57,451 bases of DNA, taken from positions 1-57,451 of IMG/VR virus record IMGVR_UViG_3300037206_000024; one strand, given 5' to 3'. The notes under the pieces are model-generated. The model ran no database searches and was not told where the DNA came from. It saw nothing but the letters and a program-made list of their open reading frames with translations. The position numbers were made by a program, and so were the translations under genes. Positions 1 through 57,451 of the stretch are shown piece after piece (within the stretch, counting starts at the first letter, position 1; every line of letters begins with the position of its first letter). This stretch comes from a virus (lineage: Duplodnaviria > Caudoviricetes).

Positions 1-310
1 CACCCTAGTGCTAAATTGTGTACTCACGTACGCTCACAGCCTCGCCATCTACGAACTATCGCCAGAGTGCAGAAGAGATGCATAGCAAGGGAGGTCTGTC
101 CATACCTGAGGGTTAGGGTCAATCACGCTCCCCAGCCGTTCCTAGCGCACCTAATCAGCAGGACGGTAATGTGTGTCAATCCTGACACGGAAAGCTAAGG
201 CAAGCCTAGGTTTATGTGTAATTCTTACCTGTGTCAATCCATACACACTTGGATGGCCTCGGGTTTTCCTAAGGTTATCCCTAATGATTAGTTATAGATA
301 GACACCTTCT

Positions 311-500
311 TAACCTTGGGGTTTCCCTTGGGGTTAACCTTGGGTTTCCCCCAGCATCTCCTCAGTATCCCTAGCGGACGCTCGGGAAACCCCTAGGAAA
401 CCCTCAGCTAACCCCAAGGTTAACCCATAGCTAAACCCTTGATAACAAAGGGAAACCCTTAGCTAACCCCTAGACTAACCTAGGGAAACCCTCGGGGTCT
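311..500. repeat. Degenerate ~11-bp tandem array of CCTAGG/CCTTGG/CCTCAG-type near-palindromes (consensus ~AACCCTAGGGW)
   Basis: Cores at 314, 326, 338, 360, 370, 380, 392, 402, 414, 425, 437, 446, 457, 469, 479, 490; spacing mostly 10-12 bp; non-coding region. Confidence 0.8.
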
Positions 501-830
501 GCCCTCTGCCCTTCCCCTACTGGTGTCACACAGGGTTCAGGCCGATTCAAGCGTACGTGGTGCGTATGTACCACTATGCAATCCCACCACCAAACTTTGG
601 GTCGATCAGGTTTCCCACTTGGCCCTTGACCTAGGGGTTCCCTAGGGGTTCCTCTTGGGGAATCCTCGGGTGGGATATACACCCCCGAACACCACCCTTG
701 TGTCGCGCTGCGGGGCACATGTACTGTACTCTGTTCTCGGACCCACGGAAAAACCCTAGGTAAAATTTACACGCGCGCACGGGTGGAACCCTAGGGAGAT
801 CCCTAGATAAAATTTAAACGGTTACCCCTA

Positions 831-860
831 TTGACTTCCTAGCGTAACCCGTGATACAAT
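831..860 (+). promoter_or_regulatory. sigma70-like promoter
   Basis: TTGACT-18 bp-TACAAT with extended -10 TG, just upstream of GAGGTG RBS and ATG 877. Confidence 0.65.
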
Positions 861-876
861 GATGTTGAGGTGAAAA

Positions 877-1236
877 ATGCCCTACAAGAACCCGGAAGAC
901 TTCCGAGAGTGGAAGAAGAGAAATCCCGAGACGCGCGAGGCGCGTGCTGCCCAAAACCGCAGGAGTTACCTGAGGAACGCCGGGTGGACCTTAGAAACAT
1001 TCACAGCAGCTTCAGTCAGCCAAGCAGGCCTTTGCGCTATTTGCGGTCTAACCACAGACCCCAAGAATCCCCTAGTTGGACATGGGGGCTTGATGCCAGA
1101 TCACAGGCATGTGGTCCCGCCCGCTCCCCGTGCTCTACTCTGCTCCCGATGCAATACAGCTATCGGCCTGCTGCGAGAAAACCCCGAGATTTGCCGAGCA
1201 GCCGCCGAGTACCTCGAAGCGTGGTCAGGTGTGTAA
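877..1236 (+). CDS. Endonuclease VII-family (His-Me) free-standing homing endonuclease
   Basis: CAIC...DHRH...PRALLCSRCNTAIG...AAEYL motif; GAGGTG RBS. Confidence 0.8.
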   Translation: MPYKNPEDFREWKKRNPETREARAAQNRRSYLRNAGWTLETFTAASVSQAGLCAICGLTTDPKNPLVGHGGLMPDHRHVVPPAPRALLCSRCNTAIGLLRENPEICRAAAEYLEAWSGV

Positions 1237-1722
1237 AATTTACTCTAGGGAAACCCCCGGCACCCGCCAAGGCCGAAGGGGTACCCCGCTTTCTGGTAGA
1301 GGTGGTGGCAGAAAAATTTTCCGTCCCGTGCGTAGGGGAACCCCTTGACTTCCCCCGGCCTGACGTGGTACACTACTTAGGATGCTGAGGGATGAGGGAG
1401 GAGGGGACGAGCTGAATCCCCGGGTGTACTCAGCAGCCCTCGTCGGGTGCCGAGGGTTGAACGAACACAAAGGTTGAGAGGTGTAACACTGGTGCGATGC
1501 GGTAGCCAGCTCTCAACGCCTGACAAACTATGCCGCGCTGCGCGTCAGTTAACCCTCGGCACTTAGAGTAGAGCGGACTACTACGGAGACCCCAGAATAA
1601 GTCCGCGAGCAGACACAACAAACGCTTTGGATTGGTGGTGCCTGTCAGTATGGCTCAGCGGCCTGTGAAGCCGTCTTCTCGCTGGTGCAACTCCAGCCCT
1701 TTCCTCCAAGTTTCAAATAAGT

Positions 1723-1782
1723 AAAAAAAAAAATAGCCCTCAAGAGCACCCTAAGCGATCTAGGATGCCCTTGAGGGCTTTT
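1723..1782 (-). terminator. Intrinsic terminator of the leftward operon (possibly bidirectional)
   Basis: AGCCCTCAAG...CTTGAGGGCT stem flanked by an A11 run on the left and a T run on the right. Confidence 0.7.
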
Positions 1783-1854
1783 GTTGTTTAGCGATAGCGT
1801 TCGTTGATGATCAGCACTACCATTATCAGTAGGCACAATAGGGTTCCATATACA

Positions 1855-2238
1855 TCAGGCTCCGCATACTCCTTTGTCGCCTGAGAGACTCCACCCCTCA
1901 TCGTCAGTCCCAAGCTTAGACCTGAGACAGTACTCCGTAATCCACACCTGTGGCTCATCTGGTTTGGGTTTAATCCCTTGCTCTTTGAGGTAGGTAGCAT
2001 TAGTGTCGAGGACTTCTCGGATCTTCACAGCTGCGTGTGTGTAGCTGGAGGCTTTACCGGCGAAGTAATAGCTCCCTCCCAAATCTGCACGACTACGGGC
2101 TTCCTTCGCTCGCGTTTCGAAATACTTAGCTAGTTCTTCTAAACGTACCTCCAGTTCTGCAGTGCAGGGCGTGTTGCATTCCGGCACTTGGAAGGTCAGG
2201 GGCTTTCCTTCTTTCAGTAGGTCATACCTTGTTCTCAT
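1855..2238 (-). CDS. Hypothetical protein
   Basis: 127-aa ORF with AAGGAG RBS, overlapping the upstream gene in the leftward operon. Confidence 0.65.
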   Translation of the reverse strand: MRTRYDLLKEGKPLTFQVPECNTPCTAELEVRLEELAKYFETRAKEARSRADLGGSYYFAGKASSYTHAAVKIREVLDTNATYLKEQGIKPKPDEPQVWITEYCLRSKLGTDDEGWSLSGDKGVCGA

Positions 2239-2449
2239 CTGAGTCTCCTTGGGGTAACCCTAGTCTTCCAAGCACTGCTTGGGCTTCGTTCACTTCTCTG
2301 TCACACTCAGGACATTCTCCTGTTTCTTGGTCTATGACTACGGTTTTCCCTAGGCTTAACCCTTGGGGTTCACTCTGCCTGATGTAGTGACCTCGGGTGC
2401 AGTAGATCATGTAGCCTTCCTTGAGACTACTGAGATAGCCGGGCTTCAT
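2222..2449 (-). CDS. Small hypothetical protein, possible Zn ribbon
   Basis: YCTRGH...CPEC; overlaps neighbouring genes. Confidence 0.55.
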   Translation of the reverse strand: MKPGYLSSLKEGYMIYCTRGHYIRQSEPQGLSLGKTVVIDQETGECPECDREVNEAQAVLGRLGLPQGDSDENKV

Positions 2450-2972
2450 CTTCTGCCTCCAATTCTTTTCTCTGGCTTACAGGGTCGAGTGCCCAGAAGT
2501 CTTCCCCAGTTCTCTCGAAGTAGGCCGATGCCGTGTCATGGACGAGCAGCAAGTCTCTGTTAAGTTTTGTCTCTTCTTGGTCCAGTGCTTGGTTGCACAA
2601 TTCATCCACAAGTTCATTTCCTCGGTTTCCTGAGTGCCCGCGCACCCATGATAGTACATGCTCGCCTCGGGTAAGCAAGGCGTATGCTAGGTCTCGGAGA
2701 GGTCGTAGCTCTTCATGCTTGATCTTCCAAATTCCTAATGTAGTGTTGATGACCAGCATGCTATCGCAGTTGATCACCAAGTTCATGATCTTGTTTTTCT
2801 CGGCCCACATGAGGCAGTCAATCAAGCCGTGGAATTCCGCTTGGTTATTCGTCCTCGCATTCTCTATGAACCTAGCTGCACTGTGAGTAAGGTGATCACC
2901 ATCGAATACTGCGAAGGCACAGGCGCATTTATCACCGGAGCGGCGGGCTCCATCCGTATATGCTACGGTCAT
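2427..2972 (-). CDS. rnhA: Ribonuclease HI
   Basis: YTDGA, TNNQAEF, CDS, WVRGHSGNRGNELVD catalytic motifs. Confidence 0.92.
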   Translation of the reverse strand: MTVAYTDGARRSGDKCACAFAVFDGDHLTHSAARFIENARTNNQAEFHGLIDCLMWAEKNKIMNLVINCDSMLVINTTLGIWKIKHEELRPLRDLAYALLTRGEHVLSWVRGHSGNRGNELVDELCNQALDQEETKLNRDLLLVHDTASAYFERTGEDFWALDPVSQRKELEAEDEARLSQ

Positions 2973-3427
2973 GAAGTCACCTTGGCTAGCACAATATCAG
3001 AGCTTCCAAATCCTTTGAAACCCCTAGATTGTCTAGGCAACTCCTCAACCTCCTCAATCATACCCGTTAGGACTTCCACAGGAATAATCTGAGCGATCTT
3101 CTCACCTGCTCTGATATCAATGATAGCAGTGCTGACATTTCTGAACATTATTATGATCTCCCCCGTATAGCTGGAGTCAATCACTCCACCCACCGTGAAG
3201 AGACCAGCAGCAGCCATGGAACTACGATCCTTAACTATCAGACCGTAGTTTCCATAGTGTTTGTTCAGTCTCGTGAACTGGGCTGAGATACCTGTGCGTA
3301 CCTTAGTCACTGCGTGGGGATTTATCTCCTGCTCTTCTATGGAGTAGATATCGAAACCTAGGTCTTCCCCAACGTGGCCTACTGTTGGTGCCTTGGCCCG
3401 CTGGTCGAGCTTCTTATACTGTAGCAT
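2969..3427 (-). CDS. dut: Trimeric dUTPase
   Basis: GFDI, RSSMA, GVIDSSYTGEI, KIAQ, RGFKGFGSS motifs. Confidence 0.95.
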   Translation of the reverse strand: MLQYKKLDQRAKAPTVGHVGEDLGFDIYSIEEQEINPHAVTKVRTGISAQFTRLNKHYGNYGLIVKDRSSMAAAGLFTVGGVIDSSYTGEIIIMFRNVSTAIIDIRAGEKIAQIIPVEVLTGMIEEVEELPRQSRGFKGFGSSDIVLAKVTS

Positions 3428-6019
3428 TTATCCTCCGCATGTGCCGCCCTTTCCGCTAATTTCACAAATGTCCTGCTGCTCTACAAAGACTTCACCTACG
3501 TGTTTCACCGCTGTCGCCCATTTTATAGGTGTGAGAGGTTGTCCTGAGCGCGCGCCGTCCGGGTAGGTAGTCAATCCCCTGAGTTGTGGAAGGTACTTGA
3601 TGAATGTCTTACCAAACTTCTGCACGGTATCTGAGTTGTTGGCTTCCGTCCCCCACTGAGGCAAATTAATGGTACTTGATATAGCATGATCTACGTACTT
3701 CTGAACATGAGCTTGAAATGACAGCCTACGCTCAACGTCCTCAGCTAACACATAAGCGTCTTCAATGTTCTCTGGGTTAACTCCATTCTTCTCGATCAAT
3801 CGCTTAGCTGTGGGGTCCAAAACATACTGGTAATTCCACACGTTTCCTTTGATGTACCTACGTTTGAATGCAGCGCAGAACAAGGGTTCAATACCAGTTG
3901 AAGTTTCCCCGAGAATTCCTATGCTTCCCGTAGGGGCTATAGCTCGGGTTTTTACGGGGCAGGATAAGTCCCATTTCTTCGCGTATTGCTCAGCGTACTT
4001 AGTACTGTCTGAGTATAGTTCAAGATACTTATCTAAGTCAGTATCTGGACCATACCTCTTCCCGTTGATTAGTAACCATTCGTGAATGCCCATGAGACCT
4101 AAGCCAAGCCTACGATTCTTGGTTCTTACTGTGTCTACCTTGGAGTAAGGTACATCTGAGTACACAGTCCCTGCGAGTAGGAATGCTGTGGCACATTCTA
4201 CTACAGCCTTCATTTCTGTGATATCGGATATTCTAGCAAGGTTGATAGATCCTAAGTTACAAACATCTGAGTCATCTTCGCTAGTTAATTCTGTGCAATT
4301 AGAAATAATTACTCCTTCCGCCATAAATGAGTGCTCTGGCAGATTTACATCACAGCAGAATACATCTTCAAACCCAGCGTCCTCCACAGATACAACTTTT
4401 ATTGCCGCAGCTCTGTAGGATGTACAAGCTTTTATTTGTAATCTGCTGGTAGGGATGATATTAGAAAACCTAGTAACATAGGCAGTTTGCACAGTGAGCA
4501 TGTATCCTTGAGAGTTCCCGTATGTAGAAATACCAGCAGTTGATATTCCTGAAAGTATACCCAGCTGTTCTAGTAGCCTGCGCACACCTACGAGAAACTC
4601 ATAGTGCTTGGAGGCCAACCTTACTCTGTTCTGTGCTTCAAAATAATTACCGTCCGCATCGAATAGTCCCGCAACAAAGCTTTCTTGAAAATCCCTGTCA
4701 CAAGAGTAAACATCATGTGGAAATACGGCTTTATCACGATTCAAAAACAAACCATCGTTTCGAGTATATGCTCTAATGTAGCCACGACCGTCTTGCCGAT
4801 TTACAGAAGTAAACAAATCTGTAGGAAATCCCCCTACACATGCTTTTGATTCTTCTGTGCAAAATGTAACTTCTGCCCGTGGATACTTTTTATTAAAAGT
4901 ACCATCTCCATAAATATAGCCAAGAGCATACCCCCGACCATCGAATTTTCCTTTAGATTCGTTAGCCCACATTTTTACTTCAAGAGGAGAGCCAACACAC
5001 AACTCTCCAGCGGCCACCTTAACTCCTGTACTTAAAATAAATTCATGAGAAGGATCGCATACTATTTCTCTTCCACCTGTCATCTTTACACGTACAACGG
5101 GTACACTATCTCCTGTCTTTTTAAACATGACATTTTCAGCCCAATTTTTACCTGTCCAAACTGTTACTAGCTCTAATACTATATCACCTACACGTTGGTA
5201 GCCTTCGTTAGTGTAAACATAAGTATTAGCAGAAACAGGGGCGTTCCTTAGTGTTTCCTTTCTGTTTTTTCCTGTGTCGATGCTGAACCCGGGCTCCCCC
5301 GTCTTGAGCATACGCTCCATGACTGTCCAATAAACCGCACTCGCATGGGAGTTGTGAACATGTTTCTCGTCATGATATGCCTCGAAGAATTCATCGTCAA
5401 GTTGCACGCTGATGTTAGTCATGTCCAGTGTGGCAGGAAAGTTGAAGTCCTTGGCCTTCATGCTGCGTACTTCTGGTGTCCAGTTCTTCATTGTGATAAA
5501 CTTCATTACGTCTGGGTGTCGCCACGACAAGCCTGCCCACAGTGCGGACCTGCGGCTTCCTCCCTGCATTACTGCTCGCCCCAGCTCATTCGTAGCTTGC
5601 ATCAGGCTCAGCGGCCCGGTAGCGAAGCCGCCTGTCTTGCGTATGAGTTTGCCTTCAGAGCGAATATGGCTGTAGTCAGTTCCGATTCCGGCCCCTGTCA
5701 TCAACCCCATGGCATGCTTGTGCATGTGGTCTGCCCACCCTTCGCGACTGTCTTCTGCACGAAACATGAGGCAGTTGTTAACTTGATGCAAGGGGCGTCC
5801 CGAGGCATATAAATATCTTCCACCGGGGATAAATTTGCGTTCTATGATGTATTGCTTGGTTTGCTCGATGAGGGACTTAGGTGCGCCCACAGATTTCAGC
5901 ACAGTTCGGCTGACGCGTTCTGCTACTTCCTCCCATGTTTCTTTGCTTCCGTCTTTACGCTCGTGGGAATATTTCTGGAGCAGAATCGCTTCAGCGAAAC
6001 TGCTCATACTGCTCTTCAT
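3428..6019 (-). CDS. nrdJ: Class II (AdoCbl-dependent) ribonucleotide reductase containing an intein
   Basis: PGGRYL, NNC, GGSRRSA, GEPG, NA|CTE, VCNLGSINL, RRLGLG, APTG motifs and C-terminal Cys pair; no small-subunit gene nearby; 549 aa after intein removal. Confidence 0.85.
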   Translation of the reverse strand: MKSSMSSFAEAILLQKYSHERKDGSKETWEEVAERVSRTVLKSVGAPKSLIEQTKQYIIERKFIPGGRYLYASGRPLHQVNNCLMFRAEDSREGWADHMHKHAMGLMTGAGIGTDYSHIRSEGKLIRKTGGFATGPLSLMQATNELGRAVMQGGSRRSALWAGLSWRHPDVMKFITMKNWTPEVRSMKAKDFNFPATLDMTNISVQLDDEFFEAYHDEKHVHNSHASAVYWTVMERMLKTGEPGFSIDTGKNRKETLRNAPVSANTYVYTNEGYQRVGDIVLELVTVWTGKNWAENVMFKKTGDSVPVVRVKMTGGREIVCDPSHEFILSTGVKVAAGELCVGSPLEVKMWANESKGKFDGRGYALGYIYGDGTFNKKYPRAEVTFCTEESKACVGGFPTDLFTSVNRQDGRGYIRAYTRNDGLFLNRDKAVFPHDVYSCDRDFQESFVAGLFDADGNYFEAQNRVRLASKHYEFLVGVRRLLEQLGILSGISTAGISTYGNSQGYMLTVQTAYVTRFSNIIPTSRLQIKACTSYRAAAIKVVSVEDAGFEDVFCCDVNLPEHSFMAEGVIISNCTELTSEDDSDVCNLGSINLARISDITEMKAVVECATAFLLAGTVYSDVPYSKVDTVRTKNRRLGLGLMGIHEWLLINGKRYGPDTDLDKYLELYSDSTKYAEQYAKKWDLSCPVKTRAIAPTGSIGILGETSTGIEPLFCAAFKRRYIKGNVWNYQYVLDPTAKRLIEKNGVNPENIEDAYVLAEDVERRLSFQAHVQKYVDHAISSTINLPQWGTEANNSDTVQKFGKTFIKYLPQLRGLTTYPDGARSGQPLTPIKWATAVKHVGEVFVEQQDICEISGKGGTCGG
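4298..5239 (-). mobile_element. Intein with LAGLIDADG endonuclease (314 aa), N-terminal Pro
   Basis: Inserted between TLRNA and catalytic CTE; ends HSFMAEGVIISN|C; LGYIYGDG and AGLFDADG motifs; visibly more AT-rich than the exteins. Confidence 0.88.
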
Positions 6020-6237
6020 TGGATTTCTCTTTCTTGTTCGTTGTGTATGAAGTCTTGTTCAAGCACAAATGTGCTGTGTTTAGCTGGGCAGATAAATCTG
6101 AAAAATTGTGGCCTAGTCTGAACCGCAGCACGGTATGCTTGGGCGTTACACCAAGCACAGTTGAGATATGGCGTAATATCCTTGGTGTTCATGTAGTCTC
6201 CTTTACTTCTGCCAGTGGTCTGATATGTGGTACTCAC
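6016..6237 (-). CDS. Small Cys/His-containing hypothetical protein
   Basis: CAWC...CPAKH; couples polA and nrdJ; true start may be the second Met. Confidence 0.5.
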   Translation of the reverse strand: MSTTYQTTGRSKGDYMNTKDITPYLNCAWCNAQAYRAAVQTRPQFFRFICPAKHSTFVLEQDFIHNEQEREIQ

Positions 6238-8665
6238 TCGTCATTTTTACCTTTGAAATAACCTCAGCTCCAGCCCTGAGAAATGCATCAGACACAAGCT
6301 CGGCTACTTCCTTGCTGTGTCTCTTAGGGCTCAAAATTTGAAGCTCATCGTGGACCATGCTGAGCAGCTTGGCATTGTACTGAGGAAGAACGTGCCAGAG
6401 GTATGGTTTACCAGAAGCATCTGCGCCAGCTCCCATCGCGCGTTTAACAAGCGAAGCGTTGGTCCCTTGCACCCCATGATTCTTGCCTCTGCGTCCGATG
6501 CTTCCCCACAGGCCACGCATAGCTGACTTGACCTCTGCTTCGGATGGTTCCCTGTGTGTTAGTTTGTATTTTTCATCAACTGTGGGGTCTTTAAGGTACG
6601 CTGCTTTGAAGTTGAAAATGTTTTTCTCTTGTGCTTCTTCACTGAGTTCCAATCTATCCGCGTGTTCGTCCTTGTAATATTCTTTTGCTGTCTCCCATGT
6701 CGGAGCGGGCAGCAAACGTCGTCTTCCGTACATGTCTCGTGCTTCATTTAGACGCTGCGCTTGTTCTCCTGCCTCCTTAAGGTATTTCCACACGAATGGG
6801 AAAGCCTTCTCGTGCTGACGCATGAGTTCTTTTGCTGCGTCTACAGTGATGCCAAGTTCATCAGCTAAGGCATCAGGGCCCCCGCCATAACAAAGCAAAA
6901 AGTTAATCGCCTTGGTATTTTTACGCAGCTTCTTATGCTCTTTACATTCACATTTCTGTCTCTCAGGTTTACCCTCTGCATCTAGCTTGAAGTAAGCGCA
7001 GCCGTCCTCAGTGCCCGCTTTCCATTTTTCAGACTCTAAAATCTCGGTTGAAACCGAGTGGACATCTTGGTTGCTGTTAAAAGCCTTAATCCACGACGGC
7101 TCATTTGAAAGCTCTGCGATGATACGCAACTCACAACCTTCAAGATCAATTGTGATTATATCATAACCTTCTGGAGAAAGATAGTCTGGAGGATTAGTGA
7201 CAAAGCATTCTCTGACATCATCTTCAGCAGGTAAATTTTGTGCGTTAGGCTTAGACGAGCTTGTCCTCCCAGTTTCCGCTTCGAGTTGTGAATACACACA
7301 ATGTAACCTGCCATCCCACGGATGTAAAAACCCTTCTTCCTTGCACGCCTTGGTGACCCAAGTCTGCGTCCATTGAAGTCCGTATGTAGAGATAGTTTTC
7401 CCATCTTTCCTGAAGTTTCGTAAAAGATGAATCAAGGGACGATCATTGAACTTCAGGAGATGCTCGTCGGCAACACTCTCTAGGCTCTTCAGCCCTTTTA
7501 TTTGCTTGAGAGCAGAAAGCAACTGTTCGTGAGAGTCGTAATTTAGAAATGCCTCACCTGCACACTTCGGCAATGCAGCTTTCACTCTGGTATTTTGCTT
7601 GCTTAGTTCGGAGTATGCCTTGCGTGCATCGGCCTTCTTGGCCAACCGCGCATCCTTCAACATTTTTAATTGTGCACGTAGTTCGGCCTTCTTGGCATTG
7701 TCGCGTGTGCTGCGTATCTCGTCAGCTTTTGTAGCTTCCTCTGGGGTGAGCAGTTCAAACCCCTTGCGCCAGTTGTCTTCACGGCGGGCGAGTTCCTCAA
7801 AGTCTATCTGCTCAGTTTTCCTGCCCACAACGGGCACAAAGGTCTCGTCCAAAATCTTAAATGCGGCGTTACGACGTTCTGTCACTGCATCTATGCGCTT
7901 CTTCCAGCGCTCACAGTCAATTCTCTGCCCCGTAAGATGCATGTCTTGGAAGCTGCCTATGGCGTCGTTCTCAATTTGTACTGTGGTGAGTAGTTGGTCT
8001 GTTGTCAGCTCACGAAGTTGATGCTCGCGCATTGACAACGGCATTCTGGTGTCAAACGCTGCGTAGGCAATCATCTCGGTCGTCAGCGGCCCATCGAGCG
8101 TGAACTTGTCCTGTTGTTCTTTATCTACGAGCAGCCCAAATCTCCTCGCTACAATGGACGCCATGGAAAACTCAGTCATGCGCTTCAGGCTGATGTTACC
8201 TGCCTGAATGACTCTTTCAGCGAGATCCGTTGAGAAAACATGCCACATGCGCTGCCCGAAGTTCCACCAGAATACCATATACTCAAACGACAGGTTTTGT
8301 CCCACCTTTAGCACAGCGTTGCTGCAGATCGCTGGGGTGAGAATATCGAACACAGGTTTGTAGCAGGGATCGAGTGTGTAGAGACCTTGGGATTGACTCA
8401 AACGCTCGGGGGACCCTGCGAAGGGTAGGAGGTCGATCACGAACTGCTTGGCTTTGTCCCCAATTTGGATTGTACGTACTTTGCGAAAATAGAAATCGCC
8501 ACACCAGTTGGTCTCTGTATCAAGGCCCACCAGCCCTTTCGTTGCAAGTTTTTCTGCCACAAAACTTGACAATTCGGGCAACCCGGCATCGGGCGTCACT
8601 AACGTAATGTTCATTGGAGGGCTCAGCGTGCTGAGGTCCAGCGGCTTCAATGTTGATGTACCCAT
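6203..8665 (-). CDS. polA: DNA polymerase family A with 3'-5' exonuclease domain
   Basis: GLDTET (ExoI), YAAFD (ExoIII), TGRTSSSKPNAQN, motif A DLEGCELR, motif B KAINFLLCYG, motif C VHDE. Confidence 0.93.
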   Translation of the reverse strand: MGTSTLKPLDLSTLSPPMNITLVTPDAGLPELSSFVAEKLATKGLVGLDTETNWCGDFYFRKVRTIQIGDKAKQFVIDLLPFAGSPERLSQSQGLYTLDPCYKPVFDILTPAICSNAVLKVGQNLSFEYMVFWWNFGQRMWHVFSTDLAERVIQAGNISLKRMTEFSMASIVARRFGLLVDKEQQDKFTLDGPLTTEMIAYAAFDTRMPLSMREHQLRELTTDQLLTTVQIENDAIGSFQDMHLTGQRIDCERWKKRIDAVTERRNAAFKILDETFVPVVGRKTEQIDFEELARREDNWRKGFELLTPEEATKADEIRSTRDNAKKAELRAQLKMLKDARLAKKADARKAYSELSKQNTRVKAALPKCAGEAFLNYDSHEQLLSALKQIKGLKSLESVADEHLLKFNDRPLIHLLRNFRKDGKTISTYGLQWTQTWVTKACKEEGFLHPWDGRLHCVYSQLEAETGRTSSSKPNAQNLPAEDDVRECFVTNPPDYLSPEGYDIITIDLEGCELRIIAELSNEPSWIKAFNSNQDVHSVSTEILESEKWKAGTEDGCAYFKLDAEGKPERQKCECKEHKKLRKNTKAINFLLCYGGGPDALADELGITVDAAKELMRQHEKAFPFVWKYLKEAGEQAQRLNEARDMYGRRRLLPAPTWETAKEYYKDEHADRLELSEEAQEKNIFNFKAAYLKDPTVDEKYKLTHREPSEAEVKSAMRGLWGSIGRRGKNHGVQGTNASLVKRAMGAGADASGKPYLWHVLPQYNAKLLSMVHDELQILSPKRHSKEVAELVSDAFLRAGAEVISKVKMTSEYHISDHWQK

Positions 8666-8708
8666 TCTGAGTCCTTTCCTTATGCTCGCGCAGATGCAAC
8701 GGCATCAC

Positions 8709-8936
8709 TTAGTTTTTCCAAAACACGCGCATGCCCTTGCTGCGCAACGCGGCCATCTTCTTCTTGCACTCCAACAATTGAGCGTTGCCGAAGGCTACCT
8801 GCTGCTCAACTTTTAGGCGGGAGGCGCTATCTAACTGAAAACTCCCTACAGCGGACGCGATCCCGGCGCGCCATTTCTCCATTTCCTGCTGAATTTTCTG
8901 CCGTTCTCGGGAGACGGCATCTGGCGTCTTTCTCAT
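8709..8936 (-). CDS. Hypothetical coiled-coil protein
   Basis: 75-aa ORF, first gene of the leftward operon. Confidence 0.55.
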   Translation of the reverse strand: MRKTPDAVSRERQKIQQEMEKWRAGIASAVGSFQLDSASRLKVEQQVAFGNAQLLECKKKMAALRSKGMRVFWKN

Positions 8937-8986
8937 GAGGTTTGCCTCAGGTCTTTCCTTTCATACAGATACATGTCTGTTTGTCG

Positions 8987-9090
8987 GTAAGCTGTTGATT
9001 CCCTAGGGAAAACCCTTGTAAGTTGTTGATTCCCTTAGAAGTGGTGGTAAGTCCTTTGGAATCCTAGGCACTCTCCTAAGTACTTGATTC
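8987..9090. repeat. Four spaced direct repeats TAAG(T/C)N2-3TTG(A/G)(T/A)TC-like
   Basis: TAAG starts at 8988, 9019, 9048, 9077 (spacing 31/29/29) in the divergent intergenic region. Confidence 0.7.
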
Positions 9091-9136
9091 TTATAGGGTA
9101 TACTATATAGTACTCTCCCCCAAGAGGTACTAGAGT

Positions 9137-9165
9137 ATGGTACACCATGTTTCACCTGATGTCAA
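9137..9165 (-). promoter_or_regulatory. Leftward sigma70-like promoter
   Basis: Minus strand TTGACA-17 bp-TACCAT. Confidence 0.55.
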
Positions 9166-9218
9166 TAGGAAAAATTTACACGGTACCTGAGGGGGTGCAA
9201 ATTTACACTATTATTTAG

Positions 9219-9248
9219 TTGACAAAGTGCTTATGGGCATGATACAAT
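9219..9248 (+). promoter_or_regulatory. Rightward sigma70-like promoter
   Basis: TTGACA-18 bp-TACAAT with extended -10 TG. Confidence 0.7.
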
Positions 9249-9268
9249 TTTCATAGTGGAATTATTGT

Positions 9269-9318
9269 GTGGGTGGGACGCCTCATACGTCCTGCCCACC
9301 CCCTTATGAGGAGGGACC
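9269..9318 (+). ncRNA. RBS-overlapping pseudoknot element, copy A
   Basis: Stem GTGGGTGGGACG/CGTCCTGCCCAC; loop CCTCATA (9281-87) complementary to TATGAGG (9305-11) at the RBS. Confidence 0.7.
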
Positions 9319-9846
9319 ATGACAGAGCTAGAAGCAAGGCAAGAAGAAATGCGATTACGCAACTCTGTCTGTACTAAGACAGCAGTGAGAGTAATCTCGA
9401 TTATAGACAGAGTTCTTGCGGTAAGAGAGCAACGAACTGCTCAGCGAATAAAAGAATATGAAGATACTTTGGCGCTGAGACCTAAGCAATTATTTAGAAA
9501 TGGAAAAGTTGTGCCTGAAGTTGTAGAACTTTCAAAGAAACAAAGAATTAAAGTGGAGCGCACAGCAGATTATCCTGTACCACGTGATTTGAAACGAAAT
9601 GGTTGGACCCCTGAACTGTTCTACTCAGCCATTAAAAAGCAGAATGGCGAATGTGCTATATGTAATAGGAAACTTACATTTGAGAATGGAACGAGCGGCT
9701 CTAGAGCATGTACAGACCATCAGCACACTGTCCCACCGAATCCCAGAGGGATTCTCTGTTCTCCTTGCAACTCCGCCATTGGTCTTCTGAAAGATTCCCC
9801 AGAGTTGTGCGAAGCAGCCGCAGAATACCTTCGCAAGAGTTTATAA
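9319..9846 (+). CDS. Endonuclease VII-family homing endonuclease
   Basis: CAIC...DHQH...PRGILCSPCNSAIGLLKD...AAEYL. Confidence 0.82.
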   Translation: MTELEARQEEMRLRNSVCTKTAVRVISIIDRVLAVREQRTAQRIKEYEDTLALRPKQLFRNGKVVPEVVELSKKQRIKVERTADYPVPRDLKRNGWTPELFYSAIKKQNGECAICNRKLTFENGTSGSRACTDHQHTVPPNPRGILCSPCNSAIGLLKDSPELCEAAAEYLRKSL

Positions 9847-10028
9847 GTTTGGGCGTAGCAGCAGTAATGTTGTAGGCATCGCAACAAGGTGCCTGCCCAG
9901 CGTATTTGTTCCTTCGCAGCGTTGTCGCGCAAAGCCAGCCTCAGGAACGACGTGAGGAGACCCCACGATACAAAAGGGTCTCACATTTTAGTTACAGGAT
10001 TTTTTGTCAGGTAGTATTGGAGGCAGAC

Positions 10029-10226
10029 ATGGTAGTCCTACTTGTTCTTTTTACCAGCACAGTTTTCCTCAGTATCGACTCATTCAGAAACTGGAACAAG
10101 AATCGCATTCGCGTACCGCGTGGCACGATGTATACGACTCCCGGCTTCGAAGCGCTTGGTTGTTTGGCACAGGATGGACCACTTCCTGAAAAGAAAAAGA
10201 GTCATAAACAAAATCCCAAGGCTTAG
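10029..10226 (+). CDS. Small hypothetical protein with hydrophobic N-terminus
   Basis: GGAGG RBS before ATG 10029. Confidence 0.5.
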   Translation: MVVLLVLFTSTVFLSIDSFRNWNKNRIRVPRGTMYTTPGFEALGCLAQDGPLPEKKKSHKQNPKA

Positions 10227-10251
10227 TGGCCTTTGATCTAGAGGTGGTTCA

Positions 10252-10569
10252 GTGGAAAACCCTATCACACCTTTGACACCTGAGCAAACAGCCAAGGAAG
10301 AATCTCAGGCAGCTAAAGAGAGATACCTGCACAGGACACTGGTTGGCTTGGATCAATTTGTAAATGTGCTGGCTGGTGGGCATCCCGACGAAACGATCTC
10401 CGCGCGGGCGGCTAGGGCAGCTGAACAGAACAAGATGTGGGGAAAAGGAATGTCTTCCTTTCTCAACTTGTTTCAGAAAGACCATGGGCCAGACGCACAA
10501 GCAGGAGATTTAGAGCGCGCCACAGCCGTTGCCAAGATTGAAGATCAGTCAGGTGGCATTGACAAGTAA
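10252..10569 (+). CDS. Conserved phage hypothetical protein
   Basis: LDQFVNVLAGGHPDETISAR motif typical of a small phage protein family; GAGGTGG RBS. Confidence 0.7.
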   Translation: MENPITPLTPEQTAKEESQAAKERYLHRTLVGLDQFVNVLAGGHPDETISARAARAAEQNKMWGKGMSSFLNLFQKDHGPDAQAGDLERATAVAKIEDQSGGIDK

Positions 10570-10574
10570 AGTTT

Positions 10575-10651
10575 CAGAGAGTGGTGTAGTCTGGTAGCAT
10601 CCGTGGTCTGGAACCATGTGGCCGCAGGTTCAAATCCTGCCTCTCTGACCA
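10575..10651 (+). tRNA. tRNA-Pro(UGG)
   Basis: Cloverleaf: CAGAGAG/CTCTCTG acceptor, C1-G72, A73, anticodon loop TCTGGAA, TTCAAAT T-loop, encoded CCA. Confidence 0.9.
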
Positions 10652-10654
10652 TGT

Positions 10655-10730
10655 TGCGGGGTAGTAGCGCAGGACAATACGCGAGCCTCATAAGCTCGAA
10701 ACGCGAGTGCAAATCTCGCCGCCGCAACCA
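10655..10730 (+). tRNA. tRNA with CAU anticodon (Met/Ile2-type, atypical)
   Basis: CGAGC-CTCATAA-GCTCG anticodon arm; T arm GCGAG-TGCAAAT-CTCGC; encoded CCA; G6.G67 mismatch. Confidence 0.75.
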
Positions 10731-10994
10731 AATCCTAAAAGTTCTACGGCCATCAGACGCTTAGCGGGTGGTGAGGGGTCGCCTCGGTAGCGACTCCGTA
10801 GCCGTTGAAGAAGACTCACCCTGTGTCACCCTGTGTGACCTGTGCTGGTGAGACTGCGGGATGCGATACCCGCTTAGCGGCGTAGCCATACGCCTTGTGC
10901 GCACAGAATGCTGGTTTGCTACCAGCGAAATGGCATAGAGGTCTTTGGTAGATTCTTTCCTCGCATGCAAATGAATCTCCAGCTTTTAGAAAAT

Positions 10995-11068
10995 GGGCTG
11001 TTCGTCTAATGTGAGGACTTTTCCCTTGCACGGAAACAACGGGAGTTAGACCCTCCCACGGTCCACCA
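10995..11068 (+). tRNA. tRNA-Ala(UGC), atypical T-loop
   Basis: GGGCTGT/ACGGTCC acceptor with G3.U70; TTTCC-CTTGCAC-GGAAA anticodon arm; encoded CCA. Confidence 0.82.
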
Positions 11069-11169
11069 AGTTTGCCCGTCAGTGCATTGGTCACTTTGTG
11101 TGGCAACTGACCCAACGCCCAGTTGGCCCGTGAGGGGACGAGGCAATATCATCATAAATAAGTCATACC

Positions 11170-11198
11170 AGCCCAAGCCTAAACAGCTTGGGCTTTTT
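11170..11198 (+). terminator. Intrinsic terminator after the tRNA region
   Basis: AGCCCAAGC-loop-GCTTGGGCT followed by T run. Confidence 0.7.
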
Positions 11199-11219
11199 CG
11201 TGCCCGTCTGGAGAAGTCC

Positions 11220-11591
11220 ATGAGGTCAGACCCAACCCTAAGGAATTGGTACAGGATAATCAACAGACGCTTCTTCGACAGTCAACTTCCCAATGACGTT
11301 TGTGTTAGGTGGGCAGAAGACTCGGAAGAGGACGACGAGAGATGGGAAGAGAAATACTTTGGCTCTGCAGACAAAGCCAGAGATGGTAGGCATTCCTACG
11401 TAATAGTCATGAGTAGGAAGTTGAACATCCCGGCATCAACAAGACTTATAACTCTTTGTCATGAAATGTGCCACATAGCAACGGAGTTGAAAGACAACCA
11501 TGGTCCAGCCTTTGAATATTGGAGGCAGTACATAGCAGACCGAGGTATCTTCAAGAAAAATGCCCTTAGGAAGGGTCTTACTATTTTTTGA
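11220..11591 (+). CDS. SprT-like zinc metallopeptidase domain protein
   Basis: LCHEMCH (HExxH) followed by HGPAF; GGAG RBS before ATG 11220. Confidence 0.8.
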   Translation: MRSDPTLRNWYRIINRRFFDSQLPNDVCVRWAEDSEEDDERWEEKYFGSADKARDGRHSYVIVMSRKLNIPASTRLITLCHEMCHIATELKDNHGPAFEYWRQYIADRGIFKKNALRKGLTIF

Positions 11592-11616
11592 AAACAAAAC
11601 TCAAGGAGAGACTCAG

Positions 11617-11958
11617 ATGGCAGAAACAATCGAAGCAGTCGTAGCACCTACGTCTAACCCCGTGACCGAAGCCACAACTGTGGCAGAAGTCCCCAAGCGC
11701 ACCAAGCAGGCATTGACCGCAGAAGAACGCGAGCCGCTGCACAAATTTGAAACGGCGTACCTCAAGGCGCAGATCCAATTGAATGCCTTGACGCAGCAAA
11801 CCCAAGCGGCTCAGAAGGGCTTCACGGAAGCTGTGGAAGCCCTCGGCAAGAAGTACGAAATCAACCCCAAAGAGATGCAGTTCGACAATACGCAGTTTGA
11901 ATTTGTCGCAATCGCGGGGCAGGCAGCGCCGGTGGCTATGAAAGCCGTCAAACAGTAA
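11617..11958 (+). CDS. Hypothetical coiled-coil protein
   Basis: AAGGAG RBS before ATG 11617. Confidence 0.7.
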   Translation: MAETIEAVVAPTSNPVTEATTVAEVPKRTKQALTAEEREPLHKFETAYLKAQIQLNALTQQTQAAQKGFTEAVEALGKKYEINPKEMQFDNTQFEFVAIAGQAAPVAMKAVKQ

Positions 11959-11969
11959 GGAGCCAGAAA

Positions 11970-12566
11970 ATGGCCGACTCAGAAAAGTTAGTAGACATCA
12001 CAAAACCCGGTGTGTTCAAAGACACACCGGGCGCTTCAGAAGGTATCATCATACGTAGGGATGTTCCGGTAAAAGTAGCTAGGGGTGAGGGCGGTAAGTT
12101 TGTCAAGCAAGCAAAATCCATGCCCAAGACCCAAGATGTCACTAGGCTTCTAAGGAATTTGCTTAATCAGGCCGAGGCAGGACCTGATGGAGTGCTGCGC
12201 AGAGGGGGTAAGACTCGCCTGCGAGCGATGTTCGACAACATCGTGACCATTGCAAGCAAAGACCCTAATATACCGCTCTTTGATAAAGAGGGTAACCCCG
12301 TATTGAATGCAGATGGCACGCAGCGCACGTACTTCAGCGACAAGATTGCGGGTGTGGCAGTACAGGCATTCGATAAACTTGCCTTGCGCGTATACGGTGC
12401 GTATAACAAGAGCGATGAAGAATTGGATGCAATGAAGTCCCAAGGCGTCAAGTTTGTGGTGATTGCACCACCAGACATGATGAACCGTGAAGTTATAGAA
12501 GATAAGCCCAAGGAAGCTTTGAAGCCCGCGTTTTTAGAGGGGGAGTTCGTAGAAGACAAGAGTTAG
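11970..12566 (+). CDS. Probable terminase small subunit
   Basis: Position upstream of terL (separated only by an endonuclease gene), size, GGKFVK motif; function inferred from synteny. Confidence 0.45.
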   Translation: MADSEKLVDITKPGVFKDTPGASEGIIIRRDVPVKVARGEGGKFVKQAKSMPKTQDVTRLLRNLLNQAEAGPDGVLRRGGKTRLRAMFDNIVTIASKDPNIPLFDKEGNPVLNADGTQRTYFSDKIAGVAVQAFDKLALRVYGAYNKSDEELDAMKSQGVKFVVIAPPDMMNREVIEDKPKEALKPAFLEGEFVEDKS

Positions 12567-12571
12567 AGACA

Positions 12572-12652
12572 CCCTGAGCCTTGATCAGCTCGGGCTAGAG
12601 CCGAGGAGTGCCCTCAAGCCTCCTTGGTTCGACCTACTTGAGGAGATAAATA
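12572..12652 (+). ncRNA. Hairpin + RBS-overlapping pseudoknot element, copy B
   Basis: P1 CCCTGAGC/GCTCGGG; P2 GAGCCGAGGAG/CTCCTTGGTTC; loop CCTCAAG (12612-18) pairs CTTGAGG (12637-43). Confidence 0.75.
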
Positions 12653-13075
12653 ATGCCGTACGCAGATCCAGATGTAAGTAGAGAGTATCACACTCGGAAA
12701 TCAGCAGAGTGGGCTAAGAATCACCCAGAGAAGAGGGAAAGAATACGCAAGAAGCACTGTCAAACACTAAAGCACAAAATATCAAAAAGAAAGTGTGTGC
12801 TAAAGAGCAAGGGCTGGACCCCAGAGTCCTACGCTGCAGCCCTTGTAACGCAAGAGTACCGATGTGCTGTATGTCTTGTACTGTTTGATTTGAGATTAAA
12901 GCAAGGAAAGGGAGCAGCGTGTGCCGACCACGACCATCACACGAATAAATCCAGAGGAATTCTGTGCTCAAATTGTAACCTTCTCTTAGGCCATGCGATG
13001 GACAGCGAGGAGATACTACTTAAGGCAGCTGCCTATCTCAGAAAGCATAAAGATGCCTCGAAAAAAGATCGTTGA
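12653..13075 (+). CDS. Endonuclease VII-family homing endonuclease
   Basis: CAVC...DHDH...RGILCSNCNLLLG...AAAYL; overlaps the terL start. Confidence 0.82.
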   Translation: MPYADPDVSREYHTRKSAEWAKNHPEKRERIRKKHCQTLKHKISKRKCVLKSKGWTPESYAAALVTQEYRCAVCLVLFDLRLKQGKGAACADHDHHTNKSRGILCSNCNLLLGHAMDSEEILLKAAAYLRKHKDASKKDR

Positions 13076-14969
13076 AGAAAAAGCTCGCCCGCCATATCTA
13101 AACGCGGACGGCACTCTGGAGATATCAAAGATATTTGAGTTTCAGCCTAAGCAGACAGAGCTGCTTCAAGTGCGCACCAGAGATGGAGTGCCTTATATAA
13201 TGCCGATAGCCCCCCAATGCCTAAGCGTTGGAGGTTTTCGCTCAGGAAAGACAGTGGGAGTTCTGATGTACTTTGTCATGAACTACTGCTTGGCATTTGA
13301 GAACTGTGACATCCTAATCCTTAGAAGGACATTCAAAGAGTTGGAGTCCGGCTGCATAAAGGACGCTCTTACGTTCATACCTCCAGAGATTTACAACTAC
13401 GACCAAACGAAACATTGCTTGACATTCAAAAATGGCTCACGTATAGTTTTTGGCCATTGTCAGAACAATAAAATGCGGGATTAAAAAGTCAGTCCCCTCA
13501 CTCAGAGATGAGTGTTGAAGAATCGAGAGAATTCAGGGAAACACTCGAAAGAGTCAATCCTGAGCCGAGCGCATAAAAATCATGCGAAGGTGCAACGATC
13601 ATCCCGTCGCTGGGAGTAGGGAACAGTGTTCCCGAAGCACTCGACATCTGAAAAGATGATGATATGATCTGGACTTGCTGGTGACAGCAAGAGTTTGGAT
13701 GGAAACGATCCAAGCATAACATAATCGATTGAACAATATCTCGGTCAAGCGTACTGTGCCATTCTCATTGATGAGTGTGGACAGTTCTCACCTGATGCAT
13801 GGATGATGCTATACGCACGTAATATAGTCAACGCGGCTTGTAAACCCAATGTGCATGGGCACTTTCCAATCCCGTGTGTCTGGGGCTGCACTAACCCGCT
13901 CGGTCCTTACTACGAATTTTACCGTACGGTATTCGTGCAGAAGGAACCCTTTGATAAACCCGAGAATGCGAAGCGAGACAGCAACGGCGCATGGTGGGTT
14001 GACTCCAATGGGGAATGGCTCAACATCTACGACCCCTCGTTGTACGCCTACCAGCGTTCGACAGCCATGGATAACCCTAAGTTTCTCGCAAGAGATCCCG
14101 GGTTTCTAGCGCGCATGAACAGTATGCCCAAAGCCAAGAGAGATAAAATGCTGCTTGGATTGGATGGGGCTGTTGAGGGACAGTACTTTTCAAACTTCGA
14201 CCCTTATGAACATGTGATTGATCTTCGTGAAGACCCCGAAGCTATCATTTGGCAATCTTATCAGCCAGTGTGGGGGGCGCAAGACTGGGGAGTTGGGCAC
14301 TATAACGCGGCTTATTTATTCACCAAAGCATTGGTTAGAACCATTGGTAATGAGTACAAAACGAAGACCGTATGCTTCGCAGAAACCGTGCTTCAAGGTG
14401 GAAAAACGCACAAAGAATGGGCAGCGATATTCAAACGCATGTGTAAACTGCCCAACGGTGAACCAGCAATTCCAAAATCGATATTCTTTTCTCACGAAAA
14501 GTTTTCTAAGCAGGTCACTGGGCACACACCGGCTGATGAATACTCAGTAGAACTTAGAGCTTTAGGGCTTCCTCCGGTAACCCGTGCAGCAGCGGCAGCA
14601 GGTGATCGTGTGGGATCTGCATCAATGGTTTACAACATGTTGTCCAACGGAGAACTGGTCATACTTGACACCTGCAGGGATATCATCAACACGTTTCCTA
14701 CATTGATGCGTGATCCAGATATGATGGACGACGTACTCAAAGTCAACACTCGTGGAGACGATGCGTGGGACGCCTTTCGCTATGGGATTTACGGAATGTA
14801 TAAGTCACGCAGAAAACCAGAGATAATCACAATTGAAGAACATGCCAAAAATTTGGACCCTCTTGCAGGTTGGTTTTACAGGCAAAAGATGCTAGCCAGT
14901 CGCAAGAATGAAAATACACCCTTTGTTCAGGCCGAGCAACCCGTTTGGCTAGGAAAAGGTGTATACTAA
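13053..14969 (+). CDS. terL: Terminase large subunit, spliced (exons 13053-13481 and 13728-14969; 556 aa)
   Basis: Walker A GGFRSGKT in exon 1; splicing gives ...NNKMRD|IEQYLGQAYCAILIDE (Walker B); TNP coupling motif, QDWG and DDAWDAFRY nuclease motifs. Confidence 0.9.
13482..13727 (+). mobile_element. Group I intron (246 nt, no ORF) in terL
   Basis: P1 GGGAU/GUCCC with U.G at the 5' splice site; core GAAUUCAGGGAA...AAUCCUGAGCCGAG...GCAACGAUC...GAUAUGAUCUG; terminal G 13727 restores frame. Confidence 0.9.
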
Positions 14970-14980
14970 GGAGACTCAGC

Positions 14981-15394
14981 GTGGGAATCGAATATGAAGA
15001 GACGTGGGGAGCACTCATACGTCAATTTTTTCGAGAATTATTCGGAAGTAGATATGCCGACCACCTCGAAGGTGAGATTTTGCGCTTGCGCAATGACCAC
15101 GACAGAGTTTTGCATGATCGAGACGTGCAAATTGCCTCTCAGCGTGAAGAAATCGCGCGCTTGAACACCAAAATCATCGTGTATGAGAACACGGTGATGT
15201 CTCACAGCTCGAAAATGGGCGCAGAAGTGGTTGCTTATCAAAAACCAGCTCCACCGAAGCCCGCGTTCAATTTTGTAGACATGCCGCAGACGAAATCTCG
15301 CTGGCAAGTCATGCAAGACGAGCATGACGCGCAAATAGCCAAGGAAGAAGCTGAGGAACAAGCACAGAAAGCTGCAACTGCAGCGAAGGAGTAG
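14981..15394 (+). CDS. Hypothetical coiled-coil protein
   Basis: AAGGAG RBS, GTG start 14981. Confidence 0.7.
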   Translation: MGIEYEETWGALIRQFFRELFGSRYADHLEGEILRLRNDHDRVLHDRDVQIASQREEIARLNTKIIVYENTVMSHSSKMGAEVVAYQKPAPPKPAFNFVDMPQTKSRWQVMQDEHDAQIAKEEAEEQAQKAATAAKE

Positions 15395-15396
15395 TT

Positions 15397-15597
15397 GTGG
15401 CTGAAGAAAAGAAGGGTGAAGTAGAGCACATCAGTATATCCAAAGCAAAAAATGGATTCAAAATTTGTTGCTCCTATGAGGCAGAAAAGACACTCTCACA
15501 AAGAGCCGGGTGGGCACCGTGCATGCCCTGCACAACAGAGGATTGGGTGGAAAAAACCAAAGAGGCCGTGATCAAACGCCTAGAGGAGATATTGTAA
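15397..15597 (+). CDS. Hypothetical protein
   Basis: AAGGAG RBS; TAATG overlap with the next gene. Confidence 0.65.
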   Translation: MAEEKKGEVEHISISKAKNGFKICCSYEAEKTLSQRAGWAPCMPCTTEDWVEKTKEAVIKRLEEIL

Positions 15598-16100
15598 TGA
15601 GTTTTCCAAGCAAAAACGGCAAATCGTATGGCTCAGCCTACGTAGCCAAGAAAAAAGATTCAATGCACGAAGGTATGGGCAAGGAACCAGTGCAGTCTAA
15701 CCCAGAAAAAGGATCAGAACCCAAGGAAGAACCCCGGACTAACCCTATGGGTGAAGCCAAGTTTTCGGCTAAGGAAGCCACAGCTCCAGACAATGATGTT
15801 CTAGGGAACCCCGAGGGCGTCGATGCAGGTGCAGTGGCAGCTGAGCATGGTCCGGCAGAAAACGTCACGATCCACCACGATCACCAAGGTGGAAAGCATG
15901 TCGTAGTGAGCAGACATCCAGACGGACACATGAACCTCAGTCAACACAAATCTCATACCGAGGCGCACGAGGCCGCAAAGCAGCTTTCTGGGCCAGCAAA
16001 CGAAGAGAACACAGACAAGAGCGCTAATGCCGACGCAGGGCAAGGCGACATGTTTGGCGAGAAGGAATCGGATGGATTTTCCATGCCGAGACTTTCTTAG
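15597..16100 (+). CDS. His-rich hypothetical protein (paralog 1)
   Basis: GGAG RBS; HGPA...HVVVSRHPDG...EAHEAAKQLS. Confidence 0.7.
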   Translation: MSFPSKNGKSYGSAYVAKKKDSMHEGMGKEPVQSNPEKGSEPKEEPRTNPMGEAKFSAKEATAPDNDVLGNPEGVDAGAVAAEHGPAENVTIHHDHQGGKHVVVSRHPDGHMNLSQHKSHTEAHEAAKQLSGPANEENTDKSANADAGQGDMFGEKESDGFSMPRLS

Positions 16101-16122
16101 AGAAATATCAGGAGAGATAAAA

Positions 16123-16605
16123 ATGTATGAAAGCAAGCGCGAGCCGGGGCGCAAATTCGGTAGTATCTACGCGGGGAAGCGATTCGATTCCTACGACGCC
16201 GGGAAACAGCCCGGTGAGGAAAACGAGAACGAGCACTCCACTTCGGAGGACCATGGTGAAGACAAAGTAAACACCATGGGTAAGGACAAAACTCCACACG
16301 ACAAAACAGCCACCAGTGCTCATGCAGAAACTCCCAGCGCCATTGTAGCGTCCCACGGGCCAGCGCATACGGTGCACATCGCGCACAATGAAGATGGAAC
16401 GCATCGTGTTTCGTCTGCACATGATGATGGCTACAACAGTGAGAGTGATCACTCAACATCTGACGAAGCCCACAGCCACGCCGAGCAACTGTCCCTAGAA
16501 GCAGGCGGGGAAGACCAAGCGAGTGACGTGAAGCGCAGGGCACATTACCCACAACAGGGCGCAGAGTCAGAATCAAGAAATTTTGAAGCCCCCGATTTGG
16601 TGTAA
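16123..16605 (+). CDS. His-rich hypothetical protein (paralog 2)
   Basis: AGGAG RBS; HGPA...HRVSSAHDDG...EAHSHAEQLS. Confidence 0.7.
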   Translation: MYESKREPGRKFGSIYAGKRFDSYDAGKQPGEENENEHSTSEDHGEDKVNTMGKDKTPHDKTATSAHAETPSAIVASHGPAHTVHIAHNEDGTHRVSSAHDDGYNSESDHSTSDEAHSHAEQLSLEAGGEDQASDVKRRAHYPQQGAESESRNFEAPDLV

Positions 16606-16608
16606 CGT

Positions 16609-16797
16609 ATGCCATTCGTCTCGGCTAAACAAAGAGCATTTGGGCATGCAAACCCAGAGAAATTCGGTGGGGAAAAAGGGTTGAAGGAGTGGGAAAGTTC
16701 CACACCCTCCAAACTTCCCACCTATAAGCATGGGAAGACAACATCTCCCGACACAAAGAAGCGTTTCAATTACTCGGCCAAGAAGAAAAAGGACTAG
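16609..16797 (+). CDS. Small basic phage protein
   Basis: MPFVSAKQRAF start typical of small proteins in phage head modules. Confidence 0.6.
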   Translation: MPFVSAKQRAFGHANPEKFGGEKGLKEWESSTPSKLPTYKHGKTTSPDTKKRFNYSAKKKKD

Positions 16798-16799
16798 TC

Positions 16800-17009
16800 A
16801 TGATTGGTATGGCGAGAAAGAAAACACACAATGTAGACCTTGGAGAAAAAGGAAGTTTCAAGGTGAACAAAGGTGGTCTCCATCGAGCCCTAGGGGTTCC
16901 CGAGGGAAAGAAATTGACCTACGCGCAAAAGCAGCCCAAACCGGGCGACAGCGAACACGTAAAACGAATGAAGGCGAGCGCTAAAGGCTTCGCCGCGATG
17001 CATCACTAG
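16800..17009 (+). CDS. Small basic phage protein
   Basis: KGGLHRALGVPEGKK motif. Confidence 0.6.
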   Translation: MIGMARKKTHNVDLGEKGSFKVNKGGLHRALGVPEGKKLTYAQKQPKPGDSEHVKRMKASAKGFAAMHH

Positions 17010-17021
17010 AGAGGAATTCAA

Positions 17022-19721
17022 ATGGCTGACGAAAAAACCAGCGTGGCGAGCAGCGTGCCGTCCGCAATGCCCTACGAACAGCCAGAGAAGCCCGAGGACT
17101 CTCCTCTTGGTGTACTAGCTCCTTTTGATTGGTCATCGGAACCGTTCGTGGAACTCTCAGATGAAGCCAAAGGCGCATTGATGCAGTTGGATATCATCTG
17201 CACTAAGACAGATGTCGCAGCACGCAGGTTGGAAGTCGAGCAAGCTTGGGAAGCGATTCATTTTGATAGAGGGTACCAACATCTCCTTAGACGAAAGGGC
17301 GGGGGATACGAACTCCCCGGCACAGCCTCACCGTATGGTGCGAGTCAACAGAGAAACAACAACACAATTTACGACACGAATGTGTATGGCTCCAAGGGGG
17401 ACATTATCGTCGCGGCATTGTCGCGTGAAGTTCCCAAGGTAGAGTTCTTCCCTGCAGATCCCGACTACGGCCCAGACATTGTGGCCGCAGAAGAAGCCGA
17501 GCGCTTCAAAGAGATCTGGGGACGTAACAACAACCTGCGCGCCTTGCTCGTGGAGTGTGCCAGAATTTTCTGGAATGAAGATCGTGTTTTAGCATGGACT
17601 CGCTTTGAATTGAATGGGCAGTTGTATGGCTTCGAGGGAGACAGGGATGGAGAGACTGCCCCGGTAACCGCAGAGGACATCCTCAATCCACCTGATGCAG
17701 TGGCTACAGGCCAAGACGGATTGGATGAAGTGCTGGAGCAATTAGTTCCTCCTGCTGATGAGCAGACTGAAGACCACGATGAAGACGAGGACGATGACAG
17801 TGAGCAGAGCAATGCAAGTCAGCCCGAGGGGTTAGAACCAATTGCTAACAAAAAGCCTAGGGGACGCGAAGTCACGACCCTGCATGGCAAGCTCGATCAC
17901 AAGGTTCCCATCGCGGTGGATAGCATTAAAGACATGCAATTCGTGCAGCTCTTCCAAGATTTGGATGTGGCGATAGCGAAAGCATACGCACCATGGATTG
18001 CGGATAAGATTAAACCGGGTGGAGATGGTCAGTCCGAGGTTGAGCTGGACCGCATCGCCCGTGAGAACACACGTCAAGCTGTGCTCGGTGCGTATGTAAC
18101 TGGAGACTCATTCCAGCGTCACACCGTCGTGAAGCACACATGGTTTCGCCCCTCGATGTTTATGGACGAAAAGGTCAATGACCAAGCAAGAGCAGACTTG
18201 ATGGAGGCGTTCCCTAACGGGGCACTCCTTGTCAAGGTCGGCGCAAACTTTGCGTTTGCCCGTAATGAGAGCATGGACAAGCACCTCGCCATATCTCATC
18301 CATTCTCTGGCAAGGGTCAGAACCGAAGAGCCCTAGGGACTTCCATGATTTCCGTCCAGAAGCGCATTAACGACTGGGTGGATCTCTTAGACGATTATTT
18401 CAAGCGCACAGTATCCAAAAAGTGGATGAATGCCGAAGCATTTGACATCCAAGCCATCCAAGGACAGACCAACGTACCCGGCAGCACTGGAGCATTCCAG
18501 CCGCAGCCCGGGCTCACTACCATGGATCAGTACATCATGATTGAGCCCACGCCACAGCCGCAACCAGCGATGTGGGAAGCTATCAAGTACTTCATTGAAC
18601 AGCTTGCCGATGTCATCACTGGAGCCATGCCGTCTCTATTCGGTGCGGCCACAGGCGAGAATACGGTGGGCAATGCCGAGATCCAACGAGATCAGGCTTT
18701 GCAGCGTGTTGGGTGCCCGTGGAACAATGTGCAAGACCTCTTCGCAGAATGTGCACGCCAAGCAGTTGGGTGCGCAGCAGATTGCCGAGAGGGTCAGAAA
18801 ATCTCTCAGTCATTCAAGGATATCGGAGTGGTGTCAGTAAACACCGCGAATCTCGCTGGCAATGTACTCTGCTATCCAGAGTCCAACCCAGCATTCCCCG
18901 AGTCATGGAACCAGAGAGAAGCAAAACTCATGAAGATGGTAGATGCAAGCAGCCAGAACCCAGCGCTGCAAGCGATGCTATTTTCACCCGAGAACTTGCC
19001 TGTGCTGCAAGATGGCATACGCATGAAGAAGTTCAAAGTTCCCGGTGCAACATCAATCACAAAACAGAAAGCTGAGATGGAGATACTGCTTCGCTCAGGC
19101 CCAATGCCCAATCCTCAAGTACTGAAGATTCAGCAGACCCTGATGCAAGCTGCAGCTGAGATGCAACCCAAATTGGATGCAGGACAGCCCGCTGACCCTA
19201 AGGAAATCGCTATGGTTAAGCAACTGCAGCAAATGGAGCAAACACTTCCTCCGACAGTCAGCACCGTTCCCGTCGCACAAGACGAGAGCGAACTGCATAC
19301 GGTTGAAGCATCTCAATGTTTGGAATGGTTGAACGGCAGCGAGGGCCAGAAGTTCAAATACGGAACTCCGCAGCAACGTGCAGCATATGAGAATGTTCAT
19401 ATCCACTGGCAAGAACATGTCACTCAAGCCAAGAAAATTGCTGCAGCTAATGCTCCGCCGCCTGAACAGAAACCCCCTTCGGAGTCTATATCCGTTGCGG
19501 TAGATAAGATGCCTTCTCCTATTCAAACGCAGCTTTTGGCAAAGCTAGGTGTGCAAAGTACACCTCAAGATTTTGCACAACATCAAGCAGAACAACTGTC
19601 GCAGAAAGTACAAGCCAAGGCGATCCCCGACGCATTGCGCGGGGAAAAGTCGCAACCAGCACCACCCCCAGCCGGACAAGGTGATGCCGGGGCGCAACCA
19701 GCACGACAACTTAGACGATAA
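17022..19721 (+). CDS. Probable portal protein (P22-like, long)
   Basis: 899 aa between terminase and scaffold/MCP, Q/P-rich helical C-terminus, acidic internal insertion; function inferred from synteny and size. Confidence 0.65.
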   Translation: MADEKTSVASSVPSAMPYEQPEKPEDSPLGVLAPFDWSSEPFVELSDEAKGALMQLDIICTKTDVAARRLEVEQAWEAIHFDRGYQHLLRRKGGGYELPGTASPYGASQQRNNNTIYDTNVYGSKGDIIVAALSREVPKVEFFPADPDYGPDIVAAEEAERFKEIWGRNNNLRALLVECARIFWNEDRVLAWTRFELNGQLYGFEGDRDGETAPVTAEDILNPPDAVATGQDGLDEVLEQLVPPADEQTEDHDEDEDDDSEQSNASQPEGLEPIANKKPRGREVTTLHGKLDHKVPIAVDSIKDMQFVQLFQDLDVAIAKAYAPWIADKIKPGGDGQSEVELDRIARENTRQAVLGAYVTGDSFQRHTVVKHTWFRPSMFMDEKVNDQARADLMEAFPNGALLVKVGANFAFARNESMDKHLAISHPFSGKGQNRRALGTSMISVQKRINDWVDLLDDYFKRTVSKKWMNAEAFDIQAIQGQTNVPGSTGAFQPQPGLTTMDQYIMIEPTPQPQPAMWEAIKYFIEQLADVITGAMPSLFGAATGENTVGNAEIQRDQALQRVGCPWNNVQDLFAECARQAVGCAADCREGQKISQSFKDIGVVSVNTANLAGNVLCYPESNPAFPESWNQREAKLMKMVDASSQNPALQAMLFSPENLPVLQDGIRMKKFKVPGATSITKQKAEMEILLRSGPMPNPQVLKIQQTLMQAAAEMQPKLDAGQPADPKEIAMVKQLQQMEQTLPPTVSTVPVAQDESELHTVEASQCLEWLNGSEGQKFKYGTPQQRAAYENVHIHWQEHVTQAKKIAAANAPPPEQKPPSESISVAVDKMPSPIQTQLLAKLGVQSTPQDFAQHQAEQLSQKVQAKAIPDALRGEKSQPAPPPAGQGDAGAQPARQLRR

Positions 19722-19730
19722 CAGGAGAGG

Positions 19731-20360
19731 GTGGCCATGGCCGACAAGAAGCTCATAGCAATATGCCAGCGTCACGGCCAGACCACCCTCAACGCTAAGA
19801 AGTCCTTCAGAGGTCGCCTAGATCCTCCTTTGGATAGCAAGGGATTATCCCAAGCTGAAGATGCAGCTGATGCACTAAAGAATGAGAACATCAAAGTAGA
19901 ACGCGTAGTCAGTTCACCACTGCTTCGCGCGGTGCAGACTGCCGATGCGATTGCGGAGGCGTACAATCTGCCTGTCGTGCAGGATCGAGGCCTCATCAGT
20001 TGGAACGTAGGTTTTCTGGGAGGAAAACTCAAGGAAGACTTTCAGGAATTGCTGGAGTACTTCATCGAGAACAAAAAGTCAGTGATACCTGATGGGGAGT
20101 CGCTGGATGATCTCGAACAGAGAACCTACGAGTTCTTTGACAAGGAACTTCGCAGCGATAAGCTGACGTGTTTCGTTACTCACAATTCAAATATCGTTTG
20201 TCTGCAAAACCAGATCGAAGGCAACACCTCAGGGATTCCAGAAAGCGATGAAGTGAGCGTTAAACCGGGCGGCACTATGGGGATCTACGTGGACGATACC
20301 GGGAAGTACACAGTTGAGGTTTTGTTTGGAAAGGCAGAAGCAGCAGAATTTGGAAGTTAG
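19731..20360 (+). CDS. Histidine phosphatase (phosphoglycerate mutase family)
   Basis: RHGQT..N...G..DPPL...G..QA, SSPLLRAVQTA, GES, VTH motifs. Confidence 0.88.
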   Translation: MAMADKKLIAICQRHGQTTLNAKKSFRGRLDPPLDSKGLSQAEDAADALKNENIKVERVVSSPLLRAVQTADAIAEAYNLPVVQDRGLISWNVGFLGGKLKEDFQELLEYFIENKKSVIPDGESLDDLEQRTYEFFDKELRSDKLTCFVTHNSNIVCLQNQIEGNTSGIPESDEVSVKPGGTMGIYVDDTGKYTVEVLFGKAEAAEFGS

Positions 20361-20380
20361 ACTCAAGGAGAGAACTCAGA

Positions 20381-20626
20381 ATGGCGAAGACTACAGTAAA
20401 AGTGTTCAACGTACTACCGGACTCTGAACAAGAGCAAGAACTCGCGGCATATCTGTCGCAACCCAAGTCCCGAGAGATTTTCACCTCGGCGGTCAACAGT
20501 GGCTTTGGCACAACTTTCAAAGTCAGCCACTTTGTTACGGTCATTACGACAGAAAATGAAGTGCCAGTAGCGCCCAGCAAAAAGCTGGAGGAAGTTAAGG
20601 AGACTCAAGCATGTCCGAAAGCGTAA
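20381..20626 (+). CDS. Hypothetical protein
   Basis: AAGGAG RBS. Confidence 0.6.
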   Translation: MAKTTVKVFNVLPDSEQEQELAAYLSQPKSREIFTSAVNSGFGTTFKVSHFVTVITTENEVPVAPSKKLEEVKETQACPKA

Positions 20627-22059
20627 TCGATTTTGCGGGCTTGGATTCAGCCGCAGCAACAACAGAAGCAGCAGTAGAAGCCCCTGTAGTTGAAACTACA
20701 GAAACTGTAGAGACTCCGACTACCGAAACTACAACTACAGATACCACATCCAGTACGGATGCAGCCAAGAAAGACGCCAAGCAGCAATACAACTCAGACG
20801 GGTCTCCCAAGGAAGCTGCAACCAAGACTGAAGCAGACGACACCAAGGAATTCGGTGAGAAAACACCGAAGGAAATACGCGCAGCCCTGAAAGCCTTCAG
20901 GGACGCTAATCCTGCGAATATCACTGCCACCAAACTTCTTCACGGCCACTTCGAACGTTGGGAAGCGGCCAAGGCCATCTACCCGGGCGGCATCAAGGAC
21001 ATGCAGCAGGCCAAAGAATTTTCGGAGTTAATAGGCGGACCTGAAGGGTACCAGAAGCTGACCGACAAGAGCGCTGCAGCTGACGCCTCAGACGCCAAGC
21101 TGTATGATCCCGAGCAGAATGCATCTTTGATTGAGGATGTTGTGGAGGATTTGCGCGCCCAAGGCAAGCTAGGGAACCTCGGAACTCTGACCTCCGCGAT
21201 GCTGGATGCTGCACAGAAGAATGATAAAGAGGGTTACGACAAAGCTATCGCTGGCCACTTCTACAGCGAGCTGGTCGCCAACAACTTCAATGGCGCACTG
21301 GCTACGCTGGTGGATGCACTGAACGATCCTGATCCAGCCAAAGCTATCGCCGCCGCAAAGCAGATCGTCCTTGGCCAGAACGGCATGAAGGCATGGTTCG
21401 ATAAACAAACTGCCGATAACAAGAAAGCTACGGAAGCTGTGGTTTCCCCCGAGCGTAAGCAGCTGGACGCAGAGCGCGCCAAATTCCTGAAGGAGCAGAC
21501 GGACTTCAAGACCAATCAGACTGAAGCCTTCAAGAACAGTGTAGCCAGCGCTACAGAGAAATCTAATAACACACTGCTCGGCAAATCCCTAGCTCCATTT
21601 CTGAAGATGGAATTCTTCAAGGGTTACGGCAAAGAGAACCTGATGCCTCTGGGCAATACCATCAAGAACAATCTGTATGCAGCCCTCAAGTCCGACAAGG
21701 CCTACCAAGCCCAGATGAAGGCTATGTGGTCAGCCGCAACCCCAGACCGTGCGAAGATCGAGGAGTATCACAAGGCACGCGTGGAATCACTCGCTCCCGA
21801 ACTCGTCAGAAGCACAGTCCAATCAATGTATCCGAGCTATTCTCGCGGTGGTGCCGCAGCAGGACGTGTGGCCGCAGCTGCCGACAAGAAAACCGTGCAG
21901 ACCAAGGTGGAGCAGACCGCTACAGCCGCAGGCAAGCCCGTTTATGTTGCCGTGAAGCCTAAGGATCTGGACCGTGAACGTAAAGGTTGGGAGATCGAAG
22001 AAATCAATGGCCGTGGTTACCTCAAAGGTAGCAACAAATGGGTAACATGGCGCAGGTAA
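20611..22059 (+). CDS. Probable capsid scaffolding protein
   Basis: Acidic T/E-rich disordered N-terminus, helical body, basic C-terminal tip, upstream of MCP; inferred. Confidence 0.55.
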   Translation: MSESVIDFAGLDSAAATTEAAVEAPVVETTETVETPTTETTTTDTTSSTDAAKKDAKQQYNSDGSPKEAATKTEADDTKEFGEKTPKEIRAALKAFRDANPANITATKLLHGHFERWEAAKAIYPGGIKDMQQAKEFSELIGGPEGYQKLTDKSAAADASDAKLYDPEQNASLIEDVVEDLRAQGKLGNLGTLTSAMLDAAQKNDKEGYDKAIAGHFYSELVANNFNGALATLVDALNDPDPAKAIAAAKQIVLGQNGMKAWFDKQTADNKKATEAVVSPERKQLDAERAKFLKEQTDFKTNQTEAFKNSVASATEKSNNTLLGKSLAPFLKMEFFKGYGKENLMPLGNTIKNNLYAALKSDKAYQAQMKAMWSAATPDRAKIEEYHKARVESLAPELVRSTVQSMYPSYSRGGAAAGRVAAAADKKTVQTKVEQTATAAGKPVYVAVKPKDLDRERKGWEIEEINGRGYLKGSNKWVTWRR

Positions 22060-22155
22060 GAGCTTAACCTCAGGGCATAACCTCTGGGGAAAGGGGTCTG
22101 GGGGTGCCTAGGGGAAACCCTGAAATCCCTAAGGTTAATCCTAGGAGAAAATCAA

Positions 22156-22422
22156 ATGCCAGTAGTTCCTTTCGCAACTTCGCGTACGGGGAAACCCCTT
22201 AACGTCGGAGACACAGTTTCAATTTCAGGCACCATCGTTGCCATCACCGGCACCGGGGCGACCGCCAACGTAACAGTACAGATGGCTGGTGCGACTAATG
22301 GTCCCATCGACACGGTTACTGGAGCCTATCAGTATTCCCTAGGGGTTCCCTTGGCTGGCGGAACTAACGCACCTGCTACGGGTGTGTATGGCTCTGATTG
22401 CACCAGCGCACAGACGCTGTAA
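22156..22422 (+). CDS. Small beta-rich protein (paralog of 46418 and 46750), possible virion decoration protein
   Basis: GKPLNVGDTVSISGTIVAIT motif shared with the paralogs. Confidence 0.6.
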   Translation: MPVVPFATSRTGKPLNVGDTVSISGTIVAITGTGATANVTVQMAGATNGPIDTVTGAYQYSLGVPLAGGTNAPATGVYGSDCTSAQTL

Positions 22423-22432
22423 ACAACATGGA

Positions 22433-22481
22433 CCCAGCGCACTGGGAAGGGCCGTGAGAATCGGCCCACACTTTAAGGAGG
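22433..22481 (+). ncRNA. Two-hairpin repeated motif, copy 1
   Basis: CCCAG/CTGGG-AA-GGGCCG/CGGCCC-ACAC-TTTAAGGAG; near-identical copy at 46693. Confidence 0.55.
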
Positions 22482-22510
22482 TTCATATGAGATCCCTGTA
22501 GGAGGTCAAT

Positions 22511-22837
22511 ATGAGCAGAAGCTACAAGCACCAACCATTCATGGCAATATGCGGCGTATCAGCCAAGCAAGACAAGCGTTTTGCTAATCGTGGCGTGCGT
22601 CGTGCGCATAGATTGGCACTGCACAAGGCAACAAAATCTGAGGACTATGAAGACTTTGTTCTTCCACACAGACTAGAATGTGCATGCAATGAAGTTTATG
22701 GATGGGGCAGAGATGGCCATCAAATTTACCAAGCATTAGATGACAGAGATTGGCAGCGTTATTTAGAGGCGGATTCTGAATCTGATTTTTTTGGGTCTTG
22801 GCCTCCGAAGTGGTTTGTACAGATGATGAGAAAATAG
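22511..22837 (+). CDS. Conserved phage hypothetical protein
   Basis: MSRSYK...DKRFANRGVRR; GGAGG RBS. Confidence 0.7.
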   Translation: MSRSYKHQPFMAICGVSAKQDKRFANRGVRRAHRLALHKATKSEDYEDFVLPHRLECACNEVYGWGRDGHQIYQALDDRDWQRYLEADSESDFFGSWPPKWFVQMMRK

Positions 22838-23072
22838 TCAAGGAGCCCGTGTGGCTCCGCAGTACTCTGATGTGCTTCCAAGGCACGACGTACGTCAGGG
22901 TACTACGGAGCTACATCTAAACCTCTCATGCCGACTTCCAGAATGGTCTCGAAGACTCTTAAACTCGACAAGGAACAAGGGATGAAAACAGTATGACTCA
23001 GCGTTAGCCCAGTTGACCCTTTAGAAAGGTCTGCTACGTGGGACTTCCGCAACACAAGAAAGAAACAATAGT

Positions 23073-25526
23073 ATGCCTTTACTCGAAGCAGCTGTTGAAG
23101 CAGTTGAGCTTGACGCCTTTGCGAAAGAGATCCCAGATCTCGTTTTTCATGGCACCACAGGCTACAGCTTGTTCAAGGCTGAAGCAACAAATGTTCCCGT
23201 GTCGAACCAGTCTAACGCTGGCGGCACCGTGCGAGCATCGTTCCGTGTGCCGTTCCGCGTGCAGGCTGGCGCGGCAATTTCGCAGGGAACCGGCAACGCC
23301 GATTCCATGGGTCGCGGTACGGGCTCGCAGTGGGCATCGTTCGCGTTGGCTCCCGTGTACCTGTTCAACGTCTGCGAAATTTCGTGGCTTGCTCAGGCTT
23401 CCACGGACTCCAAGCAGAAGGGTCTGTTCGCCGTTCAGTCCAAAACTTTAGCGGCTGCTGTCAGATAACACAGCGACACTTGACTAAATCGGTGAAAACC
23501 TCTATAATAGAGACAATACCGAGGAAAGACAGAATGTCTTATCAAACAAAGCTTGCATATCTCGCAGGTTTCTTCGATGGTGAAGGCTCGTTCTCAATAT
23601 GCAGAACCCGTTCCACCCTCAGAACCATGGCTGATGGAAGCAAAAAGAAATACGTCGTTTACAAACTGTGCGTATCCTGTACCAACACAAACAAAGAAGT
23701 GCTGGACTGGATGGCTTCCAACTTCGGAGGCAAAGTGTACATGAGTAACCAAGAGAATAGAAACCCAAAGTATCAGCCCCGTTATGGTTGGGTAATCAAC
23801 AACAACGAGGAAAGGGAACGTTTTATTCTTGGCGTACTTCCTTACTTGAAGGTAAAAGCAGAGCAAGCAAAGATTGCTCTTGAATTTATCCGCTTGTATA
23901 AGCAAGAAGATGTAGAGGAGAAAAGGAACGAGCTTAGGCATAAGCTTCAGGTTCTTAATCACAGCTACAGACTTCGTTCTGAATCCGTAGAGACTACACG
24001 TCAGGCACCTGAAGAAGGTGAAGATATAGTCCGATCTGCACAGTGATGTGCAGAAGCTGACAGAAATGCTCAGCTTTTGTCAGAAGTATGTAACAAACTT
24101 CTTTCAAATAACAAATTGTAAAGCTCAGGAAATGAAGAACTCTCTCGACGCCGCAATGCAGGGCATCGAAGGTCTCATCAATGGCGATGGCTCGGGCATG
24201 ATCGATCAGATCCCCGCAGCGGCTGTCATTACCACAGGCGCGGCATCCAGCATCGCTGGCATGAACGTCGCAGTGGCGTTTACGGATCAGCAACAGGTCA
24301 ATTTCTACAGCACGGGTGGTGTTCTCCGCGCTGGTGGGCCTGCGACGATCTCGTACTCTGACGGCCCCAGCAACACGCTGTTCTTCAGCACCAACTTGGC
24401 CAACATCATCGGTCTGGCTGTCACAGACTTTGTTGTAGTCAACGGTGCCACGTACGGTGCAGGAAATTCCCTCTTGGGCATCCGTGCTTGGGACGTGAAC
24501 TCCAACACCGGCACTATCGCTGGTCTGAACCGTGCGACGTACCCCGGTCGTTTGTCTACCCCCACCATCAACTTGGGTGGAGCGGCAATCACCCCGGGCA
24601 TCGCTCAGCGCGCTGAGGTTCTCCTCGGACGTGCACTCGGTCCCGATGCAGAGAGCATCAAGTCGGGCATTTGGTACGGCCCGCCTGAGCAGGCTTTCGC
24701 TCAGAGCAACCTGATGTATAATGTTCAGATTGCGAATGCTCAGGAAATCAAGGGCGACAAAACCCTCGACATGAGCAAGAAGTATTTTTCGGATTAACAA
24801 AATAGTCCCTTCGCACAGAAATGTGTGAATGATAACAGAGAGAATTCATGGAAACACCCGTAAGGGTCAATCATGAGCCGAGCCGCTTTACAATCGGAAG
24901 GTGCAACGACTATCCCGCAAGGGAGTAGGGTCCAAGTGGACTCGAAGCACTCTGCATCCTGAAAAGGATGATGATATAGTCTGAGCTTGCAGGTAACTGC
25001 AAGAGTTCGAATGGAAACGATTCGAGCGCAACATAACTGACTTTTGGTGGACGTAAGTATCACAAGAGCTGGACAGCAATCAACAATCGCATGGACCTGT
25101 TGGTACTTGACAACTGGTACATTGGGGAATTGAGCCCGCTGGAACTGTATGACTTTGGTGGAGGCAACGTGGTCGCACCCGTGCCCGATATCAATGGTCA
25201 GGCAGGAACATCGAGCTACTTGACCTCGCACATGTTTGCTTACAACACCTGCTTTTAAGAAAAGTTGGAGCAGAATAAATTTCTTCTGATTGACTCGAAC
25301 GCTGAAATGCCAACGAGGCGGAACCCGCAAGGGACCGTGAGAGACTAAGCGAAGAAACGCCCGCGAGGGTGATGCAATAGTCCGTGCTCATGGGAACAAA
25401 ACCATGAGAGTACAGCAGAAATGACTGTGCCACTTACCTTGTAAGTGTAACAAACCAAGTAACTTAGCCAACGCCGCCCCGCGAGCTGGTTTATATGTCC
25501 AGAACGCAGCGGTCCCAACAGTCTGA
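23073..25526 (+). CDS. Major capsid protein, spliced from 4 exons (23073-23434, 24119-24794, 25040-25254, 25460-25526; 439 aa)
   Basis: Exons total 1320 nt in one frame: ...GLFAV|KAQEMKN...KYFSD|TFGGRKY...YNTCF|NLANAAPRAG...PTV*; size and position after scaffold fit a P22-like coat protein. Confidence 0.82.
23435..24118 (+). mobile_element. Group I intron 1 of MCP gene (684 nt) with LAGLIDADG ORF
   Basis: P1 GCCGU/GCGGC (U.G); P10 CUUUA pairs exon-2 UAAAG; AAAUCGGUGAA, GUAGAGACUA and GAUAUAGUCC core; terminal G 24118. Confidence 0.88.
23534..24046 (+). CDS. Intron-encoded single-motif LAGLIDADG homing endonuclease (170 aa)
   Basis: LAYLAGFFDGEGSFSI motif, FGGKV, LPYLKVKAEQA; GAGG RBS. Confidence 0.9.
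   Translation: MSYQTKLAYLAGFFDGEGSFSICRTRSTLRTMADGSKKKYVVYKLCVSCTNTNKEVLDWMASNFGGKVYMSNQENRNPKYQPRYGWVINNNEERERFILGVLPYLKVKAEQAKIALEFIRLYKQEDVEEKRNELRHKLQVLNHSYRLRSESVETTRQAPEEGEDIVRSAQ
24795..25039 (+). mobile_element. Group I intron 2 of MCP gene (245 nt, no ORF)
   Basis: P1 GGAU/GUCC; core closely similar to the terL intron; terminal G 25039 restores frame. Confidence 0.9.
25255..25459 (+). mobile_element. Group I intron 3 of MCP gene (205 nt, no ORF)
   Basis: P1 CUGCUU/GAGCAG; P10 AAGUUG pairs exon-4 UAACUU; GAGAGACUAA / AAUAGUCC P7 elements; terminal G 25459. Confidence 0.85.
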
Positions 25527-25555
25527 CCCTAAAGGACTTAGACTGGTTTTACAGT

Positions 25556-25584
25556 TTGATTTGTACTGTGACGACGGTTATAGT
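25556..25584 (+). promoter_or_regulatory. Possible sigma70-like promoter for the downstream endonuclease
   Basis: TTGATT-17 bp-TATAGT. Confidence 0.5.
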
Positions 25585-25590
25585 ACACTA

Positions 25591-25648
25591 AGAGTAGGGA
25601 GATCTGCTGTCACAGGTCTCCCGCTCTACCTTGACAGAGGAGAACAAA
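25591..25648 (+). ncRNA. RBS-overlapping pseudoknot element, copy C
   Basis: P2 GAGTAGGGAGATCTG/CAGGTCTCCCGCTC; loop CTGTCA (25607-12) pairs TGACAG (25632-37) adjoining GAGGAG. Confidence 0.72.
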
Positions 25649-26212
25649 ATGAGAGTAGAAGGAAACCCAAAACCACAATATGCGAATGTGCCTGCGGAAG
25701 ATAAGCAGGCGGCATACAGCAAAGCGTATTACGAGAAGAACAAAGAAGCGCGGCGAGAAGACTCTAAGGCACGTTCTGCTGTATTCAGAGCAGAAAACAA
25801 GGAAGAAGCCAAACGTCGTGCCAGTGCTCACTGGCACTCTAAGTCTCCCGAAGAGAAAGAAAGATTGGGAGCAGAACGTAGACTCAAAGGAAGATTTAAG
25901 AGGAGCACAGAATGGTACAATGAAACCCTAAAATTACAGGGTGGGCATTGTGCGCTCTGTATCGTTGTACCAACTGATAGACGACTGCATGTTGACCATG
26001 ACCACGCGTGCTGCCCTTGCATTGATACTCGGTACACGTGTGGCAAATGTGTCAGAGGATTACTCTGTGACGGATGTAACACACGCATAGGCTATCTGGA
26101 GGGTCTCCTTAAAGAAGCGGATCCGTTCGTACCCAAAGAAGGTACGTGGACATCCCTAGCATTGCAATACTTGACTCAGTACGACACCGAGAGGTGTGGA
26201 GGGACACGATGA
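25649..26212 (+). CDS. Endonuclease VII-family homing endonuclease
   Basis: CALC...LHVDHDH..CP...CGKCVRGLLCDGCN; basic helical N-terminus. Confidence 0.85.
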   Translation: MRVEGNPKPQYANVPAEDKQAAYSKAYYEKNKEARREDSKARSAVFRAENKEEAKRRASAHWHSKSPEEKERLGAERRLKGRFKRSTEWYNETLKLQGGHCALCIVVPTDRRLHVDHDHACCPCIDTRYTCGKCVRGLLCDGCNTRIGYLEGLLKEADPFVPKEGTWTSLALQYLTQYDTERCGGTR

Positions 26213-26364
26213 TCCTGTGGGTACAACTTATCGGCAGCATCTCCTCCATCCTAGGACTCATCGTAACTCTGTACGTGCTCTACCGAGAACACATCATTGA
26301 AGACGACATTGTAGAACTTCAGCACACTGAGGAGGCTTGGCATGAGAAAGAAAACCACAAGTAA
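26209..26364 (+). CDS. Small single-TM membrane protein
   Basis: MILWVQLIGSISSILGLIVTLYVLY hydrophobic helix; GGAGG RBS; ATGA overlap. Confidence 0.55.
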   Translation: MILWVQLIGSISSILGLIVTLYVLYREHIIEDDIVELQHTEEAWHEKENHK

Positions 26365-26650
26365 ACGCTCAGTAGTTCCCAAGCGTATGCCCTGCACCTG
26401 CGAGTATGACAAGGGACTCGTATCTATGTTTGAAGAGAGTGTAGAGAAACTCAAAACCCTTGGCCCAGAACCTATGGAGCACTTTAACAATGCGCTGATG
26501 CACTGTGATTCCTTTCATCACATGCTGCACTCTTTGTGCGAAGGTGAAGCAGACCCAGCGTACATCTGCAGCGACCTATATAGGCTCGGAGTGGAAGCAG
26601 GGAAGCGCACACAAGAGGTGCAGTTTTTGGAGAAGCTAGTCAGTTATTAG
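26342..26650 (+). CDS. Hypothetical protein
   Basis: GAGGAGG RBS. Confidence 0.6.
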   Translation: MRKKTTSKRSVVPKRMPCTCEYDKGLVSMFEESVEKLKTLGPEPMEHFNNALMHCDSFHHMLHSLCEGEADPAYICSDLYRLGVEAGKRTQEVQFLEKLVSY

Positions 26651-26812
26651 GTTTGCCGCAGGTGTCCAAGACGCTGCGTGCAGAAAACACCGGGGACCGG
26701 GAGGGTTCTTCTTGGAGTTAATCTTTCCTCCCCGGTGCACTACTTCAGGAACACACACACAGAAACGTATCAAGTACACAGCTAGACCAGCAAGACTCAG
26801 GAGAAAACTCAG

Positions 26813-27538
26813 ATGACATTAGCAGGGGGAGACGTGCTCGCGGCAGGCGGGACGAAAGCAAATTTTGCAGGAGCAGGCGGGGAAGTTACCGACTTTGAAC
26901 AGGACTTCATATTCATGGGAGTCGAGGAACTTTGCAAGAAATATGCGCTGTCTCAATCAGAGTACGATGTGTACGCAGCTTCTAGGCTGGATGGCACCAA
27001 GCTTCCCGACCTGAAGGATATGAATCATAAGGAATCCCTAGATGTGGGATTCAGCGTAAAGGACAGCCGCAGGAACTACCTCAGCGAAGCTACAGAAGCT
27101 ACAGCCGTGGTGCCCAAGGTTTCCAAGTACCCAGCCAAGAAATATGGCACTGGCATGCCCATACTGGATAGAGTTCTGGTGAAACGCGTGGAAGATGACC
27201 CAGATCTAGAGACCTTAGAAGACGGCTCGGTACGCAACAAGAAAACAGGGTTTATCGTCCCTGCCAAATACCGCCAGCACACCAACTCAGGTGTCGTACT
27301 CGCAATAGGCACCGCAGTGGTCATGGGTGGCGTCAGGATGTCCCTTAGCGAATTTGTAAGGCCCGGGGATCGTGCAGTGTGGGGGGACTACAACTCCGAA
27401 ATGTTCCCTATGGACTTCAAGAAGGCCAAGGCACTTTGCGATTCTCTGCAAATTGACCATGAAGAGAGCGATGAGCCCTTTCGCTTGGTTCGAGTGCAGG
27501 ACATCAGACTCGTAGAGCCAGAGGTGAAAAATGAGTAA
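26813..27538 (+). CDS. GroES/Cpn10-like co-chaperonin with N-terminal extension
   Basis: PILDRVLVKR...GFIVP...SGVVLAIG...VRPGDRAVW...RLVRVQDI match the GroES fold. Confidence 0.75.
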   Translation: MTLAGGDVLAAGGTKANFAGAGGEVTDFEQDFIFMGVEELCKKYALSQSEYDVYAASRLDGTKLPDLKDMNHKESLDVGFSVKDSRRNYLSEATEATAVVPKVSKYPAKKYGTGMPILDRVLVKRVEDDPDLETLEDGSVRNKKTGFIVPAKYRQHTNSGVVLAIGTAVVMGGVRMSLSEFVRPGDRAVWGDYNSEMFPMDFKKAKALCDSLQIDHEESDEPFRLVRVQDIRLVEPEVKNE

Positions 27539-27812
27539 CCTTGTGGAGCAGCCTTTTGACAAGTTCTGGGACAATCCTCCAACTAGACGGGAGCTTCAGA
27601 GAGCCATAAATAAACTCTCGGCAAACGACACAGAACTTGCCGCCATGGCAGACACCGCTTCGATCCTGATAAACTATATCTGTGAAGTGAAGCTGGGTAT
27701 AACCAGTCGAGAAGAGGTGGATGTTTACGTCGAAGCCAAGAAACTTCAGTTAGACGAAGCTCGGGCTAAGATGAAGGCAGATGCGGAGGCTAAAGTTGAG
27801 CAGCCCAACTGA
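27531..27812 (+). CDS. Hypothetical protein
   Basis: GAGGTG RBS. Confidence 0.65.
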   Translation: MSNLVEQPFDKFWDNPPTRRELQRAINKLSANDTELAAMADTASILINYICEVKLGITSREEVDVYVEAKKLQLDEARAKMKADAEAKVEQPN

Positions 27813-28530
27813 CTCTTATCAGCAATACATATGTCCTGAAGAATTTGATGATAGACTCCGAGAAGTTGGTGGAATCAATCGCTATGGGGAAAACAACTTT
27901 CTCATACGATGGGCTCAGGGCGGGCAGAAGGAATGCCTGTATCGCGCAGGCGGTAACTGGCATGTAGAAAATCAACCTTCCTACTCTGGGTATAGAGACC
28001 TTCTCTTAGGAGGAGGCTCCCCTAGCTGGATGCTGCTCATGTGGGAAGACCCAGTAACGTACGGGACTGCAGAATCCTACTATGTAGGAAACTATGACGA
28101 CGAGTCTGATCTACAAACTCTCGGAGAGTACCCCTATGCAGGAAGGTACCGTATGTTGTACAACATGGTATGGAGAGACTTCTCTTCAGGAAAACTAAAG
28201 CTGGAACCTATGCCACTCAACACCTACGTGGTTGACAACGTAATCCCCATTATTATGGAGGCTAGGGATATTTCTTGGGAGAAGACTCGGGCCGCACTCA
28301 AAGGTATTAAGGAAAAAGAAGACGCAGCAGAGATGAACAAGATAGAAGAGGCGATGAGAAGTGCATCAGTGGCTTTCAAAGGGCCTGTTTCTTATGCACG
28401 TCAAGGTTGTCGCACACACTTCTTGGATAAGAAGGTAGAAGCAATGACCAGAAATTGGAACAAGATGGTAACGAATGCACGTATGCTTGGACGAGGTTTG
28501 AGCGCACACACCTCGAACCCGACAGTTTAG
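27781..28530 (+). CDS. Hypothetical protein
   Basis: 249-aa ORF in operon; start uncertain. Confidence 0.65.
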   Translation: MRRLKLSSPTDSYQQYICPEEFDDRLREVGGINRYGENNFLIRWAQGGQKECLYRAGGNWHVENQPSYSGYRDLLLGGGSPSWMLLMWEDPVTYGTAESYYVGNYDDESDLQTLGEYPYAGRYRMLYNMVWRDFSSGKLKLEPMPLNTYVVDNVIPIIMEARDISWEKTRAALKGIKEKEDAAEMNKIEEAMRSASVAFKGPVSYARQGCRTHFLDKKVEAMTRNWNKMVTNARMLGRGLSAHTSNPTV

Positions 28531-28557
28531 AACTCAGAGGACTCAAGGAGATTAACA

Positions 28558-29493
28558 ATGGAAGCAACCGCAGGTAATGTAACGCATAACCCCGGGTTAA
28601 GCCAAGGTATGGCTCGGGCGAACAACATGGACTTCAACTTCAACGGTAATCACTACCTCATGAACCGCAAGCCTGACTACTATGTGTACCTCTACACAGT
28701 GTCAGAGCATTCGCAGGTTGTGTCTCGTCCGCCACTCATCAGTTCAATGGTGTTGCTGGGAAAGAAGCCGGGAGACAAATACGCACTGTGCGGCAGGTTC
28801 CCACAACCGCTGACCACGATGCAGAGCAATGTGGACTCCAACGAAGTCACGCCACTCTTGTCGGACTGCCGCCGATTTGTCATGGATATAGTTAATCCAG
28901 ACAACCTCGGCATGAATGCTGAAGATCAGGACGCAGTGATCAAGACGATTACCAATGTTGGTAACAACCTCAATGACAAAGGAGTGTTTTGGTCCCTCAA
29001 CGGACCCGGCGCAAGCAAGACTGGAAATCTGGAAGCTCCGACTGATGATGAAGTTAAGAGAGCTACCGCTCGTATGGAGCGCTACTACAACAAGCTCGTG
29101 GAGAAGGCCAATACCGTGCAGGCATCCAAGCCCGCTGATCTGCCTGATACACTGACACCCGAGCATCACATCGCTGCCGACTATTTGACGCGCAACTTTG
29201 GCAATCAGTTCCAATGGCACCAGACATTGTCGCGTTTGGAAGACTGCGAACTTTGCGGCACGAAGGTCAAGGCCGGTATTGCCTTCCATCGCACTGATGA
29301 AGGCGGCATTTGCGTCCGAGACTGGGCACGCACCGTCAAAGCTGGCGCAAAGACCAGAGCGGAAGCGTACGACGCTACGGGAGACGATCAGTTTGCGCCC
29401 CGCGCGGCAGCAACGCCCACAGTGGCACCGCCTACTAAAATGCAGGGCGACATCGCCGTGGCACCGAAGAAAGACATCCCTTCGGAGAAATAA
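28558..29493 (+). CDS. Hypothetical protein with C-terminal Cys/His cluster
   Basis: CELC...FH...C; AAGGAG RBS. Confidence 0.7.
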   Translation: MEATAGNVTHNPGLSQGMARANNMDFNFNGNHYLMNRKPDYYVYLYTVSEHSQVVSRPPLISSMVLLGKKPGDKYALCGRFPQPLTTMQSNVDSNEVTPLLSDCRRFVMDIVNPDNLGMNAEDQDAVIKTITNVGNNLNDKGVFWSLNGPGASKTGNLEAPTDDEVKRATARMERYYNKLVEKANTVQASKPADLPDTLTPEHHIAADYLTRNFGNQFQWHQTLSRLEDCELCGTKVKAGIAFHRTDEGGICVRDWARTVKAGAKTRAEAYDATGDDQFAPRAAATPTVAPPTKMQGDIAVAPKKDIPSEK

Positions 29494-29673
29494 GACAAGT
29501 CGCAGGTTGCTCAGACAGCCTGCGCAAATTTCAGTAACAAGCTTGGCGTCCAAAAGAGCCCTCCGTGTAGAGGTTCTGAGTCCCTTGAAAAGAGGTGGCT
29601 TCGAGGACGCCATGAAAATCCCTAGCTCCCTGCGTGAACAGCGCAGGGGGCTGTTTGTGTTTAAGGAGTTCTC

Positions 29674-30528
29674 ATGTCTTCACCCACCATCAATGCAATA
29701 TCCTCACAATTTGGAAGCTATCCTTCACTCTTAGGGATAAATAATATGGTGAGGGCGATAATTAACGATAGCCAAGCTGGGGCCACAGGTACGCCGGGTG
29801 AAGGCCAAGTTTACACGGACAACCCCCTGATCTCCCCATTTGTGCAGCCCATGCTAAATTCGGCTATACGAACAGTGTATCGCCAACTCCGTAATATTGG
29901 TGCGCCTGCTCTCATCAAGGACAATGTGATCATCACAGGGCTCACACCAATCAACGGCCCACAGGGACTAGGACTTTGTGATCCTGCAGTCCAAGTGTTC
30001 CTGTCATACGGTGGTTACTTCGACGGCAGCACCATAAATCCAGACCTCTACCTACCTCAAGATTTGCTGTACCCAGAGTTGGTATGGGAGCGTCAGACGG
30101 GCACCAACAACCCATTTGTGAAGATGCGAAGAGCGCAAGAGGGCCTTCCTTCTCGCCCCCAATACCCGACACTTTCCGAATGGGAATGGAGACAGGACAA
30201 CATTTGGTTCGTTGGGAGCACTCAACAGAGAGATGTCCGTTTGAGATACTATTCTGCATTGCCCCAGTACTTCAGTCCAGATCTGGATTTAGCGAACACA
30301 TATGTTCCTATTTTGGACAGCCTCGACGCTCTTGCATATCAGGTAATTGTTCAATATGCACGTATGCTGGAATCCCCGGGACTTCCCGAGGTTCAAGCTG
30401 AAGCCAAGGCTCAGATGTTCGAGCTAAAAAATGCCTACACCCGTAGGACACAAACTCAGGACTACATGCGAGAGAAGTATGAACACAGCAGCGGGGACAT
30501 GAACACCTTCTTCCTCGGCTGGTCTTAA
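29674..30528 (+). CDS. Probable head-to-tail adaptor protein
   Basis: Position after the head module and size; inferred only. Confidence 0.45.
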   Translation: MSSPTINAISSQFGSYPSLLGINNMVRAIINDSQAGATGTPGEGQVYTDNPLISPFVQPMLNSAIRTVYRQLRNIGAPALIKDNVIITGLTPINGPQGLGLCDPAVQVFLSYGGYFDGSTINPDLYLPQDLLYPELVWERQTGTNNPFVKMRRAQEGLPSRPQYPTLSEWEWRQDNIWFVGSTQQRDVRLRYYSALPQYFSPDLDLANTYVPILDSLDALAYQVIVQYARMLESPGLPEVQAEAKAQMFELKNAYTRRTQTQDYMREKYEHSSGDMNTFFLGWS

Positions 30529-30539
30529 GGGAGACAAAA

Positions 30540-31709
30540 ATGGCTGTAGATTACTATCGCGTGCAGGGGTGGGTAAGAAACACTTTAGGGCAGGCCATAG
30601 GGGGAGCATCGGTATACATTCTTAGTCAACCTGCCAACTACATTCCTCCTCCTCCACCCAAGCCACCAGCCACCCCTACGACATTTACCCCAAGCCCACA
30701 GATTCAGCTCTACTCTGATGCTGGGATGACCCCTATTACCCAACCGTTAACCACAGACGGCTTCGGGTACTACTACGCATACGCCCCAGCGGGATTGTAC
30801 ACCATAGCAATTTACAACGCTGTACCCGGTACAAGGGGAAAACTATCAGCTGCTTACTTAGATCAAAGTGTAGGCAACATCGGCTCCACAGGCAGCGCAC
30901 AGGTTGTACTGGAAACGAATAGCGTCACTAACGGTTCGCAATCCCTCTTGAATCTAGTGGCAGGAGCCAACATCACTGTGGTAGAGGATGGATTAGGGGA
31001 TGTAACCATAACAGGCACCGTCTCACCCGCTACTCCATTGGTTTTGGAGAACAATGGAACCAATAACGGATCGCAGACACTGCTGAACTTGATTTCTGGA
31101 TCAAACATTACAATCGTGGATAATGGCGTAGGAGGATTGGTGATCACTTCTACCGCATCTGGCGGAAGTGGAGTCACAAGTTGGTTTACATCCACTGACT
31201 TTCTTCCCGCATTTCCTTCTTCCACTGACTCTACCTCATGGAGCCCGGGTCTGGGTGGGTCCTACAGTGTGCAGTTCGTGCCACTGAGACTTCTGTCGGC
31301 TGCGACAGTCCACGAGATAAGCATAAATGTCACCACTTCGAATGCTGGAAACTACATCCTAATGGCTATTTACTCGGCAGACGGAACAGTGAAAGTCTTG
31401 GATGCAGGGACAAATGCATTTAGCACAGCTTCTACTGGAATAGTAAAGGTCACCTTAGGTTCTCCGATTACTTTGTCCTCAGGAGAGTACTTGCTAGGCT
31501 TCGGGAATGTGACATCTTCTCAGACTCCCAGAACAGCAGGTCTTGATTCAGTCAGTCAAGCCTCTGATTACATCTCCTTACTAAATGCAAATGCTACTAG
31601 ATACGGGCTGGCTGGTAACAACATCAGTGCGGGTGCTATGCCTGCAACTCTAGGGACTTTGAATGTTCCATCTGGAGCTTTCAACATTCCCGGCTTTTTC
31701 TTTGAATAA
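30540..31709 (+). CDS. Tail fibre/spike-like virion protein
   Basis: N-terminal domain shared with 31719; two LExNxxxNGSQxLLNLxxGxNIT repeats; S/T/G-rich. Confidence 0.6.
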   Translation: MAVDYYRVQGWVRNTLGQAIGGASVYILSQPANYIPPPPPKPPATPTTFTPSPQIQLYSDAGMTPITQPLTTDGFGYYYAYAPAGLYTIAIYNAVPGTRGKLSAAYLDQSVGNIGSTGSAQVVLETNSVTNGSQSLLNLVAGANITVVEDGLGDVTITGTVSPATPLVLENNGTNNGSQTLLNLISGSNITIVDNGVGGLVITSTASGGSGVTSWFTSTDFLPAFPSSTDSTSWSPGLGGSYSVQFVPLRLLSAATVHEISINVTTSNAGNYILMAIYSADGTVKVLDAGTNAFSTASTGIVKVTLGSPITLSSGEYLLGFGNVTSSQTPRTAGLDSVSQASDYISLLNANATRYGLAGNNISAGAMPATLGTLNVPSGAFNIPGFFFE

Positions 31710-31718
31710 GGAGACCAC

Positions 31719-34535
31719 ATGGCAAGTTTATATCGGTACGACGGTTGGATGCGCAACACTTTGGGGCAGGCCATAGCTGGAGCCGAGATCTATGTTTGCA
31801 CGCAACCTTCTGTCACTAGCTTTTTGCCACCATCTCCTTTGGCTTCGATATTTTATGACTCAGCTGGGGCAGACCCTGTTACCCAGCCTGTTTATTCTGA
31901 CGGCTTTGGGCACTACTATTTTTACGCCCTTGCAGGCTTGTATACAATTGTAGTGTCGAATGGTGGGGAAATTCAGCTTGTTCTTCCAGATCAATCCTTA
32001 GGGTCAGTAGGCTCTTCAGGGGCTCCTCAGATTACTTTGGAAACCAATGGGGCGGTGAACGGCTCTCAGTCTCTTCTGAACTTGGTCGGAGGTGGCAACA
32101 CAACAATTACCAACGACGGTCTTGGAAATACGACGGTCACAGTTTCAGGGTTTGGATCTGGAACAGTCACGAGTTTCAGTGCTGGAGCATTTGACTCTGT
32201 GGCCACAACTTCGGTGGCCAACCCAACGACTACGCCTGCCTTGAGTTTCAGTCTTAACCCGCAGAATGCCAACTACGTATGGGCAGGGCCAACCTCTGGA
32301 GGTTCTGCTAACCCCACATTCAGACTCCTTGTGGCAGCAGACTTACCATCCATTGGAGTACCGTTCAACAATGTGTCAGCAGGCACAAATACTAATGCTC
32401 TTATAGTAGGTTCAGGAGGAACCTTCACACCCTCTGGGACGGGGATTATAGGTGCCTCTGGGGTGGAGTTTGGTACAGCAGCGTTTGCTCCTACTCCAAG
32501 GGCCACCACATCCTTCAGCATAACATCTTCTACAGGCACAGGGACGCAGGTCACCCTAATTTGCAATAACAACTTCATAAGTGGGCAACTCGTAACACTC
32601 AGTGGGCTAGCATTTGTCACGAATGGTCAGTATGCGGTTCTTTCCACAAGTCTTTCCGCAACGCAATTTGTGATCAACTTCTCGGCTACATATGGAGCGC
32701 GTGGAGAGACAGGGACAGCGATCTTAAATGTATATCCATCCGGTGAAGTGCCCACGGCGTGGACGCTAGGGGGCTCAGGAAACTGGGACCCACAAGCAGG
32801 TGTAGATCTCAGCACTACATTATACTCCACCGTGTGGTCAGCGGGGAAGACAGTCCAGCAGAGCAGCTACATAGTGGATACAAATGGTTATTATCAGAAT
32901 GCCCTTAGCTCTTCTGGGGTTACTGGTGCAAGTCAACCTGTATGGAGCACTGTATTAGGCGCAACTACTACCGACAATACCGTAACGTGGCAGAACGCAG
33001 GGTACGCTGGAGACTCTGGTACACTTACTTGGTACCGAAGGATGTACTTTAGAGACACAGGAGCACCCACTCAATCTGGAAAGAATGCGTTCCTGAGTGT
33101 CAATCACCTCTCTGGTGTGGGGACAACCAAAGCCATCCAAGACAGGGCGCTTTGGGTATCCATGCAGAATGCCACCACTGATACCACTGATGACTATATC
33201 TGTAGCATGGCAGGCATACAGATTGAGCTTGATTTACTAGGACAGCCCACCTTCCTTAGTGCAGTGGACGGCGAGGTTTCTGCCCTATCTGTGCAAATGT
33301 CAGATCAGCACACAGGCGCAATCTCTGCTCCCAATTATGGCTGCAATGCCATTCGAGCCCAGTACTACAGAGAAACAGGCAGTGGCAGCTGGGGCAGCAT
33401 AGGTCCATGTGCAGGAAACTTCATAGCAACAAACATTAGCGCAGTGAGTGGAGGCGGAGGCACACTGGCTGCCCTTCAGGCACAGACTACTGACGCATCT
33501 GGCGGGGCGAACAACATCACAGGTATAGGCGTAGCCATCATAGCCCCCGGCACACGTTTAACCAATAACATTGGTCTAGAGATTGGAAATTTTGGTACTG
33601 TCAACACTGATTACGCCATACAATCTCAAGGTGGGCAAGTGTTTTTCGTTGGGCCCACTGGAGTTGGGTCGTTGTTCAACACTACTGGTGGTAGTCCCTT
33701 GGTGGTTGCCTGTGGACTTACGGCGCAGGGTCTAGGGTCTACCCAATGTACAGCCCCGGGACCCCCTTACAGTGTTACAGCCGTAGGAACTACAGGCAGC
33801 ACCACATACAGCTACGTGTACGTGGGCTTAGATGCCAATGGCAATGGTGTGTCTTCTGCTACGTCTACCATAACCAATGGCAATGCCGTGCTGAGCAGTG
33901 TAAACTACAACAGCATGGAGTTGTCCGGGTCCATCACCACCGAACCCCTAGGTTACAGTGCGATAGCGGTGTACAGAACTGTAGGAGGAGCCACACAGGG
34001 AAGAATTGGTTTGTTTACTCTGGCTGTAGCTAATTATCAGAGGTACTACAACGGAGTCTTCAACGACACTGGCCAAACAGCAGATGGGACGACGCCACCA
34101 GTATCAAACGTAACTGGTTCTATTATCTCGTCTGGCGCTCTCGGAGTGTCTCTTGTTTCGACAGCGGCCATCACCACAGCCGCCAACCTTGGCAGTGGAC
34201 TGCAAAGCGCAGCAGTACCTGTGAAGGCAGACACCTCTAATGCCAATCAATTTGTGGTAACCACCACATCTGACACTGGAGCTGGTGTGGTTATCGGTGT
34301 ACTTTCAAATACACCCGCCGCTGGTGCTCTAGGAAACATAGTGACAAGCGGTGTAGTTCCGATGGTACTTGGCACAGGCACAGCCGCCATAGGAAACTTT
34401 GTCATCGTGGACACAACCACAACTGGACGAGTGAAATGCACAGGCACATACACAGCCGGGACAGTAATCGGCGTGGCAATGTCGGCGCAATCTTCTGTGG
34501 GCAGCAACTTCAATGTCATGGTGAACCTGAGGTAA
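31719..34535 (+). CDS. Tail fibre/spike-like virion protein
   Basis: 938 aa, S/T/G-rich beta structure; shared N-terminal attachment domain; W...GVTGASQPVW...DNTVTW module; C-terminal VIGV repeats resembling capsid-cement-type domains. Confidence 0.65.
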   Translation: MASLYRYDGWMRNTLGQAIAGAEIYVCTQPSVTSFLPPSPLASIFYDSAGADPVTQPVYSDGFGHYYFYALAGLYTIVVSNGGEIQLVLPDQSLGSVGSSGAPQITLETNGAVNGSQSLLNLVGGGNTTITNDGLGNTTVTVSGFGSGTVTSFSAGAFDSVATTSVANPTTTPALSFSLNPQNANYVWAGPTSGGSANPTFRLLVAADLPSIGVPFNNVSAGTNTNALIVGSGGTFTPSGTGIIGASGVEFGTAAFAPTPRATTSFSITSSTGTGTQVTLICNNNFISGQLVTLSGLAFVTNGQYAVLSTSLSATQFVINFSATYGARGETGTAILNVYPSGEVPTAWTLGGSGNWDPQAGVDLSTTLYSTVWSAGKTVQQSSYIVDTNGYYQNALSSSGVTGASQPVWSTVLGATTTDNTVTWQNAGYAGDSGTLTWYRRMYFRDTGAPTQSGKNAFLSVNHLSGVGTTKAIQDRALWVSMQNATTDTTDDYICSMAGIQIELDLLGQPTFLSAVDGEVSALSVQMSDQHTGAISAPNYGCNAIRAQYYRETGSGSWGSIGPCAGNFIATNISAVSGGGGTLAALQAQTTDASGGANNITGIGVAIIAPGTRLTNNIGLEIGNFGTVNTDYAIQSQGGQVFFVGPTGVGSLFNTTGGSPLVVACGLTAQGLGSTQCTAPGPPYSVTAVGTTGSTTYSYVYVGLDANGNGVSSATSTITNGNAVLSSVNYNSMELSGSITTEPLGYSAIAVYRTVGGATQGRIGLFTLAVANYQRYYNGVFNDTGQTADGTTPPVSNVTGSIISSGALGVSLVSTAAITTAANLGSGLQSAAVPVKADTSNANQFVVTTTSDTGAGVVIGVLSNTPAAGALGNIVTSGVVPMVLGTGTAAIGNFVIVDTTTTGRVKCTGTYTAGTVIGVAMSAQSSVGSNFNVMVNLR

Positions 34536-34536
34536 C

Positions 34537-35529
34537 ATGCCACACCCAAAGTGTTACACTTCGTCAAGCATAGGGCCTGCCCCGGAACTTCCTAGAAACT
34601 TCTTGGACAGGCCCGAGTCGGTTTCTTTGTATTGGGATGATGCCCCCTTGGTAGACGACGGGGCATTCCTTAGGGTCATCCATCATTGTGAGCCACCGGA
34701 GGTTTTCCCTAGCGTAGCTGATCACATCATAGCTAACCAAGGGTTCTTCGACGTGATCATGACATATGACCCTAGGGTCCTTAGGGAATGCGGAGAGAAA
34801 GCCGTATTTTTGACCGAGAGCGCCTGCAGTTGGATGGACAGGAAATCCTCGGGTTCCCCTAGTCCTTTCTTGCACAACTTTCCAGACGGTCCAGCTCTCC
34901 TCAGCCCAATTGTACCGGCATATGCAGGGTGTGATGTAACCAAGAAGGACTTCGCCGTGTCTTTCCTGACCAGTTCCAAGACCCATCTACCCGGGCACGT
35001 ATTGCGGCAGGAGATCTTTGAAGCTCTACCTGAGCACATTGGCAACCTCCGGGTGTGGAAGCACCGCTCCCCGCCCCGTGTGGACGACAAGAGGCCTGTG
35101 GTAGAGCCCTACATGTTCCACATAGCACCAGAGAACTCCCGCAACGACGGTTACTACTCAGAGAAGCTAGTGGACTGCTTCGTGGCGAAGACAATACCAT
35201 GCTACTGGGGGTGCACCGACATAGGCAAGCACTTCAACGCAGACGGCATGGTAATCTTTGAGGACACGAGAGATCTCCTGAGGAAACTCCAAGGGTTAAC
35301 CCCTAGCTTTTATCATGAGAGAACCTCAGCCATTGAGGAGAACTTTACTAGGGCTCTCCAAGGGGTTAGACAGTGGGATGCCATAGAAAATTACATAGAC
35401 CAAGGAATTGCTCGCAAAAAGGCGCAAGGAAAGAAGGGCTCAGGACATGAATCTTTACCACAAGGTGTGCATACTAACACTCAGTCGCTATCCCGATCTC
35501 TTCGCTGGACTCCTAGGAAATCTAGGTGA
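34537..35529 (+). CDS. Glycosyltransferase family 10 (fucosyltransferase-like)
   Basis: ENSRNDGYYSEKLVDCFVAKTIPCYWG alpha-1,3-FucT motif. Confidence 0.8.
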   Translation: MPHPKCYTSSSIGPAPELPRNFLDRPESVSLYWDDAPLVDDGAFLRVIHHCEPPEVFPSVADHIIANQGFFDVIMTYDPRVLRECGEKAVFLTESACSWMDRKSSGSPSPFLHNFPDGPALLSPIVPAYAGCDVTKKDFAVSFLTSSKTHLPGHVLRQEIFEALPEHIGNLRVWKHRSPPRVDDKRPVVEPYMFHIAPENSRNDGYYSEKLVDCFVAKTIPCYWGCTDIGKHFNADGMVIFEDTRDLLRKLQGLTPSFYHERTSAIEENFTRALQGVRQWDAIENYIDQGIARKKAQGKKGSGHESLPQGVHTNTQSLSRSLRWTPRKSR

Positions 35530-36157
35530 ATTTGCCCCGGGGTATGACCGAGTACTGGTAAAGGACGGATACCTGCTCGAAGAGCGGCAGGAAGGCTGGC
35601 TAACAGTGGAAGGACCCCCGGGCCCATTTTGTTACGCTCAGAACGTCAACCTAGGACTAGAAGTCATAGACCAAGATGCAGATGTTCTTCTCATGGGTGA
35701 TGACGTTCGTTTTAAGGACGAAAACACAATCGAGAAGCTGTACGCTCTGGCTTACTCACAGGCCAATGTGGGGATACTATCACCTCGGATAGTGGGCGGG
35801 GCGGACAACATTCTTCTCAGAGATCCCCCTAAGGACAGAGATATCGTGATCTCCGAGAGGTACATTCCTCTGGTGTGTGCATATATCAAGCGCAAAGCTT
35901 TGAGCGGCGCAGGAAAGTTGGATGCAGTGGCATTCAGTAAAGGCTGGGGATGGGATGACGTTGATTTTAGTAGGCGTGTGAGAAACGCAGGTTTTACTCT
36001 AGGGGTTACCCCTAGGGTTGAAGTAATTCACGGGGTATCTCGGACAGGATCTGAATCCATCATCAGAAACGAAAAGGGAGATAACTTGGCCATGCAAAAT
36101 CTGGACAACATCAATGCTCAGGAATTCCTCAAAAAATGGGGAGACAACATTAAGTAG
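35447..36157 (+). CDS. Glycosyltransferase family 2
   Basis: [25 protein letters not shown]...H motifs. Confidence 0.8.
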
Positions 36158-36167
36158 GGGACTCAGT

Positions 36168-37166
36168 ATGGCTCAGAAAAAAGCACTCATCACAGGCATC
36201 ACGGGGCAGGACGGAAGTTACCTGTCAGAACTGCTTCTGGACAAGAATTACGAAGTGCACGGCGTGCTCAGGCGTTCCAGTTCATTCAATACAGGGCGTA
36301 TAGACCACATCTTCAGTCGTCTTAACCTGCACTTTGGAGACCTTACGGACGGCAGCTCTTTTGGTAGTCTGCTGAGCAGTGTTAAGCCAGATGAGATATA
36401 CCATTTAGGGGCGATGTCCCACGTAAAGGTGTCCTTTGAAATTCCCGAGTTCACCGCTCAGGCGGGAGCCCTAGGAACCCTTAGGCTGCTAGAGTCCGTT
36501 CGAGCACATTGTCCTGAGGCGAGGGTGTACAATGCGTCAAGTTCGGAGATGTTCGGGAAAGTAGCAGAGGTACCACAGAAAGAGACCACACCTTTTTACC
36601 CCCGAAGCCCGTACGGTTGTGCCAAGGTTTTTGCTCACCAACTCTGCGTGAATTACCGTGAAGCGTATGGTCTGCACATTTCCAACGGCATTCTCTTCAA
36701 TCACGAGTCCCCAAGACGAGGAGAAACCTTCGTCACACGCAAGATCACCAAGGCTGCGGCACGTATCCACGCCGGACTTCAGAAGGAGCTTCTCCTAGGC
36801 AACCTTGAAGCAAAGCGGGACTGGGGATATGCTAAGGAATACGTGGAGGCGATGTGGCTGATGCTGCAGCAGGAGACTCCAGACGACTACGTTGTGGCCA
36901 CGGGGGAGACTCACACGATTAAGGATTTCTTGGATGAAGCATTTGGCTGTTTAAGACTAGATTGGCATGAGTATGTAGGTATTGATAAAAATTACTACCG
37001 CCCCTCAGAGGTAGACATTTTGCAGGGAGACGCATCCAAGGCGTATAAGGTGTTGGGCTGGAAACCAAAGGTAAAGCTTCAAGAGCTTGTTCGAAGCATG
37101 GTCAAGGCAGACATGGAGGGACTCAGAAATGCAATTGGACTCTCGGATTTACATAGCGGGGCATAG
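36168..37166 (+). CDS. gmd: GDP-mannose 4,6-dehydratase
   Basis: [52 protein letters not shown]. Confidence 0.97.
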
Positions 37167-38112
37167 AGGTCTTGTAGGCTCTGCACTAGTGCGAGAACTG
37201 TGCCGCCTAGGGTATACCAACCTTATCTTCAGGAATCACTCAGAACTTGACCTTACAGATTCAGAGACCACCCAATTCTTCTTTGAAAAGATGAGACCCG
37301 AGTACGTATTCTTGGCTGCGGCTAAGGTTGGTGGCATCATGGCCAATAGTACGTACCCAGCGGATTTCTTGTATCAGAACCTACAGATACAGACCAACGT
37401 TATTGAGGCGTCCCGTAGGACAGACGTTCACCGACTTCTCTTCTTGGGTTCCAGCTGTATATACCCCAAGCATGCAGAGCAACCCATTGTGGAGTCTGCG
37501 CTTCTGTCAGGGCCTCTAGAGCCTACCAACCGGGCGTACGCCGTTGCGAAGATTGCGGGCATAGAGATGTGCAGAGCATATAATCAGCAGCACGAGACCC
37601 AATATCTCGCAGCCATGCCAACAAACCTCTATGGCGCAGGTGACAATTACGACCCTCAGAACTCTCACGTCATCCCGGCCATTATCAGAAAGCTGCACGA
37701 GGCCAAAATCAAGGGGCAGAAGACCTCAGTAATCTGGGGCACAGGCACCCCGCTTAGGGAATTCCTCTATAGTGACGACTTGGCTAATGCATGTGTGTTT
37801 TTAATGGGTCTAGAGCAGAGGCAGTTCAGGAACCTCTTAGAAGACGAGGTTAATGGTCCTGTGATCAACATTGGCTCAGGGGAAGAACTTTCGATCTTAG
37901 AAATTACTAAGTGTGTTGCTGAATCGGTGGGATTCACGGGAGAGTTTGTATTGGACCCCAGCAAGCCGGATGGAACGCCACGAAAGCTCATAGACAGTTC
38001 TAGGCTGCTCAGTTTAGGGTGGAAACCTAGGGTTTCCCTGCGAGAGGGACTAGAGAACGCGTACCAAGATTTTTTAAAGCAGGAATCCCAAGGGGTTGCT
38101 CCCTTGGTCTAG
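37129..38112 (+). CDS. fcl: GDP-L-fucose synthase
   Basis: [60 protein letters not shown]. Confidence 0.95.
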
Positions 38113-38169
38113 AGTCGGGCGGTGCCTATTTCACCGCCCAGCTCGCATCTAAATAGGAGGGAAATCAAC
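38088..38169 (+). ncRNA. Hairpin + RBS-overlapping pseudoknot element, copy D
   Basis: P1 CCAAGGG/CCCTTGG; P2 GAGTCGGGCGGTG/CACCGCCCAGCTC; loop CCTATTT (38125-31) pairs AAATAGG (38151-57). Confidence 0.78.
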
Positions 38170-38730
38170 ATGTTTTACACGTACCAATGGTTACGAGAAG
38201 ATGGCTCACCATACTATGTGGGAAAAGGCAAAGGAAGCAGAGCTTATCACAACGGGATAGGTCATCGTGCCCCTAAAGACCGGAGTAGGATAGTAGTACA
38301 AAAATGGTCGGATGAAGCCACCGCTTTTGCCTTTGAAGTTTATCTCATAGACTTCTGGGGAAGGAAAGACATTGGAACCGGAATTCTTCACAATCGTACA
38401 GATGGTGGAGAAGGAGACAGCGGTAGAGAATTTTCCAAAGAGCACAGAAAGAAACTTAGTGTCGCGGCTACAGGAAGAGGAAGATCCGAAGTCACTAGAA
38501 AGAAAATAAGGGAAGCTAGAGCTAAGCAGGTGATAACTGAGGAAACTGGTAAAAAGATAAGCGAACACCATATGGGACATGAAGTGTCTGAAAAGAGTAT
38601 AAGGGTGTTCCGTAATATGCTGCACACTAGATGGCATGTCAATAGGGCCATAGTAAAGGAAAATTGTGAAATATGCCAAGAGTTCTTATTGCCATCTCCA
38701 GCTGTGAAACATTTGAACGCAGTGGCTTAA
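38170..38730 (+). CDS. GIY-YIG-like homing endonuclease with NUMOD3-type repeats
   Basis: FYTY...PYYVGKG...R...E..LI...G...L.N.TDGGEG followed by SKEHRKKLS / SEVTRKKI repeats. Confidence 0.8.
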   Translation: MFYTYQWLREDGSPYYVGKGKGSRAYHNGIGHRAPKDRSRIVVQKWSDEATAFAFEVYLIDFWGRKDIGTGILHNRTDGGEGDSGREFSKEHRKKLSVAATGRGRSEVTRKKIREARAKQVITEETGKKISEHHMGHEVSEKSIRVFRNMLHTRWHVNRAIVKENCEICQEFLLPSPAVKHLNAVA

Positions 38731-39299
38731 ACTCCCCCCTTAGGGAAACTTGGCTACCTAATCTTTCTAAATTTGGATGTGATTATAGATTTTTTCATGG
38801 GTCAGGTTCTTCTCAAAAAAATGACGTAGTAATTCTCAACGTAGTAGATGAGATGTATGGTCTTACGGAAAAACTTAAAGCCAAGTGTAGGTGGGCAGTG
38901 GAACGAGGATATGAGTATATGTTTTCGGCATTTCCTGATACATACACTTGTCCAGAAAAACTCATTGAGGTCATAAATACATGCCCAGACTACCTAGGTA
39001 GTGTACACCAGTTTCCGGGTAGTGTGCCGTTTGTCCAAGGGGGTCCCGGGGTTATCCTTAGTAGAAAGTCTTGTGAGATCTTGAGCAACGACCCTAGCAG
39101 CTATCTTAACGATGATTGCTGGGCAGCTGATGTGCTTAGCAAGCATAGGATCAATGCTGTGCATCACCCGGGGTTTACAGCCTTTGGGCCGGGGCCACTA
39201 AGAAATAACAGTTCTATAACAAATCACTTGAGCACTCAGCCCTGTGGGTATACGGGAGACAATCTGAGAGAGGAACACAAAAGATGGCTAGAGTCTTAG
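38673..39299 (+). CDS. Glycosyltransferase (GT31/Fringe-like; paralog of 44384 and 45067)
   Basis: R.TW, L.EK...W...GYEY, GGPGVILSR, DDCW. Confidence 0.65.
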   Translation: MPRVLIAISSCETFERSGLNSPLRETWLPNLSKFGCDYRFFHGSGSSQKNDVVILNVVDEMYGLTEKLKAKCRWAVERGYEYMFSAFPDTYTCPEKLIEVINTCPDYLGSVHQFPGSVPFVQGGPGVILSRKSCEILSNDPSSYLNDDCWAADVLSKHRINAVHHPGFTAFGPGPLRNNSSITNHLSTQPCGYTGDNLREEHKRWLES

Positions 39300-39982
39300 T
39301 GGGGATTCCTTGTTTTAAGGTCGCAGACCAAGTACGTAGATGCCTAGAATCACTAGTAGAAACCCCAGCGGACGTTATGGCTATCGATAACGCAGCCGAT
39401 GAAGATGTTAAACTCCTTCTAAATACTTTTGAGGGTAGAATCAAAGTTGCCCACAGCCCTACAAATGAGTTCTGCAATGGGGCTTGGAATCGCGTACTGG
39501 AATATGGAATAGAGCAGAATTACGAAGTGATTTCTCTTGGTTCATCTGATGCAGTTTTGCATCCCGGGTGGTATGAAGGTATGTGCTCCAGATTAGTCGA
39601 GTTCCCTAAGGAGATATTGGTCCCTAAAATACGAGAACCACTACAGACTCCAGACTACAGAAAAGTCACATATTCAGAAGGTGGACTAGCGGGCTATTTC
39701 ATGTTTATGACAAGAGAGGCAGCTAAGCTGGTTTTCCCTATACCAAGGGACCTTTTTCACTGGTATGGGGATTCTCATATCTTCAAAGTACTAAAAGAAA
39801 GTGGATACAAGGTAGCAGTGACAGAAGAACTAGGCGCGTACCACGAACAAGGGTCAAACAGGTTGGTAAATCTGCACGAAACCGATGCCGCCATACTACA
39901 TGACAAGAGAATTTGGTACAAAGACCCTCAGTACACTGAGGTTATAGAGATAGTACCTAGACGTTTCAAAAGGAAAAGCTAA
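39284..39982 (+). CDS. Glycosyltransferase family 2-like
   Basis: VLVGIPCF, IDNA, AWN, WYGD motifs. Confidence 0.75.
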   Translation: MARVLVGIPCFKVADQVRRCLESLVETPADVMAIDNAADEDVKLLLNTFEGRIKVAHSPTNEFCNGAWNRVLEYGIEQNYEVISLGSSDAVLHPGWYEGMCSRLVEFPKEILVPKIREPLQTPDYRKVTYSEGGLAGYFMFMTREAAKLVFPIPRDLFHWYGDSHIFKVLKESGYKVAVTEELGAYHEQGSNRLVNLHETDAAILHDKRIWYKDPQYTEVIEIVPRRFKRKS

Positions 39983-39995
39983 GGATAGGCTCAGC

Positions 39996-40883
39996 ATGAA
40001 AATCTTAGTCACAGGTGGTGCAGGCTTTATCGGAGGACACTTAGTAGAGCGTCTTTTGTCCCAAGGGCATACTCCGGTGGTTTTAGATAATTTGAGCACT
40101 GGGTTCAAAGAGAATGTCCCATCTCAAGTAGCAGCCTATTTTGAGGACTGCAGGAACACTGAAGCTTTGCATAAAGCAGCTTCCGAGTGTGAGTTCATAT
40201 ATCATCTTGCGTCCACGGTGGGTGTAGAGAAAGTTCTCAAAGATCCTAGGGAATGCATAAAGAATGTCATAGACTCCACGCAGTCTGTGTTGAGTCTGGG
40301 CATTCCCGGTATGGATTTCTCCACGTCTGAAGTATATGGAAAGAACCCCAACGCTCTCTCTGAAGATTCTGATCTGATCTACTCTAGTAAAGCTCGGTGG
40401 TCATACGCAGTTGCTAAGCTAGCAGGAGAGTGGCTAGCTAAAGCGGCTGGCTGGAAAACGGTTAGGCTGTTCAATATCGTAGGACCTAAGCAGGCCCTCG
40501 GCTATGTGTTCTCAAACTTCACTAGACAGGCTCGGGAGAACAAGGATTTACGTGTATATGGCTTAGGCTCTCAAATACGAACCTTTCTGGATGTGCGAGA
40601 CGCGGTGGACATTTTGTGCAGCCTCAGAGACAAAAAGTTTGACGTGGTGAATGTCGGAGGCAAACACACAATGACCATGGATTGCTTGGCCGACCTTGTG
40701 AAGCACACGTTGAACTCAAAGTCCCGTACAGTCAGAGTACCTTACAGAGATGCTTATTCAGAAGGTTTCGAGGACGTTTTCGAGGACTGCCAAGCACGTA
40801 TACCTGACCTCACAAAACTGCACAGTCTCATAGGGGAGTACAACTACACGCCTATTGAGAGAACGATTGAGGATACAAAGTGA
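39996..40883 (+). CDS. NAD-dependent nucleotide-sugar epimerase/dehydratase
   Basis: ILVTGGAGFIG, STSEVYG, YAVAK, RLFNIVGP. Confidence 0.9.
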   Translation: MKILVTGGAGFIGGHLVERLLSQGHTPVVLDNLSTGFKENVPSQVAAYFEDCRNTEALHKAASECEFIYHLASTVGVEKVLKDPRECIKNVIDSTQSVLSLGIPGMDFSTSEVYGKNPNALSEDSDLIYSSKARWSYAVAKLAGEWLAKAAGWKTVRLFNIVGPKQALGYVFSNFTRQARENKDLRVYGLGSQIRTFLDVRDAVDILCSLRDKKFDVVNVGGKHTMTMDCLADLVKHTLNSKSRTVRVPYRDAYSEGFEDVFEDCQARIPDLTKLHSLIGEYNYTPIERTIEDTK

Positions 40884-41764
40884 TTATCGACTCAGTGATG
40901 TTCTGTGACGAATTGGACGTGTTCAAATTGCGTCTCGGGCAACTAGATAGTATTGTGGACTGGTTTGTGATTAACGAAATCAGTACGACACACAGTGGCA
41001 AGCCTAAGCCCCTTTATTACCAAGAAAATAAGCATCTGTTTTCCAAATGGAATCACAAGATTATCTGCTCATCCCCAAGCTTCCCTCCAATGGGAGCATG
41101 GGAGCTAGAGACGGCGCAAAGACAAGCTCTAGAAGCCAGCGTACGTTCACTTAATCCACAGCCAGACGACGTGCTGCTTACATCTGACTGCGACGAGATA
41201 CCAAAGCCAGAAAGAATCAAAGAATACACTCCGAGTATGGGCCTGAGGAATTTGAAGCAATTCACTTTTTGGTTCAATTTTGGGCACATGATGAATTATG
41301 GTAGCCGTTGTCATTCCAGAGCCCGCATCGGCACTATACGGCACTTAAACGCCGCAGGAAGCCTCAGTAATTTCCATGGAAGCGCAGCAGACGACATGGA
41401 CCCTAATTTTCCTTCCCTTGAAGATGCTGGATGGCACTGTTCGTACTTCGCAGACAGCCCGATGCGCGTTAGGCGTAAGGTCAACTCCTTTGCTCACGAA
41501 GACTTGCAGCATATCGTGAACAGGTACACAGACAGGCAGTTGGCAGACATTATGATCAACGGTAAAGACCTGTATGGAAGGGCAGACATTCCCGCACCAG
41601 AACATTGGAGTGAAAACGATTCACGCTTACCTTCATATTTCCTGCAAAACAAGGAAATCTTCAGAGGCTTTAGAAACGAAGGTTTTAGGGAAATGAACAA
41701 TCACTTGTTTGACTCAGGAGACCAAAATGTTGCCGAAGTACATCCCAGATTATCACGATTTTAA
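40880..41764 (+). CDS. Glycosyltransferase family 17-like
   Basis: D..MF.DELD..KLRL..LD..VDWFVI.E..TTHSGKPK, SDCDEIP, GWHCSY. Confidence 0.78.
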   Translation: MIIDSVMFCDELDVFKLRLGQLDSIVDWFVINEISTTHSGKPKPLYYQENKHLFSKWNHKIICSSPSFPPMGAWELETAQRQALEASVRSLNPQPDDVLLTSDCDEIPKPERIKEYTPSMGLRNLKQFTFWFNFGHMMNYGSRCHSRARIGTIRHLNAAGSLSNFHGSAADDMDPNFPSLEDAGWHCSYFADSPMRVRRKVNSFAHEDLQHIVNRYTDRQLADIMINGKDLYGRADIPAPEHWSENDSRLPSYFLQNKEIFRGFRNEGFREMNNHLFDSGDQNVAEVHPRLSRF

Positions 41765-42986
41765 TCCCGGCGTTGATGCTGTACTTTATTCTGGCCCGTG
41801 GTGGGACGAAAAAGAAATCAACGCAGCTACCAAGGCTTTAACCACAGGCAAGTGGTTGACTTCTGGGGAATACGTAGCACGTTTCCAGAATGAGTTCTCA
41901 AGGATGTTCGACGTGCGGCATAGCCACATGGTTAACAGTGGATCTTCGGCCAACCTTGTGATGATCGCAGCTTTGAAGAAACACCTAGGTTGGCAGGATG
42001 GGGACGAAATACTAGTTTCTCCGGTAGGCTTCCCGACCACGATTGCTCCGATAGTGCAGAATGGTCTGGTCCCTGTATTCGTAGACATTGAAATGCGTAC
42101 TCTGAACTTTGATGTGCAGCAGATACGCAGTAAGATCACACCCAGAACCCGGGCTATCTTCGTATCTCCTGTGTTGGGAAACCCTCCCGACATAGACGAA
42201 CTCCGTGATATCTGCGCGGATCACGACCTGAAGTTGATTGGAGACAACTGCGACAGCTTAGGTACAAAATGGAGAGTAAGGCACATCAGCGATTACTATT
42301 ATACTTTCTCTTCCTCTTTTTACCCAGCGCACCACATTTCGGTGGGTGAAGGAGGTATGGTCAGCTCTGACAATGAAGACCTGATTAAGCTGGCGCAGTC
42401 TTATAGCTGGTGGGGCAGGTCCTGCTATTGCCGAGGGGCAGCTAATACTTTGTCCTGCGGCACATGCGGTAAACGCTTTTCAAGGTGGCTGGATGATGTA
42501 GACGCAGACATCGACCACAAATACGTGTTTGATGTAATGGGCTACAATTTGAAGCCACTAGATCTTTGCGGGGCGATTGGCCTTGAACAGCTTAAGAAGT
42601 TCCCTGAGATTGATCGTAGGCGCAAATGGAATTACTCAGTAATCTCTGGTTTCTTCTCAGGAAACCCCAAGGTGCGCCTAGCAGAAGTGCTGCTACAAGC
42701 TGATGTTTGCTGGTTTGGTGTCCCGCTCATTTGTGCTAGTAGAGAGACTAGAGAATCCTTAGTAGCACACTTGGAAGCCAACAAGATTCAGACGCGTCCA
42801 TATTTCTCAGGGCAAATTTTATATCACCCCGGGTTTAAACACCTAGGGAACCCTAAGGATTACCCTAAGGCTTGCGAAGTGATGGACAAGGTGTTCTTTT
42901 TGGGATGTGCTCCTCACTATACTCAGGAAGTCTTGGACTATATTGGAAAGGTGGTAGGAGAGTGGACTCAGAACTCACAATCCTAG
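41727..42986 (+). CDS. RfbH/DdhC-like NDP-4-keto-6-deoxyhexose 3-dehydratase (DegT/DnrJ family)
   Basis: VNSGSSANL, SFYPAHHISVGEGG (His at the usual Lys position), CYC...CGTCGKRF Cys cluster, HKYVF...GYNLKP. Confidence 0.85.
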   Translation: MLPKYIPDYHDFNPGVDAVLYSGPWWDEKEINAATKALTTGKWLTSGEYVARFQNEFSRMFDVRHSHMVNSGSSANLVMIAALKKHLGWQDGDEILVSPVGFPTTIAPIVQNGLVPVFVDIEMRTLNFDVQQIRSKITPRTRAIFVSPVLGNPPDIDELRDICADHDLKLIGDNCDSLGTKWRVRHISDYYYTFSSSFYPAHHISVGEGGMVSSDNEDLIKLAQSYSWWGRSCYCRGAANTLSCGTCGKRFSRWLDDVDADIDHKYVFDVMGYNLKPLDLCGAIGLEQLKKFPEIDRRRKWNYSVISGFFSGNPKVRLAEVLLQADVCWFGVPLICASRETRESLVAHLEANKIQTRPYFSGQILYHPGFKHLGNPKDYPKACEVMDKVFFLGCAPHYTQEVLDYIGKVVGEWTQNSQS

Positions 42987-43834
42987 GTGGCAAGGGGTTT
43001 GTCCTAGGGGAATACGTAAGTCAGTTTTACCATCACGCTATAGGCAACCTAGCTAGTGTGAATGAGAGAAATGACTATGAGATTTATAGTCCAGACGTAC
43101 TTATGGGCATCAGTACAATCCACAATTTTCACATCTTCACTGAACCTACCCTAGACATCGAGACCAACTTGGTCGTGCTCGTCAAGGTGCTGGAGCACTG
43201 GAGAAAGTATCAAGAAAGAACGGGGAAGCATGGAGTTTTCAACTTCATTTCTAGCTGGCTAGTATACGGAACCAAAGATAGACTGCCAGTACCGGAGACT
43301 GCTCCGTGTAACCCATCGGGATTCTACTCTATCACCAAGAGATGTGCAGAGCAACTGTTGATAAGTTATTGCACCACCTACAACCTCAAGTGGCGCATTC
43401 TTCGCCTTTCCAACGTAGTCGGAACCAATGACAAAAAGGTTTCTGCCCAGAAGAACGGTCTGCAGCACATGATCAACAAGATGGCCAACGGGGAAGATGT
43501 AGAGATCTACGGTGATGGAAATTTTCACCGTGACTTTTGCCATGTATCCGATGTGGCTGCGGCCATAGAGTTGGTGCTGTGCAAGGGCAGTGTGAATGAA
43601 ATCTACAATGTGGGCAACGGTAAGACATGGACCTTCAAGGACATCATCCTGTATGCTAGGGAAAAGCTGAAGACCGCAGGTGCTGTACGATTCGTGGAAC
43701 CTAAGGCGTTCCAGAAGCAAGTTGTTGTACAGACATTTTACCTAGACAATTCTAAGCTACGTGCGTTGGGATACGCGCCGAAGTACTCAGGAGAGAAGCT
43801 GTACGATTCTATTATACCAAATTCCAAGGCTTAG
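42962..43834 (+). CDS. NAD-dependent nucleotide-sugar epimerase/reductase
   Basis: ILGGKGFV, SSWLVYG, YSITK, LRLSNVVG, RDFCHVSD; GTG start after AGGAG. Confidence 0.85.
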   Translation: MDSELTILGGKGFVLGEYVSQFYHHAIGNLASVNERNDYEIYSPDVLMGISTIHNFHIFTEPTLDIETNLVVLVKVLEHWRKYQERTGKHGVFNFISSWLVYGTKDRLPVPETAPCNPSGFYSITKRCAEQLLISYCTTYNLKWRILRLSNVVGTNDKKVSAQKNGLQHMINKMANGEDVEIYGDGNFHRDFCHVSDVAAAIELVLCKGSVNEIYNVGNGKTWTFKDIILYAREKLKTAGAVRFVEPKAFQKQVVVQTFYLDNSKLRALGYAPKYSGEKLYDSIIPNSKA

Positions 43835-43901
43835 CGGCCTTGGCGCAGAGTAGGGAGGTGCCTAGTTCACCTCCCGGCTCGCATTCTAACTAGGAGAAAA
43901 T
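43824..43901 (+). ncRNA. Hairpin + RBS-overlapping pseudoknot element, copy E
   Basis: P1 CCAAGGC-TTAGCG-GCCTTGG; P2 GAGTAGGGAGGTG/CACCTCCCGGCTC; loop CCTAGTT (43861-67) pairs AACTAGG (43888-94). Confidence 0.8.
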
Positions 43902-44387
43902 ATGCCAAAAGGCACAAACCAATATACAGGAAAAATTCGTACACACTGTAAAAACGGACACGAGTTTACACTTGAAAACACTTACACACGTCCCGATGGG
44001 TTTAAGGTGTGTAAGACCTGTCGAAGAGAACAACAATTGAAATTCGCAGCTGAGCATAAAGATGAGCACAGAGAACAATCTCGGGTGTATTCAAAGAGAA
44101 ACCCAGAGAAAAGAAGATTTTCTTGGAGACAATACCTAAGAAAAAGAGCAGGGTTTTCTCAAGAGCTATTTCATGTAAGACTGGAAGAGCAGAGGGGTAA
44201 GTGTGATATTTGTAAAGAAATTTTTACAGAGGAAAACGTGCCGCATGCCGACCATAAACACGTTGAGCCACCCATGCCCAGAGGCTTGTTATGCAACACA
44301 TGTAACTCAGCCATCGGACTGCTTAAGGATAGACCACAAAATTGTGAAGAAGCGGCAGTGTACCTAAGAAAATATGGGGAAATATGA
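43902..44387 (+). CDS. Endonuclease VII-family homing endonuclease with N-terminal Zn-finger-like module
   Basis: THCKNGHEF...CKTC; CDIC...DHKH..PPMPRGLLCNTCNSAIG...AAVYL. Confidence 0.85.
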   Translation: MPKGTNQYTGKIRTHCKNGHEFTLENTYTRPDGFKVCKTCRREQQLKFAAEHKDEHREQSRVYSKRNPEKRRFSWRQYLRKRAGFSQELFHVRLEEQRGKCDICKEIFTEENVPHADHKHVEPPMPRGLLCNTCNSAIGLLKDRPQNCEEAAVYLRKYGEI

Positions 44388-45091
44388 AGACTCTCATAGC
44401 TATTGTTAATGCCAGACACAGAAAAGAGTGGAGAAATGCGATAAGGACCACTTGGCTTAACCAAGTACCTGCAGAAAAAGCCGAGGCTTTATTTTTTGTG
44501 GGTAGAGGAGAGCCTTTGGAAGATTCAAATGGTGTAATAGAATTGAATTGCTCCGATAAGTATGAGCATCTCCCTGAGAAGATAAGAGAAATTTGTAAGT
44601 GGGCACTAGAAAGAGAATATTCAAATTTATTAAAGCATGATGACGACACAGTTTTACGTCCACATGATTTTTTGACCTCAGGGTATGAAAAATATAAATA
44701 CTCAGGGCGCTCTAATAGGCCAGAATCTCCCTACGCAGTACCTTATGGTTTTGGCTATGTACTGAACAGAGAGTGCATGGAAATAATGAGTAAGGAGCCA
44801 TTGCCGGGTACGGGATCGAACGATGACGAACGGTGGTGTGCAGAAACTTTGAGTCAGCATGGTATTTTTTTACAGGATGAGAAACGCTACTACTTGCACC
44901 AGATGAGGTTGCCTATAGAGGAAAACCCTCGGCGTCCCTTACGAGCCCCCAAGAGGCCGGTCCCAGACATGAGTCAGTGGGGCAATACGCCCAATCCGGG
45001 CACGTTCAGCTATTGCGTCCATATAGCAGGTGAGACAGCGGAGAAGATTGAGGAGTACAAAAAATTGTGGATTCGACACCGAGAGTCCTGA
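44384..45091 (+). CDS. Glycosyltransferase (GT31/Fringe-like)
   Basis: R..IRTTW, FFVG, D.YEHLPEK, KHDDDT, GFGYVL, DDERW. Confidence 0.72.
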   Translation: MKTLIAIVNARHRKEWRNAIRTTWLNQVPAEKAEALFFVGRGEPLEDSNGVIELNCSDKYEHLPEKIREICKWALEREYSNLLKHDDDTVLRPHDFLTSGYEKYKYSGRSNRPESPYAVPYGFGYVLNRECMEIMSKEPLPGTGSNDDERWCAETLSQHGIFLQDEKRYYLHQMRLPIEENPRRPLRAPKRPVPDMSQWGNTPNPGTFSYCVHIAGETAEKIEEYKKLWIRHRES

Positions 45092-45765
45092 TAGCCGTAG
45101 TTTCGTGTCATGCTAGGCCCATCCCTAGGGAACTCCTTAGGTCTACGTGGGTACCTAGGGTTCCCCAAGGGATTGACCTAAGGTTTTTCCTTGGCACAAA
45201 ACCCCTAGAAACAGGGGGTTTTGTCGCACAGAATGACGAGGTATTTCTGCAGTGCGACGACAGCTACAATGGACTTCCTGAGAAAGTACAGCGGATCTTT
45301 CGCTGGGTATTGGAGCAGGGCTATGACTACTGCATGAAGTTGGATGAGGATGTTTGTCTTCTACCTGAGCAGTGGGCTAAGGGTTTCCTTAGGGTTGACT
45401 TCAGCGGTCTCCCCAACATGTCTCAGCCGGGGTATCTTTGCCCTTGGGGTTTTGCTTATGTACTGTCCCGACGTGCTATGGAGATAGTAGTTAACTCCGA
45501 CTTACCCAGAGACAACAATGATGAGCAATGGGTAGCTCAGACACTAGCACCGCACGGCGTCGGCCTTAGTGCGGACATACGGTATTGCCTGCACACCCCG
45601 AAGTGTAATAAAAAGCGTACATTGCGTGCCCCTCCTAGACCCGCTACATCTGAGGGGTCAACTACAGGGGCGTTTGCTTACTGTATATTCATACCGGGAG
45701 ACAGCCCTGAAAAGCAGGCTGAATACATGAAAGTTTGGGAGAAGACTTGTAATGAACCTACGTGA
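45067..45765 (+). CDS. Glycosyltransferase (GT31/Fringe-like)
   Basis: R..LRSTW, FFLG, DSYNGLPEK, KLDED, GFAYVLS, NDEQW. Confidence 0.72.
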   Translation: MDSTPRVLIAVVSCHARPIPRELLRSTWVPRVPQGIDLRFFLGTKPLETGGFVAQNDEVFLQCDDSYNGLPEKVQRIFRWVLEQGYDYCMKLDEDVCLLPEQWAKGFLRVDFSGLPNMSQPGYLCPWGFAYVLSRRAMEIVVNSDLPRDNNDEQWVAQTLAPHGVGLSADIRYCLHTPKCNKKRTLRAPPRPATSEGSTTGAFAYCIFIPGDSPEKQAEYMKVWEKTCNEPT

Positions 45766-45973
45766 GCAAGAGAACGCAGCATCCCTAGAAAAGCATCTTA
45801 AGGAGTGTGCGGAGTCCAACAAGAAACGGCTTGCGGAGATGGATGTGCTCAGGATGAGAGACGAAGAGCTAAGGATACCCAAGGACCTAGGGTTCTGGGA
45901 GAGGAAGAGAAAGCAGACTCAGGCACTCAGAAACAAAGTTCTCGCTATGAAAATGGCGGAAGATGTAAAATAA
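45752..45973 (+). CDS. Hypothetical protein
   Basis: GGAG RBS, overlaps the upstream gene. Confidence 0.55.
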   Translation: MNLREQENAASLEKHLKECAESNKKRLAEMDVLRMRDEELRIPKDLGFWERKRKQTQALRNKVLAMKMAEDVK

Positions 45974-46015
45974 CGACAGCGTATACGCCTTAGAGCGTGG
46001 AAAAGAGAAAACAGC

Positions 46016-46408
46016 ATGGCAACATTGACGCCTGATCCGATTAGTTACACCGAAATCACATTCCCAGACATCACGGGAAAAACCATCCAAGGCTACTTCC
46101 TAGCGACCTTCAGCGGAGCCGCTTATGTGGCGGGTGGAATTCCTGCGAACATCATGAAATTGCTGGACCAGCGCACTGTAGACTTCAACGGAGAACTTCG
46201 CGTGGAGTTCTATGGTGAAGACCCTTACAATGCAACTACAGGTGTGGGTACCTACCGATTCGTGTATTCTCCGGTGACCGATACTTTGCAGCTTGTTAGC
46301 TACATCACCGGCCTTGAAGTAGCCGCAGGAGCAGCTGTTCCCGCAGGCGTAACTTCCGACACTGTGCTGGTAAAGGTCACAGTGGACCGCACCTCAACGA
46401 AAGGCTAA
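46016..46408 (+). CDS. Hypothetical virion protein
   Basis: 130-aa beta-rich ORF in the structural region. Confidence 0.6.
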   Translation: MATLTPDPISYTEITFPDITGKTIQGYFLATFSGAAYVAGGIPANIMKLLDQRTVDFNGELRVEFYGEDPYNATTGVGTYRFVYSPVTDTLQLVSYITGLEVAAGAAVPAGVTSDTVLVKVTVDRTSTKG

Positions 46409-46417
46409 GGAGAAACC

Positions 46418-46684
46418 ATGGCATCAGCAACCAACAGGACGGAGAAGGACTGCTTCAACAAAAACTTCACGGTGGGTAGTGTAGTGAGTGTGCGGTGCAT
46501 CGTCACCGCTATCACTCCCGCCCCCACTGCTCCCAACAACACGGCACTTCAGTATGGCGGGTCGGGAGATCTCGTCACTTGCCAAGTGGAAGTTAACGGT
46601 AATCCCGGGGAAGTCACACCGGGACCGATCTTCCAAGTGTCGCCCATTCAGTGTAGGTATGCGGGCAGCGAAGAACAGCACTAA
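46418..46684 (+). CDS. Small beta-rich protein (paralog of 22156)
   Basis: NKNFTVGSVVSVRCIVTAIT; AAGGAG RBS. Confidence 0.65.
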   Translation: MASATNRTEKDCFNKNFTVGSVVSVRCIVTAITPAPTAPNNTALQYGGSGDLVTCQVEVNGNPGEVTPGPIFQVSPIQCRYAGSEEQH

Positions 46685-46692
46685 GATGAGTA

Positions 46693-46744
46693 CCCATTCT
46701 TACGATGGGAAGGGCCGTGGAAATCGGCCCACACATTTAAGGAG
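46693..46744 (+). ncRNA. Two-hairpin repeated motif, copy 2
   Basis: CCCAT/ATGGG-AA-GGGCCG/CGGCCC-ACACA-TTTAAGGAG. Confidence 0.55.
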
Positions 46745-46749
46745 ACATC

Positions 46750-47154
46750 ATGTCAAACCCAGCAACAGACGCTACAGGGGGTTCCCAAGTTTTCATCGGA
46801 GATACTGCGACGATCCTTGGTGCGTGTACATCCATCTCGGGAAACCCCGGGGTGAATGATTCGGTAACTTTCACCACGACGCTTGGCGATGTGTTCACAT
46901 GCTTGGCGGGTGACATTTCATCCTCAGACCAAACACCAAATTCACCTAATGTTGGCCGCACGACATTCGCAGGTAAAGCCTTTGGAGCAGGCCAGCAAGT
47001 AACGGCTATGGGCATTGTGACGAGTGTCACACCATCGCCATGGAGCATGACTGGGGTCGTCACTGTGAAGTTGAACTTCTCTGGTCTGGTGGTCACAGTC
47101 TCAAGTGGCGCTCTAGTTACGAACTCAACATGGACCAACACTGTACAAGCATAA
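46750..47154 (+). CDS. Protein with two copies of the small beta domain of 22156/46418
   Basis: GSQVFIGDTATILGACTSIS and GKAFGAGQQVTAMGIVTSVT. Confidence 0.6.
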   Translation: MSNPATDATGGSQVFIGDTATILGACTSISGNPGVNDSVTFTTTLGDVFTCLAGDISSSDQTPNSPNVGRTTFAGKAFGAGQQVTAMGIVTSVTPSPWSMTGVVTVKLNFSGLVVTVSSGALVTNSTWTNTVQA

Positions 47155-47157
47155 GAT

Positions 47158-47230
47158 CTCAAGGCTTAGCGGCCTTGGGCTAGCGCGGGAGGTGCTTCTA
47201 TCATCTCCCTGCGCGACCTATAGAAGAGGA
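47158..47230 (+). ncRNA. Hairpin + pseudoknot element, copy F (no nuclease downstream)
   Basis: P1 CAAGGC-TTAGCG-GCCTTG; P2 GCGCGGGAGGTG/CATCTCCCTGCGC; loop CTTCTAT (47195-201) pairs ATAGAAG (47220-26). Confidence 0.78.
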
Positions 47231-47249
47231 GAGCATATAAGGAGAACCC

Positions 47250-50200
47250 ATGGGACACAATCTGAAAGCGCTCGGCAGCGCGAGCTTGGATGCTTTTGGT
47301 GGACTTATTACATTTGCAGATGCCCGAGATGTCCCCGAGGGTGCGAGCCCTCGTAACTGGGATGTAGATTATTCCGTAGGCTCCGTATTCACGCGCCCCG
47401 GCCTGCAGTCTCAGTACAGTTTTGCCACCACTCTGACGATCACGGGGTTCTCCTTAGGGTCGGGCAGTATCGCAACCTTTACCTACGTTGGAAGTGAACC
47501 AACGGTAAACGAAGGGTTCTTGCTGAACGGCTTCACGGGCACTCTTACTCCCCTCAATGGGCAGACGGTGTATGTAGAATCCGTCACCATGACCCAGTTT
47601 ACAGCCTTAGTAACCGGGGTTCCGTTCGTTACTATCGGCGGACTAAATGCCACAGCTGTGTCTACAACGGGTCTTTTTGTTGGCCCCAATGTGGGGTCGT
47701 CTTTCAATGGTCCAGCATGGACTAACCCAAGCGGTATCAGCAGCGCTACCTCATACGCTTCGGTGGCCACTGGGCTTCCAGTTGAGGAGAGTACCTCGGG
47801 AACTACTGGGGTTAACCAAGGTTCTGGTCAGCCATGGCTTGTTGTAAATCAAGTGTGGGGCACAGGCTCTTTTGTAGAAAACCTGTCTGCAAACCAAACC
47901 TCAGCCACACTGTTTGCATCAGGCACAACATTGAGTATACCTGCCGATGCAACTGTGGTAGGGGTATCCTTGAGTTTTAATTGGGGAAACCTTTCAAATC
48001 CTCCAAATGGTACAGTTGCACAATTGTCTGCGCAGTTAGCTATTAACGGTCTACCTGTAGGGGTCACTTTGCGCTCTACTTCTGGAACCTACGGAGCGAC
48101 TGCTCTAGGCTCCTCGTCCTTCTTGTGGGGAACTACATTTTCCACAGAAAATCTAAACAACGGAGGGCTTGGCGTTCTTTTTTCGGTGACCAGAGGCACT
48201 TCGGGCTCATCCAACGCAGCGTTTGGTGTGGCAGACCTAGTAATCGGAGTCTATTACACTCAAAACCTACCTTCGGGTGCGCTGCTTGATCAGAACTTTT
48301 TGTTTGCCATAGCCCCTGCTAACGGGATCTCTGGTTTGGGTGCTAGTTTCAAAGCCTATTCTTCTCCCTTTGTGTCTGGGGCACCGACTTCTGCCAGTCT
48401 ACAACTACTGCAGAACGGTGTCCCTGTCGGCACAGCGAAGACTGTGGTCCTCACTTCTACACCAGAGGTATATAGCCTAGGGTCTCCTAGCGACAGTTGG
48501 GGTGGGTCTTGGACGGCGAGCACAATAAACAACTCCACTTTTGGAGTAGAGATCATAGCTTCTGGTGCAGGGGTTACGTATGTAGGCGATTTGGATGTCA
48601 CTGCTTACATTACGCCCGCCCTAGTCAACTTTAACTGGTTCGGAAGCTATCAACAGAACAACAACTCTCTGTTCACCTTAGCACTTGACGCAGCGGGCAA
48701 TGTGTGGCAAGAAAATGTTCTGGAGAACCCCGGGGTTCTTTCCCTGTCTCTGACAGGGGTTATTCCCGGTTCCTACGGGAATGGGGCCACAATTGACAAC
48801 TCTGAGTTCGTCATGTTCTCAGATTTGAATGTCGGCACTGACCGTCCACGGCAATTGTCCGCTGATGGAGTCTGGTACCCAGTCTCTCAGTGTGCTCCCG
48901 GTGCCCCTCCATCCTTCATAGCCAGCACAGCCGCAATCAGTGGCGTCTTGACCCTGCAGAGCTACACATGGACGGCATCAGCCACTGTACCCAATGAGGG
49001 CGTAGCCAACTTCACGTTTACCAGCCCTTCAGGCTCAGTACCTGTCGTAGGATCAATTTATGTGATCAACGGGACAGGTACAACCTTAGATCATCAAGCG
49101 GTCATTGTATTGGGTTCTCCTGCCCCAACCTCAACCACGTTCTCCGCAGAGGTGACAGGCACGGCTTCTCCAAACTACCCAGCGGGACCGACCATTATCG
49201 TTGGTACCATGGCTGCGCAGTTCTTCTACAGTGTTGTGTCGATCACGCAATTTCCGGCGTATGCTGGATTGCAAGAACCTGTGCCGCTAGAATTAAGCGC
49301 AGGAGCGACGGCGATCCAAGCTGGCAACGTAGTCACCTTTTACTATCAGGACACTACCACCGGAGGACCTGACCAAAATCTTCTCACCGCATTTTCCTCA
49401 GGCAATGGAGCATGGGTTTACATCACAGGGGCACCCACAGCTATACCCTGCAATGGAAACTGGCAAGTCATTGCTATGGGAAAATCGATCCCACCGGGAG
49501 CGTCAGACGAGCATTGGTATTTTTCCTTCTTGTTCAACACTACTGGAGCTGTGAACGGTTCTAGTTTTTCCGGGGTCACGTACCGGCAGACGGCAGCTAC
49601 CATTACCTTCCCTCTTCCCGGCATTCTAGGTTTATACGCCGGTTCTCAGATGACAATCACCAATGTCACTGGGGTACCGCAAGATGGTTGGAACAACTCG
49701 TGGACTGTCATAGAGGCTGTAAACTCGGGGCAGTACATCATTACCTCAACTTCTTCCACAGCGGGTGTGGCTACCTACGGGTACCAGTTCTCATCCACAA
49801 CCAACAGTCAGGTTCCTATAGCGGGGCACCTTATCACCATTACGGGGGCTCTGCAAGCCCCGGGATACAACGGCACCTTCCTTATTGCCACCGTGAACGT
49901 GGGAAACAACACCTTCACAGTGAACTACCAAAATCTGCCGGATACAGTCGGCGGGCCGGTCAATGAGAGTGCGACTGCGCAGGCCGCTATGGCAGGTACG
50001 GTGTTTACGTTCGACCCCGGACAATTGTTTGTGGGTACTAACCAGAACACCATCTATGGCAACGTATCAGGTATGGGGGATGTCACCATTATCGGTACCA
50101 CACTGACACCTATCGGTGCTGGTACACGACAAGCGGTGGTGTTCTTCATCACAGCGAGTGGTAACTGGACCCCAGTGTCTAATCCCACTCTTCCCTTTAC

Positions 50201-52286
50201 TACGCCAGCCGATGCGAACGTACTGCAAGTCTCCAACATTCCTATAGGCCCATCCGACGTAATCGCACGCGGAATTGCGATTACGGAAGCAGGTGCCAAT
50301 GGTGTGCCGGGAGCAAACTTCTACGTTATCACCAACCCAGTGACGCAGACTGTTAACGGCGTCACGTCCACGTACACATCTACAATTATCAACGACAACA
50401 CGAGCACGACAGCGCAGTTCAGCTTTACGGATGATGTGCTGTTGAACTCTACTGAAATTGATATCCCGGGGCGCGACCTGTTCAACACAATTGAACTCGG
50501 CAGCTGCGCTTGGTGTGTGCCGTACTCCAGCCGAATGTTCTACGGCCTGCAGTTGAACAAAGTGACCAACCTCATCAACACCACGTTTGATGGGGGCTAC
50601 CAAATAGTCAACCAAGTCGGACAGAATTTATATCAACAACCATCCGGCTGGGGATTGTACCCAGTTGCTAACGAAGCGAGGCTTTTGCCCAGTCCTGTTA
50701 CTGGTGACGCCTACTACATCGTCAATAACACAGGTGTGGTTGGCAGCACCAACCCGGGTTTGGGAGCAATTGCACAGACAGCCTATCAGGACTTCTTCAA
50801 CGTCCCGATCATCGCTATCAACACAGCGTACTCGGTGCGTGTGGCGTGTTCGGCTCCTTCAGGCATCGGCATTGGAACCTTGGTCATAGACCTAGTGCAG
50901 CTAAGCAAGGGAAGTTTTGGCAAGGTATACGGTAGCTTCAGTGTACCGCTGTCCACCATGGGCGTAACAATGTCAGTGTTCAGTGGGACTCTCTTGACCA
51001 GTGTATTCACGTCCGTCGTTGACCCACAATTGAGTTTGCGGGTGCGTGTAACGGGCATGGGTATTGGGGCAGATGTGCTGATCGACCGCTTTGAGGTCTT
51101 CCCCACACTCTTCCCGTACCTGAAGACTGAGGTATATGGGTCTTACATCAATCAGCCTGAGGAGATAGACGCCTCAGGTGATGGTGGGATCATAGATACG
51201 AGTACGGAGAACCCGCAGGCATGCTTCGGTGGTTTCGTCCTGCGTGATCAGCTGTATCTGCTCAAAACGAGCAGCATGTACAGCACGCGCGACAACCCTA
51301 ACTCTGAACCCGGTGGCTGGTCATTGAATGAGGTCAGCAATCGCGTAGGCATCTGCGGTATCAATGCCTACGACGTGGGTGAAGAATGGGCTGTGCTGGC
51401 ATGTCGCAATGGCATCTATGGCTTCGAGGGCACTGAACCTGAGCTGATCAATCTGGAAACACTTCAGATCTGGCAGCAAATCAACTTCAATGCAGGCAAC
51501 ACCATTGTGCTCAGGAACGACACAGAAAATCGAAGGATTCTCTGCGCCGTCCCTCTTCCAACTGGGTATTCCCCAGAGGGCGTGGCAACAGGCACGGTGA
51601 CATGGTTGCCCTTTGCTCCGTACAACCCTGCACCGACCACACCCAACGTGATCTTGGTATTGAATTACCAAGCCCTTGGGGACTTCAAGGAGTTGATGGC
51701 TTCAATCGGAACGCACGCCACTATGTTCGGCAGCTTGGCGAACCCAGACATGCGTAGGAAGTGGACGATCTGGCAGATACCTACTCCGTACATGGGGCTT
51801 GTGACCAGAGCTAATTTGCTCGACATGCCATTGTATTTTGGCAACGGGATCGACTCCTCCAAAATCTATCAGCTCAACGACGATCAGCTGAGTGATGATG
51901 GAGTAGCCATCAATGGCCTCTACACCACGTATGGACACGTCAATGCTGTCAAGGCAGCTACCTTGCCGATCTTCGGCATGCACACGAAGCGCTACACCGT
52001 CCTGCAAGCGAACCTTGCGGGCGCAGGTAATTGCCAAGTGCGCCTGATACCGAATGACCTGTTCGCAAGGTATCCCTACGTAGTACCCGGGGGGATCACT
52101 TTGAACAGCCCTGAGAATGACGATATGTTCCGCCCAGTTAACTGTAAAGGGCAAAGGCTATTCTTGGAGTTCTCCACGAACGCTGTGGGAGCATGGTTCC
52201 AGCTCGACAAGACGCTGTTGACGGGCAAGGCTGATGGCTGGTCATCGCTCAACCCAACGGGTGGGGGAAACCTCGGCATCACGTAG
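47250..52286 (+). CDS. Large tail protein (probable nozzle/tail-tube protein with inserted beta domains), 1678 aa
   Basis: FGGL...N.D...G....RPG N-terminus and propeller-like C-terminal half typical of podovirus nozzle proteins; position before ejection proteins; inferred. Confidence 0.55.
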   Translation: MGHNLKALGSASLDAFGGLITFADARDVPEGASPRNWDVDYSVGSVFTRPGLQSQYSFATTLTITGFSLGSGSIATFTYVGSEPTVNEGFLLNGFTGTLTPLNGQTVYVESVTMTQFTALVTGVPFVTIGGLNATAVSTTGLFVGPNVGSSFNGPAWTNPSGISSATSYASVATGLPVEESTSGTTGVNQGSGQPWLVVNQVWGTGSFVENLSANQTSATLFASGTTLSIPADATVVGVSLSFNWGNLSNPPNGTVAQLSAQLAINGLPVGVTLRSTSGTYGATALGSSSFLWGTTFSTENLNNGGLGVLFSVTRGTSGSSNAAFGVADLVIGVYYTQNLPSGALLDQNFLFAIAPANGISGLGASFKAYSSPFVSGAPTSASLQLLQNGVPVGTAKTVVLTSTPEVYSLGSPSDSWGGSWTASTINNSTFGVEIIASGAGVTYVGDLDVTAYITPALVNFNWFGSYQQNNNSLFTLALDAAGNVWQENVLENPGVLSLSLTGVIPGSYGNGATIDNSEFVMFSDLNVGTDRPRQLSADGVWYPVSQCAPGAPPSFIASTAAISGVLTLQSYTWTASATVPNEGVANFTFTSPSGSVPVVGSIYVINGTGTTLDHQAVIVLGSPAPTSTTFSAEVTGTASPNYPAGPTIIVGTMAAQFFYSVVSITQFPAYAGLQEPVPLELSAGATAIQAGNVVTFYYQDTTTGGPDQNLLTAFSSGNGAWVYITGAPTAIPCNGNWQVIAMGKSIPPGASDEHWYFSFLFNTTGAVNGSSFSGVTYRQTAATITFPLPGILGLYAGSQMTITNVTGVPQDGWNNSWTVIEAVNSGQYIITSTSSTAGVATYGYQFSSTTNSQVPIAGHLITITGALQAPGYNGTFLIATVNVGNNTFTVNYQNLPDTVGGPVNESATAQAAMAGTVFTFDPGQLFVGTNQNTIYGNVSGMGDVTIIGTTLTPIGAGTRQAVVFFITASGNWTPVSNPTLPFTTPADANVLQVSNIPIGPSDVIARGIAITEAGANGVPGANFYVITNPVTQTVNGVTSTYTSTIINDNTSTTAQFSFTDDVLLNSTEIDIPGRDLFNTIELGSCAWCVPYSSRMFYGLQLNKVTNLINTTFDGGYQIVNQVGQNLYQQPSGWGLYPVANEARLLPSPVTGDAYYIVNNTGVVGSTNPGLGAIAQTAYQDFFNVPIIAINTAYSVRVACSAPSGIGIGTLVIDLVQLSKGSFGKVYGSFSVPLSTMGVTMSVFSGTLLTSVFTSVVDPQLSLRVRVTGMGIGADVLIDRFEVFPTLFPYLKTEVYGSYINQPEEIDASGDGGIIDTSTENPQACFGGFVLRDQLYLLKTSSMYSTRDNPNSEPGGWSLNEVSNRVGICGINAYDVGEEWAVLACRNGIYGFEGTEPELINLETLQIWQQINFNAGNTIVLRNDTENRRILCAVPLPTGYSPEGVATGTVTWLPFAPYNPAPTTPNVILVLNYQALGDFKELMASIGTHATMFGSLANPDMRRKWTIWQIPTPYMGLVTRANLLDMPLYFGNGIDSSKIYQLNDDQLSDDGVAINGLYTTYGHVNAVKAATLPIFGMHTKRYTVLQANLAGAGNCQVRLIPNDLFARYPYVVPGGITLNSPENDDMFRPVNCKGQRLFLEFSTNAVGAWFQLDKTLLTGKADGWSSLNPTGGGNLGIT

Positions 52287-52316
52287 TTGACAGACAGCAC
52301 CAAGTTGTGGTACAAT
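52287..52316 (+). promoter_or_regulatory. sigma70-like promoter
   Basis: TTGACA-18 bp-TACAAT with extended -10 TG. Confidence 0.7.
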
Positions 52317-52332
52317 TAGTCAGTAAGAGATA

Positions 52333-52405
52333 TCAGGGCTTAGCGGCTCTGAAGCAGAGTCGGGAGGAGCCTGATACTCCTCCCTTCTCGACCTTATCAG
52401 GAAGG
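52333..52405 (+). ncRNA. Hairpin + pseudoknot element, copy G (no nuclease downstream)
   Basis: P1 TCAGGGC-TTAGCG-GCTCTGA; P2 GAGTCGGGAGGAG/CTCCTCCCTTCTC; loop CCTGATA (52370-76) pairs TATCAGG (52395-401). Confidence 0.78.
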
Positions 52406-52425
52406 AAACGAGAGGAGGAACCCAT

Positions 52426-53094
52426 ACGCAAGGACGTGCGGCTCAGCTAGAGGGCGGTCAGGAACTGTCTGCCATCACCAATAAGGATTTCAACAACGGT
52501 ACTCTTCTTCAGCGTATAATCGACGCTGTGAATTCCCTAGCTCTTAACAGTGGAACCTTAGCGGTAGGAAAGTTGCAGCCCCCACCCCCGGTTCAGTCGA
52601 TTTCCGTAGCGGGTACGCTGAATCCCGCCACGAACAGTCACATAGCAAACAGCGAAATCCTTCACTGGACCATAGGGCATACTCAGGCCATCCAGAAGAA
52701 CATCCGCTACTTCAGCGAGATCTCAACTACCCCCAGTTTTTACCAAGCTCACGTGATAGACCACGGCACGAGTCGGACAGGAATCACGACACTGCCCACC
52801 TACCTAAACGACGGCGTGACGAGACAAGGGTTCTACCTCAGGTCGTACGCACAATACCCCGGGAGTGACCCCCAGAAACCCACAGTATTTGGTGGTGCAG
52901 CTGGACCAACCAAAATCCTCATGAACGGTGGTGGGGCAGCAGTCAACGGAACGGTAATCACCACTGGGTCGGCATGTACGTTACTACCATCCACAGGCTC
53001 AGGCACAGCAGCTGCAGACGGCAGTCAGTCGGGGCAGGGTCTAGGCACATCCCTAGCGCGCTCAGCACCGGGACCAAAACGGCAGGCATCTTAA
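52426..53094 (+). CDS. Hypothetical virion protein (probable ACG start at 52426; ORF track starts at 52528)
   Basis: Frame is open upstream of 52528 (QGRAAQLEGGQELSAITNKD...); GAGGAGG 7 nt before the ACG. Confidence 0.6.
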   Translation, partial: TQGRAAQLEGGQELSAITNKDFNNGTLLQRIIDAVNSLALNSGTLAVGKLQPPPPVQSISVAGTLNPATNSHIANSEILHWTIGHTQAIQKNIRYFSEISTTPSFYQAHVIDHGTSRTGITTLPTYLNDGVTRQGFYLRSYAQYPGSDPQKPTVFGGAAGPTKILMNGGGAAVNGTVITTGSACTLLPSTGSGTAAADGSQSGQGLGTSLARSAPGPKRQAS

Positions 53095-53513
53095 TGGGCA
53101 CAATAATTCGCAGTTATCAACTCGGGGACGCAGAACAGATTCAAAAGATTCATGATGAGAACAAACTAGACTTCAAATTCCCCAACCTCAATTCCTCCCT
53201 CTTCACTGTCAATAAGGTGCTGGAGGTTGAGGGTGTCGTACGCGCATCGTACGCATTACGCATGGTGGCTGAGGCAAACCTTTGGTTGGATCGCAGTGAT
53301 TGGACAGATCCTAGGGGACATTGGCTGACAGTCAAAGCGCTCGACAAGGAAGCCGTAGCAGCAGCGTCAGGATTAGGCATAGATGCAGTTCAATGTTTTC
53401 TGCCACCGGGCTACGAAAAATTTGGCAAGCGCATAAGTGGTAAAGACGGGCTAGGGTTTACCAAGTGCCCGCAGTGGGACTACTACGCAAAGTTCATAGG
53501 AGCACAGCAATGA
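53094..53513 (+). CDS. GNAT-like fold protein in the ejection-protein region
   Basis: IIRSYQLGD...I..IH, LGF near the C-terminus; TAATG coupling; position typical of podovirus GNAT-like genes. Confidence 0.5.
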   Translation: MGTIIRSYQLGDAEQIQKIHDENKLDFKFPNLNSSLFTVNKVLEVEGVVRASYALRMVAEANLWLDRSDWTDPRGHWLTVKALDKEAVAAASGLGIDAVQCFLPPGYEKFGKRISGKDGLGFTKCPQWDYYAKFIGAQQ

Positions 53514-54118
53514 AATTAAATTTCAACGTGTGGAATGACAACGGATTTGATACAGGACTAGAGTTGCTGTGCATCCGACAACTGGTAAACCAAGCCGAAG
53601 GGGCAGCTTCTAATGCAGGGGCGACTGCAGCTGGCTTGGGCTCTCAGGCAGCTAGCGAGGGTGCCCAACTTAACCCCTTCTATCAGCGAGAAATGTCAGC
53701 TGAGCACGCTTACGACCCGACGCAGATCAACGAACTCCTAACGCAAGCAGGGGCGGGGACAGGCGCTGCGCAGGGCTCCCTAGATACTGAAGCACAAAGA
53801 CAAGGGGCCGTCTCAGGCAATGCGGCAGGGCAAGCAAAGAATCTTCAGGAAATTGCCCGCGACCGTATGAAGGCCAACGCAGGGGTTTCGGAAGGCGTGG
53901 CTGCTCAGGATGTCATGGGAGCCAAGCAGTTGAATCAAGAAGGTGCAGCTGGAGAGTCTGGCCTGTATGGAGAGAACCTCAAGGGGCAACTGGCCGCAAT
54001 GGGTCAACAGTCTGCTGATATCAATGCAGCTACGAACGCCAGCCAGACGGGATGGCTTCAGAGCGCAGAAGGCCTCGCAAAGACTGGTGCAGGTATCGCA
54101 GCCCAGTTTCAGAGCTAA
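53510..54118 (+). CDS. Probable small ejection (DNA transfer) protein
   Basis: A/G/Q-rich helical protein in the P22 gp7-like position; inferred. Confidence 0.55.
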   Translation: MKLNFNVWNDNGFDTGLELLCIRQLVNQAEGAASNAGATAAGLGSQAASEGAQLNPFYQREMSAEHAYDPTQINELLTQAGAGTGAAQGSLDTEAQRQGAVSGNAAGQAKNLQEIARDRMKANAGVSEGVAAQDVMGAKQLNQEGAAGESGLYGENLKGQLAAMGQQSADINAATNASQTGWLQSAEGLAKTGAGIAAQFQS

Positions 54119-54124
54119 GGAGAG

Positions 54125-54153
54125 TTGACAACCAGACTTTTCTTTGATATTAT
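54125..54153 (+). promoter_or_regulatory. sigma70-like promoter for the HNH gene
   Basis: TTGACA-17 bp-TATTAT with extended -10 TG. Confidence 0.6.
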
Positions 54154-54169
54154 AAGAATAGGAGGAGAT

Positions 54170-54730
54170 ATGCCGTATAAAGACCCAATGTCACCAGCAG
54201 CAAGGGCCAGCCAAAGGCGGAGAAGTGCCACCTATTACAAGAACCACAAAGAGACGGTTGTCAAAAGAAGCCGTGCATGGAGAGAAGAAAACCCTGAATA
54301 TATGCCAGCACAAAGACGTGCTTATCGAAAGATTCATCATGCAGAATTGGCAGCCAACAGCTTGGTGTGGAGAGAAGAAAATCCAGACAGAGTAAGGGCG
54401 AACCGTAAGGCTTGGAACCTGTCTCACCCTGAGTACAATATCTGGAGCCAAATGCTTGAGAGGTGTTACAACCATGATTGCAACTCGTATAAATATTATG
54501 GGGCAAAAGGCGTTACGGTATGTCGCAGATGGGCAGGTAAGGATGGGTACAAAAACTTTTTACTCGACATGGGAAAAAGACCATCAAACAAACACTCGTT
54601 AAGCCGCCTTGGGGATACTGGAAATTATACACCAAGAAACGTCGTTTGGGGCACACGGGAACATCAAGAAGAGCAAAAAAGAGTTAAGAGGTACAAGGAG
54701 AACACATGGCAACCCCAACAATTCGCGTAA
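54170..54730 (+). CDS. Phage HNH-type homing endonuclease
   Basis: EYNIWSQMLERC...Y.YYGAKGVTVCRRW...F..DMGKRP...SL.R....NY.P.NV.W; WREENP repeats; GGAGG RBS. Confidence 0.78.
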   Translation: MPYKDPMSPAARASQRRRSATYYKNHKETVVKRSRAWREENPEYMPAQRRAYRKIHHAELAANSLVWREENPDRVRANRKAWNLSHPEYNIWSQMLERCYNHDCNSYKYYGAKGVTVCRRWAGKDGYKNFLLDMGKRPSNKHSLSRLGDTGNYTPRNVVWGTREHQEEQKRVKRYKENTWQPQQFA

Positions 54731-57375
54731 ATGATGGAGAGCACAAACTTGTGGTTGTCAAATCCGGGGAGAGAATTTTAACTCCTGAGCAGAACCGTAA
54801 GTATGAGATGGGTCACCCTCGTGCCAGAAAAGAACCCATGAAAGCCAATGTTGTGTTCGATCAAGGCGGGATGATTGATCCCGATGCATCAGTTGACGCC
54901 ATGAATTCCCAGACATCGCAAGCACCTCCTACTGACCCCAACGCTTTAGCCAAGAAAGCCCTAGATAACTCCAAGAAACTCGCTGCGGCCAATGCCATGC
55001 CCGGTCAGGGACATGTGGATACCTCTACATCTCCTTTGCTCAATCAAGAAGCCTTTGATCAAGGTGGCGACGTGCAGGCCGAACCCTCGGTAGGTGAGCG
55101 TATAGCCTCGCGTGCGAAGGAACTTCTTAGCCAAAGCAAGGCAGTGTCTGCGCCTGAAGATAACGAAGCCCAAGCCTTCAAAGAGAAGCAGGAGATGGTG
55201 AACTCCGTAGCACAGCCAAAGCCCGTAGTGGACCCCGGGACGATGAATAACAATGTGCCATCCGACCGTATGCATCCCTCAGCTGGATATGGCATGGGCA
55301 AGGGAGAGAAACGCCTTTACACCGACCCTCAGGGAAACCCTATCAATCCTACAACGCCGCAAGGGATGGGTGCAGCGGGTCCGCAGCGCCCTGTGCCATC
55401 AGGTTTGATGGGTAAGGCGTACGATTGCGGCGGCATGGTTTACGACGAAGGTGGCGACGTTACGGTAGATCCCGCTAAGCAAGCCGCGATTTCCCAAGCT
55501 ACGCAAGAGATCAAAGCAGAAGATCAAGGTGGAGGGGCACCCGCAGACTTTGCTGGGCCTGTACTCCCCAACCCTAAGGGCATCAAAGTATCTGATGACA
55601 CCGAGCGCCCACCCGATGAGCCCACAAGGCTCTCAGGGGGAGCAAAGATGACCACCGATAATGCCCCATTGACTGCGCCCAAGATGGACACGAGCAATCC
55701 ACCCCACAATGAAATAGAGACATCGGGTCAGCTCTCGTCTGCCAAGGGTTCCCCCATGGTTTCTTCTGGACAGATGGGGAAGGGCCTGCCCGCCATTGAG
55801 CAACCAAAGGGAAACGCAGGCATGCTTCCCGGGACTACGGATCAGCCAGATCAGTATAAGAATGAAATAGAAGCATCCCTCCAAGGGCGAACTGTAGGTC
55901 ACGACTCTTCTGTGTCTCCCTACAGGAACGAAGATCCCGCTAAAGCCCATCTCCAAGCTATCTCCGACCAAGATAAACTCAAGGCCGCAGCGATGGGCAA
56001 GGACGGCCTAGTGGATCAGGGTGCCAACATGATTCATGCCAAGGCACTGGGCCTGAACAAGAGCAACGAGGTGCCACTGCCGCAACCTGCCGCACCCACA
56101 GCGCGTGAGAATGTGGTAAATCAAGAGAAGCAGCTGCGTGAGAAGATGCTGAACGCACCTACGGAGCAAGAGCGCTTCCAAGCCGAGAAGGACTTGGCTG
56201 AACTCAAGCGGCGTACACCATGGGGCTCTGAAGGCTCGGCACACCCCGGCATGATGGGCAAGCTAGCCCATGCAGCATCTGCGATTGGGCAGGGCATCGG
56301 ACAGGGCATTGCTCCGTATGCCGTGAACGCCATCCCGGGCTCTCGTGCTGACATTGCTCGTCAAGAAAACCTTGGTGAACAAGGTGTGGAGCAAGCGCAG
56401 AAGAAAGAAATGACAACGGCTCAAACCGCAGTCGAGCAAGGAAAGCCTGAGTTGCAAAAAGAAGCACAAGGGATAGCTGAGGAAAAGAACACAATAGCTG
56501 CAGATAAGAACAAGATGCAGCACGATGCGCAGCTACGTCAGCGCGGTTACAAGATTGACGCAACTGGCGCTGAAGTTCCTATCCCGTATGAAGAGTTGTC
56601 CACGCATGAGCAAGGTGTATACGACCTGAACCAAGCAAAGAGTCATGCGCAAGACGCCCTAGCAGAACTAAAGTCTGCGCAGGCTTCACCAGATTCACCG
56701 CAAAGTCAGCTTATCTTAGCCAAAGCGAAAGCCGAGGGCGAGAAAATGGATCAAGCGGGACAGAAACTAGGTTTGGATGTGGACAAGTACAAGGCAGAAT
56801 ATTTGGGGTTGTCACACGATAACACCCCTTTGCCGGGTGCACAACTTACGTCCGAAGGAAAGCCAATCGGCACCAAAGTCACTGGAGCAAAGGGCGGCCA
56901 ACCTACGGCCATGCAAAAAAACAAGGCCGACTTGTCTGAAAATGTGCAGCACAACGTAGATGACGCTACCAAACTGATCAGAGCAAACCCCGATCTGTTT
57001 GGCAAGGTGCAAGGTCGCTTCACTACTGCGGCACAGATGATCGGTTCCAATGACGCAGCTATATCTAGGCTAGGCGTTGTGATCCACAACATCGCAGTGG
57101 CATCGGGCGGTATCCATGGGCAGCGCAGTCAGCAAGCTGTGGAAGCATATGAGAAGGATCTACTCAACCGTTTCAAAAATTCTCCCGAAGCTACTATCGC
57201 AGGCTTGAAGGAACTTCGCGGGAGTGTTGGCGACTTCATGAAAGATGGAGGTAAGAAGCCAATCGTAGATCCAGATCTCGTACCCAAAGGTGCTAGTGCT
57301 GAAGTTCTAGACAAAAATGGCAAGGTCACTGGGCACGTTGTGAATAACAAGTATGTAGCGCTACCAAAAGAATAA
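54706..57375 (+). CDS. Probable large ejection/internal virion protein
   Basis: 889 aa, low-complexity P/Q/A-rich N-half with four [FY]DxGG motifs, helical C-half; inferred from position. Confidence 0.55.
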   Translation: MATPTIRVNDGEHKLVVVKSGERILTPEQNRKYEMGHPRARKEPMKANVVFDQGGMIDPDASVDAMNSQTSQAPPTDPNALAKKALDNSKKLAAANAMPGQGHVDTSTSPLLNQEAFDQGGDVQAEPSVGERIASRAKELLSQSKAVSAPEDNEAQAFKEKQEMVNSVAQPKPVVDPGTMNNNVPSDRMHPSAGYGMGKGEKRLYTDPQGNPINPTTPQGMGAAGPQRPVPSGLMGKAYDCGGMVYDEGGDVTVDPAKQAAISQATQEIKAEDQGGGAPADFAGPVLPNPKGIKVSDDTERPPDEPTRLSGGAKMTTDNAPLTAPKMDTSNPPHNEIETSGQLSSAKGSPMVSSGQMGKGLPAIEQPKGNAGMLPGTTDQPDQYKNEIEASLQGRTVGHDSSVSPYRNEDPAKAHLQAISDQDKLKAAAMGKDGLVDQGANMIHAKALGLNKSNEVPLPQPAAPTARENVVNQEKQLREKMLNAPTEQERFQAEKDLAELKRRTPWGSEGSAHPGMMGKLAHAASAIGQGIGQGIAPYAVNAIPGSRADIARQENLGEQGVEQAQKKEMTTAQTAVEQGKPELQKEAQGIAEEKNTIAADKNKMQHDAQLRQRGYKIDATGAEVPIPYEELSTHEQGVYDLNQAKSHAQDALAELKSAQASPDSPQSQLILAKAKAEGEKMDQAGQKLGLDVDKYKAEYLGLSHDNTPLPGAQLTSEGKPIGTKVTGAKGGQPTAMQKNKADLSENVQHNVDDATKLIRANPDLFGKVQGRFTTAAQMIGSNDAAISRLGVVIHNIAVASGGIHGQRSQQAVEAYEKDLLNRFKNSPEATIAGLKELRGSVGDFMKDGGKKPIVDPDLVPKGASAEVLDKNGKVTGHVVNNKYVALPKE

Positions 57376-57387
57376 GCAGGGGGAACC

Positions 57388-57451
57388 ATGGCAGACGACA
57401 CGCAGATCGAAGGGCTTCCAGAGGGAGCAACCGTAAAACCTTTGCAGACTG
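57388..57451 (+). CDS. Start of next gene (truncated by window end)
   Basis: GGGGG RBS and ATG 57388, open to the window end. Confidence 0.5.
   Translation, partial: MADDTQIEGLPEGATVKPLQT

Follow-up and report, generated by a model that had tools for sequence, protein, structure and literature searches.

A covarying RNA leader of mobile nuclease genes of several unrelated families in a clade of uncultured phages

Seven copies of a leader and the genes behind them

The window, which is the whole 57,451-nucleotide stretch of virus record IMGVR_UViG_3300037206_000024 that was analysed, carries seven copies of one structured element, all on the + strand, which is the coding strand (Table 1). In this clade of uncultured phages, a homologous folded RNA leader precedes mobile nuclease genes of several unrelated families. 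The sequence-only reading had counted five nucleases of two families behind the seven copies. The Endonuclease VII-family ORFs behind copies 1, 2, 3 and 5 bear this out, and the GIY-YIG/NUMOD3 assignment behind copy 4 holds only weakly: the NUMOD3 match (E = 0.0065) is below the Pfam cut-off, and a profile of six relatives matches a solved GIY-YIG protein at E = 0.005. We regard it as a probable GIY-YIG-like nuclease. In these five cassettes the element lies at the ribosome binding site (RBS) of the nuclease. Copy 6 precedes a 1678-aa gene (ATG 47250; a second Shine-Dalgarno, AAGGAG, lies 20 nt further downstream), and behind copy 7 no ATG, GTG or TTG start was found downstream of GAGGAGG.

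Table 1. Leader copies and associated ORFs in the window.
Feature	Position	Strand	Stems	Loop	Partner	P3	Further details
Copy 1 leader, without hairpin 1	9269..9318	+	S1 9269-9280/9288-9299, 12 bp, two G-U	9281-9287 CCTCATA	9305-9311 TATGAGG	CCCT/AGGG	linker 9300-9304; start codon 9319
Endonuclease VII-family ORF behind copy 1	9319..9846	+					175 aa; Pfam PF02945, E = 4.8e-14
Partial copy	10217..10256	+	hairpin 1 (CCAAGGCTTAGTGGCCTTTG)				model match at 10212; hairpin 1 and TCTAGAG motif only
Copy 2 leader	12573..12652	+	hairpin 1 12573-12579/12588-12594; S1 12598-12630 with bulged U	12612-12618 CCTCAAG (loop segment)	12637-12643 CTTGAGG	2 of 3 pairs only	start codon 12653
Endonuclease VII-family ORF behind copy 2	12653..13075	+					140 aa; Pfam E = 1.1e-16
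Copy 3 leader, without hairpin 1	25591..25648	+	lower 25591-25595/25623-25627; upper 25597-25606/25613-25622	25607-25612 CTGTCA	25632-25637 TGACAG	CCT/AGG	start codon 25649
Endonuclease VII-family ORF behind copy 3	25649..26212	+					187 aa; Pfam E = 5.6e-14
Copy 4 leader	38088..38169	+	hairpin 1 38088-38107; lower 38112-38115/38141-38144; upper 38117-38124/38132-38139	38125-38131 CCTATTT	38151-38157 AAATAGG	TCT/AGG (U-G)	start codon 38170
Probable GIY-YIG-like nuclease with NUMOD3 motif	38170..38730	+					186 aa; N-terminus MFYTYQWLREDG
Copy 5 leader	43824..43901	+	hairpin 1 43824-43843; lower 43848-43851/43877-43880; upper 43853-43860/43868-43875	43861-43867 CCTAGTT	43888-43894 AACTAGG	TCT/AGA	start codon 43902
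Endonuclease VII-family ORF behind copy 5	43902..44387	+					161 aa; Pfam E = 5.1e-13
Copy 6 leader, no nuclease	47158..47249	+	hairpin 1 47158-47179; S1 47183-47194/47202-47214	47195-47201 CTTCTAT	47220-47226 ATAGAAG	CCT/AGG	
Copy 7 leader, no nuclease	52333..52425	+	hairpin 1 52333-52352; lower 52357-52359/52387-52389; upper 52362-52369/52377-52384	52370-52376 CCTGATA	52395-52401 TATCAGG		followed by GAGGAGG

The leader sets in 1-8 nt past the stop codon of the upstream gene. Copy 2, for example, starts 6 nt past the stop of ORF 11970-12566, while ORF 37087-38112 stops within the CTAGAG motif of copy 4 and ORF 42872-43834 within the TTAGCG loop of hairpin 1 of copy 5. Overlap of the nuclease with the next gene, which had been claimed for four cassettes, is clear behind copies 2, 4 and 5, possible behind copy 3 and absent behind copy 1. 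The ORF behind copy 2 overlaps the likely start of the large terminase (MPRKK at 13053; terminase per PHROGs), and the stop of the ORF behind copy 5 overlaps the next start (ATGA at 44384). Promoter-like sites precede copy 1 (9219-9248, 11/12, TG extension), copy 7 (52287-52316, 11/12, TG) and, weakly, copy 3 (25556-25584, 9/12). The partial copy, which has an orthologue in a relative (L002:6780), continues directly into GAGGTGG and a GTG start. A region of the window occurs in RNA libraries, as contigs that are uninformative on RNA ends or structure.

From 5' to 3' the leader comprises an optional hairpin 1, a YUAG-R-G motif, the hairpin S1, a spacer of 0-3 nt, a helix P3 that encloses the partner loop, and the start codon. 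S1 is a hairpin of 10-13 bp, in many copies interrupted by a small internal loop; its own loop has 6-7 nt. P3 is a helix of 3-4 bp between the linker CCU and the Shine-Dalgarno AGG, and because of this pairing the loop partner is itself a hairpin loop. Each of its 6-7 nt has its Watson-Crick counterpart in the S1 loop, and this pairing is termed helix S2. The stem, the loop and the complementary segment at the Shine-Dalgarno had been recognized before; P3 had been overlooked. For 28 of 37 copies, and for five of the seven window copies, nested folding predicts S1 together with a small hairpin that covers the Shine-Dalgarno.

A blind scan of the window (stem of at least 8 bp, loop of 5-9 nt, downstream complement of at least 6 nt) gave eight matches on the + strand, which represent six of the seven copies and nothing else, and one on the - strand, which mirrors copy 7. 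Shuffled versions of the sequence (n = 20) yielded 0-3 matches (mean 0.85). Copy 2 was missed because a bulge adjoins its loop. A covariance model built from copies 4-7 finds copies 2, 1 and 3 (E = 2e-4, 0.016 and 0.022) and the partial copy. Covariance models of the window copies, whose use on phage metagenomes the sequence-only reading had suggested, returned the element from related uncultured phage contigs as well.

Covariation, position and the link to nucleases

The seven loop/partner pairs of the window all differ and are nevertheless complementary at the positions first given, and the support for this pattern is stronger than first reported. With relatives and metagenome copies included, 56 distinct intact sequences carry 39 different loops, each with 6-7 Watson-Crick pairs to its own partner, and the whole loop is paired in 55 of the 56. 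In all 38 distinct intact copies assessed, at least 6 nt within the 32 nt downstream pair perfectly with the copy's own loop, whereas mismatched combinations of loop and downstream sequence are complementary in only 24 of 1388 cases. Copy 1 and its orthologues (L002:5821, CCTCTAA/TTAGAGG; L013:3023) differ by compensatory change. In an alignment fitted to the model, hairpin 1 and S1 are 94.4% paired, with 18 of 19 pairs changed on both sides; none of 500 shuffles reaches this level of covariation, and slid controls are 34-51% paired. P3 forms all three pairs in 50 of 56 copies, a number that drops to 19, 3 and 0 for slides of 1, 2 and 3 positions. Among its coupled variants are TCT/AGA (5 copies), TCC/GGA and GCCT/AGGC; one relative (L071) has the loop of copy 4 with P3 as TCT/AGA. 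Covariation thus shows S2 and the three helices hairpin 1, S1 and P3.

The position of the element is fixed. Each of the 78 model matches is on the coding strand, and 51 of 53 copies have 5-12 nt, most often 8, between the end of S2 and the start codon. The proposed enrichment upstream of nucleases extends to other genomes: of 33 nuclease-like ORFs that could be assessed, 32 lie behind the element, the exception (window 877-1236) having its own promoter and a short leader. Conversely, 32 of 48 downstream ORFs have a Pfam nuclease catalytic domain, and the families represented are Endonuclease VII, GIY-YIG, HNH and T5orf172.

Among about 370 pairs of S2 none is G-U; in S1 such pairs make up about 6%. 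A strictly Watson-Crick S2 would also suit action at the DNA level, where the inverted repeats, being interleaved, could form a cruciform or act as a site of recombination or a target of the nuclease, and Endonuclease VII relatives do cut branched DNA. We give this reading almost no credence, since the many G-U pairs in S1 and hairpin 1 would be C-A on the other strand, all copies stand in the coding direction at a fixed distance from the start codon, and GIY-YIG and HNH genes use the same leader.

Mobility, cargo exchange and relic leaders

The idea of an RNA plus nuclease unit with swappable cargo, inserted between genes of a conserved operon, is borne out by comparison of the same sites in relatives, where whole cassettes are present, absent, swapped or decayed. 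At the copy 2 site, the window has an Endonuclease VII cassette where L002 has a GIY-YIG one, although the two sequences are 97% identical upstream of it. In the place of copy 1, L013 has a T5orf172/MUG113 ORF behind a near-identical leader, and at the copy 7 site L003, L004 and L042 have the leader and a GIY-YIG gene. The anticipated empty sites were also found: a site past an 899-aa gene is empty, full or decayed, depending on the relative. At the copy 6 junction, the element is absent in the distant relatives L042 and L043. One loop code was found with different nuclease families.

Loss of the nuclease is accompanied by decay of the leader. Of 36 nuclease-linked copies, 35 have a perfect S2, vs four of eight relics (our own classification; Fisher p = 0.002). 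Fixed position, link to nucleases, mobility, cargo exchange and decay after nuclease loss are all observed. Copies 6 and 7, which have a perfect S2 and no nuclease behind it, are probably relic leaders rather than working cassettes; copy 6 may also be a solo leader. In L062 too, a leader persists without a nuclease.

No Rfam family matches the element, either in the window at E up to 5 or in 114 kb of relatives at the gathering score, consistent with the first impression that it is not a named RNA family. This bears on a role as self-cleaving ribozyme or nuclease partner RNA, which we consider very improbable. There is a general likeness to pistol ribozymes, in which a hairpin loop is fully paired to a downstream strand, and, like them, other small ribozymes and phage-associated motifs, the leader is small with a loop paired downstream; it also has conserved unpaired bases (YUAG, CGA). 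However, none of these families gave a match in those searches, and leaders persist in copies 6 and 7 and in L062 without a nuclease. The partner role proposed earlier is unlikely, given that the leader serves at least four nuclease families with no relation to each other.

Parts of the element also occur alone. Hairpin 1 stands by itself before non-nuclease genes (window 10212; L031:1693), and at L036:2881 S1 occurs solo, with a terminator-like hairpin and a T-run behind it. These cases, and the onset directly past the upstream stop codon, would fit an RNA processing or stability element whose hairpins act as a cleavage site or exonuclease block. The upstream mRNA would be protected at its 3' end, or the nuclease mRNA at its 5' end, and the cassette would be uncoupled from the operon transcript; T7 and SP82 have repeated intergenic RNase III sites. 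We hold this to be improbable, as it leaves unaccounted for the match of the loop to the sequence adjoining the Shine-Dalgarno and the constant spacing of about 8 nt from the start codon. S1 is moreover too short for a classical RNase III site, and the RNA-library contigs give no ends.

A predicted role in translational control

RBS-sequestering hairpins control T4 I-TevI, I-TevII, I-TevIII and segB and Aeh1 mobE (PMC2988022). As in the leader, these are local RBS structures on mobile nuclease genes within longer phage transcripts, with the presumed purpose of restraining or timing nuclease synthesis (PMC2988022). In the T4 cases, however, each gene has a stem-loop of its own, unrelated to the others, in which the entire RBS is buried, and a late promoter within the structure provides a bypass. 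In contrast, the leader is one homologous family before at least four nuclease families, splits the Shine-Dalgarno between a 3-4 bp helix and a loop-loop helix, and shows no promoter-like site within the structure.

With moderate confidence, we favour a portable cis-acting 5' leader that sets the translation of free-standing homing-endonuclease cassettes in this phage clade. Control of the amount of nuclease is the most likely predicted function, and we infer action at the level of translation with net repression. On long operon transcripts, the leader would set the initiation rate of the nuclease by keeping the Shine-Dalgarno in local structure. RBS occlusion as first proposed survives in part: the first one or two G's would lie in S2 and AGG in P3, and cover is not complete. 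The stable hairpins would also shield the nuclease start from ribosomes ending a highly expressed upstream gene and from neighbouring sequence at a new insertion site, and the outcome would be low nuclease synthesis, independent of context. The leader may alternate between a nested form (S1 and P3) and a knotted form (upper S1 and S2), or its loops may pair between molecules.

The geometry of the leader is restrictive. The linker has 0-6 nt, and at L023:13162 a 16-bp stem is joined to a 3-nt linker that is the P3 strand alone. By an estimate from A-form geometry, which is not a model, the linker is not long enough to let a single molecule form both S2 and the full S1 of 10-13 bp; we therefore expect either a switch of conformation or intermolecular pairing, and the compact H-type pseudoknot first envisaged is incompatible with the full stem. 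In crude energy estimates the nested form comes out ahead of the knotted one, with a median gap of 6 kcal/mol (range -2.4 to +15.3) and a gap of 10-15 kcal/mol for most copies with an uninterrupted stem.

Several observations sit uneasily with translational repression. P3 is weak at 3-4 bp and covers the Shine-Dalgarno partially, formation of S2 in cis is questionable given that the crude energies favour the nested form, and simple occlusion does not account for an S2 free of G-U pairs. Copies 6 and 7 have a perfect S2 with no nuclease behind it, and the promoter inside the structure that marks the T4 cases has no counterpart in the leader.

The direction of the effect could be opposite, since the start-site pseudoknots of timP and repZ activate translation. 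A covariation-supported pseudoknot of seven pairs between an upstream hairpin and the RBS hairpin is essential for translation of timP, whose mRNA adopts mutually exclusive conformations (PMC11228461), and a pseudoknot is essential for initiation of RepZ translation in IncI1/IncB plasmids (PMC8053102). Like the leader, timP and repZ/repA pair an upstream hairpin loop with an RBS hairpin through about seven covarying pairs in exclusive conformations (PMC11228461; PMC8053102); in those systems translation depends on the pseudoknot and an antisense RNA is directed against it, whereas the leader has no evident antisense partner or leader peptide. By this analogy, pairing of the S1 and P3 loops would be the ON state, a timer or activator: the nested form, made first during transcription, would be silent, and a slow rearrangement ('structural processing') would open P3 and free the AGG. 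P3 does pair AGG and by geometry must open for S2 to form in cis. We nevertheless think this unlikely, because S2 itself covers the first one or two G's of GGAGG, the crude energies favour the nested form, nothing points to a trigger, and a mobile nuclease is expected to need restraint and not boosting, as is generally held for the T4 endonucleases (PMC2988022).

Pairing of the loops between molecules is a further reading. The S1-P3 spacer is 0-2 nt in 26 of 37 copies, and S1 stacked on P3 would form a rod with a complementary loop at each end. Since these loops could not meet in cis, copies of the same mRNA might kiss head to tail; alternatively, S1 hairpins at the 3' ends of processed upstream mRNAs might kiss the start-site hairpin. 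The start site would then be buried in a long stacked helix, possibly cut by RNase III, and nuclease synthesis would fall as transcript concentration rises. The case at L023:13162, the Watson-Crick pairing of all loop nucleotides and the separate code of every copy within a genome (seven different codes in the window) speak for it. Fully paired seven-nucleotide loop-loop complexes are formed by ColE1 RNA I/II, loops pair hand in hand in phi29 pRNA and bicoid mRNA, and RNase III cuts Staphylococcus RNAIII in its loop-loop complexes. In the ColE1 and phi29 complexes, as in the leader, two 6-7 nt loops are fully complementary with no spare nucleotides, and the two loops of one pRNA are likewise unable to reach each other; those complexes form between molecules, whereas both leader loops lie 0-3 nt apart on one mRNA. 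The probability of this reading is low: the steric argument is a geometric estimate, the solo S1 with its terminator at L036:2881 has no matching partner on its short contigs, and a polymerising mRNA has no known precedent as a control of nuclease genes.

For the preferred translational leader, there are further parallels among structured or regulatory RNA or DNA modules that travel with a mobile gene as a cassette and are repeated in a phage genome. The gene 60 bypass element associated with T4 mobA recodes translation of the host gene, and the PeSL cassettes of T4-type phages combine a promoter with a terminator-like stem; unlike in the leader, no loop in these modules is known to be matched to the start site of the cargo.

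Copies and structure of the leader

Seven sites in the window carry an RNA element of ~60-95 nt, here called the leader. It comprises an optional first hairpin (hairpin 1), a main stem (S1), a helix between the S1 loop and a downstream partner (S2), and a short helix between the linker CCU and the Shine-Dalgarno AGG (P3). The sequence-only reading had listed a loop/partner pair for each site, and all seven pairs were found when the sites were read again. A blind scan of the plus strand (stem of at least 8 bp, loop of 5-9 nt, downstream complement of at least 6 nt) returned six of the seven copies and no other matches, whereas shuffled sequences average 0.85; a bulge hid copy 2 from the scan. 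A covariance model trained on copies 4-7 found copies 2, 1 and 3 as well, together with a partial copy at 10212 that consists of the first hairpin only. Its candidates at 35995, 46352, 28169 and 54662 were on inspection unrelated hairpins. A model candidate at 22066-22158 was left uncounted: the region 22058-22162 folds no better than shuffles (z = -0.58) and a second model was negative.

The exact 19-mer of hairpin 1 occurs in 8 viral contigs and 39 metagenome stretches, but 12 of these 39 stretches are without the remainder of the element, and thus the 19-mer by itself is not specific. Synteny searches added 21 loci with the 899-aa protein, 13 with the terminase and 2 with the 1678-aa protein; the 938-aa protein as query gave zero relatives. 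A second covariance model gave 78 matches in 399 kb, every one on the coding strand, and 39 further matches in metagenome loci. Once duplicates and broken copies were dropped, the set comprised 56 distinct intact sequences, among which 39 loops differ.

Several sequences were rejected or mis-read by the parser used to define intact copies (L numbers denote related uncultured-phage or metagenome loci, followed by the position of the element). L019:5823 has one A-A mismatch in 7 with a GIY-YIG gene present, while L011:7979, L011:888 and L015:2991 have lost or broken the partner and the nuclease is absent. L015:1317, L021:2585 (=L038:3477) and L053:2978 (=L056:11619) are incomplete elements, L036:2881 (=L037, L038) is a solo S1, and L008, L002:6780 (=L059, L064) and L031:1693 are hairpin 1 alone. 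L060:1 is cut at the contig end and L047 is unrelated. Copy 2, L042:11068, L079:826 and L045 (=L066) are intact by eye despite the parser, and the first three were added by hand.

In the model-fitted alignment, hairpin 1 and S1 are 94.4% paired and 18 of 19 pairs vary on both sides; none of 500 shuffles reaches this level, and slid alignments give 34-51%. The covariation proposed for loop and partner also holds across relatives: in 38 of 38 copies the copy's own downstream 32 nt contain a perfect match to the loop over 6 nt or more, as against only 1.7% of mismatched loop/downstream combinations. S2 consists of 6-7 Watson-Crick pairs in the 56 distinct sequences, with the whole loop paired in 55, although this uniform perfection is partly a selection effect, since the parser demands at least five contiguous Watson-Crick pairs. 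Three or four pair types occur at each of positions 2-7, and G-U pairs are absent from S2 as compared with about 6% in S1.

P3 joins the triplet just 5' of the partner, as a rule CCU, to the triplet just 3' of it, as a rule the Shine-Dalgarno AGG, in 50 of 56 sequences, against 19, 3 and 0 when the comparison is slid by 1, 2 and 3 bases. Coupled variants of this helix include TCT/AGA (five copies), TCC/GGA, GCCT/AGGC and CCCT/AGGG, and the small P3 hairpin is present in the predicted minimum-energy fold of 28/37 copies and of 5/7 window copies. Because the P3 pairs flank the partner, the partner is itself a hairpin loop, and the leader is made of two adjacent hairpins with complementary loops, as in a kissing-loop pair. 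In most copies the 5' strand of S1 carries Shine-Dalgarno-like purines, often facing a strand that resembles the 3' end of 16S rRNA (e.g., 43853-43860 GGGAGGTG / 43868-43875 CACCTCCC). This resemblance is not universal across copies and may reflect only common descent.

No family in Rfam 15 matches the element, whether the window is searched at the gathering threshold or with E allowed to rise to 5, in line with the first impression that it is not a named RNA; elsewhere in the window, Rfam matches are limited to group I introns, tRNAs and chance-level hits. At gathering score, 12 related loci (113,987 bases) gave one group I intron and nothing at the elements. Full-text searches of open-access papers and bioRxiv returned no description of it. 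The element is a candidate new Rfam RNA family.

Loop pairing and the length of the linker

The element had been described as a pseudoknot. The pairing of a hairpin loop with a strand 3' of the hairpin stands, whereas the presence of both stems at once probably does not, since the linker appears too short. S1 is 10-13 bp long in 34 of 37 copies, 0-6 nt remain before the partner, and in 26 of the 37 no more than 0-2 nt separate S1 from P3. In L023:13162, an uninterrupted 16-bp stem is followed by the three P3 bases alone before the partner begins. By our own estimate from A-form geometry, ~8 nt are needed to span an 11-bp stem, so the full S1 and S2 should not coexist within one molecule. We infer that both an H-type pseudoknot and a cis kissing pair would be excluded for a single molecule. 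Either the leader would act as a two-state switch, in which formation of S2 opens P3 and the lower part of S1, or the loops would pair between molecules. In a crude energy comparison the nested form (S1 and P3) is favoured over the knotted form (upper S1 and S2); the median difference is 6 kcal/mol, with values from -2.4 to +15.3.

Pairing between molecules could make the leader a self-addressed RNA device, that is, a rod whose two loops complement each other but cannot pair in cis. Head-to-tail kissing would then be confined to transcripts of one and the same cassette; alternatively, the start site would be the trans target of a processed upstream hairpin. This model is in keeping with the short linker, but we consider it improbable. 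If true, it would provide a concentration-dependent shut-off private to each mobile nuclease, and the leader, not the nuclease, would be the conserved mobile module that captures any nuclease family.

Nuclease genes and proposed control of translation initiation

As proposed from the sequence, Endonuclease VII family ORFs follow copies 1, 2, 3 and 5. The ORF behind copy 4, assigned earlier to GIY-YIG/NUMOD3, encodes a probable GIY-YIG-like protein, for which support is weak. Pfam domains in the downstream ORFs of relatives are GIY-YIG, Endonuclease_7, HNH and T5orf172, and in all a catalytic nuclease-domain match (Pfam) is present in 32 of 48 ORFs tested. The window and L001-L040 contain 39 distinct nuclease-like ORFs, and 31 have a model match at their start. 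Six of the other eight lie at contig edges (two of these with a cut 3' half of the element), one carries the element beyond the 80-nt search window, and one has none, so that the leader accompanies 32 of 33 assessable nuclease-like ORFs. The exception, which stands apart among minus-strand genes, is the sole nuclease-like gene without a structured leader (Table).

Table. Coordinates of the leader copies and of other features in the window
Feature	Coordinates	Strand	Details
Leader copies 1-7 (sites)	9269, 12573, 25591, 38088, 43824, 47158, 52333
Element-free nuclease-like ORF	877-1236	+	Fifth Endonuclease VII-like; own promoter-like TTGACT...TACAAT at ~832-860; plain 20-nt leader
Group I introns without ORFs	13473-13691, 24785-25003, 23814-24053		Rfam: two above threshold (55.9, 74.9 bits), one below (33.1 bits, E = 1e-4)
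tRNA cluster	10575-11065		Rfam: three tRNA matches, one partial; ARAGORN: only tRNA-Pro(UGG) at 10575-10651

The element starts 1-8 nt past the stop codon of the upstream gene, and the end of the partner lies 5-12 nt from the start codon in 51 of 53 copies (mode 8). This stop-to-start position, the way P3 and S2 share the Shine-Dalgarno, and the strict association with operon-embedded nuclease genes point to translation initiation as the level at which the leader would act. The element-free ORF, with a promoter-like site of its own, fits this reading. A shared upstream promoter was rejected as a part of the cassette, the preceding 45 nt being the 3' coding end of the upstream gene in most copies. 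Strong promoter-like sites precede copies 1 (9219-9248) and 7 (52287-52316) only, both upstream of the whole element, and the overall number of promoter-like sites is no higher than in shuffles. A conserved short upstream ORF through S1 was also discarded; by eye it is present in copy 5 alone.

Structures that sequester the RBS are an established restraint of I-TevI, segB and mobE in T4-type phages (PMC2988022). Because such sequestration is established there, we favour a repressing and insulating role, and on balance the leader would repress and insulate translation of its nuclease. Unlike the hairpins of T4-type endonuclease genes, where the entire Shine-Dalgarno lies in a very stable stem, the element holds only the AGG in a P3 of 3-4 bp, with the first 1-2 G in an S2 of 6-7 bp. 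The T4-type hairpins also contain an internal late promoter that yields a shorter, translatable transcript, whereas a scan for sigma-70-like sites found none inside any of the seven copies.

The main rival is an activating or timing role. In timP and repZ, a pseudoknot of an upstream hairpin with the RBS hairpin is required for translation (PMC11228461, PMC8053102). These systems are comparable to the element in architecture only, and we regard activation as less likely than repression. Below it we rank, in this order, kissing in trans, a role in processing or stability, a ribozyme or partner RNA, and a role at the DNA level. Six RNA-library runs contain 0.20-0.43 of the sampled words from 43500-53400. 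Assembled contigs of four of these runs, placed on 37500-57400, give low, patchy cover and have no ends or joints at the elements; one of them (X15 record 6) spans copy 7. Inside the 889-aa gene, two RNA-library runs have contigs that lack 289 bases at 54869-55159, with loose ends nearby; strain variation is more likely than splicing.

Mobility, probable relics and genomic setting

The nucleases had been proposed to form free-standing cassettes between conserved genes, and the relatives bear this out: a given site may lack a cassette, hold one or hold a different one. Up to 12547, L002 and the window are 96-97% identical; L002 then carries another leader and a GIY-YIG gene at the site where the window has copy 2 and an Endonuclease VII gene; similarity is back, at 78%, in the terminase. 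The junction after the 899-aa gene is a bare stop, Shine-Dalgarno and start in the window and in L007, L009, L014, L019 and L027, and is also cassette-free, with a longer gap, in L012, L013 and L026. At this junction the L015 group has a leader with a GIY-YIG gene, and in L005 and L011 the leader is intact while the nuclease is a decayed remnant. Where the window has copy 7, L003, L004 and L042 carry a leader and a GIY-YIG gene, and at the position of copy 6 L042 and L043 have no element; the best reading of copies 6 and 7 is thus that these leaders survived their nuclease.

Single loops recur with different cargo. The loop ctatgaa is found with a NUMOD3-type gene (L004), Endonuclease VII (L068) and GIY-YIG (L070), cctcata with Endonuclease VII (copy 1) and T5orf172 (L013:3023), and ccatata with both GIY-YIG and HNH. 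A perfect S2 is present in 35 of 36 copies linked to a nuclease vs 4 of 8 relics (hand classification; p = 0.002), which suggests that the nuclease and the selection acting on S2 are connected.

That a homing endonuclease gene can have RNA structure at its RBS is, as a general idea, already known. What appears to be new is one homologous leader family common to at least four nuclease families, its architecture of two hairpins with complementary loops, and the fact that it behaves as a portable module. In large phages, few mobile genes are as common as those of free-standing homing endonucleases. To our knowledge, how they are kept harmless in essential operons is understood for a few T4-type cases only, in which every gene has an ad hoc hairpin to itself. 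Here, one homologous, heavily covarying leader is found on Endonuclease VII, GIY-YIG, HNH and T5orf172 cassettes across a clade of uncultured phages, which suggests that a portable expression-control module helps to make cassettes transferable between sites and nuclease families. The leader could be a ready-made, context-independent translation insulator. With its small size, more than 50 natural variants available to guide mutagenesis and the structural puzzle set by the apparent conflict between S1 and S2, it offers a tractable system in which to study RNA switches at start codons.

Parts of the element also occur separately. Hairpin 1 stands alone before non-nuclease genes at 10217-10236 in the window, at L002:6780 and at L031:1693 (the terminase start in L031), and may be a separate intergenic module. 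L036:2881-2965 (= L037, L038) is a stand-alone hairpin 1 and S1 (loop CCTCAAA) with no partner, followed by a terminator-like hairpin and a T-run, which suggests a 3' end or small RNA; no complementary trans site for it was found on L036-L038, contigs of only 6-7 kb. Behind copy 7, the gene at 52402-53094 has no ATG, GTG or TTG near its conserved N-terminus. An in-frame ACG at 52426, 7 nt past GAGGAGG, aligns with the ATG of the L042 homologue, and the next canonical start, a GTG at 52528, would cost the gene about 34 conserved residues.

The window (57,451 bases, 50% G+C) has genes for DNA polymerase and ribonucleotide reductase on its minus strand and, on the plus strand, a long operon in which a group I intron interrupts the large terminase. 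Neither the terminase exon (tblastn) nor the copy 6 leader (blastn, E up to 1) has a deposited-phage match in the phage collection searched, so the clade is without a deposited relative in that collection. Metagenome runs with peat and permafrost labels contain near-identical DNA. A single 1,455-base contig of an uncultured Terracidiphilus-labelled MAG carries sequence 87% identical to the window, which is too little to name a host.

The intron at 13473-13691 is the one that splits the terminase gene, and the other two lie within a gene at ~23330-25130. L001 is without these two, and the terminase intron of L002 resembles the window intron at 24785. Two free-standing Endonuclease VII genes lie within a few hundred bases of intron-bearing genes (12653-13075 with the terminase intron, 25649-26212 with that at 24785-25003). 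This pairing of free-standing nuclease and ORF-less intron is reminiscent of 'collaborative homing'.

Follow-up and report, generated by a model that had tools for sequence, protein, structure and literature searches.

The locus at positions 23073-25526 raises the question of how a phage could make its capsid protein from a gene for which no full-length open reading frame exists. The window, that is the whole stretch of 57,451 nucleotides that was analysed, probably derives from a tailed phage of roughly 100 kb that inhabits peat and permafrost soils; among cultured phages, those of Tunturiibacter (Acidobacteriota) are its nearest relatives.

Structure of the interrupted gene

A full-length capsid ORF is absent from the ORF list, where the gene is represented by three pieces at 23073-23468 (131 aa), 24048-24797 (249 aa) and 25091-25258 (55 aa). 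Joining of four segments of the plus strand gives 1320 nt, i.e. 439 codons followed by a single terminal stop; the intervals removed are 23435-24118, 24795-25039 and 25255-25459, with lengths of 684, 245 and 205 nt, respectively. Exon 1 (23073-23434) contains codons 1-120 and two bases of codon 121, as defined by frame, length and uninterrupted homologs, and its boundary was also recovered by a spliced-alignment program. Exon 2 (24119-24794) extends from the last base of codon 121 to codon 346, exon 3 (25040-25254) covers codons 347-417 and two bases of codon 418, and exon 4 (25460-25526) goes from the last base of codon 418 to codon 439, after which the TGA stop is found; two of the three junctions fall within a codon (phase 2). 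This arrangement, with its three intron lengths and its 439-aa frame, had been proposed in an earlier note on this DNA and was recovered here at the same positions. The note had also described exons 3 and 4 as absent from the ORF track, which is correct for exon 4, with its 22 codons, and not for exon 3, where an internal ATG gives a 55-aa ORF at the 30-aa threshold.

Exon 2 matches 328 database proteins at E<=1e-3, and the full-length ones among the matches listed have 395-459 aa, so that the agreement of the spliced frame with its homologs is far beyond chance. Uninterrupted homologs from metagenomes are about 440 aa long and the 439-aa spliced frame is collinear with them. Lack of collinearity with intron-less homologs was one of the outcomes by which the earlier note would have been refuted; comparison with 19 database homologs gave zero gaps at all three junction columns, and the 22 C-terminal residues encoded by exon 4 align with the C-termini of uninterrupted homologs. 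One database protein, which is itself 439 aa long, is 98% identical to the window over exon 2, while a tblastn search of exon 2 against 50,697 phage records gave zero matches. Inteins were also considered as an origin of the inserts and are ruled out, since the inserts are out of frame and all of them have a stop codon at, or close to, the first bases.

Identity of the encoded protein

The AlphaFold model was calculated for this 439-aa database protein from a 65-sequence alignment including distant relatives, with a pLDDT of 83.8 and a pTM of 0.79; an earlier run on 36 close sequences (pLDDT 53.3) was discarded. Comparison of the model with the PDB by Foldseek gave 233 matches at E<=0.001, and all those listed are capsid proteins of phages, of a gene transfer agent or of a PICI. 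The best match is the capsid protein of cyanophage A-1(L) (7f38_A, E 7.5e-11, TM 0.54/0.64), followed by that of SU10; Mic1, T5 and HK97 (1ohg_A, E 9.8e-7) are also found among the matches. At the sequence level, a profile reached the same A-1(L) chain 7f38_A at E 1.7e-5, which is the sole sequence link to a known capsid, and the PDB sequence search using the first, shallow alignment gave no match. The predicted fold and its matches support the identification of the gene product as an HK97-fold major capsid protein, which the earlier note had assumed and for which it had suggested structure prediction as a check.

A protein with the HK97 fold could also have a different role, for instance as a second shell or as an encapsulin-like protein. 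This would agree with the finding that neither the exons nor four full-length homologs match any Pfam or PHROG capsid family, and that nearby portal, protease and scaffold genes were not identified by name. However, the listed structural matches are all to virus-type capsid proteins, and the terminase large subunit gene is located about 8 kb upstream on the same strand, with the capsid gene itself in a run of large unannotated ORFs. In addition, an ESM Atlas feature search pointed, as a lead only, to one cluster with the SU10 capsid family in 11% of its members; no other match to this protein, and no second copy of the capsid gene, is present within the 57-kb window of a genome of probably about 100 kb. 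We regard a role other than that of major capsid protein as very unlikely.

The three introns

In all three introns the upstream exon ends with T and the intron with G, and the T pairs with a G of the guide sequence, producing the U.G pair of P1; both features had been reported for each intron before. Assignment of the inserts to group I introns, also made in the earlier note, is supported by an Rfam match for intron 2, by a sub-threshold core together with a LAGLIDADG ORF for intron 1 and by covariation for intron 3.

Intron 1 (23435-24118, plus strand; 684 nt) is an ORF-bearing insert of group I type, recognized by its Rfam 3' core, P1 and P10. Against Rfam RF00028 it scores for the 3' core only (23814-24053, 33.1 bits, E 5.1e-6; the curated threshold is 50 bits), because the ORF separates the two halves of the core. 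P1 is formed by the exon end GCCGU and by GCGGC, giving 5 bp with the U.G pair, and a P10 of 5 bp is located directly 5' of the guide. ORF-bearing homologs of this intron occupy the identical codon position in the related loci L042, L044, L052, L059 and L062/L063; compensatory changes between the window and L062 were noted in P3, P4 and P9, by eye and uncounted, in a 6-row alignment. The ORF (23534-24046, plus strand) encodes a LAGLIDADG homing endonuclease of 170 aa, matching Pfam PF00961 over residues 10-98 (E 1.8e-7, 32.4 bits, cut-off 23.1) and phrog_5046 (E 1.5e-24); the presence of one domain in 170 aa suggests a protein of the homodimeric type. The 3' end of the ORF overlaps the ribozyme core (P7-P9), with the stop codon placed in the P9 loop by the Rfam alignment.

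Intron 2 (24795-25039, plus strand; 245 nt) is an ORF-less group I intron, whose first bases are an in-frame TAA. It matches RF00028 with 74.9 bits (threshold 50) and E 3.2e-17, the match covering 24785-25003. Its P1 is made by the exon end GGAU and (UA)GUCC, 4 bp with the U.G pair, and P10 has 5 bp. Over 238 nt it is 77% identical to another intron, which interrupts the window's terminase gene; both match RF00028 along its full length and both have extra hairpins between P7 and P3, which we take to be typical of a phage group I subgroup.

Intron 3 (25255-25459, plus strand; 205 nt) is also ORF-less, has an in-frame TAA at intron bases 2-4 and gave no match to Rfam at E<=1. The exon end CUGCUU and GAGCAG form a P1 of 6 bp with the U.G pair, and P10 has 6 bp; as in intron 1, the P10 strands of introns 2 and 3 are located directly 5' of the P1 strand. 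Intron 3 belongs to a compact family of group I type, recognized by strong covariation of the P3-P9 helices, including the P3/P7 pseudoknot: in 47 copies, over 50 pairs in 9 helices, 93.1% of cells pair, vs 31-39% in slid-partner controls, although the use of the window copy to derive the structure gives it some advantage over these controls. Changes on both sides occur in 39 of the 50 pairs, and the covariation score is 0.540 vs 0.07-0.09 for slid partners; none of 500 shuffles reached the observed score.

The match between guides and exons extends beyond the window. Among 78 non-redundant capsid-gene introns of the clade, the mean score of P1 plus P10 is 10.1 with the introns' own flanks vs 5.9 with the flanks of other sites, and the same ribozyme core recurs at different sites, each time with a matching guide sequence.

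These properties bear on the possibility that the capsid protein is made in pieces and assembled after translation, as in the ribonucleotide reductase of Aeromonas phage Aeh1, whose gene is split by an endonuclease gene and is not spliced. Exon 1 and exon 2 do each lie within an ORF with a possible start codon; however, two junctions split a codon, exon 4 is a stretch of 22 codons with no start codon, the only start of exon 3 is an internal ATG, and the inserts keep a ribozyme structure and exon-matching guides, which an unspliced insertion would have no reason to do. Assembly from separate pieces appears highly improbable.

Evidence from DNA and RNA libraries

In one DNA run, two stretches of the window, 22900-25248 and 25289-25700, are reproduced by collinear contigs with zero differences, and 14 DNA runs from 10 studies contain 78-100% of sampled words, nine of them 97-100%; thus, the interrupted arrangement is no assembly accident. 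An assembly chimera of different strains would find some support in the break of these contigs around 25219-25318, within the repeated intron-3 family, but it is barely conceivable in view of the exact agreement on both sides of the break, of the nine runs with almost all sampled words and of related contigs having introns at the same positions.

In contigs from RNA libraries position 23434 is joined to 24119 in all three runs, and 24794 exactly to 25040 in one of the three; in one run, what follows position 25254 in a contig reads as exon 4 with synonymous differences. Exon-joined contigs were not found in the DNA of the one DNA run compared. The joined RNA contigs differ from the window, with 21 other letters in 510 bases (X17) and 34 in 362 (X16) for exon 1, 12 in the last 97 bases of exon 1 for X15, and 2-13 in 431-669 bases for exon 2; they come from slightly different strains and are therefore no proof of splicing. 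At junction 1 they show C as the first base of exon 2, a letter shared by 8 of the 9 intron-less DNA alleles examined and by none of 10 alleles with an intron at the same site, and they may be transcripts, or carried-over DNA, of sibling strains without introns. Cover gaps in the RNA contigs and differences in depth between exons and introns were left out as evidence. A metagenome scan gave 80 loci, and five of them were compared (L081, L084, L099, L114 and L125): L099 is 81% identical to the window exons, the gap-free comparison is out of register for L081, L114 and L125 (26-50%), and L084 is of different length.

The divergence of the joined RNA contigs from the window's allele, together with the failure of introns 1 and 3 to reach the Rfam threshold, would also suit inserts that are group I by descent, at least one of which no longer splices, leaving a dead capsid copy in a defective or helper-dependent phage. 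This is unlikely: P1, P10 and terminal G are intact in all three introns, the core of intron 3 agrees with the invariant positions of its 47-copy family, the exons contain neither frameshift nor stop and share 98% identity over exon 2 with the 439-aa database protein, and the intron-bearing form is present in those 14 DNA runs of 10 studies, which would be hardly achievable for a dead genome.

Proposed splicing and mobility

Considering the exon/intron boundaries, the collinearity with homologs, the capsid fold and the sequence and structure signatures of the ribozymes observed here, it is very probable that the capsid gene is interrupted by three group I introns and that its pre-mRNA loses all three to give the capsid protein. 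As for splicing, its efficiency and intron movement, we infer the following scheme. A guide near the 5' end of each intron would pair with the last bases of the upstream exon in P1, where the U.G pair would mark the cut, while the bases next to the guide would form P10 with the beginning of the downstream exon; the P3-P9 core would perform two guanosine-initiated transesterifications, finishing at the terminal G. On unspliced RNA, the stops at or just inside the start of each intron would halt the ribosomes. Intron 1 would be mobile via its own LAGLIDADG endonuclease, whereas the ORF-less introns 2 and 3 probably spread by recombination with intron-bearing relatives, possibly aided by reverse splicing or by a trans-acting nuclease, perhaps the product of an endonuclease VII-like gene downstream.

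This free-standing ORF (25631-26212, plus strand) starts 104 nt after the capsid gene and encodes 193 aa of the endonuclease VII family (Pfam PF02945, E 6.1e-14). Of 23 relatives with C-terminal introns, 20 have a homolog of this ORF on the downstream side of the capsid gene, compared with 8 of the 27 that have no such introns, counts that ignore relatedness; other homologs are located inside capsid-gene introns, in L078 and L034. We infer that the endonuclease VII-family protein may serve the ORF-less introns as a homing nuclease supplied in trans.

Introns in the capsid genes of the clade

Capsid-gene introns are present in 27 of 56 full-length relatives and absent from the other 29, indicating an insertion polymorphism; they occupy about 16 positions, with up to six introns per gene. 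The spliced-alignment census is unreliable for the first ~35 codons, where 4 of the 78 predicted introns are without the U.G pair in P1, and a 2066-nt 'intron' in L030 and L035 has a weak P1; sites 15-21 are therefore counted loosely. The near-universal T and G at the census boundaries are not independent evidence, because the program gave them a small bonus. The earlier note had regarded introns in structural genes as much less common than those in genes of DNA metabolism, a view that needs to be qualified, since a capsid-gene intron was already known in the Cluster J mycobacteriophage LittleE (Pope et al. 2013, PMC3706429) and such introns are common in the window's clade.

The compact family of about 200 nt shows a particular distribution. 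The 47 copies found are all within the capsid gene, where the spliced alignment gives them 16 site labels, and none occurs in the capsid-gene flanks, up to 4 kb on each side. In L033 two introns with almost identical cores are 23 nt apart in one gene, and intron 3 of the window most resembles an intron that another contig has at a different codon. This site pattern fits repeated transposition to new positions and does not agree with simple inheritance of introns that stay at fixed sites; the introns could have moved by reverse splicing, or through capture by the trans-acting endonuclease VII-like nuclease encoded beside the gene. We tentatively suggest, as a possibility that is still rather doubtful, that in this clade of peat and permafrost phages the compact ORF-less group I introns form an expanding family with a preference for the capsid gene, and that they would relocate by changing only the guide sequence. 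If this is true, a highly expressed structural gene would be a nursery for intron spread.

Comparison with known systems

Classical phage group I introns, such as those in td, nrdB and nrdD of T4 and in the DNA polymerase gene of SPO1, are textbook residents of DNA-metabolism genes. They have in common with intron 2 and with the terminase intron a P1 with U.G pair, P10 and the terminal G, but here the host gene is a virion-structural one. In the family of intron 3, P4-P6 is much reduced and P2 is absent, and the family escapes the Rfam model. Three group I introns in one gene are reportedly found in the Staphylococcus phage Twort, in work of Landthaler and Shub from 1999; the number is the same as in the window, while gene and host are different. 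Zeng, Bonocora and Shub, as well as Bonocora and Shub, are said to have described in 2009 a collaborative homing, in which a free-standing endonuclease targets the insertion site of an intron. The ORF-less introns beside a free-standing nuclease gene recall this system, a likeness that rests here on co-occurrence counts in which relatedness is ignored.

Thus, one capsid-gene intron, in LittleE, and three introns in one phage gene, in Twort, were known before, and what is new is the clade-wide picture. LittleE's single intron has so far been regarded as a curiosity. In the clade, one and the same gene has from none to six introns, distributed over about 16 positions, which amounts to a natural series; a compact ribozyme family that goes unrecognized by the standard Rfam model is also present. 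In the window, as the earlier note pointed out, the late gene with the highest expression would depend on three splicing events; relatives would need up to six, and ribozyme efficiency would therefore directly limit virion yield. The series makes it testable whether introns arrive at new sites by homing, by reverse splicing or through trans-acting nucleases, and also whether intron load has an effect on competition between co-infecting phages. Moreover, capsid genes of this kind will be overlooked or truncated by gene callers and in surveys of soil viromes that use capsid markers.

A close known case is the LittleE intron, which, in the part of the published account used here, shares with the window's introns the U at the exon end and the G at the intron end, contains a LAGLIDADG-like ORF, as intron 1 does, and is polymorphic in its presence among relatives (PMC3706429). 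Conversely, that account describes one intron, of 819 bp and with the ORF on the opposite strand, instead of three and of up to six in relatives of the window; splicing was proven in LittleE by RT-PCR and N-terminal protein sequencing, whereas here it is predicted from sequence, and the two capsid proteins are unrelated in sequence (PMC3706429). A different likeness is offered by the gut 'Jug' jumbo phages, for which the sections of the report drawn on here describe many short ORF-less group I introns, of ~206 nt on average, in essential genes, with a terminase gene in two or three fragments (Sci Adv 2026, PMC12880540). Those phages have genomes of 360-402 kb and live in the gut on Bacteroides or Phocaeicola, while the window's phage, of about 100 kb, comes from soil; the targets named in the same sections are terL, nrdD and DNA polymerase (PMC12880540), whereas in the soil phage it is one structural gene in which the introns are concentrated.

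Exon structure and collinearity of the capsid gene

It is very likely that the region at 23073-25526 is an HK97-fold capsid gene carrying three group I introns, all of which are predicted to splice from the pre-mRNA. No long ORF is present on this stretch of the plus strand, where the ORF list contains only the pieces 23073-23468, 24048-24797 and 25091-25258. Joining four plus-strand exons, at 23073-23434, 24119-24794 (225 aa), 25040-25254 and 25460-25526 (the last 22 residues), gives 1320 nt, corresponding to 439 codons followed by one terminal stop; the inserts measure 684, 245 and 205 nt, and T is the last base of every upstream exon, G that of every insert. The exons and insert sizes proposed in an earlier note, which had interpreted this region as a major capsid protein gene split by three group I introns, are exact.

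A search with exon 2 retrieved 328 database proteins at E<=1e-3, with lengths of 395-459 aa among the 120 matches listed. In a protein alignment of the joined product with 19 homologs all three junction columns are free of gaps, and the 22 residues of exon 4 match up with the C-termini of all 19; a search that used no word index yielded 89 cluster representatives at E<=1e-3, with identity down to about 30%. The spliced product is therefore collinear with its uninterrupted homologs, as the earlier note's reading demands.

Identity of the product and source phage

Neither Pfam nor PHROG assigned a family to the exons or to four full-length homologs, and tblastn with exon 2 gave no match in 50,697 phage records. 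Structure prediction was performed on a 439-aa database protein, 98% identical to the window over exon 2. Built from 36 close sequences, an initial AlphaFold model was of low quality (pLDDT 53.3); the model obtained with 65 sequences, including distant relatives, reached pLDDT 83.8 and pTM 0.79. Foldseek found 233 PDB matches for it at E<=0.001, and every one of those listed is a capsid protein from a phage, a gene transfer agent or a PICI. Among them are cyanophage A-1(L) (7f38_A, E 7.5e-11), SU10, Mic1, T5 and HK97 itself, so that the HK97 fold expected by the earlier note is borne out on this homolog. 7f38_A was also matched by a sequence profile (E 1.7e-5). An ESM Atlas feature search provided, as a lead only, a cluster with the SU10 capsid family in 11% of its members. 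Since the listed structural matches are exclusively capsid proteins, the profile hits 7f38_A, a terminase large subunit gene lies upstream and no second capsid-gene copy was found within the 57,451-nt window, we conclude from the model and its context that the interrupted gene encodes the major capsid protein.

The runs containing the stretch are peat and permafrost metagenomes, related contigs extend up to 100-114 kb, and the DNA polymerase shares 40% identity with those of Tunturi_3 and Tunturi_4, phages of Tunturiibacter (Acidobacteriota). A ribonucleotide reductase large subunit and a family A DNA polymerase are encoded on the opposite strand (3428-6019 and 6203-8665, both minus); three separate parts of the reductase match its PHROG family, a pattern that might reflect an intein or some other inserted element. 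Three tRNA matches (55.4, 47.8 and 35.3 bits, the last covering only part of the model) cluster at 10575-11065 on the plus strand, between the modules for replication and packaging.

Introns 1 and 2 and the terminase intron

Intron 2 (24795-25039, plus strand) matches the Rfam group I model over its full length with 74.9 bits, against a threshold of 50, and carries an in-frame TAA at its start. Over 238 nt it shares 77% identity with an intron of the terminase large subunit gene (13482-13727, plus strand), a 246-nt group I element scoring 55.9 bits against the same threshold of 50, with an in-frame TAA at its start and a G at its end; the terminase exons, 12993-13481 and 13728-14969 (plus strand), are in frame across the join.

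Intron 1 (23435-24118, plus strand) bears an ORF, and its 3' core (P7, P3', P8, P9) is found by the Rfam model below threshold (33.1 bits, E 5.1e-6); the core's 5' half is located 500 nt upstream, ahead of the ORF. The latter (23534-24046, plus strand) encodes 170 aa with a LAGLIDADG domain above the Pfam cut-off; the final ~60 nt overlap P7-P9, with the stop codon in the P9 loop. ORF-bearing introns occur at the same codon position in five other related contigs (L042, L044, L052, L059 and the pair L062/L063), and compensatory changes between the window and L062 are visible in P3, P4 and P9 of a six-row alignment, as judged by eye.

Intron 3 and its compact family

Rfam gave no match to intron 3 (25255-25459, plus strand, 205 nt), even at E<=1. 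BLAST against 80 related viral-contig loci returned 63 similar stretches, and 47 distinct copies were aligned, showing strong conservation of the core and helices with visible covariation. The proposed structure has group I topology: P3 closes over reduced P4/P5 and P6, P7 is pseudoknotted with P3, and P8, P9 and two more 3' hairpins follow, with no P2. Across the family 93.1% of the cells are paired, compared with 31-39% when partners are slid by 1-3 columns; 39 of 50 pairs have changed on both sides, and the covariation score is 0.540 versus 0.07-0.09 for the slid controls, a value reached by none of 500 shuffles. The structure was drawn from the window copy, which somewhat favors the observed values over the controls; given the effect size and the many double changes, the sequence evidence for a group I-type fold is nevertheless convincing.

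In all 47 copies of the alignment (A2) a covarying hairpin after P9 is capped by a 9-nt loop with almost no variation (CAGAAAUGA or close), at about 25416-25424 in the window; the loop is also present at 24069-24076 in the ORF-bearing intron 1 type. Its conservation in both suggests a tertiary contact.

In all three window introns a guide within the first 20 nt pairs with the upstream exon end, placing a U.G at the splice site, and the bases just 5' of it pair with the beginning of the exon that follows (P10). For 78 non-redundant introns in capsid genes of the clade, the mean summed P1+P10 score is 10.1 with their own flanks versus 5.9 with those of other sites; no U.G P1 was found in 4 of the 78, all in the poorly resolved N-terminal region.

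Exon junctions in RNA libraries

Six metatranscriptome runs contain 23-29% of the sampled words, and contigs of three of these and of one DNA run were examined. The join of exon 1 to exon 2 occurs in RNA contigs of all three runs, and the 4-7 letters replaced at the join can be read as synonymous changes in the opening codons of exon 2. The exact 24794-25040 join is also present in one RNA contig, and one proceeds up to 25254 and then into letters readable as a synonymous exon 4 variant. The DNA run yielded only the interrupted form. The joined contigs may also be transcripts, or carried-over library DNA, of sibling strains without these introns, because they differ from the window in exon 1 (21 of 510 bases in contig X17, 34 of 362 in X16, 12 letters within the last 97 bases in X15) and in exon 2 (2-13 letters per 431-669 bases), and because at junction 1 they have C as the first exon-2 base, as do 8 of 9 examined intron-less DNA alleles and none of 10 alleles with an intron at this site. 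The RNA libraries also contain pieces of intron 1 and of boundaries between exons and introns, and one boundary contig combines a variant exon end with the matching change in the intron 3 guide, a compensatory change in P1. The RNA result is compatible with splicing but not decisive. The earlier interpretation is supported for the capsid protein and the group I introns, splicing itself being a prediction.

Distribution and possible movement of the introns

A purpose-written protein-to-DNA spliced aligner was run on the 80 loci, giving 74 non-redundant genes, 56 of them full length. Introns are predicted in 27 of these 56: nine genes have one, seven have two, six have three, three have four and two have six, and the other 29 have none. 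Insertions fall after about codons 6, 10, 15-21 (poorly resolved), 33, 38, 100, 120, 147, 346, 371, 388, 410, 411, 413, 416, 417 and 425, with four or five distinct points in the eight codons 410-418. An intron at the window's intron 1 site is present in 10 other non-redundant genes, and 9 others have one at its intron 3 site; among the genes in the census, its intron 2 site was seen in the window only. At threshold, Rfam recognised only 7 introns in 19 intron-rich loci; therefore, standard annotation would overlook most of them.

Six capsid-gene introns each (196, 235, 696, 731, 685 and 201 nt) are predicted in the near-identical contigs L062 (987-5059) and L063 (1783-5855), whose first two exons comprise just 6 and 9 codons. 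Rfam group I matches of 62-78 bits in L023 (5524-5735), L042 (4970-5186) and L066 (5879-6094) begin at or just past the last capsid-gene codons, which suggests an intron either at the gene's extreme 3' end or in the spacer beyond; the window lacks one at this place.

The 47 copies aligned for the intron 3 family are all situated inside the capsid gene, and none was found in flanks of up to 4 kb. In a core tree same-site introns cluster only partly (26 label changes required; minimum 15, shuffled mean 33.3); the nearest relative of window intron 3 is a codon 411 intron of another contig (92% identity, weakly supported), and locus L033 contains two introns 23 nt apart with almost identical cores. 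Partial clustering and such core likeness suggest that introns have repeatedly moved between sites, or exchanged cores, with their guides being retuned.

A free-standing ORF of the endonuclease VII family (25631-26212, plus strand; Pfam E 6.1e-14) follows the capsid gene at a distance of 104 nt. Of 23 relatives that have C-terminal introns and sufficient flank, 20 carry a homolog downstream of the gene, versus 8 of 27 without such introns; these counts ignore kinship, and the contrast is weak within the close clade. In L078 and L034 homologs are inside capsid-gene introns. A role as trans-acting homing helper may be taken as a lead only. The following 241-aa ORF (26813-27538, plus strand) has a weak C-terminal match to the GroES co-chaperonin (phrog_3188, E 3.6e-5) and homologs downstream of the capsid gene in many relatives.

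Comparison with known systems

The predicted mechanism in the window capsid gene is ordinary group I splicing; what is unusual is the setting, with three introns in a capsid gene, an intron hot spot in the clade and a compact ribozyme family unrecognised by Rfam. Phage Twort reportedly has three introns within one gene. On several introns in one phage capsid gene, the literature outside subscription journals yielded only the LittleE work, its citing papers and giant-virus reviews. In gut Jug phages, one report describes about 18.5 short group I introns per genome, with terL, nrdD and polymerase genes split (PMC12880540). In the mycobacteriophage LittleE the capsid gene contains one intron, demonstrated by RT-PCR and protein sequencing, which is most likely group I and has a LAGLIDADG-like ORF (Pope et al. 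2013, PMC3706429). Compared with that single intron, as described there, the capsid gene of the window has three.
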